The notes under the pieces were generated by a model. The model made no database searches. It saw only the letters and a program-made list of their open reading frames with translations, and had not been told where the DNA came from. The position numbers and the translations under genes are program-made. A stretch of DNA of 64,000 bases from Bacteroidota bacterium (lineage in GTDB: Bacteria > Bacteroidota > Bacteroidia > UKL13-3). Below are positions 1 to 64,000 of the stretch, piece after piece. The stretch lies in assembly GCA_947446605.1 (NCBI GenBank), contig CANFHJ010000002.1, forward strand, positions 2,203-66,202. Reading direction: 5' to 3'. Numbering within the stretch: the stretch's first letter is position 1; every line of letters starts with the position of its first letter.

Positions 1-1115
1 TTATTGTAAATAGCAGTGTATTGTTGCGTCACCTATCATTCATTGATGGTGTGGTTGTTGCCAAACCTATTATTCCAATATTGAATAATTTTTTATTCGA
101 TATTAAAGATGGTGTGCTTACCATCCATTCAACAGATTTGGAAACCACAATGAGTACAAGTATTAAAGTGGATGCTAAGGAAGATGTATCAATTGCAATT
201 CCTTCTAAAACTACTTTAGAATTACTTAAAACATTATCGGATCAACCTCTTGCCTTTTCTATTAATGAGGAAAAAGGTAGTGTTGAAATCAAATACGAGA
301 GTGGTCGTTTTAAATTAACCGCTCAAAAAGGCGATGAATTCCCTAAAACACCAGAAGTGGAAGGTGCGAGTACTTTTGAAATTGGTGCTAAAATTCTACA
401 AAAAGCAATCAACAAAAGTGTATTTGCAACCAGTAGCGATGAGTTAAGGTTAAACTTAACTGGCGTTTACCTCCAGTTGTTCAAAAACAATATCACCTTT
501 GTTGCTACCGATGCCAATCGTTTGGTAAGGTTTACTAGAAACGATGTACAACCAGGAACAGAAGAATCTTTGATACTTCCTAAAAAAGCATTGAACCTTT
601 TAAAATCATGCTTACCTAATGATGATACCCAAGTAAAAGTTCATTTTAACCGTCAAAATGCTTTCTTCCAAATTGGAGATGTAAGCTTAATTTGTCGTTT
701 AATTGATGAAAAATATCCTGATTACCGCGCAGTTATTCCTACAGAAAATCCAAATAAATTAACCATCGAAAGAGGTGAGTTTTTAATGGCTGTTAAACGT
801 GTATCAATTACTTCAAACAAAACCACCCATCAAATTCGTTTGAAATTAGCAGGTAGCGAGCTAACCATTAGTGCTGAGGATATTGATTTTGAAAATGAAT
901 CACAAGAAAAATTAGCTTGTTCGTATGCAGGTGAAGACATGGAAATTGGTTTCAATTCTAAATACCTTTTAGAAATGCTAAACAATATGGATGCTGCTAC
1001 AATTGTTCTTGAATTATCTCAGCCAAACCGCGCTGGTGTTATTGTTCCTGCTAATCAAGAAGCAGATGAGGATGTATTAATGCTTATCATGCCAATGATG
1101 TTGAATAGCTATTAA
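1..1115 (+). CDS. dnaN: DNA polymerase III beta sliding clamp (5' end truncated by window edge)
   Basis: Frame is open from nt 3 (IVNSSVLLRHLSFIDG...), so the TTG at 21 in the ORF track is internal. Clamp-length protein ending LMLIMPMMLNSY, followed by a strong terminator. Confidence 0.9.
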   Translation, partial: IVNSSVLLRHLSFIDGVVVAKPIIPILNNFLFDIKDGVLTIHSTDLETTMSTSIKVDAKEDVSIAIPSKTTLELLKTLSDQPLAFSINEEKGSVEIKYESGRFKLTAQKGDEFPKTPEVEGASTFEIGAKILQKAINKSVFATSSDELRLNLTGVYLQLFKNNITFVATDANRLVRFTRNDVQPGTEESLILPKKALNLLKSCLPNDDTQVKVHFNRQNAFFQIGDVSLICRLIDEKYPDYRAVIPTENPNKLTIERGEFLMAVKRVSITSNKTTHQIRLKLAGSELTISAEDIDFENESQEKLACSYAGEDMEIGFNSKYLLEMLNNMDAATIVLELSQPNRAGVIVPANQEADEDVLMLIMPMMLNSY

Positions 1116-1129
1116 TTAAAGATTTTAAC

Positions 1130-1167
1130 AAAAAAAAAGCGCAACAAATTGTTGCGCTTTTTTTTTG
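1130..1167. terminator. bidirectional rho-independent terminator between convergent dnaN and 1168..2388
   Basis: A9-GCGCAAC-aaatt-GTTGCGC-T10. The A-run and T-run flank a GC-rich 7-bp stem, so it can act on both strands. Confidence 0.8.
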
Positions 1168-2388
1168 TTATTGGTTCAGTGGAATCCGCCCTATTTGTAA
1201 CCTGCCATTCACTCTTCTAATTACCTTTGCAAATTCATCAGAAAAATAGCCTGAAGTTTTTATTCTTCTAAAGTAATTCATAGGATCGCCCCCAACAAAA
1301 ATCCCTAATCCATTTGATCCCATATTATAGGGTTTGCCCAATTGAATAAATTGTGTATCATAAAAATATAAGCCATAATCTGCTTTATGGGTATAGTCGG
1401 ACACATCTTCCACAAATGACGCTATAAAATAATTGGTGGTATCAAAATTAGGTTCTACAGTTTGCAATTGCTCATCCACAAAAACGCCTGCAAATTTACC
1501 ACTGTTTACCTTATGGGCATTGGTGTTCATGAAAAATAGGACTTTACAAAAATCAAAGTTTTGCCTAAATTCTTTCATAATATTTTTGTTGGTTTGATTC
1601 TGTAAATTTCTAACATAGTTGGCATCTTCAATGCGTTTCTCAACCAATAATTCATTTATTAATTTTTCATCTGGCGCCTCTAACATTACCAGCAATGTTC
1701 CTTTTGCACGCTTGTTTAATTCGTTTACCAATTGCATTTCATCAAGTACAATTTTATTACGCATTCTAATAGCGCTTAATCTTACACCAACCTCTATGCA
1801 ACTAGGTCTGCCATGAAAAGTATTTGCTGTGCTTTTATTAGTGAAACTGTGTATATATTTTAAATCTAATGACGCAACATTTCCCATGCTCACACTTAAA
1901 CCTAAAATGCCACATAAATCTATTGCCCCAATTGTATTAGTATTCTGGCTATCATTGCTTAATTGGCGGTATCCACCATATTCTAAAATACTGCTGCTGG
2001 TAAAGGTTAAATAGGAGGGCCTTAATCCAACAAACAGGCGCAGGTCGTCCGACATTCTATCTGGCACATAGTTGAGGTATGCGCTGAGGTCTACAAAATT
2101 ACTTTGGTATTTTTTATCTTGTGTATTGTCCCTAAAACTTAACCAAGAAACTGCAGGTTCAATTGTATAATCTAAACGGTTTAAATACCTATTGGTGTTA
2201 TAAGGTGTAATTGGTCTTTGGTAAAAAACGCCAAAACTACCCATGCCTCTGCCAATTAAATTTTCATGAGGAATATGAACAGTGGTGAAATTCCCATTCA
2301 AAATCATTCCATAATTGGCTTCGTCAATTTTCTGACTCCACGAATTAAAAGATACAAGCAAGAACAGGCCAAATAGACTATTTTTCAT
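1168..2388 (-). CDS. hypothetical exported / outer-membrane protein
   Basis: 406-aa ORF with an N-terminal signal peptide (MKNSLFGLFLLVSFNSWSQ). The aromatic-rich N-terminal half is compatible with a beta-barrel. No motif I can name. Confidence 0.5.
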   Translation of the reverse strand: MKNSLFGLFLLVSFNSWSQKIDEANYGMILNGNFTTVHIPHENLIGRGMGSFGVFYQRPITPYNTNRYLNRLDYTIEPAVSWLSFRDNTQDKKYQSNFVDLSAYLNYVPDRMSDDLRLFVGLRPSYLTFTSSSILEYGGYRQLSNDSQNTNTIGAIDLCGILGLSVSMGNVASLDLKYIHSFTNKSTANTFHGRPSCIEVGVRLSAIRMRNKIVLDEMQLVNELNKRAKGTLLVMLEAPDEKLINELLVEKRIEDANYVRNLQNQTNKNIMKEFRQNFDFCKVLFFMNTNAHKVNSGKFAGVFVDEQLQTVEPNFDTTNYFIASFVEDVSDYTHKADYGLYFYDTQFIQLGKPYNMGSNGLGIFVGGDPMNYFRRIKTSGYFSDEFAKVIRRVNGRLQIGRIPLNQ

Positions 2389-2392
2389 GGGC

Positions 2393-3319
2393 TCAATTTA
2401 CAATAAAGTCAATATTTCTTTTCAATCCGTTGTATTTGGTGCGCATTACTGCCGATTTATTAAACACTTTTTTAAAAACATCTTCCGTTAAATCAATCCA
2501 TTCATTTGCTTTCATATTCAGTAATAATTCATTCGGTTCGAACCGAGGCTCTTGATGCTTTAAAGCAAACTTATTCCATGGACAAACATTCATGCAAACA
2601 TCACAACCAAAAACCCAGTTATCGAGTTTTCCTTTCATTTCTTCAGGAATGGCCTCTTTTAATTCAATGGTAAAATAGCTGATACATTTACTACCATCCA
2701 CTTTTTGTGCTTCGTAAATTGCTCCGGTAGGACAAGCATCTATGCATGCAGTGCAAGATCCGCAATGATCGGTAACTGGTGTGTCTACTGCCAATGGAAG
2801 GTCAATTATTAATTCACTTAGGAAGAAAAAAGAACCTGCTTTTTTATGAATAATATTTCCATTTTTCCCAATCCAACCTAAGCCACTTTTTTGCGCCCAA
2901 GCTTTTTCTAAAACTGGCGCAGAATCTACAAAAGCCCTGCCATTTACTTCCCCAATTTCTTCTCTAATAAATTGCAATAATTCATGTAGTTTGTCTTTAA
3001 CCACTTCATGGTAATCTTCTCCAAAAGCATATTGAGAAAGTTTTAAATTTCCAGCAATTTTTATTTCATTTGGATTGTGGTAATTATACATCAAACTCAC
3101 TACCGATTTAGCGCCATCTACCAATAGTGTTGGGTCGAGCCGCTTATCAAAATGGTTTTCCATATAGGCCATTTTACCATTCCTACGCTCCTTTAACCAT
3201 TGCACCAAACGCGGTGCTTCATCTTCTAAAAAGCCTGCCTTTGCTATTCCACAAAAAGAAAAGCCGAGGCGCAAGGCCTCAGCTTTTATCAATTGGGAAT
3301 ATTTTTCTAGTGCATTCAA
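2393..3319 (-). CDS. queG: epoxyqueuosine reductase
   Basis: 308 aa with two ferredoxin-type cluster motifs, [12 protein letters not shown] and [11 protein letters not shown], in a QueG-like arrangement. Contains palindrome copy 1. Confidence 0.85.
2533..2546. repeat. iterated palindrome copy 1, TCGGTTCGAACCGA (perfect 14-mer)
   Basis: Read directly. Lies inside queG and encodes RFEP on the minus strand. Confidence 0.95.
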
Positions 3320-3369
3320 TGAAAGTGCAAGATAGAAAAATTGTACTTTTTTTAATTATTTGTAATTGC

Positions 3370-4926
3370 CTATAGTATTACTTCTTCACCTTTGCCATCA
3401 ATGAACTTGTAATTAACCAGGTGGATACTTTGGTTTGGATTTACCTTAATCCATTGTTTGTATGTTTTAAACCAATTAAATCTTGGAGAATTAAACCAAC
3501 CATTTTTCAAATAAGCTGCTAAAAATGGATGAACCTCAAGACTAAATCCTTTTAAGTGTAAGTTTTCAATCAAGTATTTAATATGACTTTCAATATCGTC
3601 AACTATGCTCACACTCGATTGAATTTCGCCACTTCCCATGCAAGAAGGGCATTTTTCATTGGTAACAACGGCCATTTCAGGACGAACACGTTGTCTAGTA
3701 ATTTGAATCAAACCAAATGGACTCATCGGTAAAATCTTGTGCTTGGCACGATCCGATTTCATTGTTTCTTTTAATTTCTCATAAACCAACTTGCGGTTGC
3801 CTGCGGTTTTCAAATCAATTAAATCTATTACAATAATTCCACCTAAATCTCTTAATCTCAATTGACGCGCAATTTCTTCAACCGCGTCCATATTCACTTT
3901 CAAGGCATTTTCTTCCTGGTTTTCACCTTTGCCAGAAGTGTTTCCACTGTTTACATCAATTACATGTAAGGCTTCCGTATGCTCAATAATTAAATAAGAG
4001 CCACTCATGAAATTAACCTCTTTACCAAAGCTGGTTTTAATTTGCTTTTCTACCCCAAAATTTTCGAAAATGGGTAGTTTTCCATTATAAAACTTAACAA
4101 TATTTTCTAGTTCTGGTGATTTGTTTTTTAGGTACGACTTAATCTTATTGTATAAGAAATTATCGTTAATTTGAATATTGGTAAAGGTTTCATTCACCAA
4201 ATCCCTAACCATGGTAAGGGTTCTGTCGTTTTCACCTAATACTTTTTGAGGGGCATTGGCTTCTTTTAATTGCTTGCACAACTCATCCCATTTACCCATT
4301 AAATCCTTTAAATCATTTTGAAGATCTTCAATGCTTTCACCTTCTGCATTGGTTCTAATAATTACACCAAAATGTTCAGGTTTTATAGCTGCAACAGCCT
4401 CTTTAAGTCTTCTGCGTTCTTCTTGTTTTACAATCTTTTTAGATATACTAATAGAATGGTCAAAAGGCATCATTACCAAAAATCTTCCAGCTAAAGACAA
4501 CTCGCAGGTTAAGCGTGGACCTTTATTAGAAATTGGTTCTTTGGTTACTTGAACCAAAATCTGTTGGTTCCTTTTTAATATGTCGGTAATTTTTCCACCC
4601 TTAACAATATCTGATTCTAAATGTTCTTTTAGAATATTGTTTTCTTTGGGTCGGCTACTGCGCAGCATGCGCGTAAATTTCTGCGTAGATTGGTATTGTG
4701 GACCTAAATCTAAATAATGGAGAAAGGCATCTTTTTCGTGGCCAACATCAACAAAACCAGCGTTTAAGCCAGGCATTATTTTACCTACATTTCCTAAATA
4801 GACATCACCAACTTGAAAGTTGTTGTCAACTTTTTCGTGGTGCAATTCTATAAGTTTGCGGTCTTTTAGTATGGCAATGTCGACCCCTCCCGATGGGTTT
4901 GAATTGATAATTAATTCGTAATTCAC
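3370..4926 (-). CDS. rng: ribonuclease E/G family endoribonuclease
   Basis: 518 aa with an N-terminal S1 domain (GDVYLGNVGKIMPGLNAGFVDVG), core motif HVIDVNSGN and a Cys pair CPSCMGSG. Confidence 0.85.
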   Translation of the reverse strand: MNYELIINSNPSGGVDIAILKDRKLIELHHEKVDNNFQVGDVYLGNVGKIMPGLNAGFVDVGHEKDAFLHYLDLGPQYQSTQKFTRMLRSSRPKENNILKEHLESDIVKGGKITDILKRNQQILVQVTKEPISNKGPRLTCELSLAGRFLVMMPFDHSISISKKIVKQEERRRLKEAVAAIKPEHFGVIIRTNAEGESIEDLQNDLKDLMGKWDELCKQLKEANAPQKVLGENDRTLTMVRDLVNETFTNIQINDNFLYNKIKSYLKNKSPELENIVKFYNGKLPIFENFGVEKQIKTSFGKEVNFMSGSYLIIEHTEALHVIDVNSGNTSGKGENQEENALKVNMDAVEEIARQLRLRDLGGIIVIDLIDLKTAGNRKLVYEKLKETMKSDRAKHKILPMSPFGLIQITRQRVRPEMAVVTNEKCPSCMGSGEIQSSVSIVDDIESHIKYLIENLHLKGFSLEVHPFLAAYLKNGWFNSPRFNWFKTYKQWIKVNPNQSIHLVNYKFIDGKGEEVIL

Positions 4927-5013
4927 TATAATAATATATTAGGCAAGCAACCTTATTTGGTTGTTGCAATGTGAGGGAGGGTATAATAAAATAACTTAAG
5001 AGGAACAAGAACA

Positions 5014-5050
5014 GAAAAAGAAGTAAGGACTTAAATCTTACTTCTTTTTC
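5014..5050. terminator. rho-independent terminator downstream of the bTHX-like gene
   Basis: Perfect 10-bp stem AAGAAGTAAG (5018-5027) / CTTACTTCTT (5037-5046) with a 9-nt loop, flanked by an A-run and a T-run. Confidence 0.7.
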
Positions 5051-5058
5051 AATTCAGT

Positions 5059-5151
5059 TTACTTCTTCTTCTTGTGTCTGTTTTTACGTAGACGTTTTTT
5101 GCGTTTGTGGGTTGCGATTTTATGACGCTTTCTTTTTTTACCGCTTGGCAT
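5059..5151 (-). CDS. 30-aa bTHX-like (mS38/AURKAIP1-like) small ribosomal protein
   Basis: Not in the ORF track because it is under 60 aa. It translates to MPSGKKRKRHKIATHKRKKRLRKNRHKKKK, which matches my memory of the small Lys/Arg-rich bTHX-type protein of Bacteroidota. The ATG lies 1 nt after the stop of the upstream TPR gene, and a terminator follows. Confidence 0.65.
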   Translation of the reverse strand: MPSGKKRKRHKIATHKRKKRLRKNRHKKKK

Positions 5152-5152
5152 G

Positions 5153-5995
5153 TTAATTAGAATTTTTAAGGTTATTAATCGTGATTTCTATATTTTTCTT
5201 TGCTTCCTCTTCAGGCACAAGGCTCTTAAAGGTTTCAAATGACTTAATTGCTAGGTTCTTTTTCCCCATCTGACTATATACTTCTCCTAGGTAATAATGA
5301 AACTCTGGATTCATTGGCTGAATCCTAACAAGCGTCTCAAACCTAGCAGCAGCTTTTTCTATTTGTCCGCTTCTCATAGATTGAATTCCCAAGGTATAAT
5401 TGGCATCAATATTATTAGAATCTCTGCGGGTTACATCTTTTAATAACTGAACACCTTTCATAATGTCCAAATCATTTTGTATGTAACAAATAGCTAAAGC
5501 ATTTTTGGCTTCTAAATTGTTTTCGTTTAAGGAAACAACTTTTTCAAATGCGGCTATGGCCTGTTTTGAAGCATAAATTTGCATGGCAGTATCACTACAA
5601 GTACCAGCAAATTCATAAAAACGCATACCTGCATTTAACCAAGAGTTTTCGTCGTTTAGCTTGGCTGCAAATAAAGCAAAATAATGCGCACCAACTAATT
5701 TGTATCCCAAAGAATCCCATGTATTAGAAATACCGGCAATTTCATAAGTTCTCGCATCAGGTTTATTGGCGGCATCAGTTAGCGTTTTTACTAGCTCATT
5801 GGCTGCAGGACTAATTGAATCCTTTAAATTACTCAAATAGTCATTAAAGTCGAATTGTTTCTGCATGCTCACTGGAGCTTCTCCAACAGAAACGGTTTCC
5901 TCAGGTGTAGCGGATTTGTAATTTAGATAAACTAAAATACCCACCAAACTAAGAAGAACGGCTAAAATTATTATTTGAGCTTTGTTAAATTGCAT
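5153..5995 (-). CDS. membrane-anchored TPR repeat protein
   Basis: 280 aa with an N-terminal TM helix (IIILAVLLSLVGILVYL) and TPR-like repeats (e.g. AKNALAICYIQ, EFHYYLGEVYSQMGK). Its start overlaps the HU stop (TAATG). Confidence 0.6.
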   Translation of the reverse strand: MQFNKAQIIILAVLLSLVGILVYLNYKSATPEETVSVGEAPVSMQKQFDFNDYLSNLKDSISPAANELVKTLTDAANKPDARTYEIAGISNTWDSLGYKLVGAHYFALFAAKLNDENSWLNAGMRFYEFAGTCSDTAMQIYASKQAIAAFEKVVSLNENNLEAKNALAICYIQNDLDIMKGVQLLKDVTRRDSNNIDANYTLGIQSMRSGQIEKAAARFETLVRIQPMNPEFHYYLGEVYSQMGKKNLAIKSFETFKSLVPEEEAKKNIEITINNLKNSN

Positions 5996-6336
5996 TAAGC
6001 TTCTCTTAAGGCTTGTTTTGCTTCAGCTTCTCTTTTTGCAGCTGTTGTTTTTACTACTTCGCTTTTCTTGATTTTTTCAACAAAAGTTTTTGCAGGTTTA
6101 AATGAAGGGATATAATGCTCATCAATAACCATTGCAGTATTTTTTGAGATGTTACGCGCAATTTTCTTAGCACGTCTTTTAATAATAAATGAACCAAAAC
6201 CACGGAAATAAACGTTTTTTCCTTCGGTCATGTTGTTGCGAACCACTTTAAAGAAAGACTCTACTACTTCTTGCACTTGGTTTTTCTCTACACCTGTTTT
6301 AAGTGAAATCTCTTGGATAATTTCTGCTTTAGTCAT
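5995..6336 (-). CDS. HU/IHF-family DNA-binding protein with Lys/Ala-rich C-terminal extension
   Basis: 113 aa. MTKAEIIQEISLKTG...FRGFGSFIIKRRAKKIARN is the HU fold and arm signature. Confidence 0.8.
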   Translation of the reverse strand: MTKAEIIQEISLKTGVEKNQVQEVVESFFKVVRNNMTEGKNVYFRGFGSFIIKRRAKKIARNISKNTAMVIDEHYIPSFKPAKTFVEKIKKSEVVKTTAAKREAEAKQALREA

Positions 6337-6404
6337 TGTTAATCTGTATTATATGATTTGATTTTTTCTTAATTTTTTGTCTTTTACGTATTCGTAAGGG
6401 GTTG

Positions 6405-6412
6405 CAAATGTA
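6405..6412 (-). promoter_or_regulatory. candidate Bacteroidota -7 box (TACATTTG) for the HU operon
   Basis: The minus strand reads TACATTTG, matching TAnnTTTG, 69 nt upstream of the HU ATG. No clean -33 TTTG is seen. Confidence 0.3.
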
Positions 6413-6478
6413 TGTATTAGAACTGAAAAATGATGTTTTTTTTATAAAATAATTCATTTTTCTTGCCAGTCCTTAATT

Positions 6479-7549
6479 ATGCTACAAAAAGAACTTCTTT
6501 ATTGGTTCGGTTTAAACAAACGTGAACTTCCTTGGAGAAATACCCAAGATCCTTATATAATATGGCTTTCGGAGGTTATTTTACAGCAAACACGTGTCCA
6601 ACAAGGGCTGCCTTATTTCCAAAATTTTCTTCAAAAATATCCTGATGTTTTTTCGATGGCCGCCGCAAAAGAAGACCAAATTCTCAAAATTTGGCAGGGA
6701 TTAGGTTATTATAGTAGGGCAAGAAATATGCTAAAAACGGCTCGATTGGTTTCCGAAAACTACAATGGGCAATTTCCTAAATCCTATTCCGAGTTAATAA
6801 AGCTAAAAGGAATTGGCCCTTACACAGCTGCCGCCATCGCAAGTTTTGCTTTTAATGAGCCAGTTGCTGTTTTGGATGGTAATGTTTTTCGCGTGCTTTC
6901 GCGCCTATATGCCAAGAATGATCCAATTAATTCTAGTACAGGGAAAAAAGTGTTTGAGGAACTAGCCCATAATTTCCTCAACAAGGCTAATCCAGCTACC
7001 CATAACCAGGCCATCATGGAATTAGGAGCATTGGTTTGTACCCCCAAAAATCCCAATTGTTCTATTTGTCCATTGCAAAAATCTTGTCTTGCCTTTGATT
7101 TGGGTTTGGTTCAAACATTACCCGTAAAATTGAAGAAGCTCAAAGTTAGAACGCGTTTTTTACATTATTTTATTTTTGAAAATAAGGGCAAAATAGCCAT
7201 TTATCAAAGACCTGAGGGCGATATTTGGCAAAATTTATTTGATTTACCTTCCTTTGAAGATACAAGTCATTTGGACAAATTTTTACTTAAAAACAAATTG
7301 CTTGAATTAAATTGGCTTGAGCAAAATGATGAAATTGAATTTCTACTTCAAATGAAACATATTCTTACCCATCAACGTTTAGAGGCCATTTATTTTTTGG
7401 TTCGAACCAATACATTACCTAAATTAAATATAAACGAGCTTTGGATTGAACCGAGAGCATTAAAATTAAAAGCTATACCGCGACTTTTTGATAAATTTCT
7501 AGATTGGTGGAAAAGCAATGACTTAGGAAACTTAACTTTGAAAAAATAA
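6479..7549 (+). CDS. mutY: A/G-specific adenine DNA glycosylase
   Basis: 356 aa with HhH-GPD (LKGIGPYTAAAIASFAF), an Fe-S cluster loop (CTPKNPNCSICPLQKSC) and a C-terminal NUDIX-like domain. Contains palindrome copy 2. Confidence 0.85.
   Translation: MLQKELLYWFGLNKRELPWRNTQDPYIIWLSEVILQQTRVQQGLPYFQNFLQKYPDVFSMAAAKEDQILKIWQGLGYYSRARNMLKTARLVSENYNGQFPKSYSELIKLKGIGPYTAAAIASFAFNEPVAVLDGNVFRVLSRLYAKNDPINSSTGKKVFEELAHNFLNKANPATHNQAIMELGALVCTPKNPNCSICPLQKSCLAFDLGLVQTLPVKLKKLKVRTRFLHYFIFENKGKIAIYQRPEGDIWQNLFDLPSFEDTSHLDKFLLKNKLLELNWLEQNDEIEFLLQMKHILTHQRLEAIYFLVRTNTLPKLNINELWIEPRALKLKAIPRLFDKFLDWWKSNDLGNLTLKK
7397..7410. repeat. iterated palindrome copy 2, TTGGTTCGAACCAA (perfect 14-mer)
   Basis: Read directly. 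Lies inside mutY and encodes VRT. Confidence 0.95.
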
Positions 7550-7556
7550 GCTAAAA

Positions 7557-7931
7557 ATGAGTTTGAATAAAGTAATGCTAATTGGCCATCTTGGGCAAGA
7601 TCCTGTGGTAAAATACCTAGAGAATAATAGGGTAGTGGCACAGTTTTCAATGGCCACACAAGAACAATACACCGATAAAAACAACGAACGAAAAGTAGAA
7701 ACCGAATGGCATAATATTGAATCCTGGGACCTTTTGGCTAAAAATATCGACCAATTGAAAATGAAAGGCTACCTAAAAAAAGGATCACAAGTTTATGTTG
7801 AAGGCAAAATTAGAAGCGAATTGTATACGGATAAAAATGGAGTGGAAACCATGAGGAAGAAAATAAAGGCCAACCAAATTCAATTATTAGGTTCAGCAAA
7901 AACCAATATTGATAAGCCTTCAGAAGTATAA
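7557..7931 (+). CDS. ssb: single-stranded DNA-binding protein, short form without acidic C-terminal tip
   Basis: 124 aa with an OB-fold N-terminus (MSLNKVMLIGHLGQDPVVKY...). It ends ...TNIDKPSEV rather than a D-D-x-P-F type tail. Confidence 0.8.
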   Translation: MSLNKVMLIGHLGQDPVVKYLENNRVVAQFSMATQEQYTDKNNERKVETEWHNIESWDLLAKNIDQLKMKGYLKKGSQVYVEGKIRSELYTDKNGVETMRKKIKANQIQLLGSAKTNIDKPSEV

Positions 7932-8018
7932 AAGCGCCTAACAAAGCCCAATTTGCTCATCTTTTTCATTTGTGCTGCAATTTCCTTACTTTTGCCTTAT
8001 CATCACTTTAATAAAATT

Positions 8019-9368
8019 ATGGACGAGCCTCCTCCCGGTAGCATCATTTTTCAAATAATAAATCCTGAATTCAGTTCGGCTGAAACGCTAAGTGTTTTGC
8101 TTAGCCTTTTGTTTATTTTATTTCTCGTTTTTCTATCTGCATGCTATTCTGGCTCTGAAAACGCTTTGTTTTCTTTGAGCAAAACGCAATTGGCTGAACT
8201 AATTGAAGAGCCTGGTTCTAGAGCTAAAGCCATCAATTTTCTTCTTCGCTACCCTAAAAGATTATTAGCAACAATTCTTATTGCAAATACCTTTGTAAAT
8301 ATTGCCGTAGTGCTTGTAACAACCTTTCTATTTGAAACTTTATTTAATTTTAAAGTTTATCCTTTGTTTGGTTTTTTATTTGAAGTAGTTTTTGTAACCT
8401 TCTTATTAGTTCTTTTTGGTGAGGTAATTCCTAAGGTTTATTCATTTCAAAACAATGTTAAAATGTCTAGGATACTAGCAGTTCCATTGTATTATACCTA
8501 CAAAACTTTTCAACCTTTGGTTTATGTACTTGAAAAAAGCACTACTGTTATTGATAAACGCATTACAAAAAAAGGTCATATTCTTTCTGTTGATGAACTT
8601 ACACATGCCATTGAAATAACCTCAGAAAAAGATGCCCCAAAACAAGAAAAAAATATTTTAAAAGGTGTCGTAAATTTTGGCAATACCAATGTAAAACAAA
8701 TTATGCGTCAAAGGCCAGATATTATTGGCGTTGAATTGAATACTCCTTTCCAACAATTGATGCATCAAATTGTTGATTCTGGATACAGTCGTGTGCCAGT
8801 TTATGAAGTGAACCTAGATACTATTAAGGGGATTTTATTCACCAAAGATTTACTCCCTCATTTAAATGAAGCGCCCGACTTTAATTGGCAAAGTTTGATT
8901 CGTCCAGTATATTACGTTCCAGAAAGTAAAAAAATTGACGATTTATTAAAGGAATTTCAAACAAAACGTATGCACCTTGCCATTGTTGTTGATGAGTTTG
9001 GTGGCACCAGCGGCATTGTGAGCATGGAAGATATTGTGGAGGAAATTTTTGGTGAAATTCAAGATGAATTTGATGAAGATGAACATGTATATACAAAAAT
9101 AAACCAATACACTTTTGTGTTTGAAGGGAAAATGCTCATTAATGATATGTGCAAATACATGGAACTTTCTGTTGATGATTTTGAAGATGTAAGAAATGAT
9201 GCAGAAACACTTGGTGGCATGCTTTTAGAAATTAATGCACATCTGCCTAAAATGGGTCAGGTTATTAAATTTAAGAACTATACATTTAAAATAGAATCGG
9301 TTGATGCCCGAAGAATTAAGAGGGTTAAAGTAACCGTTATTCCAAGTTCAGCTTATGCCGAAAATTAA
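8019..9368 (+). CDS. gldE: gliding motility-associated CBS-domain / CorC-HlyC family membrane protein
   Basis: N-terminal DUF21-like TM region, a CBS pair and a CorC_HlyC C-terminal domain. The mutY-ssb-gldE-gldD context is as I recall for Flavobacterium. ATG at 8019 (MDEPPPG...) is preferred over the TTG at 7953 in the track. Confidence 0.7.
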   Translation: MDEPPPGSIIFQIINPEFSSAETLSVLLSLLFILFLVFLSACYSGSENALFSLSKTQLAELIEEPGSRAKAINFLLRYPKRLLATILIANTFVNIAVVLVTTFLFETLFNFKVYPLFGFLFEVVFVTFLLVLFGEVIPKVYSFQNNVKMSRILAVPLYYTYKTFQPLVYVLEKSTTVIDKRITKKGHILSVDELTHAIEITSEKDAPKQEKNILKGVVNFGNTNVKQIMRQRPDIIGVELNTPFQQLMHQIVDSGYSRVPVYEVNLDTIKGILFTKDLLPHLNEAPDFNWQSLIRPVYYVPESKKIDDLLKEFQTKRMHLAIVVDEFGGTSGIVSMEDIVEEIFGEIQDEFDEDEHVYTKINQYTFVFEGKMLINDMCKYMELSVDDFEDVRNDAETLGGMLLEINAHLPKMGQVIKFKNYTFKIESVDARRIKRVKVTVIPSSAYAEN

Positions 9369-9933
9369 TTCTATACTTGCTTTTACAATCCTTTTGACCA
9401 TTGCCTGTGGCTCAGATCAATCAGGTATACCACGTCCAAGAGGTTTTGAAAGAATTAATTTTCCAGAAAAGGATTTTAAGCGAGTAGCATTAGAAAATTG
9501 TCATTATAGTTTTGAAATGCCCGCTTATGCCGAACTCAAATTAGACCCTTACCCAAGCGCAGAAGAATGTTGGTATAACGTGTATTATAAGCCATTTGGC
9601 GCAACCCTACATTTGAGTTATAGGGAAGTGAAAGACAGAAATGACTTGTTTAAATTATTGAATGATTCGCGTGAAATGGTATTTAAACATGTGATGCGCG
9701 CAGATCAAATTGTAGAAAATTATGTTTCTACAGATCAATTTCATGGAATTTTTTATGAGTTAGATGGAAGCACCGCCACCAATGCGCAATTCTATGTAAC
9801 AGATAGTACAGAACATTTTCTACGTGGCTCTTTGTATTTTGATGTAAAAACAAATCAAGATTCTATTGCTCCTGTATTGAAATTCTTAAAAGCAGATATG
9901 CTTCATTTAATAGAAACCCTTCATTGGGAATAA
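9355..9933 (+). CDS. gldD: gliding motility lipoprotein GldD
   Basis: 192 aa with a lipoprotein signal (LLTIAC-GS). It overlaps the gldE 3' end by 14 nt. Size and position immediately after gldE fit GldD. Confidence 0.6.
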   Translation: MPKINSILAFTILLTIACGSDQSGIPRPRGFERINFPEKDFKRVALENCHYSFEMPAYAELKLDPYPSAEECWYNVYYKPFGATLHLSYREVKDRNDLFKLLNDSREMVFKHVMRADQIVENYVSTDQFHGIFYELDGSTATNAQFYVTDSTEHFLRGSLYFDVKTNQDSIAPVLKFLKADMLHLIETLHWE

Positions 9934-9934
9934 G

Positions 9935-12900
9935 CTAACGTAATATTGTAAAATTTCCTTTTTGGGTATATGATTTCTCATCCCAACCTGTGAAATCTAC
10001 AATGTAAAAGTACACGTCTGATTGCACCTCATTTGATTTATAGGCACCGCTAAAAGCTTCTTTCTTATTATAGGTTTCAAAAATGCGTTCACCCCAGCGG
10101 TTGTAAATTTGTAAATGATAATCTTTCACAAATACAGGAACAGTTTTAAAAACATCATTTAAGCCATCTCCATTGTCTGTATAGGCATTTGGCGCGTATA
10201 ATAGCGGCAATTGAATGAGGTTAATGGTGTTTGATTTACTTGTTTGTTGATTGCCCACCAAACTCTCATAGGCCATAATGGTATACTCATATAATCCATT
10301 ATCATAATTCAACTTATTGTCAATTGTAAGCAGTGGTTTAGTACCAGTTGTGAAAAATAAATTTTCATTATACAAACCAGGTTCGGTTTTTAATACTTCA
10401 TACCTATTTATTCCTACAGACCAGTAATCGTAAGGAAGCCAATTCATATGATTTGAAAAGGGCTCTGCACTACCTTTTAATAAAATTGTACAAGCCTCCT
10501 TGTTGTTCTTACTTTTATTTCCGCACAAATCGAAATTCACCAATTGGTAGCAATAACTATAATCACTCACCTTTACATTAGCATCAATAAATTGGGTGTC
10601 GCTTACAGTATTTATGGTGCTTTCAAGACTGTAGGTGCCAACACGGCCCTTACGTTTCCATATTTCGTAATGCCAAAAACTATCTGATGCTGCTTGCTCA
10701 AAAATCAACGCAACATCTTTATTGTTTTGAACCGTAGCTGTGTATATGCTTAAATCTGGTGCAAAGCTCATATTGCTTTGCGCGCAGCTTGCCGCACTTG
10801 TATCTCCAAAATAATTACAGATATCATTCGAACTAATTTCATAGCAGGTACTTTGGTTCGGGTCTAATGTAAATTTGTCTGTATAATTAGTTGCATTTAA
10901 ATTGCTAATAATGGCAATTAAGGTTCTAAGGCCATTTACTTTTCTATATAAATAAAGATTTTTTGAAAATGGTTTTTTCTGAAATGCCGACCATTCCAAA
11001 TAAACAGAATCTTTGTTGATTTTCTTTGGACAGCTTATTGTTGGCGGTATTGCAGGCTCAGGAGGGATTACATAAAATTGAATAATCTTCTGCGTTTGTC
11101 TAAAATTTGGACAAGCGTTATCTCGCACTAATAATTTTATTTCAAGGGTATCTGAAAAAATATCTGCACAAGTTGGAACCCAATTCACACTTAAATTGGC
11201 AGAGCCTAATTGATTTTGAATAAGGGTAAGTCCCTTGTTTTTTAGAATAAAACTACCTGATAATTTTATGAAAACAGAATCCTTTGGGTCTTTTGAATTG
11301 ATGCTAAAATTTTGATTAAGGGTATCAAATGCATGCAATACAAATACTTCTTTTTGTATATTTTGAAAAACAGGAACAGTGCTGGTATCGTTTTTGTCAA
11401 TGCTGCATATAGTTCTTGAAGAATCTCCTGGAATGCCGCATTTGTTAAGAGATACCATCTGATAGCAATAATTAATATTCAAATTATCTGGAGAGGTTGG
11501 GTCGGAATAAATTGTACTAATTTGATTTCCTATTGAATCTTTGTATTGATACGATCCGCCATTGATACTGCGGATAATATTGTATTTTAAAAAGTTAACA
11601 TCAGCAATACTGTTTTGCCATTTTAATTCTAAAGTACTGTCATTAATTACCTTAATACATTCTGGAAAAGGTGGACCAATAATAGGTTCGGGCTCAATTA
11701 CTATTTTAATTTTTCCATAAACAGTATTGGAATTAGGACAAGCATCATCGTCAAATTTAAGGTCAATTACAATAGTATCGCTTGGGTAGTCTGAACAAGA
11801 AGGTGTCCAATTGATGTTTCCATTTAACAAGCCTGGTACATTGTTTAGAATCTTTAAAATAGCAGGATTGTTAATTCTATCAATTACACTTCCACTTCCT
11901 GTCATGGAAAGATTGGCGTCGGGATTACAAGTTACAGTGAAATCATAATTTAAATTATGACCAACCATAATGGTTAAAATGGTATCCTTGAAAACAGGCG
12001 GACCTAAATAAGTGCGCATGTCGAATTTAAATAATGCCAAATTACATCCGCCAACATTTGGATTGTAAGCACGCTTGCCAGGATTTGTTCTAGAATAAGC
12101 AGTAGTTGTAGTTGGGAAGTCGCTTAAGCCACCACAGCCAGCACATACAGCCTGGTATACAATTCCTGATTTATCGAAATGACTGGTGCCACCATCAACA
12201 TGTTCCTGGCTAAAGGCGCCGCCATAATAAGAGGCATATAATAATTTGCTAAAGTTTTGGCCTAATACCATCAAATAAAAATCAGAACCATCTGTTGTTT
12301 TTTGAAATGCATCATTGCTTAGTGGCAATCCAGAAATATTGTCCATGCCATTGTGGTAACTTTGATTGGTACCGCCACCCCAACCACTCAAATAAATTCT
12401 ACCACATACATCTACCATAAAAGCTGTTGGAGATAGGGATGGGTCTGTTCCAGATTTTCCAAAAGTTGTACTGGCTAGAACATTACTTAATGTTGGATCA
12501 TACTTTTGCAGAAATTGTCGGGTATTGGCTTGCCCATAGGTTCCAGTTGTTTTAGGAATTAATCCATTGGTTTGACCCAATGAGTAAATATTATTTTGCG
12601 CATCCGTTTGCACAAAAAATACTTGATCGTAGGCAGTAGTTCCAATATAAATCAATTTTTGTTTAACACCAGAACCAGAGAATTTTGCAATAAATCCATC
12701 TACATCACCACTATAACTAAATGCAGCGCTGTTATACAAAAGGGTAGAGCTTGTTGTTCCTCCTCCAATAATAAGTTCATTTAGATTGTTAAAACACATG
12801 GAATGTGCAGATTCATCTCCTGCTGATCCAATATAGGTACTGTATAAAATAGTGCTGAGGTTATTGTTTAATTTAATAATATAGGCATCTTGTGTTCCTC

Positions 12901-14278
12901 CGCCAAAGACAGCCTGGGAGGCATTTACCAATGGTAAACCTTGTGCTTGGGTTGATTTAGAACAAGTGGAAATATAGATATTATTGGAGATGTCGGCTAT
13001 TACTTCACCTCTAAACCAATCTGCATAATTATAGGGTAGGTTATGACTTTGTAAAGAAAAGTTGTAAACCTCAGAACCGTTAATTCCATCGTCTTCACTA
13101 CCCCCAATAAAGGTTGATGCCAAAAGGGTACTTCCTGTGCCATTTAATTTAAGAACAAATAAATCTGACTTTCCATTATAGGTTCTATCAAAACCAGAAA
13201 ATGTAACAGGGAAATTACTTGATGCCGTGGTTCCAAAAACAATAATTTCACCAGCATTAATTGTTACGCTGTGTGGCTGCTCATTGTCGCTACCCCCAAT
13301 AAAAGTTCCAAAGAGTAGGCTCGAACCTGTTGGGTTAAATTTTACAATAAATGCATCACGCGCATACTCATTATTTGCAGAATTTCCTCCAGCAAAGCTA
13401 ACGTCGTAAGCGCCTGCTGTTACAGGAAAATTAGCGGCATATACTGTTCCAGCACCATAAGCATTTCCAGCATTATCGAAACTGGCAGCAAAACCAAAAT
13501 TGTCGGCAGCACTTCCTACATATGTGCCAAAAACAACTGTTGGGTCTATGCTAATTGGCAGGTAATGATTATAAGATTTCAGTTTGAATCTTATCTTATT
13601 TCCATTTAAAATAAATTGAGTAGGGATTTTTCTTTGTTGTTCTCCAATTGACTGAAAGCTTACAGGTACTTGCTCTACAAGTTCACCTAAACTGGTTTGC
13701 ACATGCAGTTCATTGTCTTTTATGGCTATTTTATCTGCACCCGTATAAGCCAATTCTATGAGATTTGGATTGGCACCCGCTTGTAAATTGAAATTGATTT
13801 TAATGCCGTCTTTTAGGGCTAAAATTTCTAAATCAATTTTAGGATAAATATTTTTAAGTGTAATTTTTTGATAACTATAAACAAAACTCGCCCACTTGCT
13901 TGGGTCGCCCACAAAATAATTGAGATAAGCCTCACTTTGCACTTCTTTAATTACTTGGGGATTTGGGTTGGCATTTAATAAATTAACCTTTATTGCATGG
14001 AAATGAATGGAAGCCTGCTTTTTTCCATGTTCCATATGGTGCGTGGCCTCTTTATCTACAAACAAATAAGTAAGACAATTTTTTTCTACAAACAAATTTC
14101 CAATTGGAATATCCGATTTGAAAAGTACGTTTTCTGGCCACTGGCCTTTGTTTTCAGTGAATTGAATGGCAGATTTAAAGGGCAAAGAGGCATTTGCCTC
14201 CTTATTTAAAAGGCATAGTAAAAGCATATTCAAAATGAATAGCCTTACTCCTTGGTTATATTTACTGCAATGTTTCAA
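9935..14278 (-). CDS. very large T9SS cargo protein (SBBP beta-propeller repeats, internal Cys modules, type B C-terminal sorting domain)
   Basis: 1447 aa with a signal peptide. SBBP-like repeats include DAFIVKFNPTGSSLLFGTFIGG, DLFVLKLNGTGSTLLASTFIGG and DAYIIKLNNNLSTILYSTYIGS. The repeated modules end in YCYQMVSLNKCG, CYEISSNDIC and YCYQLVNFDLCG. The C-terminus (YAPNAYTDNGDGLNDVF...LQIYNRWGERIF) matches the gliding-motility-associated C-terminal (CHU_C / T9SS type B) domain. Confidence 0.8.
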   Translation of the reverse strand: MKHCSKYNQGVRLFILNMLLLCLLNKEANASLPFKSAIQFTENKGQWPENVLFKSDIPIGNLFVEKNCLTYLFVDKEATHHMEHGKKQASIHFHAIKVNLLNANPNPQVIKEVQSEAYLNYFVGDPSKWASFVYSYQKITLKNIYPKIDLEILALKDGIKINFNLQAGANPNLIELAYTGADKIAIKDNELHVQTSLGELVEQVPVSFQSIGEQQRKIPTQFILNGNKIRFKLKSYNHYLPISIDPTVVFGTYVGSAADNFGFAASFDNAGNAYGAGTVYAANFPVTAGAYDVSFAGGNSANNEYARDAFIVKFNPTGSSLLFGTFIGGSDNEQPHSVTINAGEIIVFGTTASSNFPVTFSGFDRTYNGKSDLFVLKLNGTGSTLLASTFIGGSEDDGINGSEVYNFSLQSHNLPYNYADWFRGEVIADISNNIYISTCSKSTQAQGLPLVNASQAVFGGGTQDAYIIKLNNNLSTILYSTYIGSAGDESAHSMCFNNLNELIIGGGTTSSTLLYNSAAFSYSGDVDGFIAKFSGSGVKQKLIYIGTTAYDQVFFVQTDAQNNIYSLGQTNGLIPKTTGTYGQANTRQFLQKYDPTLSNVLASTTFGKSGTDPSLSPTAFMVDVCGRIYLSGWGGGTNQSYHNGMDNISGLPLSNDAFQKTTDGSDFYLMVLGQNFSKLLYASYYGGAFSQEHVDGGTSHFDKSGIVYQAVCAGCGGLSDFPTTTTAYSRTNPGKRAYNPNVGGCNLALFKFDMRTYLGPPVFKDTILTIMVGHNLNYDFTVTCNPDANLSMTGSGSVIDRINNPAILKILNNVPGLLNGNINWTPSCSDYPSDTIVIDLKFDDDACPNSNTVYGKIKIVIEPEPIIGPPFPECIKVINDSTLELKWQNSIADVNFLKYNIIRSINGGSYQYKDSIGNQISTIYSDPTSPDNLNINYCYQMVSLNKCGIPGDSSRTICSIDKNDTSTVPVFQNIQKEVFVLHAFDTLNQNFSINSKDPKDSVFIKLSGSFILKNKGLTLIQNQLGSANLSVNWVPTCADIFSDTLEIKLLVRDNACPNFRQTQKIIQFYVIPPEPAIPPTISCPKKINKDSVYLEWSAFQKKPFSKNLYLYRKVNGLRTLIAIISNLNATNYTDKFTLDPNQSTCYEISSNDICNYFGDTSAASCAQSNMSFAPDLSIYTATVQNNKDVALIFEQAASDSFWHYEIWKRKGRVGTYSLESTINTVSDTQFIDANVKVSDYSYCYQLVNFDLCGNKSKNNKEACTILLKGSAEPFSNHMNWLPYDYWSVGINRYEVLKTEPGLYNENLFFTTGTKPLLTIDNKLNYDNGLYEYTIMAYESLVGNQQTSKSNTINLIQLPLLYAPNAYTDNGDGLNDVFKTVPVFVKDYHLQIYNRWGERIFETYNKKEAFSGAYKSNEVQSDVYFYIVDFTGWDEKSYTQKGNFTILR

Positions 14279-14414
14279 AAATTAGGTAAATATAAATAAT
14301 TGGTAGATAATAAATACCATGACCTGTTCGTATACTTTTTTAGCTAAAATTTAACGCATTTAGCAATAGGAAAAATGCTTAAATAGTTTTCATTTGTATT
14401 ACATAAAATTGAAC

Positions 14415-15203
14415 ATGGAAATTAAACCAGAACTTAAGGTAGTTTTATTGCAACAAGATCTGAAATGGGAGGATAAAATTGCCAATATCAATTTGTTTGA
14501 CAACTGTATTAAAAGCCTATCAGGTCCTGCAGACATTATAGTTTTGCCAGAAATGTTTTCTACTGGTTTTACCATGCAAGCAGAAGTTTTTGCAGAAGAT
14601 ATGTCGGGTCGAACCATACAAAAAATGAAAGATTGGGCTAGGGAAACCAATGCCGTAATTTGCGGTAGCTTAATTATTATAGAAGATCAAAAATTTTTCA
14701 ATAGGTTTATTTGGGTTGCACCAAATGGTGAAATTGAAAAGTATGATAAGGCACATTTGTTTAGGATGGGAGAGGAGGAGCAGCATTATTCAAGAGGAAC
14801 AAAGCAATTGCTGCTAAATTATAAAGGATGGAAAATAGCTCCATTTGTTTGTTATGATTTACGTTTTCCAGTTTGGATGCGCCGAACCAACAACTTCGAT
14901 TTTGATTTAATGATTATTGTGGCCAACTGGCCCGAAAGACGCATCAAGCATTGGGATGTTTTACTGCCAGCAAGGGCCGTTGAAAACCAATCTTACCTTG
15001 TTGCTGTTAATAGAATTGGCAATGATGGAAGCCAAATTTATCACTCAGGAAACTCAGCTGCTATTGACCCTATGGGAAATATTATTTACAAGCTTGAACA
15101 TGAGGCAACGGTAAAAGAATTAATTCTTTCTAAGGCTTCTTTAGATAATTACCGAGAAAGTTTCCCCCTTGGTTTAGACACAGATAAGTTTGAAATTTGC
15201 TAG
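14415..15203 (+). CDS. carbon-nitrogen hydrolase (nitrilase superfamily, omega-amidase/YafV-like)
   Basis: Glu-Lys-Cys triad contexts LPEMFSTG, YDKAHLF and VCYDLRFP. ATG at 14415 (MEIKPELKV) is preferred over the TTG at 14394. Confidence 0.8.
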   Translation: MEIKPELKVVLLQQDLKWEDKIANINLFDNCIKSLSGPADIIVLPEMFSTGFTMQAEVFAEDMSGRTIQKMKDWARETNAVICGSLIIIEDQKFFNRFIWVAPNGEIEKYDKAHLFRMGEEEQHYSRGTKQLLLNYKGWKIAPFVCYDLRFPVWMRRTNNFDFDLMIIVANWPERRIKHWDVLLPARAVENQSYLVAVNRIGNDGSQIYHSGNSAAIDPMGNIIYKLEHEATVKELILSKASLDNYRESFPLGLDTDKFEIC

Positions 15204-15257
15204 CCTTGCAACGTATTTAGTATATTAGTCGTCCAATTAGTATTGTATAGAAAAATT

Positions 15258-16394
15258 ATGACAAAGAAAATTTATAGCCTTCTCCTTTTAAGTTCAATTT
15301 TATGTGCGCCTGTTTTAGCACAAAAAAAAGCTAATGATAAAAGCAAATTAACCCCTGTACAGCCAATTCCTGCGCCAGGACAGGGCGTTTTGCAATTTGA
15401 TTACCAGAAATTTAATTTTGGAAATATCAATGAAAAAGGTGGAAGAGTTTTTCATACGTTTAAATTTATAAATTTAGGTCAAGGGCCATTACTTATAAAG
15501 AATATTCAAACTTCTTGTGGTTGTACAAATACCACCTATACCAAAACCCCAGTGCAATCAGGAGATTCTGGAGTGGTTATTGCTAGTTTTGATCCAGATG
15601 GAAGACAAGGTGAATTTGATAAAACAGTTTTAGTTGAAACAGATGGTTCACCAATAAATGTAACCCTAACCATTAAAGGGCATGTGTATGCTTCTAAATA
15701 TAATTTTACTGATACCTATAAATACCAATATGGTAATTTAGCAGTAATTACTAATAGTTTGAGCTTTAATAAAGTAAAAAATACTTCGTATGATTCTACC
15801 GAAATTGGATTATATAATATGAGTAATAAACGCATTTACGTTTATAAAATTGAAGCTCCAGGAAACGTTGAAGCTATTAAGCCTTACGACAATATGCCTC
15901 CCAATACCGATATGCGTATTAAAGTGCGCTATTATCCTAGAAAGCCAATTGAATATGGTCAAAACAGGCAAGAAATGAGAATTTTTACCAATGATGATTC
16001 ATTGCCCATTAAGAAGTTTTATATTTCAGCAAATGTTGTAGAAGACTTCAGCGTATTAACAAAAAAAGATTTAAAAAAGGCCCCTAAACTACAATTAAAC
16101 ACTACTGAGGTAGATTTAGGAAATGTGCCCTTGTTTAATTCTCCAGTTGCTATTTTCACCATAACCAATAAAGGTAAAAATGATTTAATTATCCGCAAGG
16201 TTGTAAGAAGTTGCAGCTGCTTAAATCCAGAATTGGATCAAACCATTATACCTAAAGGAAAAACAGCTACCCTTAAAGTAACTTATTCATTGGTAAATAT
16301 GGCTGGGCCAGATAGTAAAACATTAAAATTAATTACCAACGACCCAAACCAATCTGAAATAACTTTAACTGTTAAAATAAACGTAACAGAATAG
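15258..16394 (+). CDS. DUF1573 repeat protein (exported)
   Basis: Signal peptide plus two DUF1573-like modules with the characteristic Cys motifs (QTSCGCTNTTY and VRSCSCLNPE). ATG at 15258 (MTKKIYS) is preferred over the TTG at 15243. Confidence 0.7.
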   Translation: MTKKIYSLLLLSSILCAPVLAQKKANDKSKLTPVQPIPAPGQGVLQFDYQKFNFGNINEKGGRVFHTFKFINLGQGPLLIKNIQTSCGCTNTTYTKTPVQSGDSGVVIASFDPDGRQGEFDKTVLVETDGSPINVTLTIKGHVYASKYNFTDTYKYQYGNLAVITNSLSFNKVKNTSYDSTEIGLYNMSNKRIYVYKIEAPGNVEAIKPYDNMPPNTDMRIKVRYYPRKPIEYGQNRQEMRIFTNDDSLPIKKFYISANVVEDFSVLTKKDLKKAPKLQLNTTEVDLGNVPLFNSPVAIFTITNKGKNDLIIRKVVRSCSCLNPELDQTIIPKGKTATLKVTYSLVNMAGPDSKTLKLITNDPNQSEITLTVKINVTE

Positions 16395-16448
16395 TTTTCG
16401 AACTAAGCATAATTATAAATAAACTAAATTTAAAATTCAATTGATTCT

Positions 16449-17885
16449 ATGAAGAAGTTGTATGTTATCTTGTTGGGCTTTGCCGGTGGAATGGCTGGCG
16501 CAATGCTCATAAACCAATTTCAAAGTAAAGTTTTAGTATTGGAAACTGCCACTCAAAAGGAGGCTTCTTATTCCGTTGATTACAAAGTGCCCAATGCTGG
16601 AATGCCAGATTTTGTAAGGGCTAGTCAGGCATCTATACACAGCGTTGTATTTATAAAAACACTCACAAAACAAAGAGCCTACCAACAACAAGATCCCTTC
16701 TTTGATTTTTGGAATGGCATGGATTTCTTTGGACAAAGAGGACCAGTTGCGAGTTCAGGATCTGGCGTAATTTTAAGTGCAGATGGCTATATTGTTACAA
16801 ATTTACATGTGGTAAAAAATGCAGATCAAATAGAGGTAATTACCAATAACAATAAGCAATCTTATCAGGCTAGGGTAATTGGTACAGATCCCTCAACAGA
16901 TTTGGCGTTGCTAAAAATTGAAGCCAATAATTTGCCTCATGTTGTTTTAGGGAATTCAGATAAATTGCAAGTGGGCGAATGGGTTTTAGCTGTTGGTAAT
17001 CCATTTAATTTAACTTCAACCGTAACCGCCGGAATTGTAAGTGCAAAGGGTAGAAATATTAATATTGTAAATAACCAATTTCCTATAGAAAGTTTTATCC
17101 AAACAGATGCAGCAATTAATCCAGGAAACAGTGGTGGAGCCTTGGTTGATTTAGAAGGCAGGTTAGTTGGTATTAATACCGCCATTGCAAGTAATACAGG
17201 CTCTTATAACGGATATGGATTTGCAATACCCGTAAATATAGTTGCCAAAATTGTAAAGGATTTGGTTGATTATAAAACAGTACAAAGAGGTTTTACTGGA
17301 TTAGAAGTAAAAGACATTGATGCCGCCCTTGCGCAACGCTTAAATATTACCAATAACCATGGCGTGTTTGTAGAAAATGTTTTTGAAGATGGTCCTGCCG
17401 AAAAAGCGGGTCTGCGAAAAGGGGATATCTTGATTAAAATAAACGACAAGGACATTGATACCAAAGCCAATTTTGATGAGCAACTGGCTTATTTGAGACC
17501 AGGAGACAAAATACGTGTAAGCTATTTGCGCGACCAAAAAGAAATTCAAGGAACCCTTGATTTGTTGAATGAAGAAGGCAATACGGCCATTCTTAAAAAA
17601 GGCACCAAGAGCTCTGATATTTTAGGTGCAGATTTTCAAGCTATTTCTAAAGTTGAGCGTGAAAAATTAGGCGCTCGTTTTGGATACCGAATTTCTAATA
17701 TTCGTCAGGGTAGAATTGCCAATATGGGCATTCAAGAAGGTTTTATTATAACTTCTCTCAATAAGCGGGAATACGAGCGTATTGATGAACTAATAAGAGA
17801 TTTAGAGACCATGCGCGGACAAGTTTCAATAGAAGGAATTTTCCCTAATGGTGGTCGTGGTGTTTTCTCATTTTATACCTATTGA
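16449..17885 (+). CDS. HtrA/DegP-family periplasmic serine protease with PDZ domain(s)
   Basis: Triad contexts TNLHVV, TDLALLK and GNSGGALVDLEGRLVGINTA, with a PDZ-like GLRKGDILIKIND. Confidence 0.85.
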   Translation: MKKLYVILLGFAGGMAGAMLINQFQSKVLVLETATQKEASYSVDYKVPNAGMPDFVRASQASIHSVVFIKTLTKQRAYQQQDPFFDFWNGMDFFGQRGPVASSGSGVILSADGYIVTNLHVVKNADQIEVITNNNKQSYQARVIGTDPSTDLALLKIEANNLPHVVLGNSDKLQVGEWVLAVGNPFNLTSTVTAGIVSAKGRNINIVNNQFPIESFIQTDAAINPGNSGGALVDLEGRLVGINTAIASNTGSYNGYGFAIPVNIVAKIVKDLVDYKTVQRGFTGLEVKDIDAALAQRLNITNNHGVFVENVFEDGPAEKAGLRKGDILIKINDKDIDTKANFDEQLAYLRPGDKIRVSYLRDQKEIQGTLDLLNEEGNTAILKKGTKSSDILGADFQAISKVEREKLGARFGYRISNIRQGRIANMGIQEGFIITSLNKREYERIDELIRDLETMRGQVSIEGIFPNGGRGVFSFYTY

Positions 17886-17960
17886 TAATTTTATTCCTTT
17901 CATAAATCTCACTTTTTCTGCATCTTGCCAAGGCGCATAAACACTTATTAAAACTAAACT

Positions 17961-18731
17961 ATGATACGTTTCGATTATTTAGAAGCCAATAAAGACCTAT
18001 TTAGACAGCAATTTTTAGATGCCAAACCCTTTCCACATATTGGCATTGATGGCATTTGTGAAGAGGATAAACTTCTTGCCTTATACAGTCAAATTCCAGA
18101 AATTGAAACACCTAGCGCCGATTATGTTTTTGCTAAAAACAAGTTCGAAAAAAGCAAATATTATGAGTTGGGTGGCCTGTTTCAAGAATTACATGAAGAT
18201 TTCTTAGACCCTCGTTTTGCTGCATTTGTGAGCTATATTTCCAATGAAGCTATTTTTATCGACCCAACATTTTATGGTGGTGGTATTCACCAAGGTAAAA
18301 GGGGAAGCTTTTTAGATATGCATGCCGATTTTAATTACCATCCCTTGCACGATAATTGGTATAGAAACCTAAACCTATTGCTTTATATCAATAAAGATTG
18401 GAAAAAAGAACATGCTGGCGAATTAAAATTAGAAGATGGCAGAACCGGCGAAAAAACGGAAGTAGATGTGCCTTTCAACCGTTTGGCAATTATGCATTGT
18501 AGAAGTTATACTTTACATGGTTACGATCCAATTCAATTCCCTGAAGGCAAATTCAGAACCTCTATTGCAGCCTACGCCTATACCATTCATACAGATCAAA
18601 TGGAGTCTAGTAGAACAACTGTTTGGCACGTTAAAAAGGAAAGCCCAGTTAAATATTTATTGTCAAAAATTTGGGTGCCTGCAGTTAAAATCAAAAGCTA
18701 CTTTAGCAAAAGCAAAACAGCAGATCACTAG
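17961..18731 (+). CDS. 2OG-Fe(II) oxygenase family protein
   Basis: 256 aa with an HxD...H facial-triad candidate (LDMHADFNYH ... YTLHGY) in a prolyl-hydroxylase-like layout. Confidence 0.55.
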   Translation: MIRFDYLEANKDLFRQQFLDAKPFPHIGIDGICEEDKLLALYSQIPEIETPSADYVFAKNKFEKSKYYELGGLFQELHEDFLDPRFAAFVSYISNEAIFIDPTFYGGGIHQGKRGSFLDMHADFNYHPLHDNWYRNLNLLLYINKDWKKEHAGELKLEDGRTGEKTEVDVPFNRLAIMHCRSYTLHGYDPIQFPEGKFRTSIAAYAYTIHTDQMESSRTTVWHVKKESPVKYLLSKIWVPAVKIKSYFSKSKTADH

Positions 18732-20497
18732 TAACTAATTTGGTATTTTTCATTTAGCATTTCAATAGCAGCAGGCTTACCAAAAACAATTTGGCAAATT
18801 TCGCTGTCGTTATAAAGCATAACATACCTTTCTTCTTTACCTGCATCGCTTAAAGCTATGTTTAAAAGATCTACCAAACTTGTTATATCTAAGTAATAGC
18901 TGCTAGGGCTAGGATGAATGATATAGGCTTTCTTATTAGCGAAATAAGTAATTTGATAATCATAAGAGCTGGAATCGCTTTGTATTTTTGCATCAAAGCC
19001 TAAAAGGGTATCGCCTGATTTGTTTGGGTTAAGCAACATTAAATCTTTCACGTATTGCGGATAATCAATAGGATTGTCAACTGATTCCAAATCTATAGAC
19101 GTGTAAATTCCAGCTGCATCCAATACCTTATTGATATAAATTCTATGCGATTGATAGCCGCTAGAATCTGCTAAGGCCTTTTGTAATACTTTGAGTTCGT
19201 TTTTTGGGGCAATTATTCCCATTAGGGTAAGATCATTCACCATGTCCTCAATATTGCCAGTTAAGAGGGCGTAACTATCTTTAAATTCTTTTAATTTATT
19301 TTTATCATCAACATAAAACGCTGCTTTTTTACAAAATGAATCAGCTTTCATTTCAATCAAAGCATCTATGGTGTTTTGCCCCACATAATTATTTTCCTCC
19401 TCAAATCTTTCTATTAAATAAATAGGAATTCGCGCATCATGTTGAAGCCTATAAAGTTTGGTTAAAACATCCAAAGAAATATTTTTTGGCTTTTCACTTT
19501 CTATCTCCTTGTATATTTTTTTACTGTATTTATCTGTATCAATGTCAAGCAGTAGTAATAATGGTAAATCATCCAGAACGCCTTTCTTGTATTGCTTTTC
19601 GGCAAACGCGACATCTGTATTATCGCCATATTTTAATATTATTTTGGCTACAGAATTAGCAGGATTTGAAGTTGCGTTATTTGATTTTAAAGTTTCAAAA
19701 TCTTTTTGTGGCAGCAAATGATCATGCCATATTTTACGGCTTATTTCTAAACACATTTGTCGGTTCGAACCGAAATTGTTTTCTGCATAAGACTCCATTC
19801 CAGCCATGATCCAAAAGTCTTTTTTGAGATCAATTTTGCCAGCTGAAATTTGTGCGCACATCCAACTTAAAGCCTTGCTATTTTTTCCATCTTCGCCAAG
19901 CCAATAAAAGAGTCGGCCATTCTCCACATTGCCTCCCTCTAGTAAAAAAAAATCAAATTGTGTTTGGTACCCTGGGATTTTATTATAACCCGCCAACTGC
20001 ACTGCAGTTGCCGCTTCCAATCCCTCACGCATGTTTTGAAACAAGGCATTGGCAAGCGCTGGTGTTTGCAATAACTTTAGCTCTGCACCATTTAAATAGA
20101 GCTCATCGTAAATAGCAATTCTTTGCGCACTGTCTTGCCCACGTATTTGTTTAACAATTAAGCTTAGGGTATTGGTATCACCTTTTAAATACCTTTGAAC
20201 AAGACTTAGGTTCGAATCTTTTACAGCGCTTTTTGATTCAAATTGGGTTTCTATTATCTCTAATTTCATAGAAGAAATTAACAACGAATCACTAAAAATT
20301 ACAATATGCGTTGTACTTTGTCCATCCTCCTCAATCATGTCCTCAATTTGTGGAATTGCTGGAATTTCTATATTTCCTGGCTTAGAGGGCCTAAATAACC
20401 TTCTCCAAATTTGTGCATTGCTTGTGTAGCAAAGCATTAATAAGAAAATGATGGAAATTAATTTCTTGTAATTTAGGCCGGATGTAATGACTTTCAA
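18728..20497 (-). CDS. hypothetical exported protein, 589 aa
   Basis: Long ORF with a signal peptide (IIFLLMLCYTSNAQ), 2 nt downstream of the DUF1801 gene. No nameable domain. Contains palindrome copy 3. Confidence 0.5.
   Translation of the reverse strand: MKVITSGLNYKKLISIIFLLMLCYTSNAQIWRRLFRPSKPGNIEIPAIPQIEDMIEEDGQSTTHIVIFSDSLLISSMKLEIIETQFESKSAVKDSNLSLVQRYLKGDTNTLSLIVKQIRGQDSAQRIAIYDELYLNGAELKLLQTPALANALFQNMREGLEAATAVQLAGYNKIPGYQTQFDFFLLEGGNVENGRLFYWLGEDGKNSKALSWMCAQISAGKIDLKKDFWIMAGMESYAENNFGSNRQMCLEISRKIWHDHLLPQKDFETLKSNNATSNPANSVAKIILKYGDNTDVAFAEKQYKKGVLDDLPLLLLLDIDTDKYSKKIYKEIESEKPKNISLDVLTKLYRLQHDARIPIYLIERFEEENNYVGQNTIDALIEMKADSFCKKAAFYVDDKNKLKEFKDSYALLTGNIEDMVNDLTLMGIIAPKNELKVLQKALADSSGYQSHRIYINKVLDAAGIYTSIDLESVDNPIDYPQYVKDLMLLNPNKSGDTLLGFDAKIQSDSSSYDYQITYFANKKAYIIHPSPSSYYLDITSLVDLLNIALSDAGKEERYVMLYNDSEICQIVFGKPAAIEMLNEKYQISY
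19760..19773. repeat. iterated palindrome copy 3, TCGGTTCGAACCGA (perfect 14-mer)
   Basis: Read directly. Lies inside 18728..20497 and encodes GSN on the minus strand. Confidence 0.95.
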
Positions 20498-20498
20498 G

Positions 20499-20954
20499 TT
20501 ATTTTTTGATATAAAGTGTCTCGTATTGATTGATCCAATCTTGCATACTCATTTTACTTAGTAGTTCTTGAATTAATGCAAATGGAATATAATCCATTTT
20601 CTTGAAACGAATACAAGATTTACCCATATCTAATTTACCTTTTGCATGTTTAGGGTATTCTGCTACAAACCAATCTAAGAGCTTTGAGCTACCGTAAACA
20701 CCCATATGGTACAAGGCAATAAAATTTTTCTGAGAAGCAATGTTTACAAAGGGTAATGGTAATTCTGGAGTACAATGATAACCTGCAGGATAAACAGATT
20801 TTGGCACTACATAACCAATCATTCCATAGGAAATAACTTCTTGAAATCCTTTTAATTCCTTTTTGCAAATGCCCGTTAACTTTTGCATAGCCGCTTGTCG
20901 CTCCGCAGGAATTTCTTTTAAATATTCTTCAACAGTAACAGCTTTACTTTGCAT
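20499..20954 (-). CDS. DUF1801 (YdhG-like) domain protein
   Basis: 151 aa. The N-terminus VEEYLKEIPAERQAAMQKL and the overall length resemble the DUF1801 family. Confidence 0.5.
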   Translation of the reverse strand: MQSKAVTVEEYLKEIPAERQAAMQKLTGICKKELKGFQEVISYGMIGYVVPKSVYPAGYHCTPELPLPFVNIASQKNFIALYHMGVYGSSKLLDWFVAEYPKHAKGKLDMGKSCIRFKKMDYIPFALIQELLSKMSMQDWINQYETLYIKK

Positions 20955-21018
20955 AATTAGGAATAGTATAAAGGTAAATAACCCTTAAATGTCCGTTAAA
21001 AAAGGAAACTTCAGCGAA

Positions 21019-21672
21019 TTAATAGGTATCTAACAAGATATTGAAACCAATGGAATGGTGCCAAAACTGGTCGAATGAAAAGCGCGTATAAGCAAATTTG
21101 CCTTCTACTTTATCGCCATTGGTCCAACCGTAGTTGGATTGAATATTTACATAAAAACGTTTTTCGCATTTGATATTTAATCCAATTCCTAATGGCACAA
21201 CTAAATCTTTCACACCAGATTTTTGGTAATCGTTGTTGCTAGCATACGATGTATATTTTGATCCAATACCTGTAAGAATATAGGGAGAAAAGCGCGCATT
21301 GTCATTACCTAATAATTTCCAACGAACCGTAATATCAGAATAGTTAAACTTGGCATTATAATAGTTGTTGATATCTCTAAAATAGATTTCCTGTCCCTTA
21401 TTAATTGAGGCACTTAGGTCAAATTGATTGCTTAAATAGTAAGCAAAGTTTAAACCAATAAATCCTTGGTGAGAATCGGCAGTTGTAATACCATTTTCAC
21501 TGTAAATTCTATGCGAAAGCATATCAAATTTTAAGAATCCATTACCCAAATCACCACTGTATTCAGATATCCCAGCTTTTAAGCCAATGGCCAATTTATG
21601 ATCTGCTGTTTGCGCATTTGCCGAAAAGCAAAGGATACATAATGTAAAAACACCTAGTAATAATTTTCTCAT
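21019..21672 (-). CDS. outer-membrane beta-barrel (porin-family) protein
   Basis: 217 aa with a signal peptide ending ANAQ, alternating hydrophobic beta-strand pattern and a C-terminal aromatic (..LLDTY). Confidence 0.6.
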   Translation of the reverse strand: MRKLLLGVFTLCILCFSANAQTADHKLAIGLKAGISEYSGDLGNGFLKFDMLSHRIYSENGITTADSHQGFIGLNFAYYLSNQFDLSASINKGQEIYFRDINNYYNAKFNYSDITVRWKLLGNDNARFSPYILTGIGSKYTSYASNNDYQKSGVKDLVVPLGIGLNIKCEKRFYVNIQSNYGWTNGDKVEGKFAYTRFSFDQFWHHSIGFNILLDTY

Positions 21673-21799
21673 AATTGATTTATTTCCTTAGCGCTAAAAT
21701 ATAAAAAAAATAGTTTCACACCTTATTTTTATGGCAAAATTTACAAACAATTAAAAGTTTAGGTAGGCATAAGCCATATTTTATTTATGTTTGAGGAAG

Positions 21800-22564
21800 A
21801 TGAATAAGCAATTGGATGTGTTTTTTATTGGCAGCGGACGTCTTGCTCAAAACTTGGCAAATGCCATAGCTGGCAGCTCGGTGAAGCTTTGTGGCGTTTA
21901 TTCTAAGACCATTTCTAATGCCAAGTCTTTTTCAGAAAAATTTGGCGTTCCCTGTTTTGAAAATCTCCAAAGTATACCCCTTAATTGTTCTATTTATTTT
22001 TTAGCCGTGCCCGATAGTGAAATTGAAAAGATTTCTTCTCAATTGATTACTGATGGACTAGTTGTACATAGTTCTGGATTTATGCCAATGAGCCAAATTA
22101 TCAACCAAAGAAAAGCAGTATTTTGGCCGATCCAAACGCTGAGCGCAAATTCTTACAATAGCTTACATCATGTTCCAATTGGAATAGAGGCAGCTTTAAA
22201 GACAGATGAAGAATTGTTAATTCAATTGGCTTTGTTGATCAATTGTACGCCGCAATTATTAAATGGTGAACAGCGTCAGAAGTTACATTTGGCGGCTGTT
22301 TTGGTAAATAACTTCACCAATCATTTGTATGCAGTGGCAAAAGATTTTCTCCATAAAAATAATTTAGATTTCAATTTACTTTTGCCACTTATCCAAGAAA
22401 CTGTTACCAAAATAAAAGCGTTCGAACCAGCCTTGGTTCAGACCGGACCAGCTGCCCGCAAGGATTTAAAAACAATTGAGGAACATCAAAAGTTATTAAA
22501 ACAAGATCCAGAGGTATTGGCAATTTATAAAATATTAACCCAAAGTATTATTCACCATAAATGA
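21800..22564 (+). CDS. Rossmann-fold NAD(P)-binding protein (DUF2520-like)
   Basis: N-terminal dinucleotide-binding motif VFFIGSGRLAQNLA. ATG at 21800 is preferred over the TTG at 21791. The stop overlaps the next start (ATGA). Confidence 0.55.
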   Translation: MNKQLDVFFIGSGRLAQNLANAIAGSSVKLCGVYSKTISNAKSFSEKFGVPCFENLQSIPLNCSIYFLAVPDSEIEKISSQLITDGLVVHSSGFMPMSQIINQRKAVFWPIQTLSANSYNSLHHVPIGIEAALKTDEELLIQLALLINCTPQLLNGEQRQKLHLAAVLVNNFTNHLYAVAKDFLHKNNLDFNLLLPLIQETVTKIKAFEPALVQTGPAARKDLKTIEEHQKLLKQDPEVLAIYKILTQSIIHHK

Positions 22565-23838
22565 AATTACTTAAGAATTTTCAAAAAATAATTTTCGTTT
22601 TTTTTCTTTTGCTAAAGGTCTCAGATGCCTGTGGTACCAGGTTACTCATTCCTATGGATGAGGAACAAAAAAACCATTTGAAAGCCTATGGTATTTCTTT
22701 TTGGGTGCTTAAAAAAGACTTAGAAGTGAATTGGTTATTGAATTACCGTGGTGGTAGCTTTATGATTAATTATGCCGAACCAATTGAAAAAGAATGTAAG
22801 ATTAGAGGAGTGAGTTATGATATTATCAGTGAAGGACAAGTAACAGAAATTCTAACAGAAATTGCGCGTCCGGATGTGAATATGGAAATGGTACGCCTGC
22901 TCAAAGTGCCCAAAATTGCTGTGTATTCGCCCAAAACAAAGCAACCTTGGGATGATGCCGTTACCTTGGTTTTAACCTATGCAGAAATTCCTTATGATGT
23001 TATTTACGATGATGAAGTTTTAGATGGTAAACTAAGTTTATATGATTGGTTGCATGTGCACCATGAAGATTTTACTGGTCAGTACGGAAAGTTTTATTCT
23101 AATTTTGCCCAAGCAGCTTGGTACCAAGCAGAGGTAAAAGAAAGTGAGGCAATGGCTGCCAAGCATGGTTTTTCTAAGGTTTCAGAATTGAAATTAGCTG
23201 TTGCAAAAAAAATAAGGGACTATGTTTTAGGCGGTGGTTTTATGTTTGCCATGTGCTCTGCAACCGATACCTGGGACATTGCCTTGGCGGCAGATGGCAT
23301 AGATATTTGTGCAGAAGTTTTTGATGGAGATGCAGCCGATTACAATGCCGATAAAAAATTAGATTTTAGCAAAGGCTTTGCATTTAAAGATTATAAACTC
23401 TACCTCGATCCAATGGTTTATGAGCACAGCTTTATAGACGCAATGCAAGGCACTAGGCCAGTTACAGAAGACAATGATGTGTTTTCATTGTTTGAATTCA
23501 GTGCCAAATGGGATATGGTTCCTGCTATGCTAAACCAGAATCATACCAGCACCGTAAAAGGTTTTTGGGGACAAACAACAGCCTTTAGAAAGCCTTTTAT
23601 AAAAAGTGAAGTAATCATTTTAGGAGATAACAAATCGCTCAATGAAGCGCGTTATATTCATGGAACTGCTGGCAAAGGAACTTGGACATTTTATGCCGGC
23701 CACGATCCGGAAGACTACCAACACCAAGTAGGAGAGCCGCCCACAGATTTAAGCTTACATCCTAATTCTCCGGGGTACCGACTAATCCTCAACAATATTT
23801 TGTTTCCATCTGCACAAAAGAAAAAGCAGAAAACGTAA
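22561..23838 (+). CDS. conserved hypothetical exported protein, 425 aa
   Basis: Signal-like N-terminus, and translationally coupled to the upstream gene. I recall homologues in Flavobacteriia being mislabelled 'asparagine synthetase B', and a GATase1/ThuA-like fold is only a guess. Confidence 0.5.
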   Translation: MKLLKNFQKIIFVFFLLLKVSDACGTRLLIPMDEEQKNHLKAYGISFWVLKKDLEVNWLLNYRGGSFMINYAEPIEKECKIRGVSYDIISEGQVTEILTEIARPDVNMEMVRLLKVPKIAVYSPKTKQPWDDAVTLVLTYAEIPYDVIYDDEVLDGKLSLYDWLHVHHEDFTGQYGKFYSNFAQAAWYQAEVKESEAMAAKHGFSKVSELKLAVAKKIRDYVLGGGFMFAMCSATDTWDIALAADGIDICAEVFDGDAADYNADKKLDFSKGFAFKDYKLYLDPMVYEHSFIDAMQGTRPVTEDNDVFSLFEFSAKWDMVPAMLNQNHTSTVKGFWGQTTAFRKPFIKSEVIILGDNKSLNEARYIHGTAGKGTWTFYAGHDPEDYQHQVGEPPTDLSLHPNSPGYRLILNNILFPSAQKKKQKT

Positions 23839-23895
23839 TTAGAAACGGGATTTGAATTTTCTATCACATTGAGTTTGTCGAATCCTTCAAATGAA

Positions 23896-24399
23896 TTAGT
23901 CCAATTTTACCTTATTTACATGCATCAGCACATCCGTATGGTGATGGCCAGTAAATGCACTAAAGAATTCACCACTTACTTGAATCTTTTTACCTTTCAA
24001 ACCCTTTAATTGTTGGGCATCTTCTGCAGCTAATTGAATTTTATTTACGCCTCTTCTGGTAATATCTCTTCCTTCTTTGCAATTGGTTTGAACCACATTA
24101 ATTGGCTTATCTAAAACCAAAATAAAGGGATATTCTTTCTCATCCGTCTCAGGTGATTCTCCATAATTGGGCGCACCATAAAACATTTCTGTTTTTAAGG
24201 TACCACTAATAGTAGCATCTTCAGCTTCAAAAGTATAATCCCCAGGATTGACAATAGTGTCAGTTTGCAAAATACTCTCTGTTTCCAAAACCATCAAACT
24301 GTCTGTATATACTGGCGTTTTTTTGGCAGCTTCATTCTGGCATGCTATGAAACTGGTTATTGTCAGAATAATTAAGAGGTAAGTTTTTTCTTGTTTCAT
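23896..24399 (-). CDS. lipoprotein, DUF4431-like
   Basis: Lipobox ITSFIAC. The C-terminal region (KIQVSGEFFSAFTGHHHTDVLMHV) resembles DUF4431. Confidence 0.4.
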   Translation of the reverse strand: MKQEKTYLLIILTITSFIACQNEAAKKTPVYTDSLMVLETESILQTDTIVNPGDYTFEAEDATISGTLKTEMFYGAPNYGESPETDEKEYPFILVLDKPINVVQTNCKEGRDITRRGVNKIQLAAEDAQQLKGLKGKKIQVSGEFFSAFTGHHHTDVLMHVNKVKLD

Positions 24400-24421
24400 A
24401 GTTTTATAAATATAACCTTAC

Positions 24422-24613
24422 CTATTGAATATCTTCTAGTTTTTCAAATTCAAATAATATTTCTAATGAATCATTCATTACTAATTTAGATTCAATTTTA
24501 AGCCTTTCACCTAATTCAATTCTATCAGAAAAGTTACCAGATTTTATTTTATCAGAATATTCCTTCGGATTTTCGATTAAGTTTTTGTTAGTAGTAACGG
24601 GTGAAGTTTTCAT
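24422..24613 (-). CDS. small hypothetical protein, 63 aa
   Basis: ORF only. It lies between trpS and the lipoprotein gene on the same strand. Confidence 0.3.
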   Translation of the reverse strand: MKTSPVTTNKNLIENPKEYSDKIKSGNFSDRIELGERLKIESKLVMNDSLEILFEFEKLEDIQ

Positions 24614-24694
24614 AGGAAATTTTTAAATAATTGTGCCAAGCAAAAATACTATTTACAAAAAACAAATTCAATTTAAAATCGATCAACCAACCAA

Positions 24695-25696
24695 CTAAAA
24701 TCCCCTAATTCCAATTGCTTCTCTGCACTCAATTAAAGTTGCCTGCGCACTAATATTTGCTTTCTCTTTTCCAATTTGAACAACGCGTTTCAATAAGTTT
24801 TCATCACCATCAATGGCAGCAATTTTCTCTCTTATGGGTGTAAGGTAATTAACCAAATCTTCTGCTAAATCTTTTTTCATATCGCCATAGCGAATGCTGC
24901 AATTGGCATAAAGATTGGCGTAATGCGACACCTTCTCATTGCCTGAAACTATTGCCATCAAATCAAGCAAATTTTGCACTGGAGTGGTAGGGGGGGTATT
25001 GGGTTCGGTAGGACCTAAATCGGTAACGGCACGACTGATTTTTTTTCTGATTACTTCCGGTGAATCATTGAGGTTAATTACATTTCCATCACCATCACTT
25101 TTACTCATTTTTCCACCACCTTGTAGTCCGGGAATTTTCACCAATTCCTTACCATAATTAAATGCAAAGGGTTCAGGGAAAATTTCTTTTTCATAAATTC
25201 TATTGAACCTGTTTCCAAAAGTTCTAGCCATTTCTAAATGTTGCTCTTGGTCTTTACCTACTGGAACTTTAGTTGCTTTATGAATAATAATATCTGCTGC
25301 CATTAATACTGGATAGGTAAGCAAACCTGCATTTACATTATTGGGTTGGGTTCTTGCCTTTTCTTTAAAAGAAGCAACGCGTTCCAATTCTCCCATATAG
25401 GCATGCATGTTCAACATCATATACAGTTCTGCTACCTGTGGCAAATCACTTTGTATATATAAAGTACAGGCTTCAGGATCTAATCCGCAAGCCAAATATT
25501 CCACCAAAACTTGTCGTACGTTTTGGTGTAAATCTGCTGGATTGGGATGGGTAGTTAGGCTATGGTAATCTGCAATAAAAAAATAACAATTGTGTTCATA
25601 TTGCATTTTAATAAAATTATTTACCGCGCCTAAGTAATTACCAAGGTGAAGGTTTCCGGTAGGTCTAATGCCACTTACAATTATTTCTTTACTCAT
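24695..25696 (-). CDS. trpS: tryptophan--tRNA ligase
   Basis: 333 aa with a HIGH-type motif (GNLHLGNY) and KMSKS. Confidence 0.9.
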   Translation of the reverse strand: MSKEIIVSGIRPTGNLHLGNYLGAVNNFIKMQYEHNCYFFIADYHSLTTHPNPADLHQNVRQVLVEYLACGLDPEACTLYIQSDLPQVAELYMMLNMHAYMGELERVASFKEKARTQPNNVNAGLLTYPVLMAADIIIHKATKVPVGKDQEQHLEMARTFGNRFNRIYEKEIFPEPFAFNYGKELVKIPGLQGGGKMSKSDGDGNVINLNDSPEVIRKKISRAVTDLGPTEPNTPPTTPVQNLLDLMAIVSGNEKVSHYANLYANCSIRYGDMKKDLAEDLVNYLTPIREKIAAIDGDENLLKRVVQIGKEKANISAQATLIECREAIGIRGF

Positions 25697-25805
25697 ATCG
25701 CCTACAAATTAAGGATTTTTTTTGTTTAAGGATAAACTTAAGCAAGCAAAAAAATAAACATTAAAATTTTAGTGGCTATTTTATTCGCCTTTAAGCTCAA
25801 TAGTA

Positions 25806-26945
25806 TTAATTGGATGTTTTTGCATCAATTGTTTTCTCTATGCTTTGCCACAATTTTTCTGCACTTAAATCCCAAGAGAATTGTTGTTTTCTTTCCATTC
25901 CTTTTCTAACCAAAGCTGCTGCTAGACTTGGATTAAGGAATAATTCAAGCATTTTAGCTGCAATATCTTTGCTGTCAAATGGATCAACATAAAGCGCGGC
26001 ATCTCCAGCAATTTCTGGCATACAGCTCACATTGCTGCTAATAATTGGAACTTCACATTGCATGGCTTCCACCAATGGAATTCCAAAACCTTCAAAATAA
26101 GAAACAAAGGTGAGCGCAAATGCTGAAGCTGTTATTTTCTCTAATTCTTCTTGCGCCAAACGGCCAGTAATTATTATATCTGCTTTGTATGGACTGTTTT
26201 GAATACAGGAATCTATTTCTCCTTTTCCCCAAAAACTACTGCCTACCAAAACCAATTGGTGATTAGCTCCGCTTTGCTTTTTAAACAAATCAAATGCTTT
26301 AATTAAACGTGCTAAATTTTTACGCGGACTCTGTGAACCTACAAACAAAAAATAGGGTAGACCCTTGGTATATTTGGTTCTTACAGCTTCTTTGTCATCG
26401 AAATTTAAGGGTGTGTAACCCTCGTTTATGCCATTATAAACCACATCAATTTTATTCGGTTCGATCCGATACTGTGTTGCTATATCTTTTTTACTAAACT
26501 CCGATACGCTTGCAATTCTTGTTGCAATTCTTGCGAATACAGGAACAAAAATGCTGTAGTATTTGCTGTAAAAGAATTTTAAATCTTTTGGATAGTGCTC
26601 AAAATTGATGTCGTGTATTACGGCCAATTGTTTGCACCTGGCACCAATAACCAACAAGCCATCTGGTGCTAAAAATAAATCGGGCTTAATTTTTTGTAGG
26701 ATATTTTTTACCGCAATTTGATAATACAATAGGTATAGAAATGGATGTCGCGCCGGCGGAAATAGCACAACTGGCTTTACGTTTGAGCTAAAAACAAATT
26801 CTTCTGAATAGGGGCGGTCAAACAAAAAAGTAAATTCAATTTCAGGATGTGCCTGTGTAATTCTTTTTAATGTTTGAAAAGTAAACCAAGCTATTCCATC
26901 CAATTTATTTGGGATAAGGGAGCGTGTATTTACTACTATTTTCAT
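25806..26945 (-). CDS. glycosyltransferase family 4 (GT-B, group 1)
   Basis: C-terminal GT1 signature region (YFEGFGIPLVEAMQCEVPIISSN). ATG at 26945 (MKIVVNTR) is preferred. Confidence 0.75.
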   Translation of the reverse strand: MKIVVNTRSLIPNKLDGIAWFTFQTLKRITQAHPEIEFTFLFDRPYSEEFVFSSNVKPVVLFPPARHPFLYLLYYQIAVKNILQKIKPDLFLAPDGLLVIGARCKQLAVIHDINFEHYPKDLKFFYSKYYSIFVPVFARIATRIASVSEFSKKDIATQYRIEPNKIDVVYNGINEGYTPLNFDDKEAVRTKYTKGLPYFLFVGSQSPRKNLARLIKAFDLFKKQSGANHQLVLVGSSFWGKGEIDSCIQNSPYKADIIITGRLAQEELEKITASAFALTFVSYFEGFGIPLVEAMQCEVPIISSNVSCMPEIAGDAALYVDPFDSKDIAAKMLELFLNPSLAAALVRKGMERKQQFSWDLSAEKLWQSIEKTIDAKTSN

Positions 26946-27062
26946 GTAGCACAATAATAAGTAGAAAAGAGAATATTTATTTTATCAAGGTTCAATTATT
27001 AAAATAATTTATTTTCAAATTCATTTTCACTTTCTTTGGTTCAATAAATTAAACCAGTTAAA

Positions 27063-27812
27063 ATGTGTTACCACGCTTCCGTAAGTGCCACTTATCAGCA
27101 AGTTGAAGCGAGCTATGCCAAAACTTTTGTAGAAGGAAGCCTTCCATTGTTTAGCAACAAATCTGATGTAATTGCTTACCACCTCAATGGTTTTGATTTC
27201 CCCAAAATGCCTGTTATTACAAGTGATTTGAGTGATAAGCTACAACTTTTCAATTGGGGATTAATTCCCTCTTGGGTAAAAGATTTTGATGCGGCAAAAC
27301 AATTACGAGCACAAACACTCAATGCCCGCAGCGAAACTATTTTTGAAAAGGCTTCCTTTAGAAATCCAATTATAAATGCCAGGTGCTTAATTCCCATGAC
27401 GAGCTTCTTTGAATGGAAAGAGGAAACGGATAAAAGTAAAATACCCTATCTCATTCAAGTTAAAAACCAGCCAATATTTTCAATGGCAGGTATTTGTTCT
27501 AAATGGTGGAGTGAGGCAGAAGGCAAGGAATATCAAACGTTTTCAATCATAACTACCGCTGCAAACAGCTTAATGGAAGAAATTCATAATGTAAAAAAAC
27601 GTATGCCCTTAATTCTTGCGAAAGAGCAAGAAGGACTTTGGCTCGATAAAAATTTAGGCCAAATAGAAATTGAGGCTTTCTTAAAACCATTCCCCAGCGA
27701 GCAAATGGAAGCCTATACCATTTCACCCATCATTTCATCACGCTCTAAATTTAAGAACAGCCCTGAGGTGCTCAAACCTTATTCTTATGAAAAACGTGAT
27801 TTGTTTTCATAA
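27063..27812 (+). CDS. SOS response-associated peptidase (SRAP/YedK family, abasic-site processing)
   Basis: 249 aa starting MC (catalytic Cys2 after Met removal), with length and layout typical of SRAP. Confidence 0.7.
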   Translation: MCYHASVSATYQQVEASYAKTFVEGSLPLFSNKSDVIAYHLNGFDFPKMPVITSDLSDKLQLFNWGLIPSWVKDFDAAKQLRAQTLNARSETIFEKASFRNPIINARCLIPMTSFFEWKEETDKSKIPYLIQVKNQPIFSMAGICSKWWSEAEGKEYQTFSIITTAANSLMEEIHNVKKRMPLILAKEQEGLWLDKNLGQIEIEAFLKPFPSEQMEAYTISPIISSRSKFKNSPEVLKPYSYEKRDLFS

Positions 27813-27844
27813 AAAAAGCTCCGTTGTTTCCAACGGAGCTTTTT
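27811..27844. terminator. bidirectional terminator between convergent SRAP and ferredoxin genes
   Basis: A7-AGCTCCGTTG-tttc-CAACGGAGCT-T4, with a perfect 10-bp stem. Confidence 0.8.
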
Positions 27845-27849
27845 AATAA

Positions 27850-28194
27850 CTAAACGTGCATTCTGTTTTTCTTTTCCAAAAGCACTTCTTTTGTCTCCAC
27901 CATGTCTGGATCAGGCACACAGCAGTCTACAGGACATACGGCAGCACACTGTGGTTCTTCGTGGAAGCCCACACATTCTGTACATTTTCCGCTTTCAATG
28001 TAGTAAGTGTCTTCAGATTTTGGCGTAAAACGTTTGCTTACGTCAATGGACTCGCCATCAATAGTAATAGTTCCGCTAAGGTTGTTTCCGTCAGCCCATG
28101 CCCATTCGGCACCGGCTTCGTAAATTGCGTTATTCGGACATTCTGGTTCGCACGCACCGCAATTGATACACTCGTCAGTAATTATGATTGCCAT
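27850..28194 (-). CDS. 4Fe-4S dicluster ferredoxin
   Basis: 114 aa. [12 protein letters not shown] near the N-terminus and CxxC...CAAVCPVDC near the C-terminus. Confidence 0.8.
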
Positions 28195-28278
28195 ATTTCT
28201 AAAATTTTTATAGGATGATAACTACTGCAAGTTTAGTTTTGTTGGCGCTTTCAAAAAAATAGAATTAGTCTAAATTAT

Positions 28279-29289
28279 ATGAATTATTCACAAATGTTAC
28301 TGGTATTATCAAAATTAGGAGACAGGTTTCGCGAAATAAATTCAGAAACGCCTCTTTTACAGCAGGCTTACCTTTATAACAATTGGTTCACCATCGACAT
28401 GCAATTAAAGTCGATTTATGCTTGGGCCGACCTCCTTCGCAAAGAAAATCTGGAGGAATGGCTTAAGAATTACCAAATTTCGGTTCGAACCGAGCCAAAA
28501 ACGGTGGCAATTATTATGGCTGGCAATATTCCTTTGGTAGGATTTCATGATTTATTATGTGTTTTACTCTCCGGAAATAATGCTTTGGTAAAAATGAGCT
28601 CCGATGATAAACAATTAATGTTGTGGGTAATTTCCACATTGATTGAAATAGACCCAAGCCTTGAAGCGAGAATTAAAATTGCAGAAGATTATCAGTTGAA
28701 AAATTTTGATGCCGTAATTGCAACAGGCAGTAATAATAGTAACCGCTATTTTGAATACTATTTTAAAGATAAACCACATTTATTGCGCAAAACCCGCAAT
28801 AGCCTTGCAGTTCTTTCTGGAAATGAATCACCCGAAGAACTTGATTTACTTGCCGACGATGTGTTTTTGTATTTTGGAATGGGTTGCAGAAATGTCTCTA
28901 AACTACTATTGCCCAAAGGCTATAACCTAGAACCCATGTTTTTAGCTTTTGAAAAGTATAAAGACATCATTAACCATAATAAGTTTGCAAATAACTACAC
29001 TTATCACAAGGCATTGTTCTTAATGAACCAAGATCCGCATTTAGACAATGGCTTCTTAATTGTTAAACAAGATAATTCCTTGTCATCACCCTTAAGTGTA
29101 TTAATGTTCCAGTTTTATGAAAATGAACAAGATATTCAAGCTTTCTTAGATTTGCACAAAGACAATATCCAATGTGTTGTAGGAAACCTACCCAATATGA
29201 ACGCAGTCCCTTTTGGTAAATCTCAACAACCCGCCCTCACAGATTACGCCGACGGAATTGATACCATGGCATTTTTATTAAGCTTTTAG
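28279..29289 (+). CDS. acyl-CoA reductase (LuxC-like)
   Basis: 336 aa. Overall similarity to the Bacteroidota 'acyl-CoA reductase' family as I remember it, with no sharp motif. Contains palindrome copy 4. Confidence 0.5.
   Translation: MNYSQMLLVLSKLGDRFREINSETPLLQQAYLYNNWFTIDMQLKSIYAWADLLRKENLEEWLKNYQISVRTEPKTVAIIMAGNIPLVGFHDLLCVLLSGNNALVKMSSDDKQLMLWVISTLIEIDPSLEARIKIAEDYQLKNFDAVIATGSNNSNRYFEYYFKDKPHLLRKTRNSLAVLSGNESPEELDLLADDVFLYFGMGCRNVSKLLLPKGYNLEPMFLAFEKYKDIINHNKFANNYTYHKALFLMNQDPHLDNGFLIVKQDNSLSSPLSVLMFQFYENEQDIQAFLDLHKDNIQCVVGNLPNMNAVPFGKSQQPALTDYADGIDTMAFLLSF
28480..28493. repeat. iterated palindrome copy 4, TCGGTTCGAACCGA (perfect 14-mer)
   Basis: Read directly. Encodes VRT in 28279..29289. 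Confidence 0.95.
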
Positions 29290-29350
29290 TAATTTGGTTT
29301 CTTGCTTCTGGCAAAGAAAATATTTAATGTTGACTTCGTCAACCTGTCTG

Positions 29351-30271
29351 CTACCAGCTACCAAACACTATTTCCGCCGCTTCTTTTTCCATTGGATGAA
29401 TGCGGTCGAGGAGTGGATTAATTTCTGTTATTTCAAAGGCAAATAAGTTAGGAACAGCCAAAAAGTTTTTCAATAATTCAATGGCTTCCTCTTTTGATAA
29501 ACCTCCGTGTACGGGTGTTCCTGTGCCGCAAGAAATACTTGGGTCAAGGCTGTCAACATCAAAAGAAACAAGGATGTGGTGGCAATGCGACAAGTGTTGC
29601 AAGGTGTCTTCAATTATTTTTTGAATGCCAATTTCTTTTCTGTTTTGCGGCGTAAAATGCTTGATGGATTGGTTTTCTAAAATGGCAATTTCTTCAACTT
29701 CTAAATCCCGGATATCAATAAAAACCAAATCGCTCGGGAGTAATTTTGGACAAATTTTATTCGAGCCCAAATGCAACATTTCTTTCCAAAGTGATTGGGT
29801 AGACCTATCAACTTTATTTTTACTGTTGGTATTTGATTGCAATCCCAATGCAGCGGCCAAAGGCATTCCGTGCATATTTCCACTTGGGGAGGTAAAAGGA
29901 GAGTGCAAATCGGCATGGGCATCTATCCAAATAACACCTAATCTGTTTTCTGGAAATTTATTTTTATAGGCACTAATACCAACAAGGCCATTACTATGAT
30001 CACCACTAATTATCCAAGGTGTTTGAGAAGCATCAATTGCGGCTTCAACGGCTTGTATTGCACGTTTTTCAATATTTAATATCGACTCAATATGAATTGC
30101 AAATTCCCCTGTTTCACTTTCTTCAAGCTCAATAGGTTCAATTCTTTCTATAGGAATATTTTCAGTAAATGAGTTGGGAAGTTCTTTGAGCAGCGCCTGT
30201 GGCCCTAGCTTTGCGCCTTTTTTGCCTGCTCCAAAATCTGATTCAATTGTAATTATTTTAACATTTTTCAC
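29351..30271 (-). CDS. arginase-family (ureohydrolase) enzyme, arginase-like
   Basis: Mn-binding motifs SGDHS, IDAHADLH and SFDVDSLDP. The SGNMHGMPL loop resembles arginases more than agmatinases. Confidence 0.7.
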   Translation of the reverse strand: MKNVKIITIESDFGAGKKGAKLGPQALLKELPNSFTENIPIERIEPIELEESETGEFAIHIESILNIEKRAIQAVEAAIDASQTPWIISGDHSNGLVGISAYKNKFPENRLGVIWIDAHADLHSPFTSPSGNMHGMPLAAALGLQSNTNSKNKVDRSTQSLWKEMLHLGSNKICPKLLPSDLVFIDIRDLEVEEIAILENQSIKHFTPQNRKEIGIQKIIEDTLQHLSHCHHILVSFDVDSLDPSISCGTGTPVHGGLSKEEAIELLKNFLAVPNLFAFEITEINPLLDRIHPMEKEAAEIVFGSW

Positions 30272-30409
30272 AAAACCTCCAAAGGATGGTGAAAGGCAAA
30301 TATATAGGTATTGGTTCGTGCTAAACCAAAAAGCTTAATAACAGGCTGTTTATAATTAATTTTATTTCATGATTTATTTATATAAAATAACCTTTCCCTT
30401 TTCTTAAAA

Positions 30410-31834
30410 TTGTACAAATTTTCAAAATTGAGCACACTACATATTAAAAACCGGTATACCGATTTAATTCACCAAACCTTTTTCTTTCCACGACATGGTT
30501 TTGAGGTGGCAAATAACCAATTGAGTTTTCATGGGATAAATCTGATGGAACTCATTGAAAAACATGGATCTCCATTGAAATTTTCTTATTTGCCAAAGAT
30601 CAATTCGCAAATTGAAAAAGCCCGTGATTTGTTTGCCAAAGCTTTTGAAAAATACGAATATGCTGGAAATTACAATTATTGTTATTGTACCAAAAGCTCT
30701 CATTTTAATTTCGTTCTGAACCAAGTGCTTAAAAGTGGCGTTGATTTAGAAACCAGCTCTGCCTTCGACTTATCAATTATTGAGCGTTTACAACAAAAAG
30801 GAAAATTTGATAAAAGCCAATACATCATTTGTAACGGCTATAAAACAGAGCAATACGCCCAAAATATGGGTCATTTGGTTACACAAGGTTTTGAAAACTT
30901 GGTTTGTGTATTAGACAATCCGGATGAGTTTGAATTAATTAATAAATATACCACCAAACCAACCCAGTTGGGCATTCGCATTGCCACAGAGGAGGAACCA
31001 AATTTCTTGGTTTACACCTCTCGTTTGGGAATGAGTCACAAGAAAATTATTGAATTATACAAAGAGAAAATAGAAGGCAATCCAAATTTTAAACTTAAAA
31101 TCTTGCATTTCTTTGTAAATTCAGGAATTCGTGATACCACTTATTTCTGGAGTGAATTAACCAGATTGGTGAATGTATATTGCGATGTAAAAGAGGTTTG
31201 CCCAGATCTTGAAACCCTTGATATTGGTGGTGGTATGCCAATTTATACTTCCCTTGGTGTAGAGTATGATTATGGCTATATGATTGATCAAATAGTTTAT
31301 TATATAAAAGCAATCTGTGATAACAGAGGGGTGCCAGTTCCAAATCTATTTACAGAATTTGGTTCATTCACAGTTGGCGAAAGCGGCGGTATGATATACT
31401 CTATTATTGGTCAGAAAGAGCAAAACGACAAAGAATTGTGGTATATCATAAATAGCTCTTTTATTACCACTTTGCCAGATACTTGGGGCATTGGGCAAAA
31501 GTTTATTATGCTGGCCATCAATAACTGGGACAAAGAATTTCAAAGAATAAATTTGGGCGGACTAACCTGCGATAGCCAAGATTTTTATAATTCAGATACC
31601 AATACCAATCAGGTGTTTATGCCAAAAATAAATCCAGGTGAAGTATTGCATATGGGCTTCTTTCATACTGGCGCCTACCAAGAGAGTTTGGGTGGCTATG
31701 GTGGTATCCAGCATTGCTTGATTCCTGCGCCAAAACATGTACTCATAGACCAAGATGAGGAGGGAAATATTACCTATGAAGTATTTGCTGAAGCTCAAAA
31801 TGCAGAAAGCATGTTAAATATTTTGGGTTATTAG
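30410..31834 (+). CDS. PLP-dependent group IV decarboxylase, arginine decarboxylase-like
   Basis: 474 aa with an alanine-racemase-fold decarboxylase layout (..DIGGGMPI.. ; ..GGLTCDSQD..). TTG start as listed, so the true start is uncertain. Confidence 0.55.
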   Translation: MYKFSKLSTLHIKNRYTDLIHQTFFFPRHGFEVANNQLSFHGINLMELIEKHGSPLKFSYLPKINSQIEKARDLFAKAFEKYEYAGNYNYCYCTKSSHFNFVLNQVLKSGVDLETSSAFDLSIIERLQQKGKFDKSQYIICNGYKTEQYAQNMGHLVTQGFENLVCVLDNPDEFELINKYTTKPTQLGIRIATEEEPNFLVYTSRLGMSHKKIIELYKEKIEGNPNFKLKILHFFVNSGIRDTTYFWSELTRLVNVYCDVKEVCPDLETLDIGGGMPIYTSLGVEYDYGYMIDQIVYYIKAICDNRGVPVPNLFTEFGSFTVGESGGMIYSIIGQKEQNDKELWYIINSSFITTLPDTWGIGQKFIMLAINNWDKEFQRINLGGLTCDSQDFYNSDTNTNQVFMPKINPGEVLHMGFFHTGAYQESLGGYGGIQHCLIPAPKHVLIDQDEEGNITYEVFAEAQNAESMLNILGY

Positions 31835-31864
31835 TTTGCGAAAAGGAGATTTATTCTATATTTG
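31835..31864 (+). promoter_or_regulatory. Bacteroidota-type promoter (-33 TTTG / -7 TATATTTG) for the small basic ORF
   Basis: TTTG at 31835-31838 and TATATTTG (= TAnnTTTG) at 31857-31864, with an 18-nt spacer. The -7 box ends 15 nt before the ATG at 31880. Confidence 0.45.
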
Positions 31865-31879
31865 CACAAAATTAAAATT

Positions 31880-32017
31880 ATGGCAACCACCCGTTTGAAA
31901 AGAAAAGGCAGAAGAAATAAAGTGTCATCTGTATTGCGTAAAGTAGGCATCAAGGTTAATACCCAATTGGTTAAAATTAAATCGCCTAATGCAGAACGTA
32001 CTGTAATAATAGACTAA
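31880..32017 (+). CDS. free-standing 45-aa highly basic protein (candidate ribosome- or nucleic-acid-associated)
   Basis: Not in the ORF track. It translates to MATTRLKRKGRRNKVSSVLRKVGIKVNTQLVKIKSPNAERTVIID, with 13 of 45 residues K/R. It has its own promoter-like motif and its own terminator. Confidence 0.45.
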   Translation: MATTRLKRKGRRNKVSSVLRKVGIKVNTQLVKIKSPNAERTVIID

Positions 32018-32035
32018 TCCTGTCTGAAAGAATTT

Positions 32036-32067
32036 AAAGCCTTGGTGTAAACATCAAGGCTTTTTTT
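32036..32067 (+). terminator. rho-independent terminator of the small basic ORF
   Basis: AAAGCCTTG-gtgtaaacat-CAAGGCTTT followed by T-run to 32067. Confidence 0.75.
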
Positions 32068-32080
32068 ATGCCTTATATAC

Positions 32081-32112
32081 AAAAAAAGGCGACATTCATT
32101 TGAATATCACCT
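32081..32112 (-). terminator. strand-specific terminator of tRNA-Leu
   Basis: The minus-strand RNA forms AGGUGAUAU / AUGUCGCCU (9 bp including two G-U pairs) followed by U7. On the plus strand the same positions would be C-A mismatches. Confidence 0.6.
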
Positions 32113-32118
32113 TTTTAG

Positions 32119-32202
32119 TGCCGTGGAGGAGATTCGAACTCCCATACCCTTGCGAGCACCACCCCCTCAAGATGGCGTGTCTACCAATTTCACCACCACG
32201 GC
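32119..32202 (-). tRNA. tRNA-Leu (anticodon GAG), type II with long variable arm
   Basis: The reverse complement folds as GCCGTGG-TG-GTGAAATTGGTAGACAC-G-CCATC-TTGAGGG-GGTGG-TGCTCGCAAGGGTAT-GGGAG-TTCGAAT-CTCCT-CCACGGC-A (84 nt). CCA is not encoded. Confidence 0.9.
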
Positions 32203-32250
32203 TTGTGGCTCCAAAGATGCCTTAAAAACCTGAATTTGCCAAGCAGAAAA

Positions 32251-32403
32251 CTATTTAAATAGATCCTTTATTGGAGATAAAAGTGCCGATATTGCTGCAA
32301 CAGTGTTCTCAAATCCATTAACTACCGATTGAAAGTCTGTTACAAACAGCACAATCAGAAAGGTTACCAGTGCAATAAAAAATAATCTAATTAATTGATT
32401 CAT
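32251..32403 (-). CDS. possible 50-aa single-pass membrane peptide
   Basis: Not in the ORF track. It translates to MNQLIRLFFIALVTFLIVLFVTDFQSVVNGFENTVAAISALLSPIKDLFK, with a hydrophobic helix at residues 5-21. ORF-only evidence. Confidence 0.3.
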   Translation of the reverse strand: MNQLIRLFFIALVTFLIVLFVTDFQSVVNGFENTVAAISALLSPIKDLFK

Positions 32404-32531
32404 TTAATCGGCCTATTGAAAATCAAATTTAACCCTTTTTCTAGTATAGACTTGCCTAGTTTAGAAACATTTTCCCCAATTCAATAGATATTTTCTAATT
32501 TAGTAAACTCATTTATACGCATTAAAATTCC

Positions 32532-33410
32532 ATGAATACCACCACCCATATATTAAGGTCTGAAAAGCTACTTGTTGAAATTTCTGAAAATGGTGCAGAA
32601 TTAATTTCGGTGAAAGACGCCGTTTCTAATTTTGAATTTATGTGGCAGGCCGATCCAAAAATATGGAACCGCCATGCGCCCGTATTATTTCCAATTGTAG
32701 GTAAACTCAATAATAACCGAATAAAAATATCAGGTAAAAATTTTGAGATGAGTCAGCATGGATTTGCCAGAGACCAGGTTTTTGAACCCATTGAAATGTA
32801 TACAGATTTAATTCGTTTGATGCTAAGTTCATCAGATGTCTCACTCGAGAAATACCCTTATGAATTCAGGTTCTTCACCACTTATTATTTAAATGATAAT
32901 ACGCTTCGCATTGAACACAAAGTGATCAATGTGGGAGCAGAGGAAATGTATTTTTCATTGGGTGCGCACCCTGGCTTTTCACTTCCAAAAGCAGAAATGG
33001 GCCAATACAAAATTGAATTTGAGCAAGCAGAAGTTTTTGAAAGGCATTTGTTACAGGATGGTTTATTTACTGGCAAAACGGAAAGTATGCAAGCAAATGG
33101 GAATTTATTACCCCTTAGCAATTCCTTGTTTGAAAAAGATGCCATTGTTTTCAAAAATTTAAAAAGTAAATGGCTTAAGTTGGTTCGAACCGACAGTAAT
33201 TACAGTATTCAAATGAATTTTGAAGGGTTTCCTTTCATGGGCATTTGGACAAAACCTGGACAGGAAGAATTTATTTGCCTAGAACCTTGGCTCGGAATTG
33301 CCGATTCTGTTGGTTTTACAGGAGATATTAGTGATAAAGAAGGCATAATGGCTTTGACACCCAATGCTGAAATAAGTTTCCACTACGATTTAATTTTTAC
33401 TGCTGGATAA
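32532..33410 (+). CDS. aldose 1-epimerase family protein
   Basis: 292 aa with a galactose-mutarotase-like pattern (FPIVGKL..., GAHPGF, LEPW). Contains palindrome copy 5. Confidence 0.65.
   Translation: MNTTTHILRSEKLLVEISENGAELISVKDAVSNFEFMWQADPKIWNRHAPVLFPIVGKLNNNRIKISGKNFEMSQHGFARDQVFEPIEMYTDLIRLMLSSSDVSLEKYPYEFRFFTTYYLNDNTLRIEHKVINVGAEEMYFSLGAHPGFSLPKAEMGQYKIEFEQAEVFERHLLQDGLFTGKTESMQANGNLLPLSNSLFEKDAIVFKNLKSKWLKLVRTDSNYSIQMNFEGFPFMGIWTKPGQEEFICLEPWLGIADSVGFTGDISDKEGIMALTPNAEISFHYDLIFTAG
33180..33193. repeat. iterated palindrome copy 5, TTGGTTCGAACCGA
   Basis: Read directly. Encodes VRT in 32532..33410. Confidence 0.95.
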
Positions 33411-33736
33411 TTTAGTAGTAAATAAAAATAGAATGCACCTAAAGCATATGCGCCAAAATCCCATAGATCTCTGGTATATGCGGGCCATAAGATTGGGAAT
33501 AAGCCTTCAAAAATAAGGCAGCAAGCAAACCAAATTATAAAAATTTGCAGAATTGAATAAACAAATTTTGGCGAAATGTATTTCTGTTGAACCCAAAGCG
33601 CAGCGCCCATCACCAAAGGAATTAGTAGGAAATCATCGGCATAAGAAGCAATAATTCCGGCAGGAAAGGCAAACCATTGCCAGCATTTTTCAATTAATAA
33701 TAGAAACAGGAGTAATAAAAATCCCCAAGATTTCAT
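33383..33736 (-). CDS. small polytopic membrane protein, hypothetical
   Basis: 117 aa with 3-4 hydrophobic segments. Its ATG abuts the stop of the upstream gene. The 3' end overlaps the convergent epimerase gene by 28 nt. Confidence 0.4.
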   Translation of the reverse strand: MKSWGFLLLLFLLLIEKCWQWFAFPAGIIASYADDFLLIPLVMGAALWVQQKYISPKFVYSILQIFIIWFACCLIFEGLFPILWPAYTRDLWDFGAYALGAFYFYLLLNYPAVKIKS

Positions 33737-34039
33737 TTAACCAGGCATTAAAGCCAGAATAATGGTAATAATGATAAAAAATGCAATTAAAAGCATTTGT
33801 CCGCTTTGCAATGATTTCTCCACCAATTTCCAAAAGAAGCTGTTTTTGGCTTGTTTCAATTGAACCCGTTTCATAAACGGCGTTCCTTCACTTTGTTCTT
33901 TTTCAAGCTCTGCGCGCTCTTCTCTGTATTTTTTGTCTAATATTTCACCACAATGTTCGCAAAATGCTTTTTCGCCATCGGTCCATTTTAGGCAATGCTC
34001 ACATTTTTTGATGGAGCTATTTGTTTGGGAAGAGTTCAT
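33737..34039 (-). CDS. zinc-ribbon protein with C-terminal TM anchor, hypothetical
   Basis: 100 aa with CEHCLKW...CEHCGEIL (CxxC-x12-CxxC) and a C-terminal helix LLIAFFIIITIILALM. Confidence 0.45.
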   Translation of the reverse strand: MNSSQTNSSIKKCEHCLKWTDGEKAFCEHCGEILDKKYREERAELEKEQSEGTPFMKRVQLKQAKNSFFWKLVEKSLQSGQMLLIAFFIIITIILALMPG

Positions 34040-34490
34040 TTAATCTTTTTTCTCGGTAAGCAAATATCTCTTTCACATTCCGATCTACAAAGGCCCAATG
34101 AAGAAAAGATGCAAATATCCATCCTTTAGACTGATAATGAATGGTATCTGTCATGAAGGTTTTGCCATTTTCCTCCCTAAAAGTATGTGTATGGTGCCAG
34201 GTTGTATAAGGCCCGCTCAATTGCTTATCAACAAATTGGTTGGGTGCATCCCATGCTTCAATCTCAGTTTTCCATTTAAAAGGTATCCCAAATAGCTTTA
34301 TTCGGTATTTAATAATTTGACCAGGAAACATGGGAATGGGTAATGGACTAATTATTTTAAATTGGATGTTAGGAGGAGTGAGCTCGTTTAAATTTTCTGC
34401 TTTACTGAAGAAATCAAATACCTCCGCTAATGGTCGAAGAATTTCTGTTTGGTAAACGAGTGTTTTAGCTTTCATGATAGTATAAAGCAA
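34017..34490 (-). CDS. SRPBCC (START/Bet v1-like) superfamily protein
   Basis: 157 aa with a cyclase/dehydrase-like pattern. Overlaps the next gene by 23 nt. Confidence 0.55.
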   Translation of the reverse strand: MLYTIMKAKTLVYQTEILRPLAEVFDFFSKAENLNELTPPNIQFKIISPLPIPMFPGQIIKYRIKLFGIPFKWKTEIEAWDAPNQFVDKQLSGPYTTWHHTHTFREENGKTFMTDTIHYQSKGWIFASFLHWAFVDRNVKEIFAYREKRLNELFPNK

Positions 34491-34694
34491 TAGGAGGGTG
34501 AATTGTTTTGTTTACTGACATAATTACCGTTGTTAAGCACATTTTTACCAAGTAAACATTTGTATTTAAGCGACTATTCATATTTTACTAATGTATTGTT
34601 ATTCAATGAAATAGTATAACATATGTAAAGCATTGATTTTACTGCTATTTCATACAAATGTTAAGTAAGTGCTTTACAATTGTTCTTTATTGTT

Positions 34695-34702
34695 TACATT
34701 TG
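34695..34702 (+). promoter_or_regulatory. candidate -7 box (TACATTTG) for the HTH regulator gene
   Basis: TACATTTG matches TAnnTTTG, 52 nt upstream of the ATG at 34754. It overlaps the third copy of the ACATTTGTA motif. Confidence 0.3.
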
Positions 34703-34753
34703 TACTTGGTATAGTTAACAATAGTTAAATAACCTTAAATATCAATACTTTAT

Positions 34754-35212
34754 ATGGATGAATTAAATAAACGTGTGTTAAGTGTGATGGAAGCAATGAA
34801 GCTTAGTAAGAGTTCTTTTGCATTGGCCTTAGATATTTCCCTACCAGTTCTTACCCACATCAGTTCTGGTAGAAATAAGCCCGGTTTAGAGCTAATTCAA
34901 AAGGTTTTATCTAATTTCCCTAGCATTAGTCCCGATTGGTTGGTTTTAGGGAAAGGCAATATGTACCGAGAGCAGCAAAAATCTATTGATTTAAGCATGG
35001 AATTAACTGCTTTACAAGATCTTAATAAAAAAATACCTCAAATGGCCAGTAGTGCAAGTCAAATAGCTAATTACCATGCCATATTATTAAAGGAAATACT
35101 CTATCTCAATGAATTAGCACCATATTTAAGGTCTATTCAAAGTAATTCTACTTACTTTCAAGAGGAAATTGCTCAAATAGAAAGTGCTATTGAATCTAAA
35201 TTAAAGAATTAG
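34754..35212 (+). CDS. XRE/cI-like helix-turn-helix transcriptional regulator
   Basis: 152 aa. The N-terminal HTH (MKLSKSSFALALDISLPVLTHISSGRNKPGLELIQKV) is followed by WLVLGKG, as in phage-repressor-like HTH proteins. Confidence 0.6.
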   Translation: MDELNKRVLSVMEAMKLSKSSFALALDISLPVLTHISSGRNKPGLELIQKVLSNFPSISPDWLVLGKGNMYREQQKSIDLSMELTALQDLNKKIPQMASSASQIANYHAILLKEILYLNELAPYLRSIQSNSTYFQEEIAQIESAIESKLKN

Positions 35213-35374
35213 TTTTTATTATTTAATATATTGATTATTAATAAACTAATATTCATATATTTATGAAATCGGGAATCTTACCGCTGCTATTTTGGCACTA
35301 ATTTTTTTCAGATAATTTCGTTTTTTGTTAGAAAATCAAAAAAAATCTGGGAGTAAAAAGTCAATTCAATTTTT

Positions 35375-36148
35375 CTAGGGCAAATCTTGGATGGTACTTT
35401 GGTATTCCAATTCGTATCGATTTCCTTTTTTAGCACCTAATTCTTTCCATTTCGCATAAATATTTTCTATCCTATTTTCCGGATTTGGGTGGGTGCTGAT
35501 AAATTCTGGAGCCACATCTTTGTTTGTTTCATCTATTAACTGCTCAAAAAAGAAGGCTGCACCGCGTGAATCTATGTCGGTACCATTGAGGTATTCCACC
35601 GATTTATAATCAGCTTCACTTTCATCAGCTCTGCTAAAGGAGAGCGTTAACAAGTTTATTCCTAAATTAAGTAAACTAGAATGATCAATGCCTAGAACAT
35701 ATTGTAAAAGCACAGAGAGGCCTAATTGCTTGGCCATTTGCTTGGTTGAATGGCGTTGGTCGGCGTGTGCCATTTCATGCCCTAAAACCCCAGCTATTGC
35801 TGCTTTTGAGTTTAAATACTTAATTAAGCCGGTATAAATAAAAATATAACCACCAGGAACACAAAATGCATTTAAAACAGAATCATCTTGAATGATTTTT
35901 ATTTCCCATGTGAAGTCGTTTTTATGCGTTAAATTTCCATTTTTCAGGATTTTATCACGCAATTCCTCCAGCATTTTATAAGTATTGGGGCAATCTTGTT
36001 CCTCTAAAATTTTATAATTCGCCGGGTCTTGAATAATTCCGTCTTTGGCCTGCTCGCCTAATGTTTGGTCAATTGAAATAGGTATCCACGTATTACCGCA
36101 AGCGCTAATAATTAACGCAATAAGTAGGAGGAATGGCCATTTTTTCAT
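35375..36148 (-). CDS. M48 family zinc metallopeptidase (lipoprotein)
   Basis: HEMAH in VLGHEMAHADQRH and lipobox LIISAC. ATG at 36148 overlaps the M13 stop (TAATG), and this start is preferred over the TTG at 36154. Confidence 0.8.
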   Translation of the reverse strand: MKKWPFLLLIALIISACGNTWIPISIDQTLGEQAKDGIIQDPANYKILEEQDCPNTYKMLEELRDKILKNGNLTHKNDFTWEIKIIQDDSVLNAFCVPGGYIFIYTGLIKYLNSKAAIAGVLGHEMAHADQRHSTKQMAKQLGLSVLLQYVLGIDHSSLLNLGINLLTLSFSRADESEADYKSVEYLNGTDIDSRGAAFFFEQLIDETNKDVAPEFISTHPNPENRIENIYAKWKELGAKKGNRYELEYQSTIQDLP

Positions 36149-38169
36149 TACCAAATATTTGCTCTGGTTTCTGGTGTACGGAACATTTTATTACCTTCTT
36201 TTACGCCAAATGCTGCATAAAACTGTGGCATATTGCTTAATGGTCCAAATACCCTGAATTCGCCTGGAGAATGCGGATCTGTAAGAATTAGTTGGCGCAT
36301 GGCTTCTGGTCGGGCATTATTTTTCCAAATTTGGGCAAATCCTAAAAAGAACCTTTGCTCTGGTGTAAATCCATTAATTATTTTACCTGGAAATTTCTGC
36401 AAACGCATTTGGTATGCCTCATAGGCAATGGTTAAACCGCCTAAATCTGCAATGTTTTCGCCCAAGGTTAATTCGCCATTTACATGTAAGCTATCGCTTA
36501 CAAAATAGCCATTAAATTGTTCTACCAATACTTTGGTTTTGGCTTCAAACATTTTTTTGTCTTCCTCTGTCCACCAGCTCTTTAAGTTTCCATCTGCGCC
36601 ATATTTTGCACCTTGATCGTCAAATCCATGGGTTAATTCATGGCCAATTACAGCGCCAATGCTCCCATAATTTACTGCGTCGTCTGCAGCGCCATCAAAA
36701 AAAGGAGGTTGCATGATAGCTGCGGGAAATACAATTTCATTCAAAGTTGGACTGTAATAGGCATTTACGGTTTGTGGCAACATTCCCCAATCACCTCTAT
36801 CTATGGGTTTTCCGATTTTGTCGAGCATGTCTTTGAATTCAAATTCGTTTACACGGTAGTTGTTTTCGATATATGAATCACTTTTTATATCAAGGGCAGA
36901 ATAATCTGTCCATTTATCTGGGTAACCAAATTTCCTATTGAAGGAAGCCAATTTAACCAAGGCTTTTTCACGGGTTTCTTTGCTCATCCAGGTTAATTGG
37001 TTTAACCTAACTCTAAATGCTTCTACAATATCATTTACCATAGCATTTACGCGCTCTTTAGATGCTGGCGAGAATGTTTTTGCAACAAAAAGCTGCCCTA
37101 ATAATTCACCAACCACATTGTTTGCTGCAGCAATACCGCGCTTCCACATTGGTTTTTGCTCCTTAGCTCCTGTTAAAACAGTACCATAAAAATAGAAATT
37201 TTGTTTTTCCAATTTGCTATCCAAATAACCAGCCGCATTGTTCATTAAACACCAACGGAGATAAGATTGCAGGGTAGCAATTGGCGTATTGGCCATTAAT
37301 TGGTTCAATTCGTCAAAAAATGCAGGTTGAGAAACAATTAAACTGTCAATTTGCTTAAGACCAATTAGTTGAAAATAAGCTCCCAAACTAATGTTTGCGT
37401 AATTATCTATTGTTTGTTGGAAGCCTCTTTTATTGTATTGTTTTTCTTGATTTCTGCGCTCAGTTCTGTTCATAGAAACTTTTGCCAATGCGGTTTCAAA
37501 AGCCAATACATCTGTTGCAATTTGAGGTCCGCTGAAACCACATAATTCCGACACTGCTTGTATATGTTTGCTATATTCTTCTCTAATTTGGATTGATTTG
37601 GCATCTGTTTTTGTGTAATAGTCGCGATCGGGTAAACCTAAGCCTCCTTGTGAGATGTAGCTTATATAGGAGCTGCTGTTTTTTAAATCTTGGCCAATAT
37701 AAAAACCAAAGAAACAGCGAATGCCTTTTTTGTGAAATTTGCTTACAACCTCTATTAATTGTTGCTTTCCTTGAATTGAATTGATGGCATTTAAATCACT
37801 TAAAATTGGTTTAATTCCTTGCGCATCTCTCTTTAAGGTATCTAAAAACAAGCGGTAAAAAGTTCCTACTTTTCCTTTGATGGATTCTGCTTTTGCAGAT
37901 TGATCTGCTGCAGCTTCTTCTAAAAGTTGACGTAAGATTAAATTATTGCGCTCGGCTACCAAATTAAAGCTGCTCCAACGACTCTCACTTGCAGGTACGG
38001 GGTTGTTTTTTAGCCAATTGCCATTTGCAAAACGGTAGAAATCATCGCCAGCATTAAAGTTTTTATCTATGGCGCTCATATCAACACCCTTTGGCGTTTG
38101 TTTATTAATGAGCGCTAAAGACAAGATTAAACTCGTACTTAATAAAATTGCAGGAATAATTCGTTTCAT
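36148..38169 (-). CDS. pepO: M13 family endopeptidase (PepO / neprilysin-like)
   Basis: HELTHGFD and GENIADLGG motifs. ATG at 38169 (MKRIIPAILLST signal peptide) is preferred over 38232. Confidence 0.85.
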   Translation of the reverse strand: MKRIIPAILLSTSLILSLALINKQTPKGVDMSAIDKNFNAGDDFYRFANGNWLKNNPVPASESRWSSFNLVAERNNLILRQLLEEAAADQSAKAESIKGKVGTFYRLFLDTLKRDAQGIKPILSDLNAINSIQGKQQLIEVVSKFHKKGIRCFFGFYIGQDLKNSSSYISYISQGGLGLPDRDYYTKTDAKSIQIREEYSKHIQAVSELCGFSGPQIATDVLAFETALAKVSMNRTERRNQEKQYNKRGFQQTIDNYANISLGAYFQLIGLKQIDSLIVSQPAFFDELNQLMANTPIATLQSYLRWCLMNNAAGYLDSKLEKQNFYFYGTVLTGAKEQKPMWKRGIAAANNVVGELLGQLFVAKTFSPASKERVNAMVNDIVEAFRVRLNQLTWMSKETREKALVKLASFNRKFGYPDKWTDYSALDIKSDSYIENNYRVNEFEFKDMLDKIGKPIDRGDWGMLPQTVNAYYSPTLNEIVFPAAIMQPPFFDGAADDAVNYGSIGAVIGHELTHGFDDQGAKYGADGNLKSWWTEEDKKMFEAKTKVLVEQFNGYFVSDSLHVNGELTLGENIADLGGLTIAYEAYQMRLQKFPGKIINGFTPEQRFFLGFAQIWKNNARPEAMRQLILTDPHSPGEFRVFGPLSNMPQFYAAFGVKEGNKMFRTPETRANIW

Positions 38170-38305
38170 AGATTTAAAAATATGCTCCGAAAGTATTGAA
38201 AAAATAAAGGAGGATTTGCGAAACTTTTGCACGAAAAAGCCACAAATGCGTATATTTAAATTGAATACGGGTTTTTTACAGGCAAATTGTTAATTTTGAG
38301 CTATA

Positions 38306-38956
38306 ATGATAAAGGTTGAAAATTTACATAAAACCTATGGCGGATTAAGTATTCTCAAAGGGGTTAATTTAAGCATTGCTGCTTCCGAAATAGTTTCAAT
38401 TGTTGGCGCTTCAGGTGCTGGTAAAACAACTTTATTGCAAATTATGGGCACCTTGGATCAAGCAGATAGCGGCAAGCTTATTATAAATAACCAAGATGTG
38501 AGCCTGCTAAAAGGGAATAAATTGGCTCGTTTTAGAAATAAGCATATTGGTTTTGTTTTTCAATTCCACCAATTGCTTCCTGAGTTTACCGCATTGGAAA
38601 ATGTATGTATTCCTGCCTGGATTGCACATACAAATGATTCGGCTGTTCAAAAAAGAGCAAAGGAGTTATTAGATTTTTTGGGATTAACGGATAGGATGGA
38701 TCATAAGCCAAGTGCAATGAGTGGTGGTGAGCAGCAAAGGGTAGCGGTGGCTAGGGCGCTTATCAATCAACCTTCCGTTATTTTAGCCGATGAGCCAAGT
38801 GGTAATTTGGATTCTAAATCGGCAGAGGATTTACACCAATTGTTTTTTCAGTTGCGAAAGGAAATGAATCAAACCTTTGTAATTGTTACGCATAATTTGT
38901 CATTGGCTGCTCAAAGCGACCGACAATTAACCATTAAAGATGGTATAATTTTATAG
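38306..38956 (+). CDS. lolD: ABC transporter ATP-binding protein, LolD-like
   Basis: Walker [10 protein letters not shown], signature MSGGEQQR and Walker [18 protein letters not shown] -7-like box sits at 38291-38298. Confidence 0.65.
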
Positions 38957-40869
38957 TGACTATCCACAAAATACTTAAGGAATACTGGGGTTTTGATGCA
39001 TTTAGACCCTTACAAGAAGATATTGTTAAGTCAATTCTTTCTGGAAAGGATACATTAGCATTATTGCCTACTGGTGGTGGCAAATCAATTTGTTTTCAAG
39101 TGCCAGCAATGGCAATGGAGGGTTTGTGTTTGGTTATTTCGCCCTTGATTGCATTAATGAAGGATCAGGTGGAGAACCTTGAGGAGCGAGGCATTAAGGC
39201 ACATGCCATTTATGCGGGATTGCATAGACAAGAAATTCAAACTATTTTAAGCAATTGTGTTCACGGGGCTGTTAAATTTTTATACATATCGCCAGAACGC
39301 CTTGGTTCGAGCCTAATTAGGGACCATTTGCATCAAATTAATATTTCATTGCTTGCCATAGATGAAGCACATTGTATTAGTCAGTGGGGTTTTGATTTTA
39401 GACCAGAATACAGAAAAATTATTGAAACAAGGGAATACTTACCCAAAGTGCCTGTTATAGCCTTAACAGCAACTGCAACTGCTAAAGTTGTTGAGGATAT
39501 TCAAACGCAATTAGGCTTTAAACAGGCAAATGTTTTTCGTAAGAGTTTTGAAAGGTTAAACCTTCATTACGTTGTAAGGAAGCAAGAAAACAAATTAGAG
39601 AAAGTTTTAAGCAGCATACAAAAAGCCAGGGGAAGTGGCTTGGTTTATGTTCGTAACCGTAAATTATGCGAAGAAATTGCCAGTTTTTTAATTGCCAATA
39701 ATATTAGTGCTTCCTTTTACCATGCTGGTTTGCAGCCGGAGCTTAGGCAAAAACGACAAGAAGATTGGATTCAAAATAGAACCAGGATAATGGTTTGTAC
39801 CAACGCTTTTGGGATGGGGATTGATAAGCCTGATTGCAGTGTGGTGGTTCATTACGAAATGCCAGATTGTTTAGAGGCCTATTACCAAGAAGCTGGTAGA
39901 GCAGGTAGAAATGGAAAAGCTGCCTTTTGTTTATTGGTGTATCATTCTTCGGATGCCGAAAAAATGAGAAATCGTTTGGAGCAAAGTTTTCCAGAAGAGG
40001 CTATTTTAAAAAGAGTTTACAGTGAATTATGTAGTCATTTTCAATTGCCAATTGACGCCTTAAATGAAGATGGTTTTGATTTTGATATTGGCGTGTTTTC
40101 TAGCCAAATAAAAATGAATCCATTGGTGGTTATGAATGCAATAAAATTATTGTCGCAATTGGATATACTCCATGTCAATGATGCGTTTCATCAATCATCG
40201 CGATTAAAAATGTTGATGAATAGCAATGAACTTTTTGCCTTTCAAAACATTCATACGCCCTACCAAGATTTGGTAAAAATTGTACTTAGGAATTATGGTG
40301 GCATTTTCGATAATTATGTTTCAATAAGTGAAAAGGATTTGGCTATGAAAATTAATTGTTCAGAGATACTAGTAAGGGAGCAATTGGTTAAATTAACTAG
40401 CATAGGTGTGATTGATTATATGCCTCAAAAGGATAATCCGCAGGTATTTATTCATGGCCATAGGGTGGATGCAAATTATTTGAAATTGAACCCAAATCTT
40501 ATTAAAGCACGAAAAGCAATGGAACAGGATAAGTTGGAGGCAATGATTCATTATGCCGAAAACGATGTTCAGTGTAGGAGCAGGGTATTATTGGATTATT
40601 TTGACGAACACCATGTGATGGATTGCGGTGCATGTGATATTTGCAAAGAAAAAAACAACAGCATTTGGCCTGAGGAAAAAATGAAGCAGTTAATTGGTAA
40701 CTTAAATCAACTGCAAAGAAATATAGATTGGCAAATTAAGGACTTGTGCCGCGCTTTGCCTCAATTTAAGGAAGAGGAATTGGTTCGCGCATTTCGTATT
40801 TTATTGGATAAAGGTATATTGCACCTGAATGAACAACAATGTATAAGTTGGATAAAAAGCCATTCATAG
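38956..40869 (+). CDS. recQ: RecQ-family ATP-dependent DNA helicase
   Basis: 637 aa with LPTGGGKS, LLAIDEAHCISQWGFDFRP and a Zn-binding Cys cluster (CRSRVLLDYF...MDCGACDIC). The GTG start overlaps the lolD stop (TAGTG). Confidence 0.85.
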   Translation: MTIHKILKEYWGFDAFRPLQEDIVKSILSGKDTLALLPTGGGKSICFQVPAMAMEGLCLVISPLIALMKDQVENLEERGIKAHAIYAGLHRQEIQTILSNCVHGAVKFLYISPERLGSSLIRDHLHQINISLLAIDEAHCISQWGFDFRPEYRKIIETREYLPKVPVIALTATATAKVVEDIQTQLGFKQANVFRKSFERLNLHYVVRKQENKLEKVLSSIQKARGSGLVYVRNRKLCEEIASFLIANNISASFYHAGLQPELRQKRQEDWIQNRTRIMVCTNAFGMGIDKPDCSVVVHYEMPDCLEAYYQEAGRAGRNGKAAFCLLVYHSSDAEKMRNRLEQSFPEEAILKRVYSELCSHFQLPIDALNEDGFDFDIGVFSSQIKMNPLVVMNAIKLLSQLDILHVNDAFHQSSRLKMLMNSNELFAFQNIHTPYQDLVKIVLRNYGGIFDNYVSISEKDLAMKINCSEILVREQLVKLTSIGVIDYMPQKDNPQVFIHGHRVDANYLKLNPNLIKARKAMEQDKLEAMIHYAENDVQCRSRVLLDYFDEHHVMDCGACDICKEKNNSIWPEEKMKQLIGNLNQLQRNIDWQIKDLCRALPQFKEEELVRAFRILLDKGILHLNEQQCISWIKSHS

Positions 40870-41939
40870 TTTTTACGGTAACCAACGATCTAAGTTACGA
40901 TCAAAGGATGCAACGCCATGCGAGAACATTGGTGGATGCAGGCTTTGAAGTATTATTAGTTGGTAGGGTGCGCAAGTTTTCTAAACCAATATTAGAGGAT
41001 GTTTTCCTTCAAAAAAGGATTAAGTGCTTTTTTGAAAAGGGAAAGTTTTTTTACCTAGAATACAATTTACGACTCTTTTTTTTCTTGTTGTTTTGTAAGG
41101 CTAGTATTTATGCTGCAGTAGATTTAGATACCTTGTTTCCTCATTTATTGGTGTCAATCTTGAAGCAAAAGAAATTGGTTTTTGATGCGCATGAATATTT
41201 CACCGAAGTGCCAGAAGTGGCCAACAGACCTTTTACCAGAGCCGTTTGGCATAAGTTGGCAAAGCTTGCTATTCCATTTACAGATTTACGTTATACCGTA
41301 GGACCTTCATTGGCAAAGGAGCTTGAGCGCATTTATCACCTTCCTTTTTATTCAATAATGAATGTGCCGGCTTTGGTTCGAACCGAAAACAAAAAAAAGC
41401 CTGAGGAGAAAATTATTCTATACCAAGGCGCATTGAATGAAGGCAGGTGTTTGGTACAATTAATAAATGCCATGAAATCAATTGAAGCCATTTTATGGAT
41501 TGCTGGCGAGGGCGATTTAAGCAATGAATTAAGAACATTGGTGAATCAAAATAATTTGCAAAACAAAGTTGTATTTCTAGGTTTTATTTTACCTTCAGAA
41601 TTGCCAAAGCTAACAGAGATGGCCTATTTAGGGTTTAATGTTTTAGCACCAAATGGTTTGAGTTATCAGTTTTCATTGGCCAATAAATATTTTGATTATA
41701 TACATGCTTCCATACCTCAATTGTGTTCGCCATTTATAGAATATGAAACTTTAAATGAAGTTAATGAGGTTGCGCTATTGTCATTGTGGGATGAAAATTC
41801 AATTGCTCAAAATTTAAATAAGTTGCTTACGGATAAGGAATTATATTTAAGACTTCAAAATAATTGTTTAAAAGCAGCGCAGGAATATAATTTGCAACTT
41901 GAATCATGCAAATTGGTTCAACTTTACCAAGCATTGTAA
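40839..41939 (+). CDS. glycosyltransferase (GT-B fold)
   Basis: 366 aa. Overlaps the recQ 3' end by 31 nt and has a GT1-like C-terminal half. Contains palindrome copy 6. Confidence 0.55.
   Translation: MYKLDKKPFIVFTVTNDLSYDQRMQRHARTLVDAGFEVLLVGRVRKFSKPILEDVFLQKRIKCFFEKGKFFYLEYNLRLFFFLLFCKASIYAAVDLDTLFPHLLVSILKQKKLVFDAHEYFTEVPEVANRPFTRAVWHKLAKLAIPFTDLRYTVGPSLAKELERIYHLPFYSIMNVPALVRTENKKKPEEKIILYQGALNEGRCLVQLINAMKSIEAILWIAGEGDLSNELRTLVNQNNLQNKVVFLGFILPSELPKLTEMAYLGFNVLAPNGLSYQFSLANKYFDYIHASIPQLCSPFIEYETLNEVNEVALLSLWDENSIAQNLNKLLTDKELYLRLQNNCLKAAQEYNLQLESCKLVQLYQAL
41373..41386. repeat. iterated palindrome copy 6, TTGGTTCGAACCGA
   Basis: Read directly. Encodes VRT in 40839..41939. Confidence 0.95.
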
Positions 41940-43055
41940 TTGAAAAAAAAGGCCCATATTATTTCATTCGATATTCCATTTCCAGCAAATTACGGCGGGG
42001 TAATTGATGTGTTTTATCGCTTGAAGGCATTGAGCGAACAGGGTTTAGATATTACCTTACATTGCTTTGAATATGGCGATAGATCTAGGCAAGCTGAATT
42101 AGAAAAGTATTGCAGTAAGGTATATTACTACCCAAGAAAGAAATTCGTTTATCAATTTTGGCTTCCCTATATTGTAAGTAGCAGGTCGAGTAAAGAGTTG
42201 TTAAATAATTTAATTTTAGACGATTCTCCAATTTTATTTGAGGCATTGCATAGCTGTTATTTATTGAACCATCCTGCGCTATTAGGTAGACAAAAAATAG
42301 TTCGCATGCACAATATTGAGCATGATTATTATGCTTTATTGGCCTTATCGGAGAAGAATTTATTTAAAAGATTCTATTATAAATTTGAGGCCTGGCTTTT
42401 AGAGCGCTATGAAAATGTATTGGATCGAGCCAATATTATTTTAGCAATATCTGAAAAGGACCGAAAACAAATGGCCAAGAGATTTGGAGAAAAAGTGTTG
42501 TTAATGCCAGCATTTCATGGCAATGACAAAGTTTCTTGTAAGGCAGGTAAAGGTGATTATTGTTTTTATCATGGTAAATTAAGTGTGGCCGAAAACCACC
42601 AAGCCGCGATGTTTTTGGTTAAGGAGGTGTTTTCTAAAACGAAAACCAAACTTTTTATCGCTGGAGATGGCTATTCAGCTTCCTTGGAAAATGCAATTCA
42701 GAAACAGGAAAATGTTAGTCTTTTGAAGAATTTGAGTCCAGTAGAAATAGAAAACCATATTAAAAATGCACAGGTAAATGTATTAACTACTTTTCAAGCT
42801 ACTGGCATTAAATTAAAATTAGTAAACGTTTTATACAATGGCAGATTTATAGTAGTAAATACGCCAATGGTAATTGAAAGCGGACTTGAAGATGCTTGTC
42901 GTATCAAAGATTTACCAGCAGATATGGCCAAGGAAATAGAAGCTTGCATGGAGCAAACTTTTACAGAGGAAGATATTATAAAACGAAATAAAGTTCTTGG
43001 ATCCCAATTTGATGTTGGAACAAATGCGAGGCAGATTATAGGCTTGTTCCGTTAA
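41940..43055 (+). CDS. glycosyltransferase family 1-like
   Basis: 371 aa. The TTG start follows the previous stop directly. N-terminus ISFDIPFPANYGGVIDVF. Confidence 0.55.
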   Translation: MKKKAHIISFDIPFPANYGGVIDVFYRLKALSEQGLDITLHCFEYGDRSRQAELEKYCSKVYYYPRKKFVYQFWLPYIVSSRSSKELLNNLILDDSPILFEALHSCYLLNHPALLGRQKIVRMHNIEHDYYALLALSEKNLFKRFYYKFEAWLLERYENVLDRANIILAISEKDRKQMAKRFGEKVLLMPAFHGNDKVSCKAGKGDYCFYHGKLSVAENHQAAMFLVKEVFSKTKTKLFIAGDGYSASLENAIQKQENVSLLKNLSPVEIENHIKNAQVNVLTTFQATGIKLKLVNVLYNGRFIVVNTPMVIESGLEDACRIKDLPADMAKEIEACMEQTFTEEDIIKRNKVLGSQFDVGTNARQIIGLFR

Positions 43056-43743
43056 TCTCCTTTAATAATTTATTGTTTTGAACCTTACCGGCTTCACAAC
43101 GAATAATATTTGCTGGGAATTTTTCTAAAATTCGGTAATCATGTGTTGCCATTAAAACTGCAGTACCACTTTCACATATTTTATGTAATAGGAGCAAGAT
43201 ATCATCACTTGTTTTAGGGTCTAAATTTCCAGTAGGCTCATCTGCTAAAATAACCTCAGGCTTATTGAGCAATGCTCTGGCAATTGCAACGCGCTGCTGT
43301 TCGCCACCACTCAATTCAAAGGGCATTTTATGCGATTTTGTATTTAGTCCAACCATATCTAATACTTCTTTTATACGGAGGTCCATTTCATCTTGTTTTT
43401 TCCAACCAGTAGCACTCAAAACAAAGTTGAGGTTATCATGGATATTTCTATCAAAAAGTAATTGGAAATCTTGGAAAACAACACCAAGTTTTCTTCGTAA
43501 ATGCGGAATATTGGAACGTTTAAGTTTGGTTAATTCAATTCCAGCGATATTACCAGCACCTTTTATAATGGGCAATTCACCATATAAAACTTTAAGAAGC
43601 GAGCTTTTACCACTTCCTGTTGAACCAATTAAATAGTGGAATTCGGCCGCACAAATCTCTAAACAAACTTCAGACAGAATAAGGTTGTCTTGTTGGAAAA
43701 TGCTAACATTATCTAATGTTATAATGGGCTTTTTACTTGTCAT
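43036..43743 (-). CDS. ftsE: cell-division ABC ATPase FtsE-like
   Basis: 235 aa with Walker A GSTGSGKSS, signature LSGGEQQR and Walker B ILADEPTG. Confidence 0.65.
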   Translation of the reverse strand: MTSKKPIITLDNVSIFQQDNLILSEVCLEICAAEFHYLIGSTGSGKSSLLKVLYGELPIIKGAGNIAGIELTKLKRSNIPHLRRKLGVVFQDFQLLFDRNIHDNLNFVLSATGWKKQDEMDLRIKEVLDMVGLNTKSHKMPFELSGGEQQRVAIARALLNKPEVILADEPTGNLDPKTSDDILLLLHKICESGTAVLMATHDYRILEKFPANIIRCEAGKVQNNKLLKEINGTSL

Positions 43744-43945
43744 TTAATTCTAATTTAGTCATTTGGCCAAAGGGAATGGCATGCATTAATTCTTTAATTT
43801 TTTCAATTTGAGAGCCCAGCCCACATTTTTCTAATGCTTTTTCTGGCCTGTCTGTGCGTGTATAGGCTATTAGCGTGAATTGCTCATCCCTCACTTGTAG
43901 GTAATCTGGAATTTTGGCTTTGCCTTTTATTTTAATAATATACAA
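43733..43945 (-). CDS. small hypothetical protein, 70 aa
   Basis: ORF only. Overlaps the ftsE start by 11 nt. Confidence 0.3.
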   Translation of the reverse strand: MYIIKIKGKAKIPDYLQVRDEQFTLIAYTRTDRPEKALEKCGLGSQIEKIKELMHAIPFGQMTKLELNDK

Positions 43946-44012
43946 AATATGAGAATTATTTTTTTATTCTTTCTTGCAATAACTTATAATTGCGCAACAA
44001 AAATAAATAACA

Positions 44013-45743
44013 ATGAAGGATTTTTTCCAAAAAGTTCTACCAATCGGTTTAGCCGCGTCGGTTTTTCTAGCCGCTTGTAGTGGACCAAATTTTACAAAAA
44101 GTAAATACAGTGTAACACCAAATCCACTTGAGATGAGAGGGGATTCGGTAAGTGTTGCTATTAGTGGCAGTGTTGCTCCTAAAACATTTCCTGCAGGTGC
44201 TTTGGTTACTTTTCAGCCGTATTTAAAAACTAAAGACGGTAAAGAAATTTCTTTGAAAAGCTTTACTGTAAAAGGTGAGAAAGCCAAAGGAGCAGCAGAT
44301 TTTACAATTAATTCAAAGCTTGGAGGTACAGTTAGTTATTCGGATAAAATTCCTTATACAGCTGATTTGAAAAACGTGAAAATGTATCCACGTTATACCT
44401 ACAAAACCAAAGTTGTTAAGGTTCCAGATAGCGTAATGGTTATTGGTACACAAACAACTGCAAGCATGTTAATGTATACTAATGAATACAAAGTAGGAAC
44501 AGATGTATACCAACCAGAAATTAGTAATAAGTCGGTTAGTATCTATTTTCCGATGGATGTGGATAAATTTAACCCTAACTTTAAAGTTGGTAAAAGCTTA
44601 AATAACAAAACTCAAATTGCAGCATTGAAAAACCTATTGAAAGCTGATCCATATTGGATTATCAGAGGTATTTCAATAAATGCCTATGCTTCTCCTGATG
44701 GTGAGTTAGAAAGAAACAGTAACCTCTCAAAAGGTCGTTCTTCATCTACCTTTGCCTATTTCAGAAAAGAATTAAAGAAATTGGGATTTGCAGAAGTTAA
44801 CGATAGTAATTTTAGTATGGGGTATATGTTGGCTGAAGATTGGAAAGGTTATGCTGCTGAATTGGCACTTTCTAATTTTGCTGATAAGGATGCTATGATT
44901 GCCATAGTAAACAATACAAACATTAGCGATGATGAGCGTGAGGCTCAATTGCGCAAGGATTACAAAAAATCTTGGGAAAAATCAGCAACAACTATTTTGC
45001 CTAAATTACGTAAATCTGAATTGGTAGTAATTGGTAACAAGCCATTTAAAACTGAAGCAGAATTATTGAATTATTATGGAAAATATGAGCAATTAACAAA
45101 TAATGAATTGTATCATTTGTCAGTTATTACTACAGATTTGAAACAAAAAGAAGCTGTTTTAATTGCTTATACAACTAGAGTTGCCGACGATTGGAGAGGT
45201 TTTAATGATTTAGCTGTAGTGAATATGAAGTCTAATAACATTAATGATGCAGGTAATAATTTGAATAAAGCAAATGAACTAAGTGCAAACAATGGTGTAG
45301 TTTTAGCTAACTTAGGTGCTTTGGCTCGTGCCAAAGGAGATAATGTTACTGCTCGTTCATATTACCAAAAAGCTGCAGATAATGGTGCAAACACGTATTA
45401 TAATTTAGGTGTATTTGATGTTAAAGCGGGCAACTACGCTTCAGCTGTTAGTAATTTTGGCAAAAGCGGTAAATCAGATTTCAATACAGCCTTAGCGCAA
45501 TTGATGAATGGTGATGCCAATGGCGCAAAAACTACTATTGATAATTTAAATGTAGACGAATTAAATTGGGCTCATTACTACTTAAGAGCTATTTGTGGTG
45601 CAAGAATGAACAACCAAGATGTTTGTACCACTAACTTAGCACAGGCCGTTGCTAAAAATGCAGATGCAAGAACTATGGCAAAAGACGATATCGAATTTGT
45701 AAAATTCTTCAAAAATCCATTGTTTGAAGCTGCAATTCGCTAA
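44013..45743 (+). CDS. lipoprotein with OmpA-like motif and C-terminal TPR-like repeats
   Basis: Lipobox FLAAC-SG. The motif AYASPDGELERNSNLSKGRS resembles the OmpA-family peptidoglycan-binding core. The C-terminal repeats are Ala/Asn-rich and TPR-like. Confidence 0.5.
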   Translation: MKDFFQKVLPIGLAASVFLAACSGPNFTKSKYSVTPNPLEMRGDSVSVAISGSVAPKTFPAGALVTFQPYLKTKDGKEISLKSFTVKGEKAKGAADFTINSKLGGTVSYSDKIPYTADLKNVKMYPRYTYKTKVVKVPDSVMVIGTQTTASMLMYTNEYKVGTDVYQPEISNKSVSIYFPMDVDKFNPNFKVGKSLNNKTQIAALKNLLKADPYWIIRGISINAYASPDGELERNSNLSKGRSSSTFAYFRKELKKLGFAEVNDSNFSMGYMLAEDWKGYAAELALSNFADKDAMIAIVNNTNISDDEREAQLRKDYKKSWEKSATTILPKLRKSELVVIGNKPFKTEAELLNYYGKYEQLTNNELYHLSVITTDLKQKEAVLIAYTTRVADDWRGFNDLAVVNMKSNNINDAGNNLNKANELSANNGVVLANLGALARAKGDNVTARSYYQKAADNGANTYYNLGVFDVKAGNYASAVSNFGKSGKSDFNTALAQLMNGDANGAKTTIDNLNVDELNWAHYYLRAICGARMNNQDVCTTNLAQAVAKNADARTMAKDDIEFVKFFKNPLFEAAIR

Positions 45744-45761
45744 TAGATTTTAGAATATTTG

Positions 45762-45795
45762 AAAACCCCGGGGCCAAAAGCTTCGGGGTTTTTTA
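45762..45795 (+). terminator. rho-independent terminator after 44013..45743
   Basis: AAAACCCCG-gggccaaaagctt-CGGGGTTTT followed by a T-run. Confidence 0.8.
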
Positions 45796-45914
45796 TTGTG
45801 TATAATTGTCTTGGCTTTGCTGGTGCAAAACAGGGGTGTTTTCCACAATATTGTGTAAAACACGAAGCTAAGAATCAAATAGGAGTCCGTATCTTAGCAT
45901 CTTCAATAAAGAGT

Positions 45915-47795
45915 ATGGCAGAAGAAGTTGTAAACTATGACGAGAGTAGCATTCGGTCGCTAGATTGGCGAGAACACATCCGTTTGCGTCCAGGTATGTA
46001 CATTGGTAAACTTGGCGATGGTAGTGCCATGGATGATGGTATCTATATCTTGCTCAAAGAAATTATTGACAATTCCATCGATGAATTTGTGATGGGTAAT
46101 GGTCGCCAAATTGATATTAAAATTACCGATAACAAAGCTTTTATCCGCGATTATGGTAGAGGTATTCCATTAGGAAAAGTAATTGAATGCGTTTCTCAAA
46201 TTAATACGGGTGGTAAGTATGATTCTTCTGCCTTTAAAAAATCTGTTGGTTTAAATGGGGTGGGAACTAAAGCTGTAAATGCATTGTCGGCCAATTTTAA
46301 AGCACAATCTTTCCGTGATGGTAAAACCAAAATAGCAGAATTTGAAAAAGGGTTTTTAGTCAGCGAACAGAAATTACAAGATACCATTGAACCCAATGGC
46401 ACGGCCATTACCTTCATTGCAGATGATACCATTTTCAAGCATTTCAAATATATCAATGAATATATTGATAACATGCTTTGGAACTATGTTTACCTTAATT
46501 CTGGTTTAACAATTTGGTTCAACGATAAGAAGTTTTTTTCAAAAGATGGTTTATTGGATTTATTGAAACGCAAAACCAACGAGGAAGCATTGCGTTACCC
46601 AATTATTCACTTGCGTGGAGATGATATAGAAGTGGCCATAACCCACGAAAATCAATATGGTGAAGAGTATTATAGTTTCGTAAATGGGCAGCATACAACG
46701 CAAGGTGGAACACACTTAAATGCCTTCCGTGAAGCCTTTGCAAAAACCATAAGAGACTTTTATAACAAAGATTTTGATCTAGCAGATATTCGTGCAAGTA
46801 TTATAGCAGCCGTTAGTTTAAGGGTGCAGGAACCAGTTTTCGAAAGTCAGACCAAAACAAAATTGGGTTCAGTGAATATGGCCCCAACTGAATCGCCAAC
46901 GGTGCGTCAGTTTGTAATGGATTTCTTCAAGAAGAGTTTGGATGATTTCTTGCACAAACACCCAGAAACGGCTGATGCTATTTTACGTAGGATCAACCAA
47001 AGTGAGCGGGAGCGTAAAGAAATGGCTGGTATTAAGAAGTTGGCCAACGACCGTGCAAAAAAAGCAAATTTACACAACAAGAAATTACGCGATTGTAGGT
47101 ACCATTACAATGAAGCCAAAGATGAGCGTAGGTTCGATACAACTCTTTTTATTACAGAGGGGGATTCTGCTTCTGGATCAATTACTAAAAGTAGAAATGT
47201 AGAATTGCAAGCTGTATTTAGTTTGCGTGGTAAGCCTTTAAATTCATATGGACTAACCAAGAAAATTGTATACGAAAACGAGGAGTTTAATCTTTTGCAA
47301 CATGCGTTAAATATTGAAGAAAGTATTGAAGACTTGCGTTATAATAGAATTGTTGTGGCAACGGATGCCGACGTAGACGGTATGCATATTCGTTTATTAT
47401 TACTCACCTTTTTCCTGCAATTCTTTCCAGATTTAGCTAAGAATGGGCATCTTTATATATTAGAAACACCTTTGTTTAGGGTTCGTAACAAGCAAAAAAC
47501 TATTTATTGTTATACAGAACAAGAGAAGCATGATGCCATTAGACAACTAGGTGTAAGGCCTGAGATCACCCGATTTAAAGGACTTGGTGAGATATCGCCA
47601 AATGAATTTGGGTTGTTTATTGGAGAAGATATGCGTTTGCAACCGGTTGTGTTAACCCCAGATATGCCTATTCAGAAGATGTTGGAATACTATATGGGTA
47701 AAAACACCATGGATCGTCAGGCATTTATTATTGATAATTTAAGAATAGAAAAAGATACCGTTATAGAAGAAGAAGAATTGGAAGAATTGGTTTAA
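45915..47795 (+). CDS. parE: type IIA topoisomerase subunit B (topoisomerase IV ParE-like)
   Basis: 626 aa from ATG 45915 ([31 protein letters not shown]). GHKL ATPase motif EIIDNSIDE and [18 protein letters not shown]. Shorter than a typical GyrB. The track start at 45759 runs through the upstream terminator. Confidence 0.75.
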
Positions 47796-48646
47796 TTCTG
47801 CTCAGCAATAATTCTTTGTTCGCCGCAATACACATTGAAGCGTTGTTCTCTTAAAAAACCAATCAATGTGATATCGTTTTCTTTTGCAAGGTCTAATGCT
47901 AAACTGCTAGGAGCGCCAACTGATGCAACAATTGGAATACCTGCCATTGCTGCTTTTTGAATTAATTCAAAACTGGCGCGTCCACTTAGTAATAATATGC
48001 TTTCTTTAAAACTGTTTTGGTTCGAACCGATGTTAGCGCCAATGAGTTTGTCTAAGGCATTGTGCCTACCAACATCTTCTCTGCTTAATAACAATTCACC
48101 CTTTTTATCAAATAATGCGCAGGCATGCAATCCACCTGTATAGGCAAAAACTTGTTGCAGGTTTTTAAGTGCTTCTGGGAGCTTCAATAGGAGAGAAGGA
48201 GAAATGGGAAAGTCGGCCTTTTTGCTTTTGTCACATTGCTGGTAAACTGCATCAATACTAGCTTTTCCGCATACGCCGCAACTTGATGTGGTGTAGAAAT
48301 TTCTTTGTAATTTACTTAAATCAAAATCAATTTGATCATTGAGTTCAACCCTAACAACATTGTAATTATTTTCTTTTGTTTGAAGTTCTGTACAATACTG
48401 AATACTACTAATGGCATCTTTGTCTTTGATAATTCCTTCGGTGAATAAAAAGCCTAAAGCCAATTCAAAATCATTTCCAGGCGTACGCATGGTTACCGCA
48501 ATTTTCTTTTGTTCGCGCTTATCTATGGAACCAAAACCCAAACGGATTTCTAAAGGTTCTTCAACTGCCAACAAATCTTCCTTATAGGTAGGCAAGCCAT
48601 TTTCAAAACGAATGAGGCGCGTTGCAGCAACAGCAGGTTTATTCAT
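47792..48646 (-). CDS. fdhD: formate dehydrogenase accessory sulfurtransferase FdhD
   Basis: [13 protein letters not shown] motif and Cys pair SSCGVCG. ATG at 48646 lies 1 nt after the upstream stop. Contains palindrome copy 7. Confidence 0.8.
48017..48030. repeat. iterated palindrome copy 7, TTGGTTCGAACCGA
   Basis: Read directly. Encodes GSN on the minus strand in fdhD. Confidence 0.95.
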
Positions 48647-48647
48647 T

Positions 48648-51008
48648 TTACTTAACAATAAAAGATTGGTTGATACTTCTTATTTGGTCTTGGTAAACCA
48701 AAATATAGTTGCCTTTTGTCCAATTTGCCGTTTGAAATTGAAAAGCATTTGCCGTTTTTCCAATTTGAAATTGCTCAATTAACACACCGTTCATATTATA
48801 TATAGTAATACTAGCATGACTGTGAAACTCCGGTAATTCAATTGTTACAAGGTCTTCAGTTGGATTTGGAAATATTTTTAAACTACCTGAATTTTCTGAA
48901 TATCCTTTTATTCCTGCAGAGAAATCATAATATCCAAATGCGTAATCACCGCGTCTTAAATTATTAATCCAAAACCGACCTGTTTTGTCGGTTTTACTTG
49001 GGCCCATTTGTTTGGTTAAATCTGTTTCAACTTCAAAGGCTGTTAAAGGGTTTGGGCGGTATAATAAAACCAAACTGTCTTCAGATCCAGTAATTAATTC
49101 ATTGTCGAGGTGACCAGCAGTTTTACTAGTAATTGTGCCATCATAATTAAAAAATGCGCTTGATTTAAACGCAACCCAAGAACCATCTACATGCCAAAAA
49201 CGCTCATTAGAAACTCTAATTCCTTTGGGCTGAAGCTTAGGATCAACATAAGGTCCAGCAAAATGGTGCTGAATAGCCACCCAATTAGAATCAATATTAT
49301 TTTGAACTGTAATGCTTACGAGTGCGTTTGAAAAAGTTTGCAATCCAGTTCCGTAAATCCATTTTTGATCATGCGTTGTGGCTGTCATCATTCCAAGCAC
49401 GTTATCGCCAATGGTACTTAAACTAGAGAAATTTATGCCTTCGGCAATTATAGCATAATACCTTCCATCTGAATTTCTATGAAACACCAATTGCACAGGA
49501 CTAGGGGTATTACCAATAAAGGCACTTTTTATGGTTGTAATAGGCAGGTCTATAGGCAAGAATGTTTTATAACGCGACATGGCACGTGCCCATATTTTAA
49601 TGGAAGGACCAGAAGTTTCTACTGACTCCATTTGGAGATCGATATTACCTTTGTCGTATATATAGCAATTAAAAAAATCGTTTATACGCGAACCAAACCT
49701 TTGTGCAAAATGCGCTTGTAAATCTGCTGAGCTGGCTGTTTTAAAACTGTATTTGGCTATATAGGATTTACAGGTATTAAAAAACGCAGTGTCGTTGTTT
49801 ATTAATATGCGCAAGCTATGAACCATTAAGGATCCTTTTGTATAAACATGTGTGCCATAGGTTTGTGCTAAGGGAACGCCCGACACAGGTAAATAGGCGC
49901 CATCTCTTGGTTTAGCCCAACGCAAAGCTTCAAAAAGTTCACTACTTATTTTTTCATCATAAGCTTTTCTGCCATAAACACATTCCAAAAACAAGGCTTC
50001 GCAGTAGCTTGCCCAACCTTCGTTAAGCCACATATCCTCAGCAGTTTGCGTTGTTACAAGATTTCCCCACCAATGATGAGATAGTTCGTGTGCAAATAAT
50101 GTTTCATAAGTTGTACTACCATCAACAGCATAAAGCGGATAGGAAATATTACCTGCATGTTCCATTGCACCTGAGGTGAAAGGAACGCCAACGTAGCCAA
50201 CTCTATCAAATTCATAAGGTCCAAAATGTGCCTCAAAACATTGTAAGGCATTGTTTAACTTGGCAAAAGAGGCAATCACTGCAGGAGTATCCTTTGCTTG
50301 TACAGCTAAAGTTATTGGAATATCTCTTTTTATTCCATGGAAAATTTGGTTTACCAAAACATAATTACTTACGGCTACATTTGCTATGTAAGTAGGTATT
50401 TCCTGACTTAAATTCCAATGCCAGGTAATGCCATTGTTAGCCGCTGGCGTGGCCGGTGATTGAATGCCATTACAAACTGCCATGAAACCAGAATCGGTGC
50501 TTATATGAAACTCATAAGTGGCTTTATCTGTAAAATTATCTATACAAGGAAACCAACACCTACCAAAATTTGGTGGATTAGAAGCCATGCCAACGCCCAT
50601 GTTATAGGCGTAATTTCCAGTAAAATAGAATCCTCCCCAACGGGCGTCAATACTTGGGGAGCCGGCATAGGTTATTTTTAGTTGGAGGCTATCGCCAGTT
50701 TGAAAAGTTTGAGAAAAATTTATTTGTACCGTTGAATCTGTTTGCGAAAAATTTGCAGGCAAATTATTGCATAAAATTTCACTCACAGGAAGTTTTAAAA
50801 GGTCGATGCTAATTGACTTGGTATTGGCAAATTTGGCACGACAATTAATAGTGCTTGTTCCGGAAATTTGTTTTGAAGCAATATTTCTAATTGAGCATTC
50901 AATTTTATAGTGTAAAACATCCACAGAATCAATGCGTTCGGCATTAATTTGAAATGGGTTGAGCAATAATAAAATGGCACCTAAGATGGGGGATAAATAC
51001 TTTTGCAT
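48648..51008 (-). CDS. M1 family aminopeptidase with T9SS type A C-terminal sorting domain
   Basis: HELSHHWWGN...WLNEGWASY (HEXXH-18-E). The C-terminal ~80 aa (LKIFPNPTEDLVTIEL...) form a Por-secretion tail. ATG at 51008 (MQKYLSPILGAILLLL signal peptide) is preferred over 51116. Confidence 0.8.
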   Translation of the reverse strand: MQKYLSPILGAILLLLNPFQINAERIDSVDVLHYKIECSIRNIASKQISGTSTINCRAKFANTKSISIDLLKLPVSEILCNNLPANFSQTDSTVQINFSQTFQTGDSLQLKITYAGSPSIDARWGGFYFTGNYAYNMGVGMASNPPNFGRCWFPCIDNFTDKATYEFHISTDSGFMAVCNGIQSPATPAANNGITWHWNLSQEIPTYIANVAVSNYVLVNQIFHGIKRDIPITLAVQAKDTPAVIASFAKLNNALQCFEAHFGPYEFDRVGYVGVPFTSGAMEHAGNISYPLYAVDGSTTYETLFAHELSHHWWGNLVTTQTAEDMWLNEGWASYCEALFLECVYGRKAYDEKISSELFEALRWAKPRDGAYLPVSGVPLAQTYGTHVYTKGSLMVHSLRILINNDTAFFNTCKSYIAKYSFKTASSADLQAHFAQRFGSRINDFFNCYIYDKGNIDLQMESVETSGPSIKIWARAMSRYKTFLPIDLPITTIKSAFIGNTPSPVQLVFHRNSDGRYYAIIAEGINFSSLSTIGDNVLGMMTATTHDQKWIYGTGLQTFSNALVSITVQNNIDSNWVAIQHHFAGPYVDPKLQPKGIRVSNERFWHVDGSWVAFKSSAFFNYDGTITSKTAGHLDNELITGSEDSLVLLYRPNPLTAFEVETDLTKQMGPSKTDKTGRFWINNLRRGDYAFGYYDFSAGIKGYSENSGSLKIFPNPTEDLVTIELPEFHSHASITIYNMNGVLIEQFQIGKTANAFQFQTANWTKGNYILVYQDQIRSINQSFIVK

Positions 51009-51207
51009 ATAGTTCCAAAGGTAAGAGAAAAAAATGAGCAATTTCTTATCCACAAATTGCCATTTTTTTGTGGGAATTTTATGCCCAAAAATCGCCCAGA
51101 ATGCTATATTTTGCAATGGTTATTATATCTCTTGTACATGCTAAAGAATCTAAATGATTTGATTGGCATTATAAAAGAGAAAAATAGCAGAAAAATCACC
51201 AAAGAAT

Positions 51208-53829
51208 ATGGCAGAAGATAGAATTATACAAATTAACATTGAAGATGAAATGAAAACCGCCTACATCGATTATTCGATGTCGGTAATTGTAAGTAGGGCA
51301 TTGCCTGATGTGCGAGATGGTTTAAAGCCTGTACACCGCCGTGTTTTATACGGTATGACGGAGTTAGGTTTGGCTTCAAACAGAGCGCATAAAAAATCCG
51401 CTCGTATTGTTGGGGAAGTTTTGGGTAAGTATCACCCACATGGCGACTCCTCTGTTTATGATACCATGGTGCGTATGGCCCAAGAATGGAACATGCGTTA
51501 CATGTTGGTAGACGGACAAGGAAACTTTGGTTCTGTAGATGGTGATCCACCAGCAGCAATGCGTTATACAGAAGCACGTTTGCGCAAAATGGCCGAAGAG
51601 TTATTGACTGATATTGACAAAAACACAGTTGATTTTCGACCAAACTTTGATGATAGCTTAACAGAACCTACTGTTTTACCTTCAAAGGTTCCGAACCTAT
51701 TGATGAATGGTGCAGCGGGTATTGCTGTAGGTATGGCAACCAATATGGCACCTCATAATTTAACTGAGTGTGTGGATGGTATTCAAGCCTACATTGACAA
51801 TAGGGATATAACTATTCCTGAATTAATGAAATACATTAAGGCGCCAGATTTTCCAACAGGCGGTACAATTTATGGTTATGAAGGTGTAAAAAATGCTTTT
51901 GAAACAGGTAGAGGTAGAATTGTAATGCGTGCGAAAGCTGGTTTTGAAACTAGCAAAACTGGTAAAGATCAAATTGTAGTAAATGAAATTCCTTACCAAG
52001 TAAATAAAGCAACTCTTATTAAACAAATTGCCGATTTAGTAAATGAAAAGGTAATTGAAGGTATTAGTGATGTAAGGGATGAGAGTGATAGAGATGGAAT
52101 GCGCATGGTATTTGATTTGAAACGCGATGCTGTTCCTAATGTAGTATTGAATAAGCTATATAAATTCTCTCAACTTCAAACATCTTTTAGTGTAAACAAT
52201 GTGGCTTTGGTAAAAGGTCGCCCAGAAATGTTGAACCTAAAAGACTTAATAGTTCATTTTGTTGAGCACCGTCATGTAGTTATTGTTCGCAGAACCCAAT
52301 TTGATTTGGAAGAAGCGCAAAAACGTGCACATATATTAGAAGGTTTATTAATTGCTTTGGATCATTTAGACCAAGTAATTGCTTTGATCCGCAAATCGCG
52401 TACGCCAGATGAGGCAAAAAGTGGTTTAATGGAGAATTTTAAATTGTCTGATATCCAAGCAAAAGCCATTCTTGATATGCGTTTACAAAGACTTACAGGT
52501 CTTGAACGCGATAAAATCAAAGAAGAATTTGCCCAAATCATGGAATTAATAGGCAGGTTGCAAGAAATACTTTCAAATGAGCCATTGCGCATGCAGATCA
52601 TTAAGGATGAATTGGCTGAAATGAAAGAAAAGTATGGTGATCAGCGCAGAAGTGTAATTGAAATGGTGGGTAATGAAATGAGTATGGAAGACTTAATTCC
52701 AGATGAAGAAGTGGTTATTACCATTTCACATTTGGGTTATGTAAAACGTACCTCATTAAACGAATACAGAACTCAGGCCCGCGGCGGTAGAGGAAGTAGA
52801 GGTGTTGCCAAACGTCAAGAAGACTTTGTAGAGCACATCTTTATGGCTACCAATCACAATTACCTCTTGTTGTTTACAGAACAGGGAAGATGTTTCTGGT
52901 TGCGCGTTTTTGAAATTCCTGAAGGAGAAAAAACCAGTAAAGGAAGAGCAATTCAAAACTTAATAAATATTCCTGTGGATGATAAGGTGAAAGCCTTCTT
53001 ATGCGTAAAAACATTAAGCGATCCAGAATATTTAAGCACCTACAATGTGATTATGGTAACCCAAAAAGGAACCATTAAGAAAACAACTTTGGAAGCTTAT
53101 AGCCGCCCTAGAGCAAATGGTATCAACTCAATGAATGTGCGTGAAGGAGATACTTTGGTTGAAGCAAAATTAACCAATGGTACAAGTGAAATTATTATTG
53201 CCAGTAGAGAAGGTAAAGCCATTCGTTTCAATGAAAGTGGTGTTCGACCAATGGGTAGAAATGCAACAGGTGTGCGTGCTATTCGTTTGGCAGATGGCGA
53301 CGAAGTAATTGGAATGGTTTCAATTGCCGATCCAAAAGTTTCGAATGTTTTGGTGGTAAGTGAAAATGGTATGGGTAAACGTACCGAAGTGGAAGCATAC
53401 CGTATCACCAAACGTGGTGGCAAGGGTGTAATGGCCATGAATGTTACTGATAAAACAGGTAAACTGGTATCTATAAAGGATGTGGATGATACCAATGATA
53501 TCATGATTATTAATAAGAGTGGAATTACTATTCGCTTAAGCGTTAGTTCATTGCGCGTATTAGGCAGGGTAACACAAGGGGTAAGGTTAATTAATATTGG
53601 TGGTAAAGATGAAATTGCCAGCGTAGCTAAAATTAACTATATCCCAGGTGAAGAAGAAGGAGAAGGAGAGGGCGAACCAGAAGAAGGAGAAATTGTTGAA
53701 GGGTTTGAGGTAATTGCCGGAACCGATAAAGACATAGAGGAACTTGGCGTAGAAATGCCTGAAGAGGAAGAAGACGAGGAGGAGGATATTGAAGAAGAGG
53801 ATGAGGAACAAACACCTCCAACAGAATAA
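51208..53829 (+). CDS. gyrA: DNA gyrase subunit A with long acidic C-terminal tail
   Basis: 873 aa with [17 protein letters not shown], active-site Tyr context [10 protein letters not shown] and a GyrA-box-like [10 protein letters not shown]. About half of the last 60 aa are Glu/Asp. Confidence 0.9.
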
Positions 53830-53831
53830 TC

Positions 53832-53868
53832 AAAAAGCTCCGGAGATTTTCTTCGGAGCTTTTTTTTC
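53832..53868 (+). terminator. rho-independent terminator after gyrA
   Basis: AGCTCCG (53836-53842) / CGGAGCT (53854-53860) followed by T7. Confidence 0.8.
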
Positions 53869-53944
53869 CTTTTTTGCCGAACCTAAATTGGTTCAAAACG
53901 AATGAATTTAATTTATTAATTTTCCCAATAATTAATCCCAAAAA

Positions 53945-54958
53945 TTGTCGCGTTTTACACTTTGTATCTTGTTGATTTTACTGCAACTTTTATCTAAAAG
54001 TGGCTTGTCGCAGTATGCGCCACAGGTTGGTATTATTGGCACTACAGCAATTCATGCAGATAGCAGCATCATTGGTTTATGGGCAACAGATGTGGTAAAA
54101 TACAAATTGGGTTATAAAGATATTTCAGACACAAGTTTGGGCTTGGCTTTAGTTGGCACACCAGATTTTGCCATTGGAAAAACAGACCACACGACATTTA
54201 GTTTGGGTGATGCAGGATCTATTGAATTGACATTTGATCATGAAATTTATAATGGGCCAGGACCAGATTTTGTGGTTTTTGAAAATGGTTTTTCATTTGG
54301 TGGCGATTCTACCTTTTTGGAATTGGCATTTGTTGAAGTGGCAGATACAAGCGGAAATTTCGTGAGATTTCCTGCAAATAGCTTAACAGACACCAATTTT
54401 CAAGTAGGCGCATTTGGAAGCGTTAATGCCAGTAAAATAAATAACCTTGCTGGCAAATACATAGGAAATTACGGTACGCCGTTTGATTTGGAGGATTTAA
54501 AGAACATCCCAAATCTAAATCTTGGGCATATTCAAAAAATAAAAATCATTGATGTGGTAGGAAGCCTTCAGCAAGATTTTGCTTCAAAGGATGCCAATGG
54601 ACGAAAGATCAATGATCCATGGCCAACGCCATTTGCATCTGGTGGATTTGATTTAGATGCTGTTGGCATAATTAACTACGTGCTTAAAACGAATACAACG
54701 CAATTTAATTCCACTCAATTTACAGTATTTCCAAATCCAATAAATGAGAATGCAGAAATGAGGGTACAGGGAAATTTGCCAGTAAGCTATTACCAAATTT
54801 ATGATGTGCTGGGAAATGAAATTTGTCGTACTGATTTTATTTCAGCTGAAACAAATTATAAAATTATTGCACCTCATAAAGCCGGAATTTATTTTATTCA
54901 TATTGTATCAGCAGGAGCAATTTATGTTCAGAAGTTTGTGGTTCATTCATTGAATTAA
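53945..54958 (+). CDS. exported protein with T9SS type A C-terminal sorting domain
   Basis: 337 aa with a TTG start and signal peptide (CILLILLQLLSKSGLSQ). The C-terminus FTVFPNPINENAEMRVQG...IYFIHIVS is a Por-secretion-tail pattern. Confidence 0.55.
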   Translation: MSRFTLCILLILLQLLSKSGLSQYAPQVGIIGTTAIHADSSIIGLWATDVVKYKLGYKDISDTSLGLALVGTPDFAIGKTDHTTFSLGDAGSIELTFDHEIYNGPGPDFVVFENGFSFGGDSTFLELAFVEVADTSGNFVRFPANSLTDTNFQVGAFGSVNASKINNLAGKYIGNYGTPFDLEDLKNIPNLNLGHIQKIKIIDVVGSLQQDFASKDANGRKINDPWPTPFASGGFDLDAVGIINYVLKTNTTQFNSTQFTVFPNPINENAEMRVQGNLPVSYYQIYDVLGNEICRTDFISAETNYKIIAPHKAGIYFIHIVSAGAIYVQKFVVHSLN

Positions 54959-55150
54959 TAGGCAATTATCAGCTAAAAGTAATAAATCATATTGTTTATA
55001 ACATATTGTAAGACAAATCATTAGCTTACTATTTTGTCCTATAATTAATATTATGTTAAATAGAAATACAGATAAACCAGCACCAACTTTCACATAGACT
55101 TTACGCAGTTATCAATAATAATCCCCCCATTGTTTGGTTCGGTACTGGGC

Positions 55151-55180
55151 AAAAAAAAAATCCCCGACCAAAGCCGAGGA
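55151..55180 (-). terminator. rho-independent terminator of 55204..56589
   Basis: The minus-strand RNA reads UCCUCGGC-uuug-GUCGGGGA (8 bp including 2 G-U pairs) followed by U10. Confidence 0.65.
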
Positions 55181-55203
55181 TTTTATAATTGCTTATAATT
55201 CTA

Positions 55204-56589
55204 TTATTCGAAAGCTGCTCTCTTCTTTTTGGTTTCTATGGTAGCTTTTTCGTTTCCAAGATTAGCATAAACCTGTTGGATACTAAATAAAATATCTCTC
55301 ATGTATGCATATTTTTCTTTCTTCTTATCTGCAGTTTCTTCTCCCTTTTGCTCTGCAATTGCCAAAGCTTGGTTAAAGTAATTCAATGCCACAGTTAAAA
55401 TTTCATCCTTTTGCTTTTTCAAAGGATTGTATCTTTTATCGTATTCAGTTTGAGAGATATTACCAGGAATAGCATTGATTTTCTCAGCAAATTCAGTTGT
55501 TTTATTATTGGTTAAGGCTCCTAAATTGTAATAAGCATCAATATAATCGGGGTTTAACTCCACCACTTTTTTATAGTTTTCTTCAGCTTTGGCAGCAAAT
55601 TCTTTGCTCATAGCAACTTGATCATCGTATGCTTTTTGATATTTAGCAGCAGCAGTTGTATAGGCCGCTTTCTTTACTGGAACCTTTTCTATTAAAGCTT
55701 TCTTCTTTAATGTTGAAACAGTATCGCGGCTAAAACGTGCTTTCTTTAATTGGTCGTTTGAAAAACTTTCGTAAACATTTCCCCTTACATACAACAATTG
55801 CATGTCATCAGGGTTCATTTCAAGTGCTGCATTTAATTTGTCTAATAATACATCCTGACGACCCATTGCCAAGTAAATATTCAATTCCTGGTTAATTAAA
55901 TCCTTTTCGCTTGGGTATTTGGTTCTACCCAAATCCAGATATTTTAAGGCCCCTACTGTATCTTTTTCCTCTAAATAGATATTTACCATTTGCATATAAA
56001 TTAAATGGTCGTTGTAATCTAGGTCCATTAATTTTTGTATGTATTTCTTGGCGTGAGGATTATCATTTCCTTGAATTGAAGCATAAGCCATATTCAAATA
56101 GATATTCTTTTCAGAAAGATTATTGGTTTTTAATACGCTGTTATCGTCATAGGCAATTACATCCAAAACCATTTGATAGTAATTAAGTGCTCCGGCGTAA
56201 TCTTTTTTCTCGTAAGCAGAAATACCCTTATTCCAGCACATAAAAGCACTATTTAGAATGGCATTGTCTTTACAATAGTATGTGAAGCGCTTCTTAACAT
56301 CGCTTTCAATACACTTCTTACAACCATTAAAAAACTTTTCAGTTAAATCGGTATCTACTAATTTTTCAAAAGCGGGGTTTCTGTATACTGTATCCAAAAT
56401 AGCCACATAATAAAACCAAGCTTTAGGATCATCCTTGGTTTCTGGGTCAAGAATTGCTACTTCAATGGTTTTTTTAGCATCCTCTAATTCTCCATTTCTT
56501 AAATAGATAGCAGCACTTTCTACATTGCTTTTCTGTGCGAAGGCTTGTAAGCTCATGATGGCCAAGCCAATTAACAATAATTTTTTCAT
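55204..56589 (-). CDS. TPR repeat protein (exported)
   Basis: 461 aa with a signal peptide (LLLIGLAIMSLQAFAQ) and multiple TPR-like repeats (e.g. YAGALNYYQMVL, AYYNLGALTN). Confidence 0.6.
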   Translation of the reverse strand: MKKLLLIGLAIMSLQAFAQKSNVESAAIYLRNGELEDAKKTIEVAILDPETKDDPKAWFYYVAILDTVYRNPAFEKLVDTDLTEKFFNGCKKCIESDVKKRFTYYCKDNAILNSAFMCWNKGISAYEKKDYAGALNYYQMVLDVIAYDDNSVLKTNNLSEKNIYLNMAYASIQGNDNPHAKKYIQKLMDLDYNDHLIYMQMVNIYLEEKDTVGALKYLDLGRTKYPSEKDLINQELNIYLAMGRQDVLLDKLNAALEMNPDDMQLLYVRGNVYESFSNDQLKKARFSRDTVSTLKKKALIEKVPVKKAAYTTAAAKYQKAYDDQVAMSKEFAAKAEENYKKVVELNPDYIDAYYNLGALTNNKTTEFAEKINAIPGNISQTEYDKRYNPLKKQKDEILTVALNYFNQALAIAEQKGEETADKKKEKYAYMRDILFSIQQVYANLGNEKATIETKKKRAAFE

Positions 56590-56765
56590 CGTTTCAATTA
56601 TTAAAGGTTTTGAATATTTTTTCTAAAACACCAAGTACTTATTTTATTAGTCAGCATTTTTAAGAAAAGGTTCAATTTGCCTTTTGTATTTACAAACATA
56701 AGGCAAAACTATTTCGGGTTCAAGTTTTATACCAAGAATGCTATAAGAATAATACTAATTTGATG

Positions 56766-56804
56766 TAAAACGCAAAAGCCCCAGATAAATCTGAGGCTTT
56801 TGCG
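56766..56804 (-). terminator. terminator of the M16 peptidase gene
   Basis: 14-bp stem CGCAAAAGCCcCAG / CTGaGGCTTTTGCG with one mismatch. On the minus strand it is followed by UUUUA. Confidence 0.6.
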
Positions 56805-56825
56805 CTATTGAATAAAGTATTTTTA

Positions 56826-59726
56826 TTAGTTTCTTTCAGAGGTAGCTACTTCTACTTCTTTGTAATCTACTATTTTATAACCTAATTTCTCAATTGGTGC
56901 TTTAATTTTTTCTTTGTCGCCAACAATTAAGATAGTCATCTTTTCTGGTTGCAAAATTTCTTTTGCTAAGGCATTTATTTCTTCCTTGGTCAATGAATTA
57001 ATGGTTGCATTTTGCTGACGGATATAATCTTTTGGCAAATTGTATTCAATTAATCTATTAAAGAAACTGGCTTTTTGGAAATTGGTTTCATAACGTAAGG
57101 CATCACTTTGAGTAATTGAGTTCTTTAAGAATTCTAATTCTTCATCGTTAATTCCATTTGCTTTATAATTATTAACCTCATACATAATTTCTCTTAAAGC
57201 GCTATCTGTTGCAGATGTGCGAACACCGGTTGCAATGCGATACATACCTGGACGGTCTCTATAACCAGAATTACTTGAGGTAATTCCATAAGTGAATCCT
57301 TTGTCTTCACGCAAATTCAAGTTAAGACGGCTATTAAAACTACCACCTAAAGGATAGTTCATTGCATTTGTTTTAAAGTATTTACCATTCCAATCGTAGG
57401 TTTGACCTAAATTTCCAATACGAATTTCTGATTGTGCTGCCTTGTATTTATCTACCAACATTACTTGGTTACCTGTTGCAACTGCTGCTGCAGATGCTAC
57501 TACCGAAGGAATAACAACACCTTTTTTCTTCCAATTTTTCAAGAAATCCAACTTGCCCATAATTTCAGCTTCTGTTACATCTCCAACAATGGTAATAGTT
57601 GCAAAATCTGGCGCATAGAATTTGTCATAGAAGTTTTGAATGTCTTTAATGGTCATCACTTTTATTGATTTTAAAGTACCACTTACCGGCTCGGCAGCAA
57701 TAGTTTTACCATAAATCAATTTTGCAAAAGCTAAATCTGCCGTAGAGCCGGCATCATATTTTTGCGAGTTAATGTTTTGGTAGTTTTGTGATTGGTTCAA
57801 CTTAAATTCATCAACATTGAATTTAGGGTGCATTAATTTTTCTTCAACTAATTTCAAGGTAGCATCTAGGTTCTTTTTCATACAAATTACTTGCATGAAA
57901 TGATTGTCGGAACCCGCGCCAAAATTGATAGAACTACCCAATTTGTCTAATTCGTTTTCCATTTGCTCACTGGTATAATTTTGGGAAGCCTCCCCCATCA
58001 TATCAGCTGTTAAATTTGCCAATCCACTTTTAGCTGGATCACCAACGGCAATATTTCCACCTTTCATGTTTAATAAAATGGTAACCATTGGAGATTCTTT
58101 TGTTTCAGAACCAATTACCTTAATACCATTGTCCCAATTGGTAGTATAAAAACTAGGGATTTCGGTCAATTTAGCTGCTCCTGCAACAGGTCGTTTGCTT
58201 CTATCAAAGTTGTCTTTAGGAGCAGTATAACTAAGTCCTTTGTATTCCAATTCAGTTTTAACAGCAGTTCCAGAGCTTTGGGTCTCTTTGGCTTCTTCTT
58301 TGTTTGCTGCTGCATTTGCCTTTTTAGGGAATACATTTACCAAAGTATAATTTTTACCTTTAATGTATAGACGGAAAACGCGCATTACATCTTCTTTAGT
58401 TACTTTGTTATAACGTGCCAATTCATCAGATAAATTAAAATTCTTGTCTAAGCGAGGGTTACCGTGGCTTAAATACCAAGTTTGGCTCAATACGCTGGCT
58501 CTGCTAGCAATACTTTGCATACTTTGAATTATACCTGTTTCAAATTGTCCTTTGGCACGGTTCAAATCGTCATCACTTATACCCTTAGCATCAAACTCAT
58601 CTATGGCAGCCATAAAACCTTTTTCAATATCATTATCACCTTCAAAATTTGGCATGGCAACAAATATTACCCCAAATTCACCCGACAATTCATAACCGCT
58701 GTTAAACGATACAGCTTGAAAAGCTTTTTCAGGTTTTACAAAGTTTTTGTATAGGATGGAGTTGTTTCCACTACCTAAAACATAACCTAAAACATCTAAT
58801 GCCGCTTCATCTGGGTGATAATTTTTAACTGTTGGATAAGTAAATGCATACATAGGCGCAAATACATTGTCGCCATAATTTACATATTTATTGTCTGGCA
58901 ATCTAACTGGCTCAATTCTTTGTGCACGCACTTCTGGTCCTTTTGGAATTGGTCCAAAATACTTCTCGGTTAATTTAATAGCATCCGCTGCATTTACATC
59001 ACCGGAAATAACCACGCAAGCATTGTTTGGACCGTACCAACGCATAAAGAAGTTTTTTAAGTCATCTACGTTTACGCGATCCAAATCTTCCAAGTAGCCA
59101 ATTGTTGGCCAGCTGTATGGATGTCCTGTTGGATATAACGCAGCATCTTTAATTTCTTCTCTTTTACCGTAAGGAACATTGTCTATCCGTTGTCCTTTTT
59201 CATTTTTCACTGTAGCGCGTTGTACTTCAAATTTCTTTTGCGTTACAGAGTCTAATAGGAAACCCATACGATCTGCTTCTAGCCAAAGTGCAGTTTCAAG
59301 GTAATTAGAAGGCAATGTTTCAAAATAGTTTGTACGGTCGCGGTTGGTGGTACCATTCATTTGACCACCGGCACCTTGAACAATTTTAAAATGTTCTTCA
59401 TCTCTAACGTGAATAGAACCTTGAAACATCATGTGTTCAAAGAAATGCGCAAATCCAGATTTTCCTGGTGTTTCTCTTGCCGAACCTACGTGGTAGGTTA
59501 CTTCAACATGCACAATTGGATCTGAATGATCTTCATGAACAATAACGGTTAAACCGTTTGGCAAACGGTATTTTTTGTAAGAAATTTTCATCTCACCCGG
59601 AGTTGAAGTTACTTCTTCTAATAGAACAGTTTGGTTTGGGGCAACTGGCGCAGGTGTTTGGGCACTGCTTCTTTGAATGCCTAAAAGCATTGCAAAAGCT
59701 CCAGCTAAAAATAAACCTTTTTTCAT
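56826..59726 (-). CDS. M16 family (pitrilysin/insulinase-like) zinc peptidase, double-length
   Basis: 966 aa with a signal peptide and the inverted zinc motif HFFEHMMFQG. Length is consistent with fused active and inactive M16 halves. Confidence 0.85.
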   Translation of the reverse strand: MKKGLFLAGAFAMLLGIQRSSAQTPAPVAPNQTVLLEEVTSTPGEMKISYKKYRLPNGLTVIVHEDHSDPIVHVEVTYHVGSARETPGKSGFAHFFEHMMFQGSIHVRDEEHFKIVQGAGGQMNGTTNRDRTNYFETLPSNYLETALWLEADRMGFLLDSVTQKKFEVQRATVKNEKGQRIDNVPYGKREEIKDAALYPTGHPYSWPTIGYLEDLDRVNVDDLKNFFMRWYGPNNACVVISGDVNAADAIKLTEKYFGPIPKGPEVRAQRIEPVRLPDNKYVNYGDNVFAPMYAFTYPTVKNYHPDEAALDVLGYVLGSGNNSILYKNFVKPEKAFQAVSFNSGYELSGEFGVIFVAMPNFEGDNDIEKGFMAAIDEFDAKGISDDDLNRAKGQFETGIIQSMQSIASRASVLSQTWYLSHGNPRLDKNFNLSDELARYNKVTKEDVMRVFRLYIKGKNYTLVNVFPKKANAAANKEEAKETQSSGTAVKTELEYKGLSYTAPKDNFDRSKRPVAGAAKLTEIPSFYTTNWDNGIKVIGSETKESPMVTILLNMKGGNIAVGDPAKSGLANLTADMMGEASQNYTSEQMENELDKLGSSINFGAGSDNHFMQVICMKKNLDATLKLVEEKLMHPKFNVDEFKLNQSQNYQNINSQKYDAGSTADLAFAKLIYGKTIAAEPVSGTLKSIKVMTIKDIQNFYDKFYAPDFATITIVGDVTEAEIMGKLDFLKNWKKKGVVIPSVVASAAAVATGNQVMLVDKYKAAQSEIRIGNLGQTYDWNGKYFKTNAMNYPLGGSFNSRLNLNLREDKGFTYGITSSNSGYRDRPGMYRIATGVRTSATDSALREIMYEVNNYKANGINDEELEFLKNSITQSDALRYETNFQKASFFNRLIEYNLPKDYIRQQNATINSLTKEEINALAKEILQPEKMTILIVGDKEKIKAPIEKLGYKIVDYKEVEVATSERN

Positions 59727-60011
59727 TATGTTGATATTTTGATTAATGTTTAATTCTTTGGAATATTATAAAAAAACAAAAGAATACAATTTGCACTGTT
59801 AAATTTGTTTATGCTCGCAATTTAAGGACTTTCAGGTGAGTGCGACAAATTTTTTATTGAAAGTTTTTGTCTTTTTATAGACGATTTTGATTTTAGTTAT
59901 GTTTATAAATAGACTATTTTAATAAAATGTGTAAAAATATGAATTCACATTTTATAATATTACTTGCATTCTCTTAAAAGCTTCTTATTTTCGCCTCAAG
60001 AACTAAATACC

Positions 60012-60548
60012 ATGAATAAAAGATTTCTTACCATTGTATCATTGATTTTTACAGCTGCTTTATTGCGCTTAATTCCACATGCACCAAATTTTAGCCCAAT
60101 TGGCGCGGTTGCCTTATTTGGAGGAGCTTATTTAAATAGAAAATACTTAGCTTATATCATTCCAATTGCGGCAATGATTGTAAGTGATTTATTTTTACCT
60201 TTTTACGGCATAGAGGTATTAATTACTTATGCTGGATTTTTGGTTTCAATATTTATTGGTACCCAATTGAAAAACAATTTAACTTGGTATAATGTGGCAT
60301 TTGGTTCAATGGTTTCATCCTTTGCCTTTTTCTTAATAACCAATTTTGTTTTCTTCTACCCAGCTAGCATGGGACCTTTGTACACACATGATTTGGCTGG
60401 CGTAATGAATAGTTACATCGCAGGATGGCCATTCTTTCAAAATACATTTGCTTCAGATTTAGTTTATAATGGAATATTATTTGGTGCATTTTACTTAATG
60501 CAAGTTAATATCCCAGAACTAAGAGCAGAGAAAATTAAGGCTTCATAA
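60012..60548 (+). CDS. polytopic membrane protein (DUF6580-like, putative transporter component)
   Basis: ATG at 60012 (MNKRFLTIVSLIFTAALLRLIPHAPNFSPIGAVALFGG) with about 5 TM segments. Family assignment is from memory only. Confidence 0.45.
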   Translation: MNKRFLTIVSLIFTAALLRLIPHAPNFSPIGAVALFGGAYLNRKYLAYIIPIAAMIVSDLFLPFYGIEVLITYAGFLVSIFIGTQLKNNLTWYNVAFGSMVSSFAFFLITNFVFFYPASMGPLYTHDLAGVMNSYIAGWPFFQNTFASDLVYNGILFGAFYLMQVNIPELRAEKIKAS

Positions 60549-62181
60549 AATCGAAGTAAGTTTTTCGCGATAGAAATTCAACGCTCAAGTGGTATAAGCC
60601 GCTTGGGCGTTTTTTATAACCTTTAATCAAAAATCGGTTCGAACCTTTTTTTAGTGTTAAAGTTATTCTGTCAATCTCCCCTTTTATGGGCTCCTCAATA
60701 ATTAAAACAACTTTTTGGGGTGCACGTGCGTTGAGGCACAAGTGTAAGTTTTGATCTTGCAGTTCACGCACATCTATGATACTGTCTTGCTGCACGCACA
60801 ATATTTTAGCTGCCAATTCCATATCTGGAATTCCTGCCCCCATGTATTTATCCACTTTATAATATTGAGAGCCACTTAAAATGAGTGCCTCTTTAATTTT
60901 TTCTGCGCTGCTCTTTGGCGCCAATTCAAGTAATTGCGCAGCAGCTCCAGCTATAAGAGGGCAAGAATAAGAGGTGCCATTTCCTTCAAAAACTTTCCCA
61001 TCTGCAGCCAATAATGCTACGCCTTTTCCTAAAGCGCTAATATCGGGTTTCATTCTTTTATCTGCAGTAGGACCAACAGAACTAAAACCGGCATAGGTAT
61101 TAAATTTATCTACAGCACCAATGGTTAAAACGTGCGCTGCGTCTGCAGGTGCGCTAATTTGGCGCCATGGGTCATCTCCCTCATTTCCGGCGCTTACAAG
61201 CACTAAAATACCTTTGCTTGTAGCAATTTCAGCGGCTCTTGTAATGAGTGTTGTTTTGCCATCTAATTCAGAAAACTTATGGCCCATGCTTTTTTCATCG
61301 TGTTTGGTATAGCCTAAAGATGAATTAATAATATCGGCGCCGGCACTATCGGCATATTCTGCAGCCAAGGCCCAAAAATATTCTTCCACCAGGTATTCAT
61401 TGGCGGCATTTTCACTTCTTAATAAAATGTATTGTGCTTTGGTGGCAGTACCTAAAATTAAGCCCGGTTGATAGGCTGCCATACAACTCAAAACTGCCGT
61501 CCCATGCGGATCGTCATCAAATACTTCTTCCTCTTTTTCTACAAAATCATAAGAAGAAAGTATTTGTTTTTCTTTTATCAAGTTTTTAAAAGGCAACAAT
61601 TGATCAGCATTTTTAAAACCAGCATCAATAACTGCTATTAGCACGTTTTTACCACCAATACCAGCTTTTATAAGGCTTTCGTCGTTTAGTTGTTTTATTT
61701 GCGCATAACTTTTTCCAGCCAAAATGGTATCATTCTTTTCCGATTTATTCTGAAAACTCTGTTCTAAAATATTTAATTGGTTCTCCAAGCTATTTTCACT
61801 TGCATCGTCCATTTCATCATAAAAATAGGCAGGTCCCAAATAAGTAACTGCAGCAACAAATGGCAGTAATTTTAAAGAATCAATAATGTTTTTTTGAGCA
61901 CTTAATATTATGGTACCATTAAACCACCTGCTATTGCCATACATGGTTAAAGGTAATGCCGCTAATTGCCTAACATACGAGCTGTCTGGCGGAATATCGT
62001 TTTCGTTTAAAGGAACTCTGTTTCTAGTTCTGCGCTCTATTGCCTTGGCAGATATATAGCTTGCGGGTTGGTATAATTGTGTTTTAAAATTGGGTTTATC
62101 TTTAAAGCTTACAAAATAAAAACGCTGCTGCGCATTTAGGTTCGAACCAATTAATAAAACTAAAAAGAAAATAAACCTCAT
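60535..62181 (-). CDS. S8 family (subtilisin-like) serine peptidase
   Basis: Triad contexts VIDAGF, HGTAVLS and GTSYSCPLIAGAAA, plus a signal peptide. Contains palindrome copies 8 and 9. Confidence 0.8.
   Translation of the reverse strand: MRFIFFLVLLIGSNLNAQQRFYFVSFKDKPNFKTQLYQPASYISAKAIERRTRNRVPLNENDIPPDSSYVRQLAALPLTMYGNSRWFNGTIILSAQKNIIDSLKLLPFVAAVTYLGPAYFYDEMDDASENSLENQLNILEQSFQNKSEKNDTILAGKSYAQIKQLNDESLIKAGIGGKNVLIAVIDAGFKNADQLLPFKNLIKEKQILSSYDFVEKEEEVFDDDPHGTAVLSCMAAYQPGLILGTATKAQYILLRSENAANEYLVEEYFWALAAEYADSAGADIINSSLGYTKHDEKSMGHKFSELDGKTTLITRAAEIATSKGILVLVSAGNEGDDPWRQISAPADAAHVLTIGAVDKFNTYAGFSSVGPTADKRMKPDISALGKGVALLAADGKVFEGNGTSYSCPLIAGAAAQLLELAPKSSAEKIKEALILSGSQYYKVDKYMGAGIPDMELAAKILCVQQDSIIDVRELQDQNLHLCLNARAPQKVVLIIEEPIKGEIDRITLTLKKGSNRFLIKGYKKRPSGLYHLSVEFLSRKTYFDFMKP
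60634..60647. repeat. iterated palindrome copy 8, TCGGTTCGAACCTT
   Basis: Read directly. Encodes GSN (KKGSNRF) near the C-terminus of the S8 peptidase. Confidence 0.95.
62137..62150. repeat. iterated palindrome copy 9, TAGGTTCGAACCAA
   Basis: Read directly. Encodes GSN (LIGSNLN) inside the signal peptide of the S8 peptidase. Confidence 0.95.
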
Positions 62182-62879
62182 GGCAAGTAGTAGTGAATTA
62201 ATTTTTGGTGGATTTTATAGCCAGACACGCCTGTAACCTGTGTGTTCAAATTATTATTGGTGAAGTCTATTAACCCTATTCCATTACTGTAAACAGATTT
62301 TATCAAAATCTCTTCAATAGCATTGTTTGCAAGGGATTCTTGAACGGCAACGCAATCATTAAACACCGTATCGCCATTGTTAAATGCTTGGTGAATGTTT
62401 TGAAGCAAGAAAGTTTTTCTGCCTAAATTATTGCTTTGGTTACCATTCCAAGAAAGCACATTGCCAATAGGAAAAGCTAATTTTACCTGTCTGATATTGT
62501 CTTCAAGCCACTCTAGGTTATTGCTATTTACTATTACAAAAACGCTAGTCCTAGCATGCCAATTTTGTGATGTATCGGTTCGAACCGACCTTAGTATTTC
62601 CCTATGATACTGAAAGGTTTGACCAGAAATGAGTCCTGCAAATTCTTCTTTAAGTATAAAATGAAAGGTGTCGCTGCTATGGGTAATATCACTGTAGGCT
62701 ATAGAATCAACAGCATAATATTTTACTATTCCAGAATCAATAGGAAAAAAGGAATAACCTAAATTGATGGAGTTGTTTGTAGGTGCTGATTTTTTGCAAG
62801 CTGTAATAGCACCTAGCAGTAAAACAAATACCACTAATTTGTTTAGTTTGAATTGCGTATGAGGATGAATTGTATTCAA
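62178..62879 (-). CDS. hypothetical lipoprotein
   Basis: Lipobox LLLGAITAC-KK. I favour the in-frame TTG at 62879 (MNTIHPHTQFKLNKLVVFVLLLGAITAC), which avoids the overlap with mnmA. The track start is 62972. Contains palindrome copy 10. The 3' end overlaps the S8 gene start by 4 nt. Confidence 0.45.
   Translation of the reverse strand: MNTIHPHTQFKLNKLVVFVLLLGAITACKKSAPTNNSINLGYSFFPIDSGIVKYYAVDSIAYSDITHSSDTFHFILKEEFAGLISGQTFQYHREILRSVRTDTSQNWHARTSVFVIVNSNNLEWLEDNIRQVKLAFPIGNVLSWNGNQSNNLGRKTFLLQNIHQAFNNGDTVFNDCVAVQESLANNAIEEILIKSVYSNGIGLIDFTNNNLNTQVTGVSGYKIHQKLIHYYLP
62575..62588. repeat. iterated palindrome copy 10, TCGGTTCGAACCGA (perfect 14-mer)
   Basis: Read directly. Encodes VRT (LRSVRTDT) on the minus strand. 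Confidence 0.95.
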
Positions 62880-62889
62880 AACTGCTATA

Positions 62890-63990
62890 TTAAATATCAA
62901 AACTTGATTGAATCCAACCGCCGCCAATAACATCGTCTCCCTCATAGAATACGGCACTTTGACCTGGTGCAATGCCTTTTACCAAGGAGTGAAAATCTAC
63001 CCTCATTCGTCCATCATCTTCCACAATACTGGCATTTGTGCCGGCATCTTTGTAGCGAACTTTTGTAAGTGATTCCATGGGTGAAATTATTTTGCTATAC
63101 TTCTGCAAATTAAGGTTTCTCACCCACATTCCGTTTCTTTGTAAGTCTTCTTCGCGCCCTAAAACAACAGTATTTGTTTCGGGCTTAATTTCTAAAACAA
63201 ACATAGGTTCACCCAAGGCTATTTCTAAACCTTTGCGCTGCCCTACTGTGTAAAATGGATAGCCACGGTGTGTTCCTAAAACTTTTCCTTCCTTATTTAC
63301 AAAGTTACCGCCATTCACTTTTTCTTCTAATCCTTCAACTTTACGTTTTAAGAATCCACGGTAATCATTATCAGGCACAAAGCAAATTTCATAGCTTTCA
63401 CTCTTAGCTGCCAGTTCGGTAAAGCCTCTATCAATAGCCATTTGCTTTATGTCTGTTTTATGAAAACCACCCAAAGGAAATCTGGTTCGAGCCAAACTTT
63501 CTTGACTTAAACCCCATAAAACATAACTTTGGTCTTTGTGGTGATCGAGTCCACGACTAATTACATAACGATTATTTTCTTGACGTATTTGGGCATAATG
63601 GCCAGTGGCTATGAACTCACAATCTAACTGGTTGGCACGTTTAAGTAAAGCTTCCCATTTGATATGCGTATTACATAATACACAAGGGTTTGGCGTTCTT
63701 CCAGCCAGGTATTCTTCAATAAAATTATCGATTACAAAATCGCCAAATTCATCCCTGATATCTAAAATTAAATGGTGTATGCCATATTGAACTGCAATAG
63801 CTCTGGCGTCGTTTATTGAATCTAAACTGCAGCAGCCCGTTTCTTTTTTGCTACCTCCACTGTTTTGGTAATCCCAAGTTTTCATGGTGATTCCTACAAC
63901 TTCATAGCCTTCTTCGGCTAACATAACAGCCGCAACGGTGCTGTCAATGCCGCCACTCATGGCGACTAATATTCTTCCTTTTTTACTCAT
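62890..63990 (-). CDS. mnmA: tRNA 2-thiouridine(34) synthase
   Basis: 366 aa with PP-loop VAMSGGIDSTVAA and catalytic Cys contexts (NPCVLCN ; YEICF). Confidence 0.9.
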   Translation of the reverse strand: MSKKGRILVAMSGGIDSTVAAVMLAEEGYEVVGITMKTWDYQNSGGSKKETGCCSLDSINDARAIAVQYGIHHLILDIRDEFGDFVIDNFIEEYLAGRTPNPCVLCNTHIKWEALLKRANQLDCEFIATGHYAQIRQENNRYVISRGLDHHKDQSYVLWGLSQESLARTRFPLGGFHKTDIKQMAIDRGFTELAAKSESYEICFVPDNDYRGFLKRKVEGLEEKVNGGNFVNKEGKVLGTHRGYPFYTVGQRKGLEIALGEPMFVLEIKPETNTVVLGREEDLQRNGMWVRNLNLQKYSKIISPMESLTKVRYKDAGTNASIVEDDGRMRVDFHSLVKGIAPGQSAVFYEGDDVIGGGWIQSSFDI

Positions 63991-64000
63991 GGTTCAAAAC

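Follow-up and report, generated by a model that had tools for sequence, protein, structure and literature searches.

A 14-bp palindrome dispersed through unrelated genes of a narrow freshwater clade of uncultured Bacteroidota, a possible self-DNA tag

The 14-bp palindrome TYGGTTCGAACCRA appears to be a signature word throughout the genomes of a narrow freshwater clade of uncultured Bacteroidota. In the window, i.e. the whole 64-kb stretch of DNA that was analysed, ten perfect copies of its central decamer GGTTCGAACC were found. The aligned sites indicate that this palindrome is of recent origin, a dialect derived from an older, non-palindromic word, (Y)TTGGTTCAAAC(C), by a central CA/TG to CG change, and this relationship is the main point added to the first-pass annotation of the same DNA. 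We tentatively interpret the motif as a self-DNA tag of the USS/DUS/HIP1 kind, recognised by a symmetric protein and propagated via transformation and recombination (probability roughly 0.4).

The ten perfect decamers, all of which had been located correctly in the first-pass annotation, compare with a chance expectation of 0.02 in dinucleotide shuffles and 0.015-0.03 under Markov models of orders 0-3, and GGTTCGAACC was the sole palindromic 10-mer with at least four copies in the window. Under a codon-aware null, in which the proteins were kept and synonymous codons were permuted 2000 times, the mean was 0.07 and the maximum 3. The flanks are constrained as had been claimed, with 18 of 20 half-flanks fitting the consensus and five copies being perfect 14-mers. 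Among 15 sites chosen without regard to the flank (30 half-sites), position -2 was T in 29/30 and position -1 was Y in 28/30, while information was absent past +/-2; the real unit is the 14-bp palindrome. The hexamer TTCGAA occurs 20 times, ten of these within the decamer, and the other ten in 64 kb are inside the control range, which agrees with the earlier statement that the hexamer by itself is not enriched. All seven one-mismatch copies listed before were found, but the total is eight (0.74 expected), one having been overlooked (Table 1).

Sites of the TYGGTTCGAACCRA type occur once per 6.4 kb of the window. The ten decamers lie in ORFs and are read as VRT (five), GSN (four) and FEP (one), as described before; given a coding density of 93% this is unremarkable by itself. 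The unrelated host genes named earlier were corroborated by Pfam (queG, mutY, LuxC-like acyl-CoA reductase, aldose epimerase, GT4, FdhD, S8 peptidase twice, two hypotheticals), and no copy fell within an RNA gene.

Table 1. Motif copies in the window and their state in related loci (L numbers; L265 is from the sister species Jr-16oct17-39).
Position	Strand	Sequence	Host gene	Peptide	Related loci
2533..2546	.	TCGGTTCGAACCGA, perfect 14-mer	queG (2393-3319, minus)	R-F-E-P	identical in L265:4595-4608
7397..7410	.	TTGGTTCGAACCAA, perfect 14-mer	mutY (6479-7549, plus)	L-V-R-T	kept in L265
19760..19773	.	TCGGTTCGAACCGA, perfect 14-mer	589-aa hypothetical (18728-20497, minus)	G-S-N-R	kept in L259; TG-dialect TCGGTTTGAACCAA at orthologous position in distant L262
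28480..28493	.	TCGGTTCGAACCGA, perfect 14-mer	LuxC-like acyl-CoA reductase (28279-29289, plus)	S-V-R-T-E	kept in L259; TCGGTTCAAACCGA in L262
33180..33193	.	TTGGTTCGAACCGA	aldose 1-epimerase (32532-33410, plus)	L-V-R-T-D	kept in L259; TTGCTTCAAATGGA in L260
41373..41386	.	TTGGTTCGAACCGA	GT4 glycosyltransferase (40839-41939, plus)	L-V-R-T-E	
48017..48030	.	TTGGTTCGAACCGA	fdhD (47792-48658, minus)	I-G-S-N-Q	
60634..60647	.	TCGGTTCGAACCTT	S8 peptidase (60535-62181, minus), near 3' end	K-G-S-N-R	kept in L252, L253; TG form with full flank in L264; AAAGGTTTGAATAGG in L257
62137..62150	.	TAGGTTCGAACCAA	S8 peptidase, signal-peptide region	I-G-S-N-L	CG form in L252, L253, L254, L264; GGTTTGAACC (G-L-N) in L256, L257, L258
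62575..62588	.	TCGGTTCGAACCGA, perfect 14-mer	264-aa hypothetical (62178-62972, minus)	S-V-R-T-D	kept in L252, L253; TTGGTTCAACCCGA in L257; TGGGTTCAAACAGA in L256
7106..7119	+	TTGGTTCAAACATT, old dialect, not converted	mutY		new-dialect TTGGTTCGAACCTT in L265:9169-9182
24083..24096	.	TTGGTTTGAACCAC, old dialect, TG centre; contains overlooked one-mismatch GGTTTGAACC (24085)	DUF4431 gene		kept in L259
13318..13327	.	GGCTCGAACC, one mismatch	1447-aa T9SS cargo gene		kept in L265
14606..14615	.	GGGTCGAACC (TCGGGTCGAACCAT), one mismatch	CN-hydrolase		kept in L265
20209..20218	.	GGTTCGAATC, one mismatch			not kept in L259
22419..22428	.	CGTTCGAACC, one mismatch			CTTTCGAACC in L259
26458..26467	.	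GGTTCGATCC, one mismatch			
39304..39313	.	GGTTCGAGCC, one mismatch	recQ		
63484..63493	.	GGTTCGAGCC, one mismatch	mnmA		kept in L252, L253, L254, L255, L256; GGCTAGAACC in L257, L258

The enrichment is confined to certain lineages: neither GGTTCGAACC nor TYGGTTCGAACCRA was present across 1.109 Mb taken from related Bacteroidota loci, i.e. those in which a GyrA/ParC-type topoisomerase subunit shares 62-94% identity with the one in the window. Among the matches listed in a genome scan were at least 11 loci of low-GC lake Bacteroidota MAGs from at least 8 assemblies; loci from at least 4 assemblies (C3_concoct.bin.81, Ja_bin-4299, Loclat_bin-05405 and MP5IB2.37) had a second consensus-flanked copy within 8 kb, and Loclat_bin-05405 was matched at least four times among the matches listed. 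By extrapolation, a genome would contain several hundred to a few thousand copies. Among named taxa, Mucilaginibacter and Pseudopedobacter are the closest relatives, pointing to a Sphingobacteriales-like clade, and CpG is depleted across it (observed/expected 0.60-0.79 versus 0.99 in controls). The 49 viral contigs with the motif each had a single copy only. Such a hyper-abundant self-tag-like word was not described for Bacteroidota in the literature searched.

Between the window and Jr-16oct17-39 the sites were conserved in 5/5 cases (background 14-mers 16-18%), and between the window and L259 in 3/3 (background 37%). For the distant lineage L262, 2/3 sites matched at 9/10 or more bases (background 11%), a difference of modest significance. 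Copies arise by point substitution in existing sequence, in any frame and on either strand, and are then kept at orthologous positions.

The older word is hyper-abundant in more distant sister lineages, the densest of which has one copy per 1.3 kb. In the sister lineage L257, TTGGTTCAA was found 16 times in 21.6 kb versus 0.47 in shuffles (0.6 Mb of control DNA gave about 2 per 64 kb), and L262 carries three copies of TCGGTTYRAACCRA. Strand skew was absent from the asymmetric dialect of L257 (11 plus-strand and 7 minus-strand copies in 21.6 kb), and 5/12 core sites there are intergenic. One inverted pair of old-dialect copies in a sister lineage, located directly 3' of queA, is predicted to fold into a terminator-like hairpin (15 bp, -22 kcal/mol) with a T-rich tail behind it, a single example. 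At each of the six window sites with an alignable outgroup, a CA or TG centre was found in at least one outgroup. The conversion to the CG dialect appears to have continued after speciation, as judged from the old-dialect copy in mutY and its counterpart in the sister species (Table 1).

In orthologue alignments the sites had arisen by substitution, mostly within variable protein segments. The VRT and GSN peptides are not conserved in motif-free orthologues, which have Leu or Gln there or are hypervariable. Both S8 sites show Leu to Ser: at the C-terminal site the orthologues read K-G-L-N-R in 29/60 and Ser is confined to the window clade, and at the N-terminal site the polarity is ambiguous, since G-S-N is also found in P0003 and P0020-P0024. 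The LuxC-like protein shows Gln to Arg, with S-V-Q-T-E in CA-dialect lineages and hypervariable residues in other lineages. In MutY, L-V-R-T (Arg) occurs only in the window clade; the more distant P0263 reads L-V-Q-T, and the rest of the 100 homologues are hypervariable in this stretch. From these alignments, the change to a CG centre would often be non-synonymous (Leu to Ser, Gln to Arg). The codons used are rare (CGA is 8% of Arg codons, TCG 7% of Ser codons). Given that substitutions towards the palindrome change residues and use rare codons, this indicates that the process acts on DNA and is directional. For the mnmA copy, protein constraint and not the motif may be behind the conservation.

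The two-fold symmetry over 14 bp suggests that duplex DNA is recognised by a symmetric, probably homodimeric, sequence-specific protein. Two candidate readers were rejected: HU (5995-6336) lacks sequence specificity, and motif-poor lineages also have the second, a conserved 152-aa protein whose HTH_3 match is weak. The specificity of the recognising protein would have shifted at the centre (A to G), after which existing sites one step away would have been converted. Under the self-tag reading, tagged fragments would be preferentially bound, taken up or recombined in natural transformation; such handling would allow mutations towards the consensus to spread by molecular drive, and protein constraint would limit this spread. 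The two orientations, the intergenic L257 sites, the inverted-pair hairpin and the single viral copies are shared with USS/DUS and favour this reading. Riemerella columbina, also of the Bacteroidota, is reported to be naturally competent and to prefer self DNA, with no USS identified (PMC7965970), and HIP1 raises transformation efficiency (bioRxiv 10.1101/2024.09.10.611283). Against a tag, known USS and DUS are non-palindromic, the window density is 5-6 times below theirs, and the copies in the window lineage are mostly coding (10/11), with no excess at terminators. About 0.3 Mb of clade DNA from these organisms, all uncultured, yielded no gene for uptake or competence and no other cognate gene. 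Direct selection for a DNA-binding site, or a repair ratchet, would predict the conservation and the directional substitution equally well.

Such a ratchet, as in Elhai's model for HIP1, would involve an orphan methyltransferase acting on the TTCGAA/TCGA core in an extended context, perhaps with a Vsr-like or mismatch-repair bias, by which near-sites are corrected to the palindrome. We consider it unlikely, although the palindrome has a central CpG, the dialect shift is exactly the TG/CA to CG that T:G to C:G repair bias would produce, CpG is depleted clade-wide, and HIP1 has been linked to two methyltransferases, DmtA and DmtC (PMC4390886). A 6-bp-specific system would not give a 14-bp logo, TTCGAA outside the decamer is not enriched, and the older TTGGTTCAAAC is asymmetric and without a palindromic methylation core, yet more abundant. 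Moreover, VSP-type biases are known to yield only modest enrichments. A crude regex screen for methyltransferase signature motifs over about 300 kb of clade DNA was negative, and no methyltransferase domain was detected by Pfam in the window ORFs; this weighs little, as the screened sequence is a minor part of each genome.

It is also doubtful that the copies serve as binding sites for an abundant protein that organises the nucleoid or chromosome and recognises a specific sequence (as a dimer in the window clade), and that purifying selection on chromosome structure maintains them, a role proposed for HIP1 by Xu et al. (PMC5861425). A 14-bp dyad is typical of dimeric HTH operators, conservation exceeds background and the sites are tolerated anywhere within genes, but known organiser sites are few and regional, an asymmetric old dialect is ill-suited to a simple dimer, and the window offered no candidate protein. 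The ParB/Noc/SlmA/MatP idea of the first-pass annotation fits poorly with about one site per 6 kb at arbitrary positions in other MAGs, not just near dnaN, and is further strained by one per 1.3 kb in a sister lineage and by the asymmetric older dialect.

Chi sites span 5-8 nt, lack symmetry and show a strong orientation bias relative to replication. A Chi-like hotspot for a RecBCD/AddAB-type enzyme, an effect suggested for HIP1 (bioRxiv 10.1101/2024.09.10.611283), would account for a short over-represented word differing among lineages but is very improbable, given a 14-bp palindrome in the window and an asymmetric L257 dialect without strand skew. A coding artefact (favoured peptide, codon usage or composition), an RNA gene or remnants of a mobile miniature repeat can practically be dismissed: every window copy lies in a CDS with just three peptide readings, but the codon-aware null, the rare codons, the unrelated hosts, the use of all three frames, the different residues in motif-free orthologues, the absence from 1.1 Mb of relatives and the RNA-gene check rule out the former, and a mobile or longer repeat, the latter already rejected in the first-pass annotation, is ruled out because nothing is conserved past the 14-mer and the six aligned coding sites have ungapped columns without indels in the window clade.

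The earlier interpretation was supported in part: the ParB-type reading is a poor fit, the analogy with HIP1 and DNA uptake sequences is of the right class, strengthened by lineage dialects, orthologous-site conservation and the putative terminator-like pair of a sister lineage, and the finding survived checks against the codon-aware null, a longer repeat and peptide conservation. Chi is likewise an over-represented, taxon-specific, recombination-linked oligomer, but it is short, asymmetric and replichore-skewed, and the motif has none of these properties. Noc NBS, SlmA SBS, matS and parS resemble it as 12-16-bp dyad-symmetric sites read by dimers and tolerated inside genes; those sites occur by the tens per genome and show regional bias or confinement, whereas the motif is found at arbitrary loci, with rapid dialect turnover between lineages and, by extrapolation, far more copies.

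USS of Pasteurellaceae and DUS of Neisseriaceae are reportedly hyper-abundant words of 9-12 nt (compare about 1 per kb in a CA-dialect lineage here), present in two orientations and within genes at weakly constrained positions where they affect the encoded peptides, with lineage dialects 1-2 bases apart and inverted pairs acting as terminators, and built up by point mutation and not transposition. Known USS and DUS are proteobacterial and asymmetric, whereas the window dialect, at about 1 copy per 6 kb, is perfectly palindromic and lacks an intergenic excess. HIP1 (GCGATCGC) is a short palindrome, over-represented 15-fold to several hundred-fold, whose copies are scattered over genes in every reading frame and retained at orthologous positions; it is in some cases extended to at least 10 bp, and particular lineages have variant palindromes in its place. 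In Synechocystis PCC 6803 the extended sequence is GGCGATCGCC. A fixed extension is present on 88% of HIP1 copies in that strain (Elhai; PMC4390886). The present motif differs from cyanobacterial HIP1 in phylum, in its unrelated sequence and longer 14-bp specificity, in being sparser in the window lineage, in its non-palindromic ancestral dialect and in having no known associated methyltransferase. The function of HIP1 is still debated (PMC4390886, PMC5861425), and a self-tag role is now argued for it as well. Like the self-tags of a few other groups, the 14-bp palindrome has been introduced repeatedly, through point mutations some of which alter amino acids, into genes that are not related to one another, within a small set of uncultured bacteria from lakes.

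Exactly 10 perfect copies of the palindromic decamer GGTTCGAACC were found in the 64 kb of the window, at the coordinates that the first-pass annotation had read by eye, and the expected number was 0.02 from dinucleotide-preserving shuffles and 0.015-0.03 from Markov models of order 0-3. The excess survived the codon-aware comparison that the annotation had proposed as a check: in 2000 permutations of the synonymous codons of 52 ORFs, with every encoded protein left unchanged, the decamer appeared 0.07 times on average and at most 3 times. One-mismatch copies, earlier put at seven or more, numbered eight (0.74 expected) with the addition of GGTTTGAACC at 24085, and the reported translation of the perfect copies as VRT (five), GSN (four) and FEP (one) was confirmed. 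The codons used in the motif are rare ones (CGA accounts for 8% of Arg codons and TCG for 7% of Ser codons). Given a coding density of 93%, the location of the motif within coding sequences was uninformative by itself, and no strand or frame preference was observed. No copy was located in an RNA gene of the window, the only RNA gene found being a tRNA-Leu (32118-32202). A resemblance to the tRNA T-arm (GGTTCRAAtCC) was rejected on this observation, on a loop that is one base short and on the lack of bias of the asymmetric form of the word relative to transcription.

The flanks were examined at 15 sites that had not been chosen by their flanks. The constraint noted earlier held, given that 29 of the 30 half-sites had T at position -2 and 28 had Y at position -1, and no information was present beyond +/-2 nt. 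With positions -1 and -2 this sharp and nothing further out, the unit is the 14-bp palindrome TYGGTTCGAACCRA and not a fragment of a longer repeat. Outside the decamer the hexamer TTCGAA had 10 copies in 64 kb, a number like that of related genomes, and the entire excess resided in the 10-14-mer, as had been claimed; a TTCGAA restriction-modification target (BstBI/AsuII type) and a generic TTCGAA repair or restriction effect were rejected because the hexamer is unenriched outside the motif. GGTTCGAACC was also the sole palindromic 10-mer that reached at least four copies in the window. The class of HIP1, the cyanobacterial highly iterated palindrome, is marked by a more than 10-fold genome-wide excess of the exact palindrome; here 10 copies were found for 0.02 expected in 64 kb, and the word recurs in sister-species loci and other MAGs.

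The enrichment of the motif is lineage-restricted. The window matched a lake metagenome contig and MAG GCA_947450455.1 at 99.9% or more, and for its MutY and LuxC-like proteins the closest named relatives were from Mucilaginibacter (53-57% identity) and Pseudopedobacter. We infer that the window clade, i.e. the window and its close sisters with CG-centred sites, consists of uncultured Sphingobacteriales-like freshwater Bacteroidota. No copy of the decamer was found in a control set of 80 metagenomic loci (1.109 Mb), selected for a GyrA/ParC-type topoisomerase subunit 62-94% identical to that of the window. In a separate scan of viral contigs for TCGGTTCGAACCGA, 49 contigs had one copy each, without clustering. 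A scan for TCGGTTCGAACCGA in one genome per prokaryotic species (GTDB), which does not give genome-wide counts, matched at least 118 stretches, mostly high-GC singletons. Among the matches listed were at least 11 loci from eight low-GC lake Bacteroidota MAG assemblies (Loclat_bin-05405 four times), and in loci of at least four of these eight a second copy, likewise flanked by T-Y...R-A, was present within 8 kb. Given that these second copies were found at randomly located 8-kb loci of other MAGs, the word is not confined to the dnaN region.

Other compositional features were also observed. In the motif-bearing clade, motif-poor members included (the window and loci L252-L264 of its relatives), the observed/expected ratio was 0.60-0.79 for CpG and 1.33-1.56 for GpC, and the corresponding values in other Bacteroidota loci (1.1 Mb) were 0.99 and 1.21. 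CAATTG showed a second, milder palindrome excess, with 78 copies in the window, 3.6-fold over what composition predicts and about 2.4-fold denser than in the controls; CCAATTGG was present 7 times (10-fold) and TTCCAATTGGA four times, and GCAATTGC and TCCAATTGG, which are related to the CAATTG excess, were among the top k-mers of the sister loci L257, L262 and L264. When 60-odd control loci were screened for 10-mers, the only other hyper-abundant words were tandem-repeat-like. In the unrelated Bacteroidota control loci L179, L242 and L230, the highly repeated 10-mers (e.g. TCATAACTCA, 28 times in 17.8 kb) presumably belong to tandem or CRISPR-like arrays.

Searches with the S8 peptidase, LuxC-like and MutY proteins led to homologues in syntenic DNA of graded relatives, and about 0.3 Mb of clade DNA was read, with few sites per comparison. 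The close sisters at 84-90% nucleotide identity (L252, L253 and L265 = Jr-16oct17-39, L259) retained window sites: 5/5 in Jr-16oct17-39, for a background of 16-18% perfectly conserved 14-mers, 3/3 in L259 (background 37%) and 3/4 in L252. Orthologous sites were in this way kept above background, as in the HIP class, on small site numbers, and for the more distant L262 conservation of window sites was only modestly significant. No indels were present at coding sites in the synteny alignments; the sites arise by substitution. A mobile short repeat (REP or MITE) was rejected on this result, on the lack of information beyond the immediate flanks and on the presence of copies in coding sequences.

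The relatives at 59-70% identity were of two kinds, motif-poor (L254, B1(2017); L260, a 2.88-Mb contig) or with another dialect (L257, GCA_021740845.1; L262; L264), an older word centred on CA/TG. The 21.6 kb of L257 contained no CG palindrome, 16 copies of TTGGTTCAA and 8 of TTGGTTCAAAC, compared with 0.47 copies of TTGGTTCAA in shuffles; in 0.6 Mb of low-GC control DNA TTGGTTCAA was present about 2 times per 64 kb and TTGGTTCAAAC was absent. Counting 16-18 copies, the density of the old dialect in L257 is about 1 per 1.3 kb, with 11 copies on the plus strand and 7 on the minus strand in this one 21.6-kb stretch and 5 of 12 core copies intergenic. DNA uptake sequences are found at about 1 per kb, in either orientation and both within genes and between them, a pattern that L257 matches; the window lineage has about 1 copy per 6.4 kb, nearly all coding. 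L262 carried the quasi-palindrome TCGGTTYRAACCRA three times, and L264 is a milder CA-dialect genome. By public assembly, GCA_947450455.1, GCA_947449515.1, Loclat_bin-05405 (CAILJQ01) and Ja_bin-4299 (CAIYNF01) have the CG dialect, GCA_021740845.1 and GCA_027487835.1 have the CA dialect, and GCA_002256395.1 and the 2.88-Mb contig (Ga0621872_00010) are motif-poor.

Forms of the word in relatives at positions orthologous to motif sites of the window
Window site	Locus of relative	Form at the orthologous position
19762	L262	TCGGTTTGAACCAA
28482	L262	TCGGTTCAAACCGA
33182	L260	TTGCTTCAAATGGA
60636	L264	TG form
62139	L256, L257, L258	GGTTTGAACC
62577	L257	TTGGTTCAACCCGA

Lineage dialects and orthologous conversion, as known for the DNA uptake sequences of Pasteurellaceae (USS) and Neisseriaceae (DUS), were thus seen as CG, CA/TG and asymmetric forms at orthologous positions. 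At 7106 the window has TTGGTTCAAACATT and Jr-16oct17-39 has TTGGTTCGAACCTT, which indicates that conversion went on after speciation, and several other near-sites were nearer to consensus in one of these two than in the other. At L257:2001-2036 (contig JAIOYZ010000002.1) the inverted pair CACTTGGTTCAAAC-aaatttct-GTTTGAACCAAGTG gives a 15-bp hairpin (-22.2 kcal/mol, z = -6.6) directly 3' of queA and followed by a T-rich tail. This single clear case looks like a terminator, as DUS/USS pairs do; no terminator-like inverted motif pairs were found within the window.

A one-mismatch copy in mnmA (63484-63493, GGTTCGAGCC) was kept in L252-L256, which include both sisters and motif-poor lineages, and is GGCTAGAACC in L257 and L258 of the CA-dialect lineage; given that it is kept even in motif-poor lineages, it is probably held by the MnmA protein sequence and not by the motif process. 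Between the DUF4431 gene and trpS (window positions about 24400-24694), the sister L259 has an insertion absent from the window (L259:4803-6368) with a PemK-family toxin gene, a 76-aa ORF that is probably the antitoxin and a 311-aa ORF, and no motif copies in the inserted DNA. At window 33383-35212, small conserved ORFs of unknown function are clustered, three on the minus strand (117, 100 and 157 aa) and one on the plus strand (152 aa). The product of the plus-strand ORF matches HTH_3 weakly in L259 and is conserved at the same length in L260 and L262, and the three minus-strand ORFs are replaced in L262 by a Polyketide_cyc-like gene. Two ORFs overlap on opposite strands at 27850-28218. The minus-strand ORF (27850-28194) has the only Pfam match of the pair, a 4Fe-4S ferredoxin, and is called as a gene in sister loci, and the plus-strand ORF (27856-28218) is probably a shadow ORF.

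A constraint on the encoded peptides, raised in the first-pass annotation as an explanation that would count against a DNA-level motif, was examined in protein alignments, and the motif survived. At the C-terminal site of the S8 peptidase, 29/60 orthologues have K-G-L-N-R and the window clade has G-S-N (TTG to TCG), with Ser at this position confined to the window clade. At the N-terminal S8 site most orthologues are G-L-N (25/60), and G-S-N is also present outside the window clade (P0003, P0020-P0024); since CG is found in L254 and L264 as well, the polarity of this site is ambiguous. The LuxC-like protein has S-V-R-T-E in the window clade, compared with S-V-Q-T-E in the CA-dialect lineages, and is hypervariable here in other lineages; MutY has L-V-R-T in the window clade alone, inside a hypervariable segment. 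Of the four protein sites examined, three thus have Ser or Arg in the window clade only. With the exception of the ambiguous S8 N-terminal site, these comparisons show that the residues of the window clade are derived and that the proteins do not need them. A peptide or codon artefact is refuted. Simple 5mC-deamination decay of an ancestral CG palindrome in the sisters was likewise rejected as the whole story, on this confinement of Ser and Arg and on the many lineage-specific, asymmetric copies at high density in L257, which argue that the L257 dialect is actively maintained and not a mere decayed palindrome.

Taken together, the extreme lineage-specific enrichment, the origin by point mutation, the above-background conservation and the dialect shift with its non-synonymous cost amount to a directional process at the DNA level, which turned an older, related word into the 14-bp dyad of one clade and maintains it there. 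The motif would be recognised as duplex DNA by a symmetric protein. We favour, with a probability of roughly 0.4, the reading that it serves as a self-DNA tag in uptake or recombination and accumulates by molecular drive, because of the way the dialects behave, the USS-like density and the terminator pair seen in a sister lineage, the placement in weakly constrained protein segments, the self-DNA preference reported for competent Riemerella columbina, in which the USS was not identified (PMC7965970), and the recent evidence that HIP1 promotes transformation (bioRxiv 10.1101/2024.09.10.611283). More doubtful is the fuller proposal that the motif would represent the first tag in Bacteroidota for sequence-specific recognition of self DNA (uptake/recombination signal), a 14-bp palindrome read by a dimeric receptor and seen shortly after a switch from TTGGTTCAAAC to TYGGTTCGAACCRA that rewrote sites and forced amino-acid replacements, with sister lineages in which either the old dialect persists at USS-like density or the system has been lost and is in decay. 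No cognate gene (methyltransferase, restriction enzyme, Vsr, competence protein or specific regulator) was identified by Pfam among window ORFs of at least 100 aa, the matches being to dnaN, RNase G, HU, MutY, SSB, GldD, RecQ, topoisomerase subunits, peptidases and others; methyltransferases that recognise an internal sub-sequence accompany palindromes of the HIP class, but a regex search through about 300 kb of clade DNA gave no methyltransferase signature motifs. No competence genes were present in the clade DNA read.

A ratchet driven by a methyltransferase or by repair would agree with the direction of change, from TG to CG, and with the depletion of CpG throughout the clade, but is held to be unlikely given the 14-bp specificity, the unenriched free TTCGAA and the asymmetric dialect. 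Selection on a site for a nucleoid protein has a similarly small chance of being correct: dyad symmetry and conservation fit such a site, but the density and the absent regional restriction do not. The earlier suggestion of a ParB/Noc/SlmA/MatP-type operator was not borne out, since organiser sites number in the tens within one macrodomain and the word here occurs once per 1.3-6.4 kb and at random loci of at least four other MAG assemblies. A Chi-like role is very improbable, as Chi and KOPS motifs are asymmetric with replichore skew, but the window word is palindromic and the L257 dialect is only 11:7 in one 21.6-kb stretch. The Dnd phosphorothioation consensus GAAC/GTTC, both words of which lie within the motif, was considered and set aside; we know of no Dnd system that enriches a 10-mer.

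If the motif serves as an uptake tag, abundant lake Bacteroidota would exchange genes with a bias towards kin, and the tag would offer a practical handle for transforming them. Whichever process is at work, it overrides protein sequence at the DNA level (Leu to Ser, Gln to Arg). The four states found among syntenic close relatives (palindromic new, quasi-palindromic CA/TG, dense asymmetric and motif-poor) amount to a natural experiment, from which phylogenetic profiling of a few public MAGs could pinpoint the cognate protein, and this protein would reveal if words of this kind act as uptake tags, as repair ratchets or as architectural sites. The origin and role of hyper-abundant words, HIP1 especially, are still debated. 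In the literature searched, neither GGTTCGAACC nor TTGGTTCAA was described in Bacteroidota, and nothing relevant on HIP or DUS was found with Bacteroidetes. To our knowledge, only the Pasteurellaceae, the Neisseriaceae and the cyanobacteria, three groups of bacteria, are known to have oligomers that are hyper-abundant and non-mobile, and the present case sits in a different phylum from these. The nearest precedents are the HIP1 variants and the DUS dialects, and USS/DUS and HIP1 are the only known phenomena that share this combination of properties.
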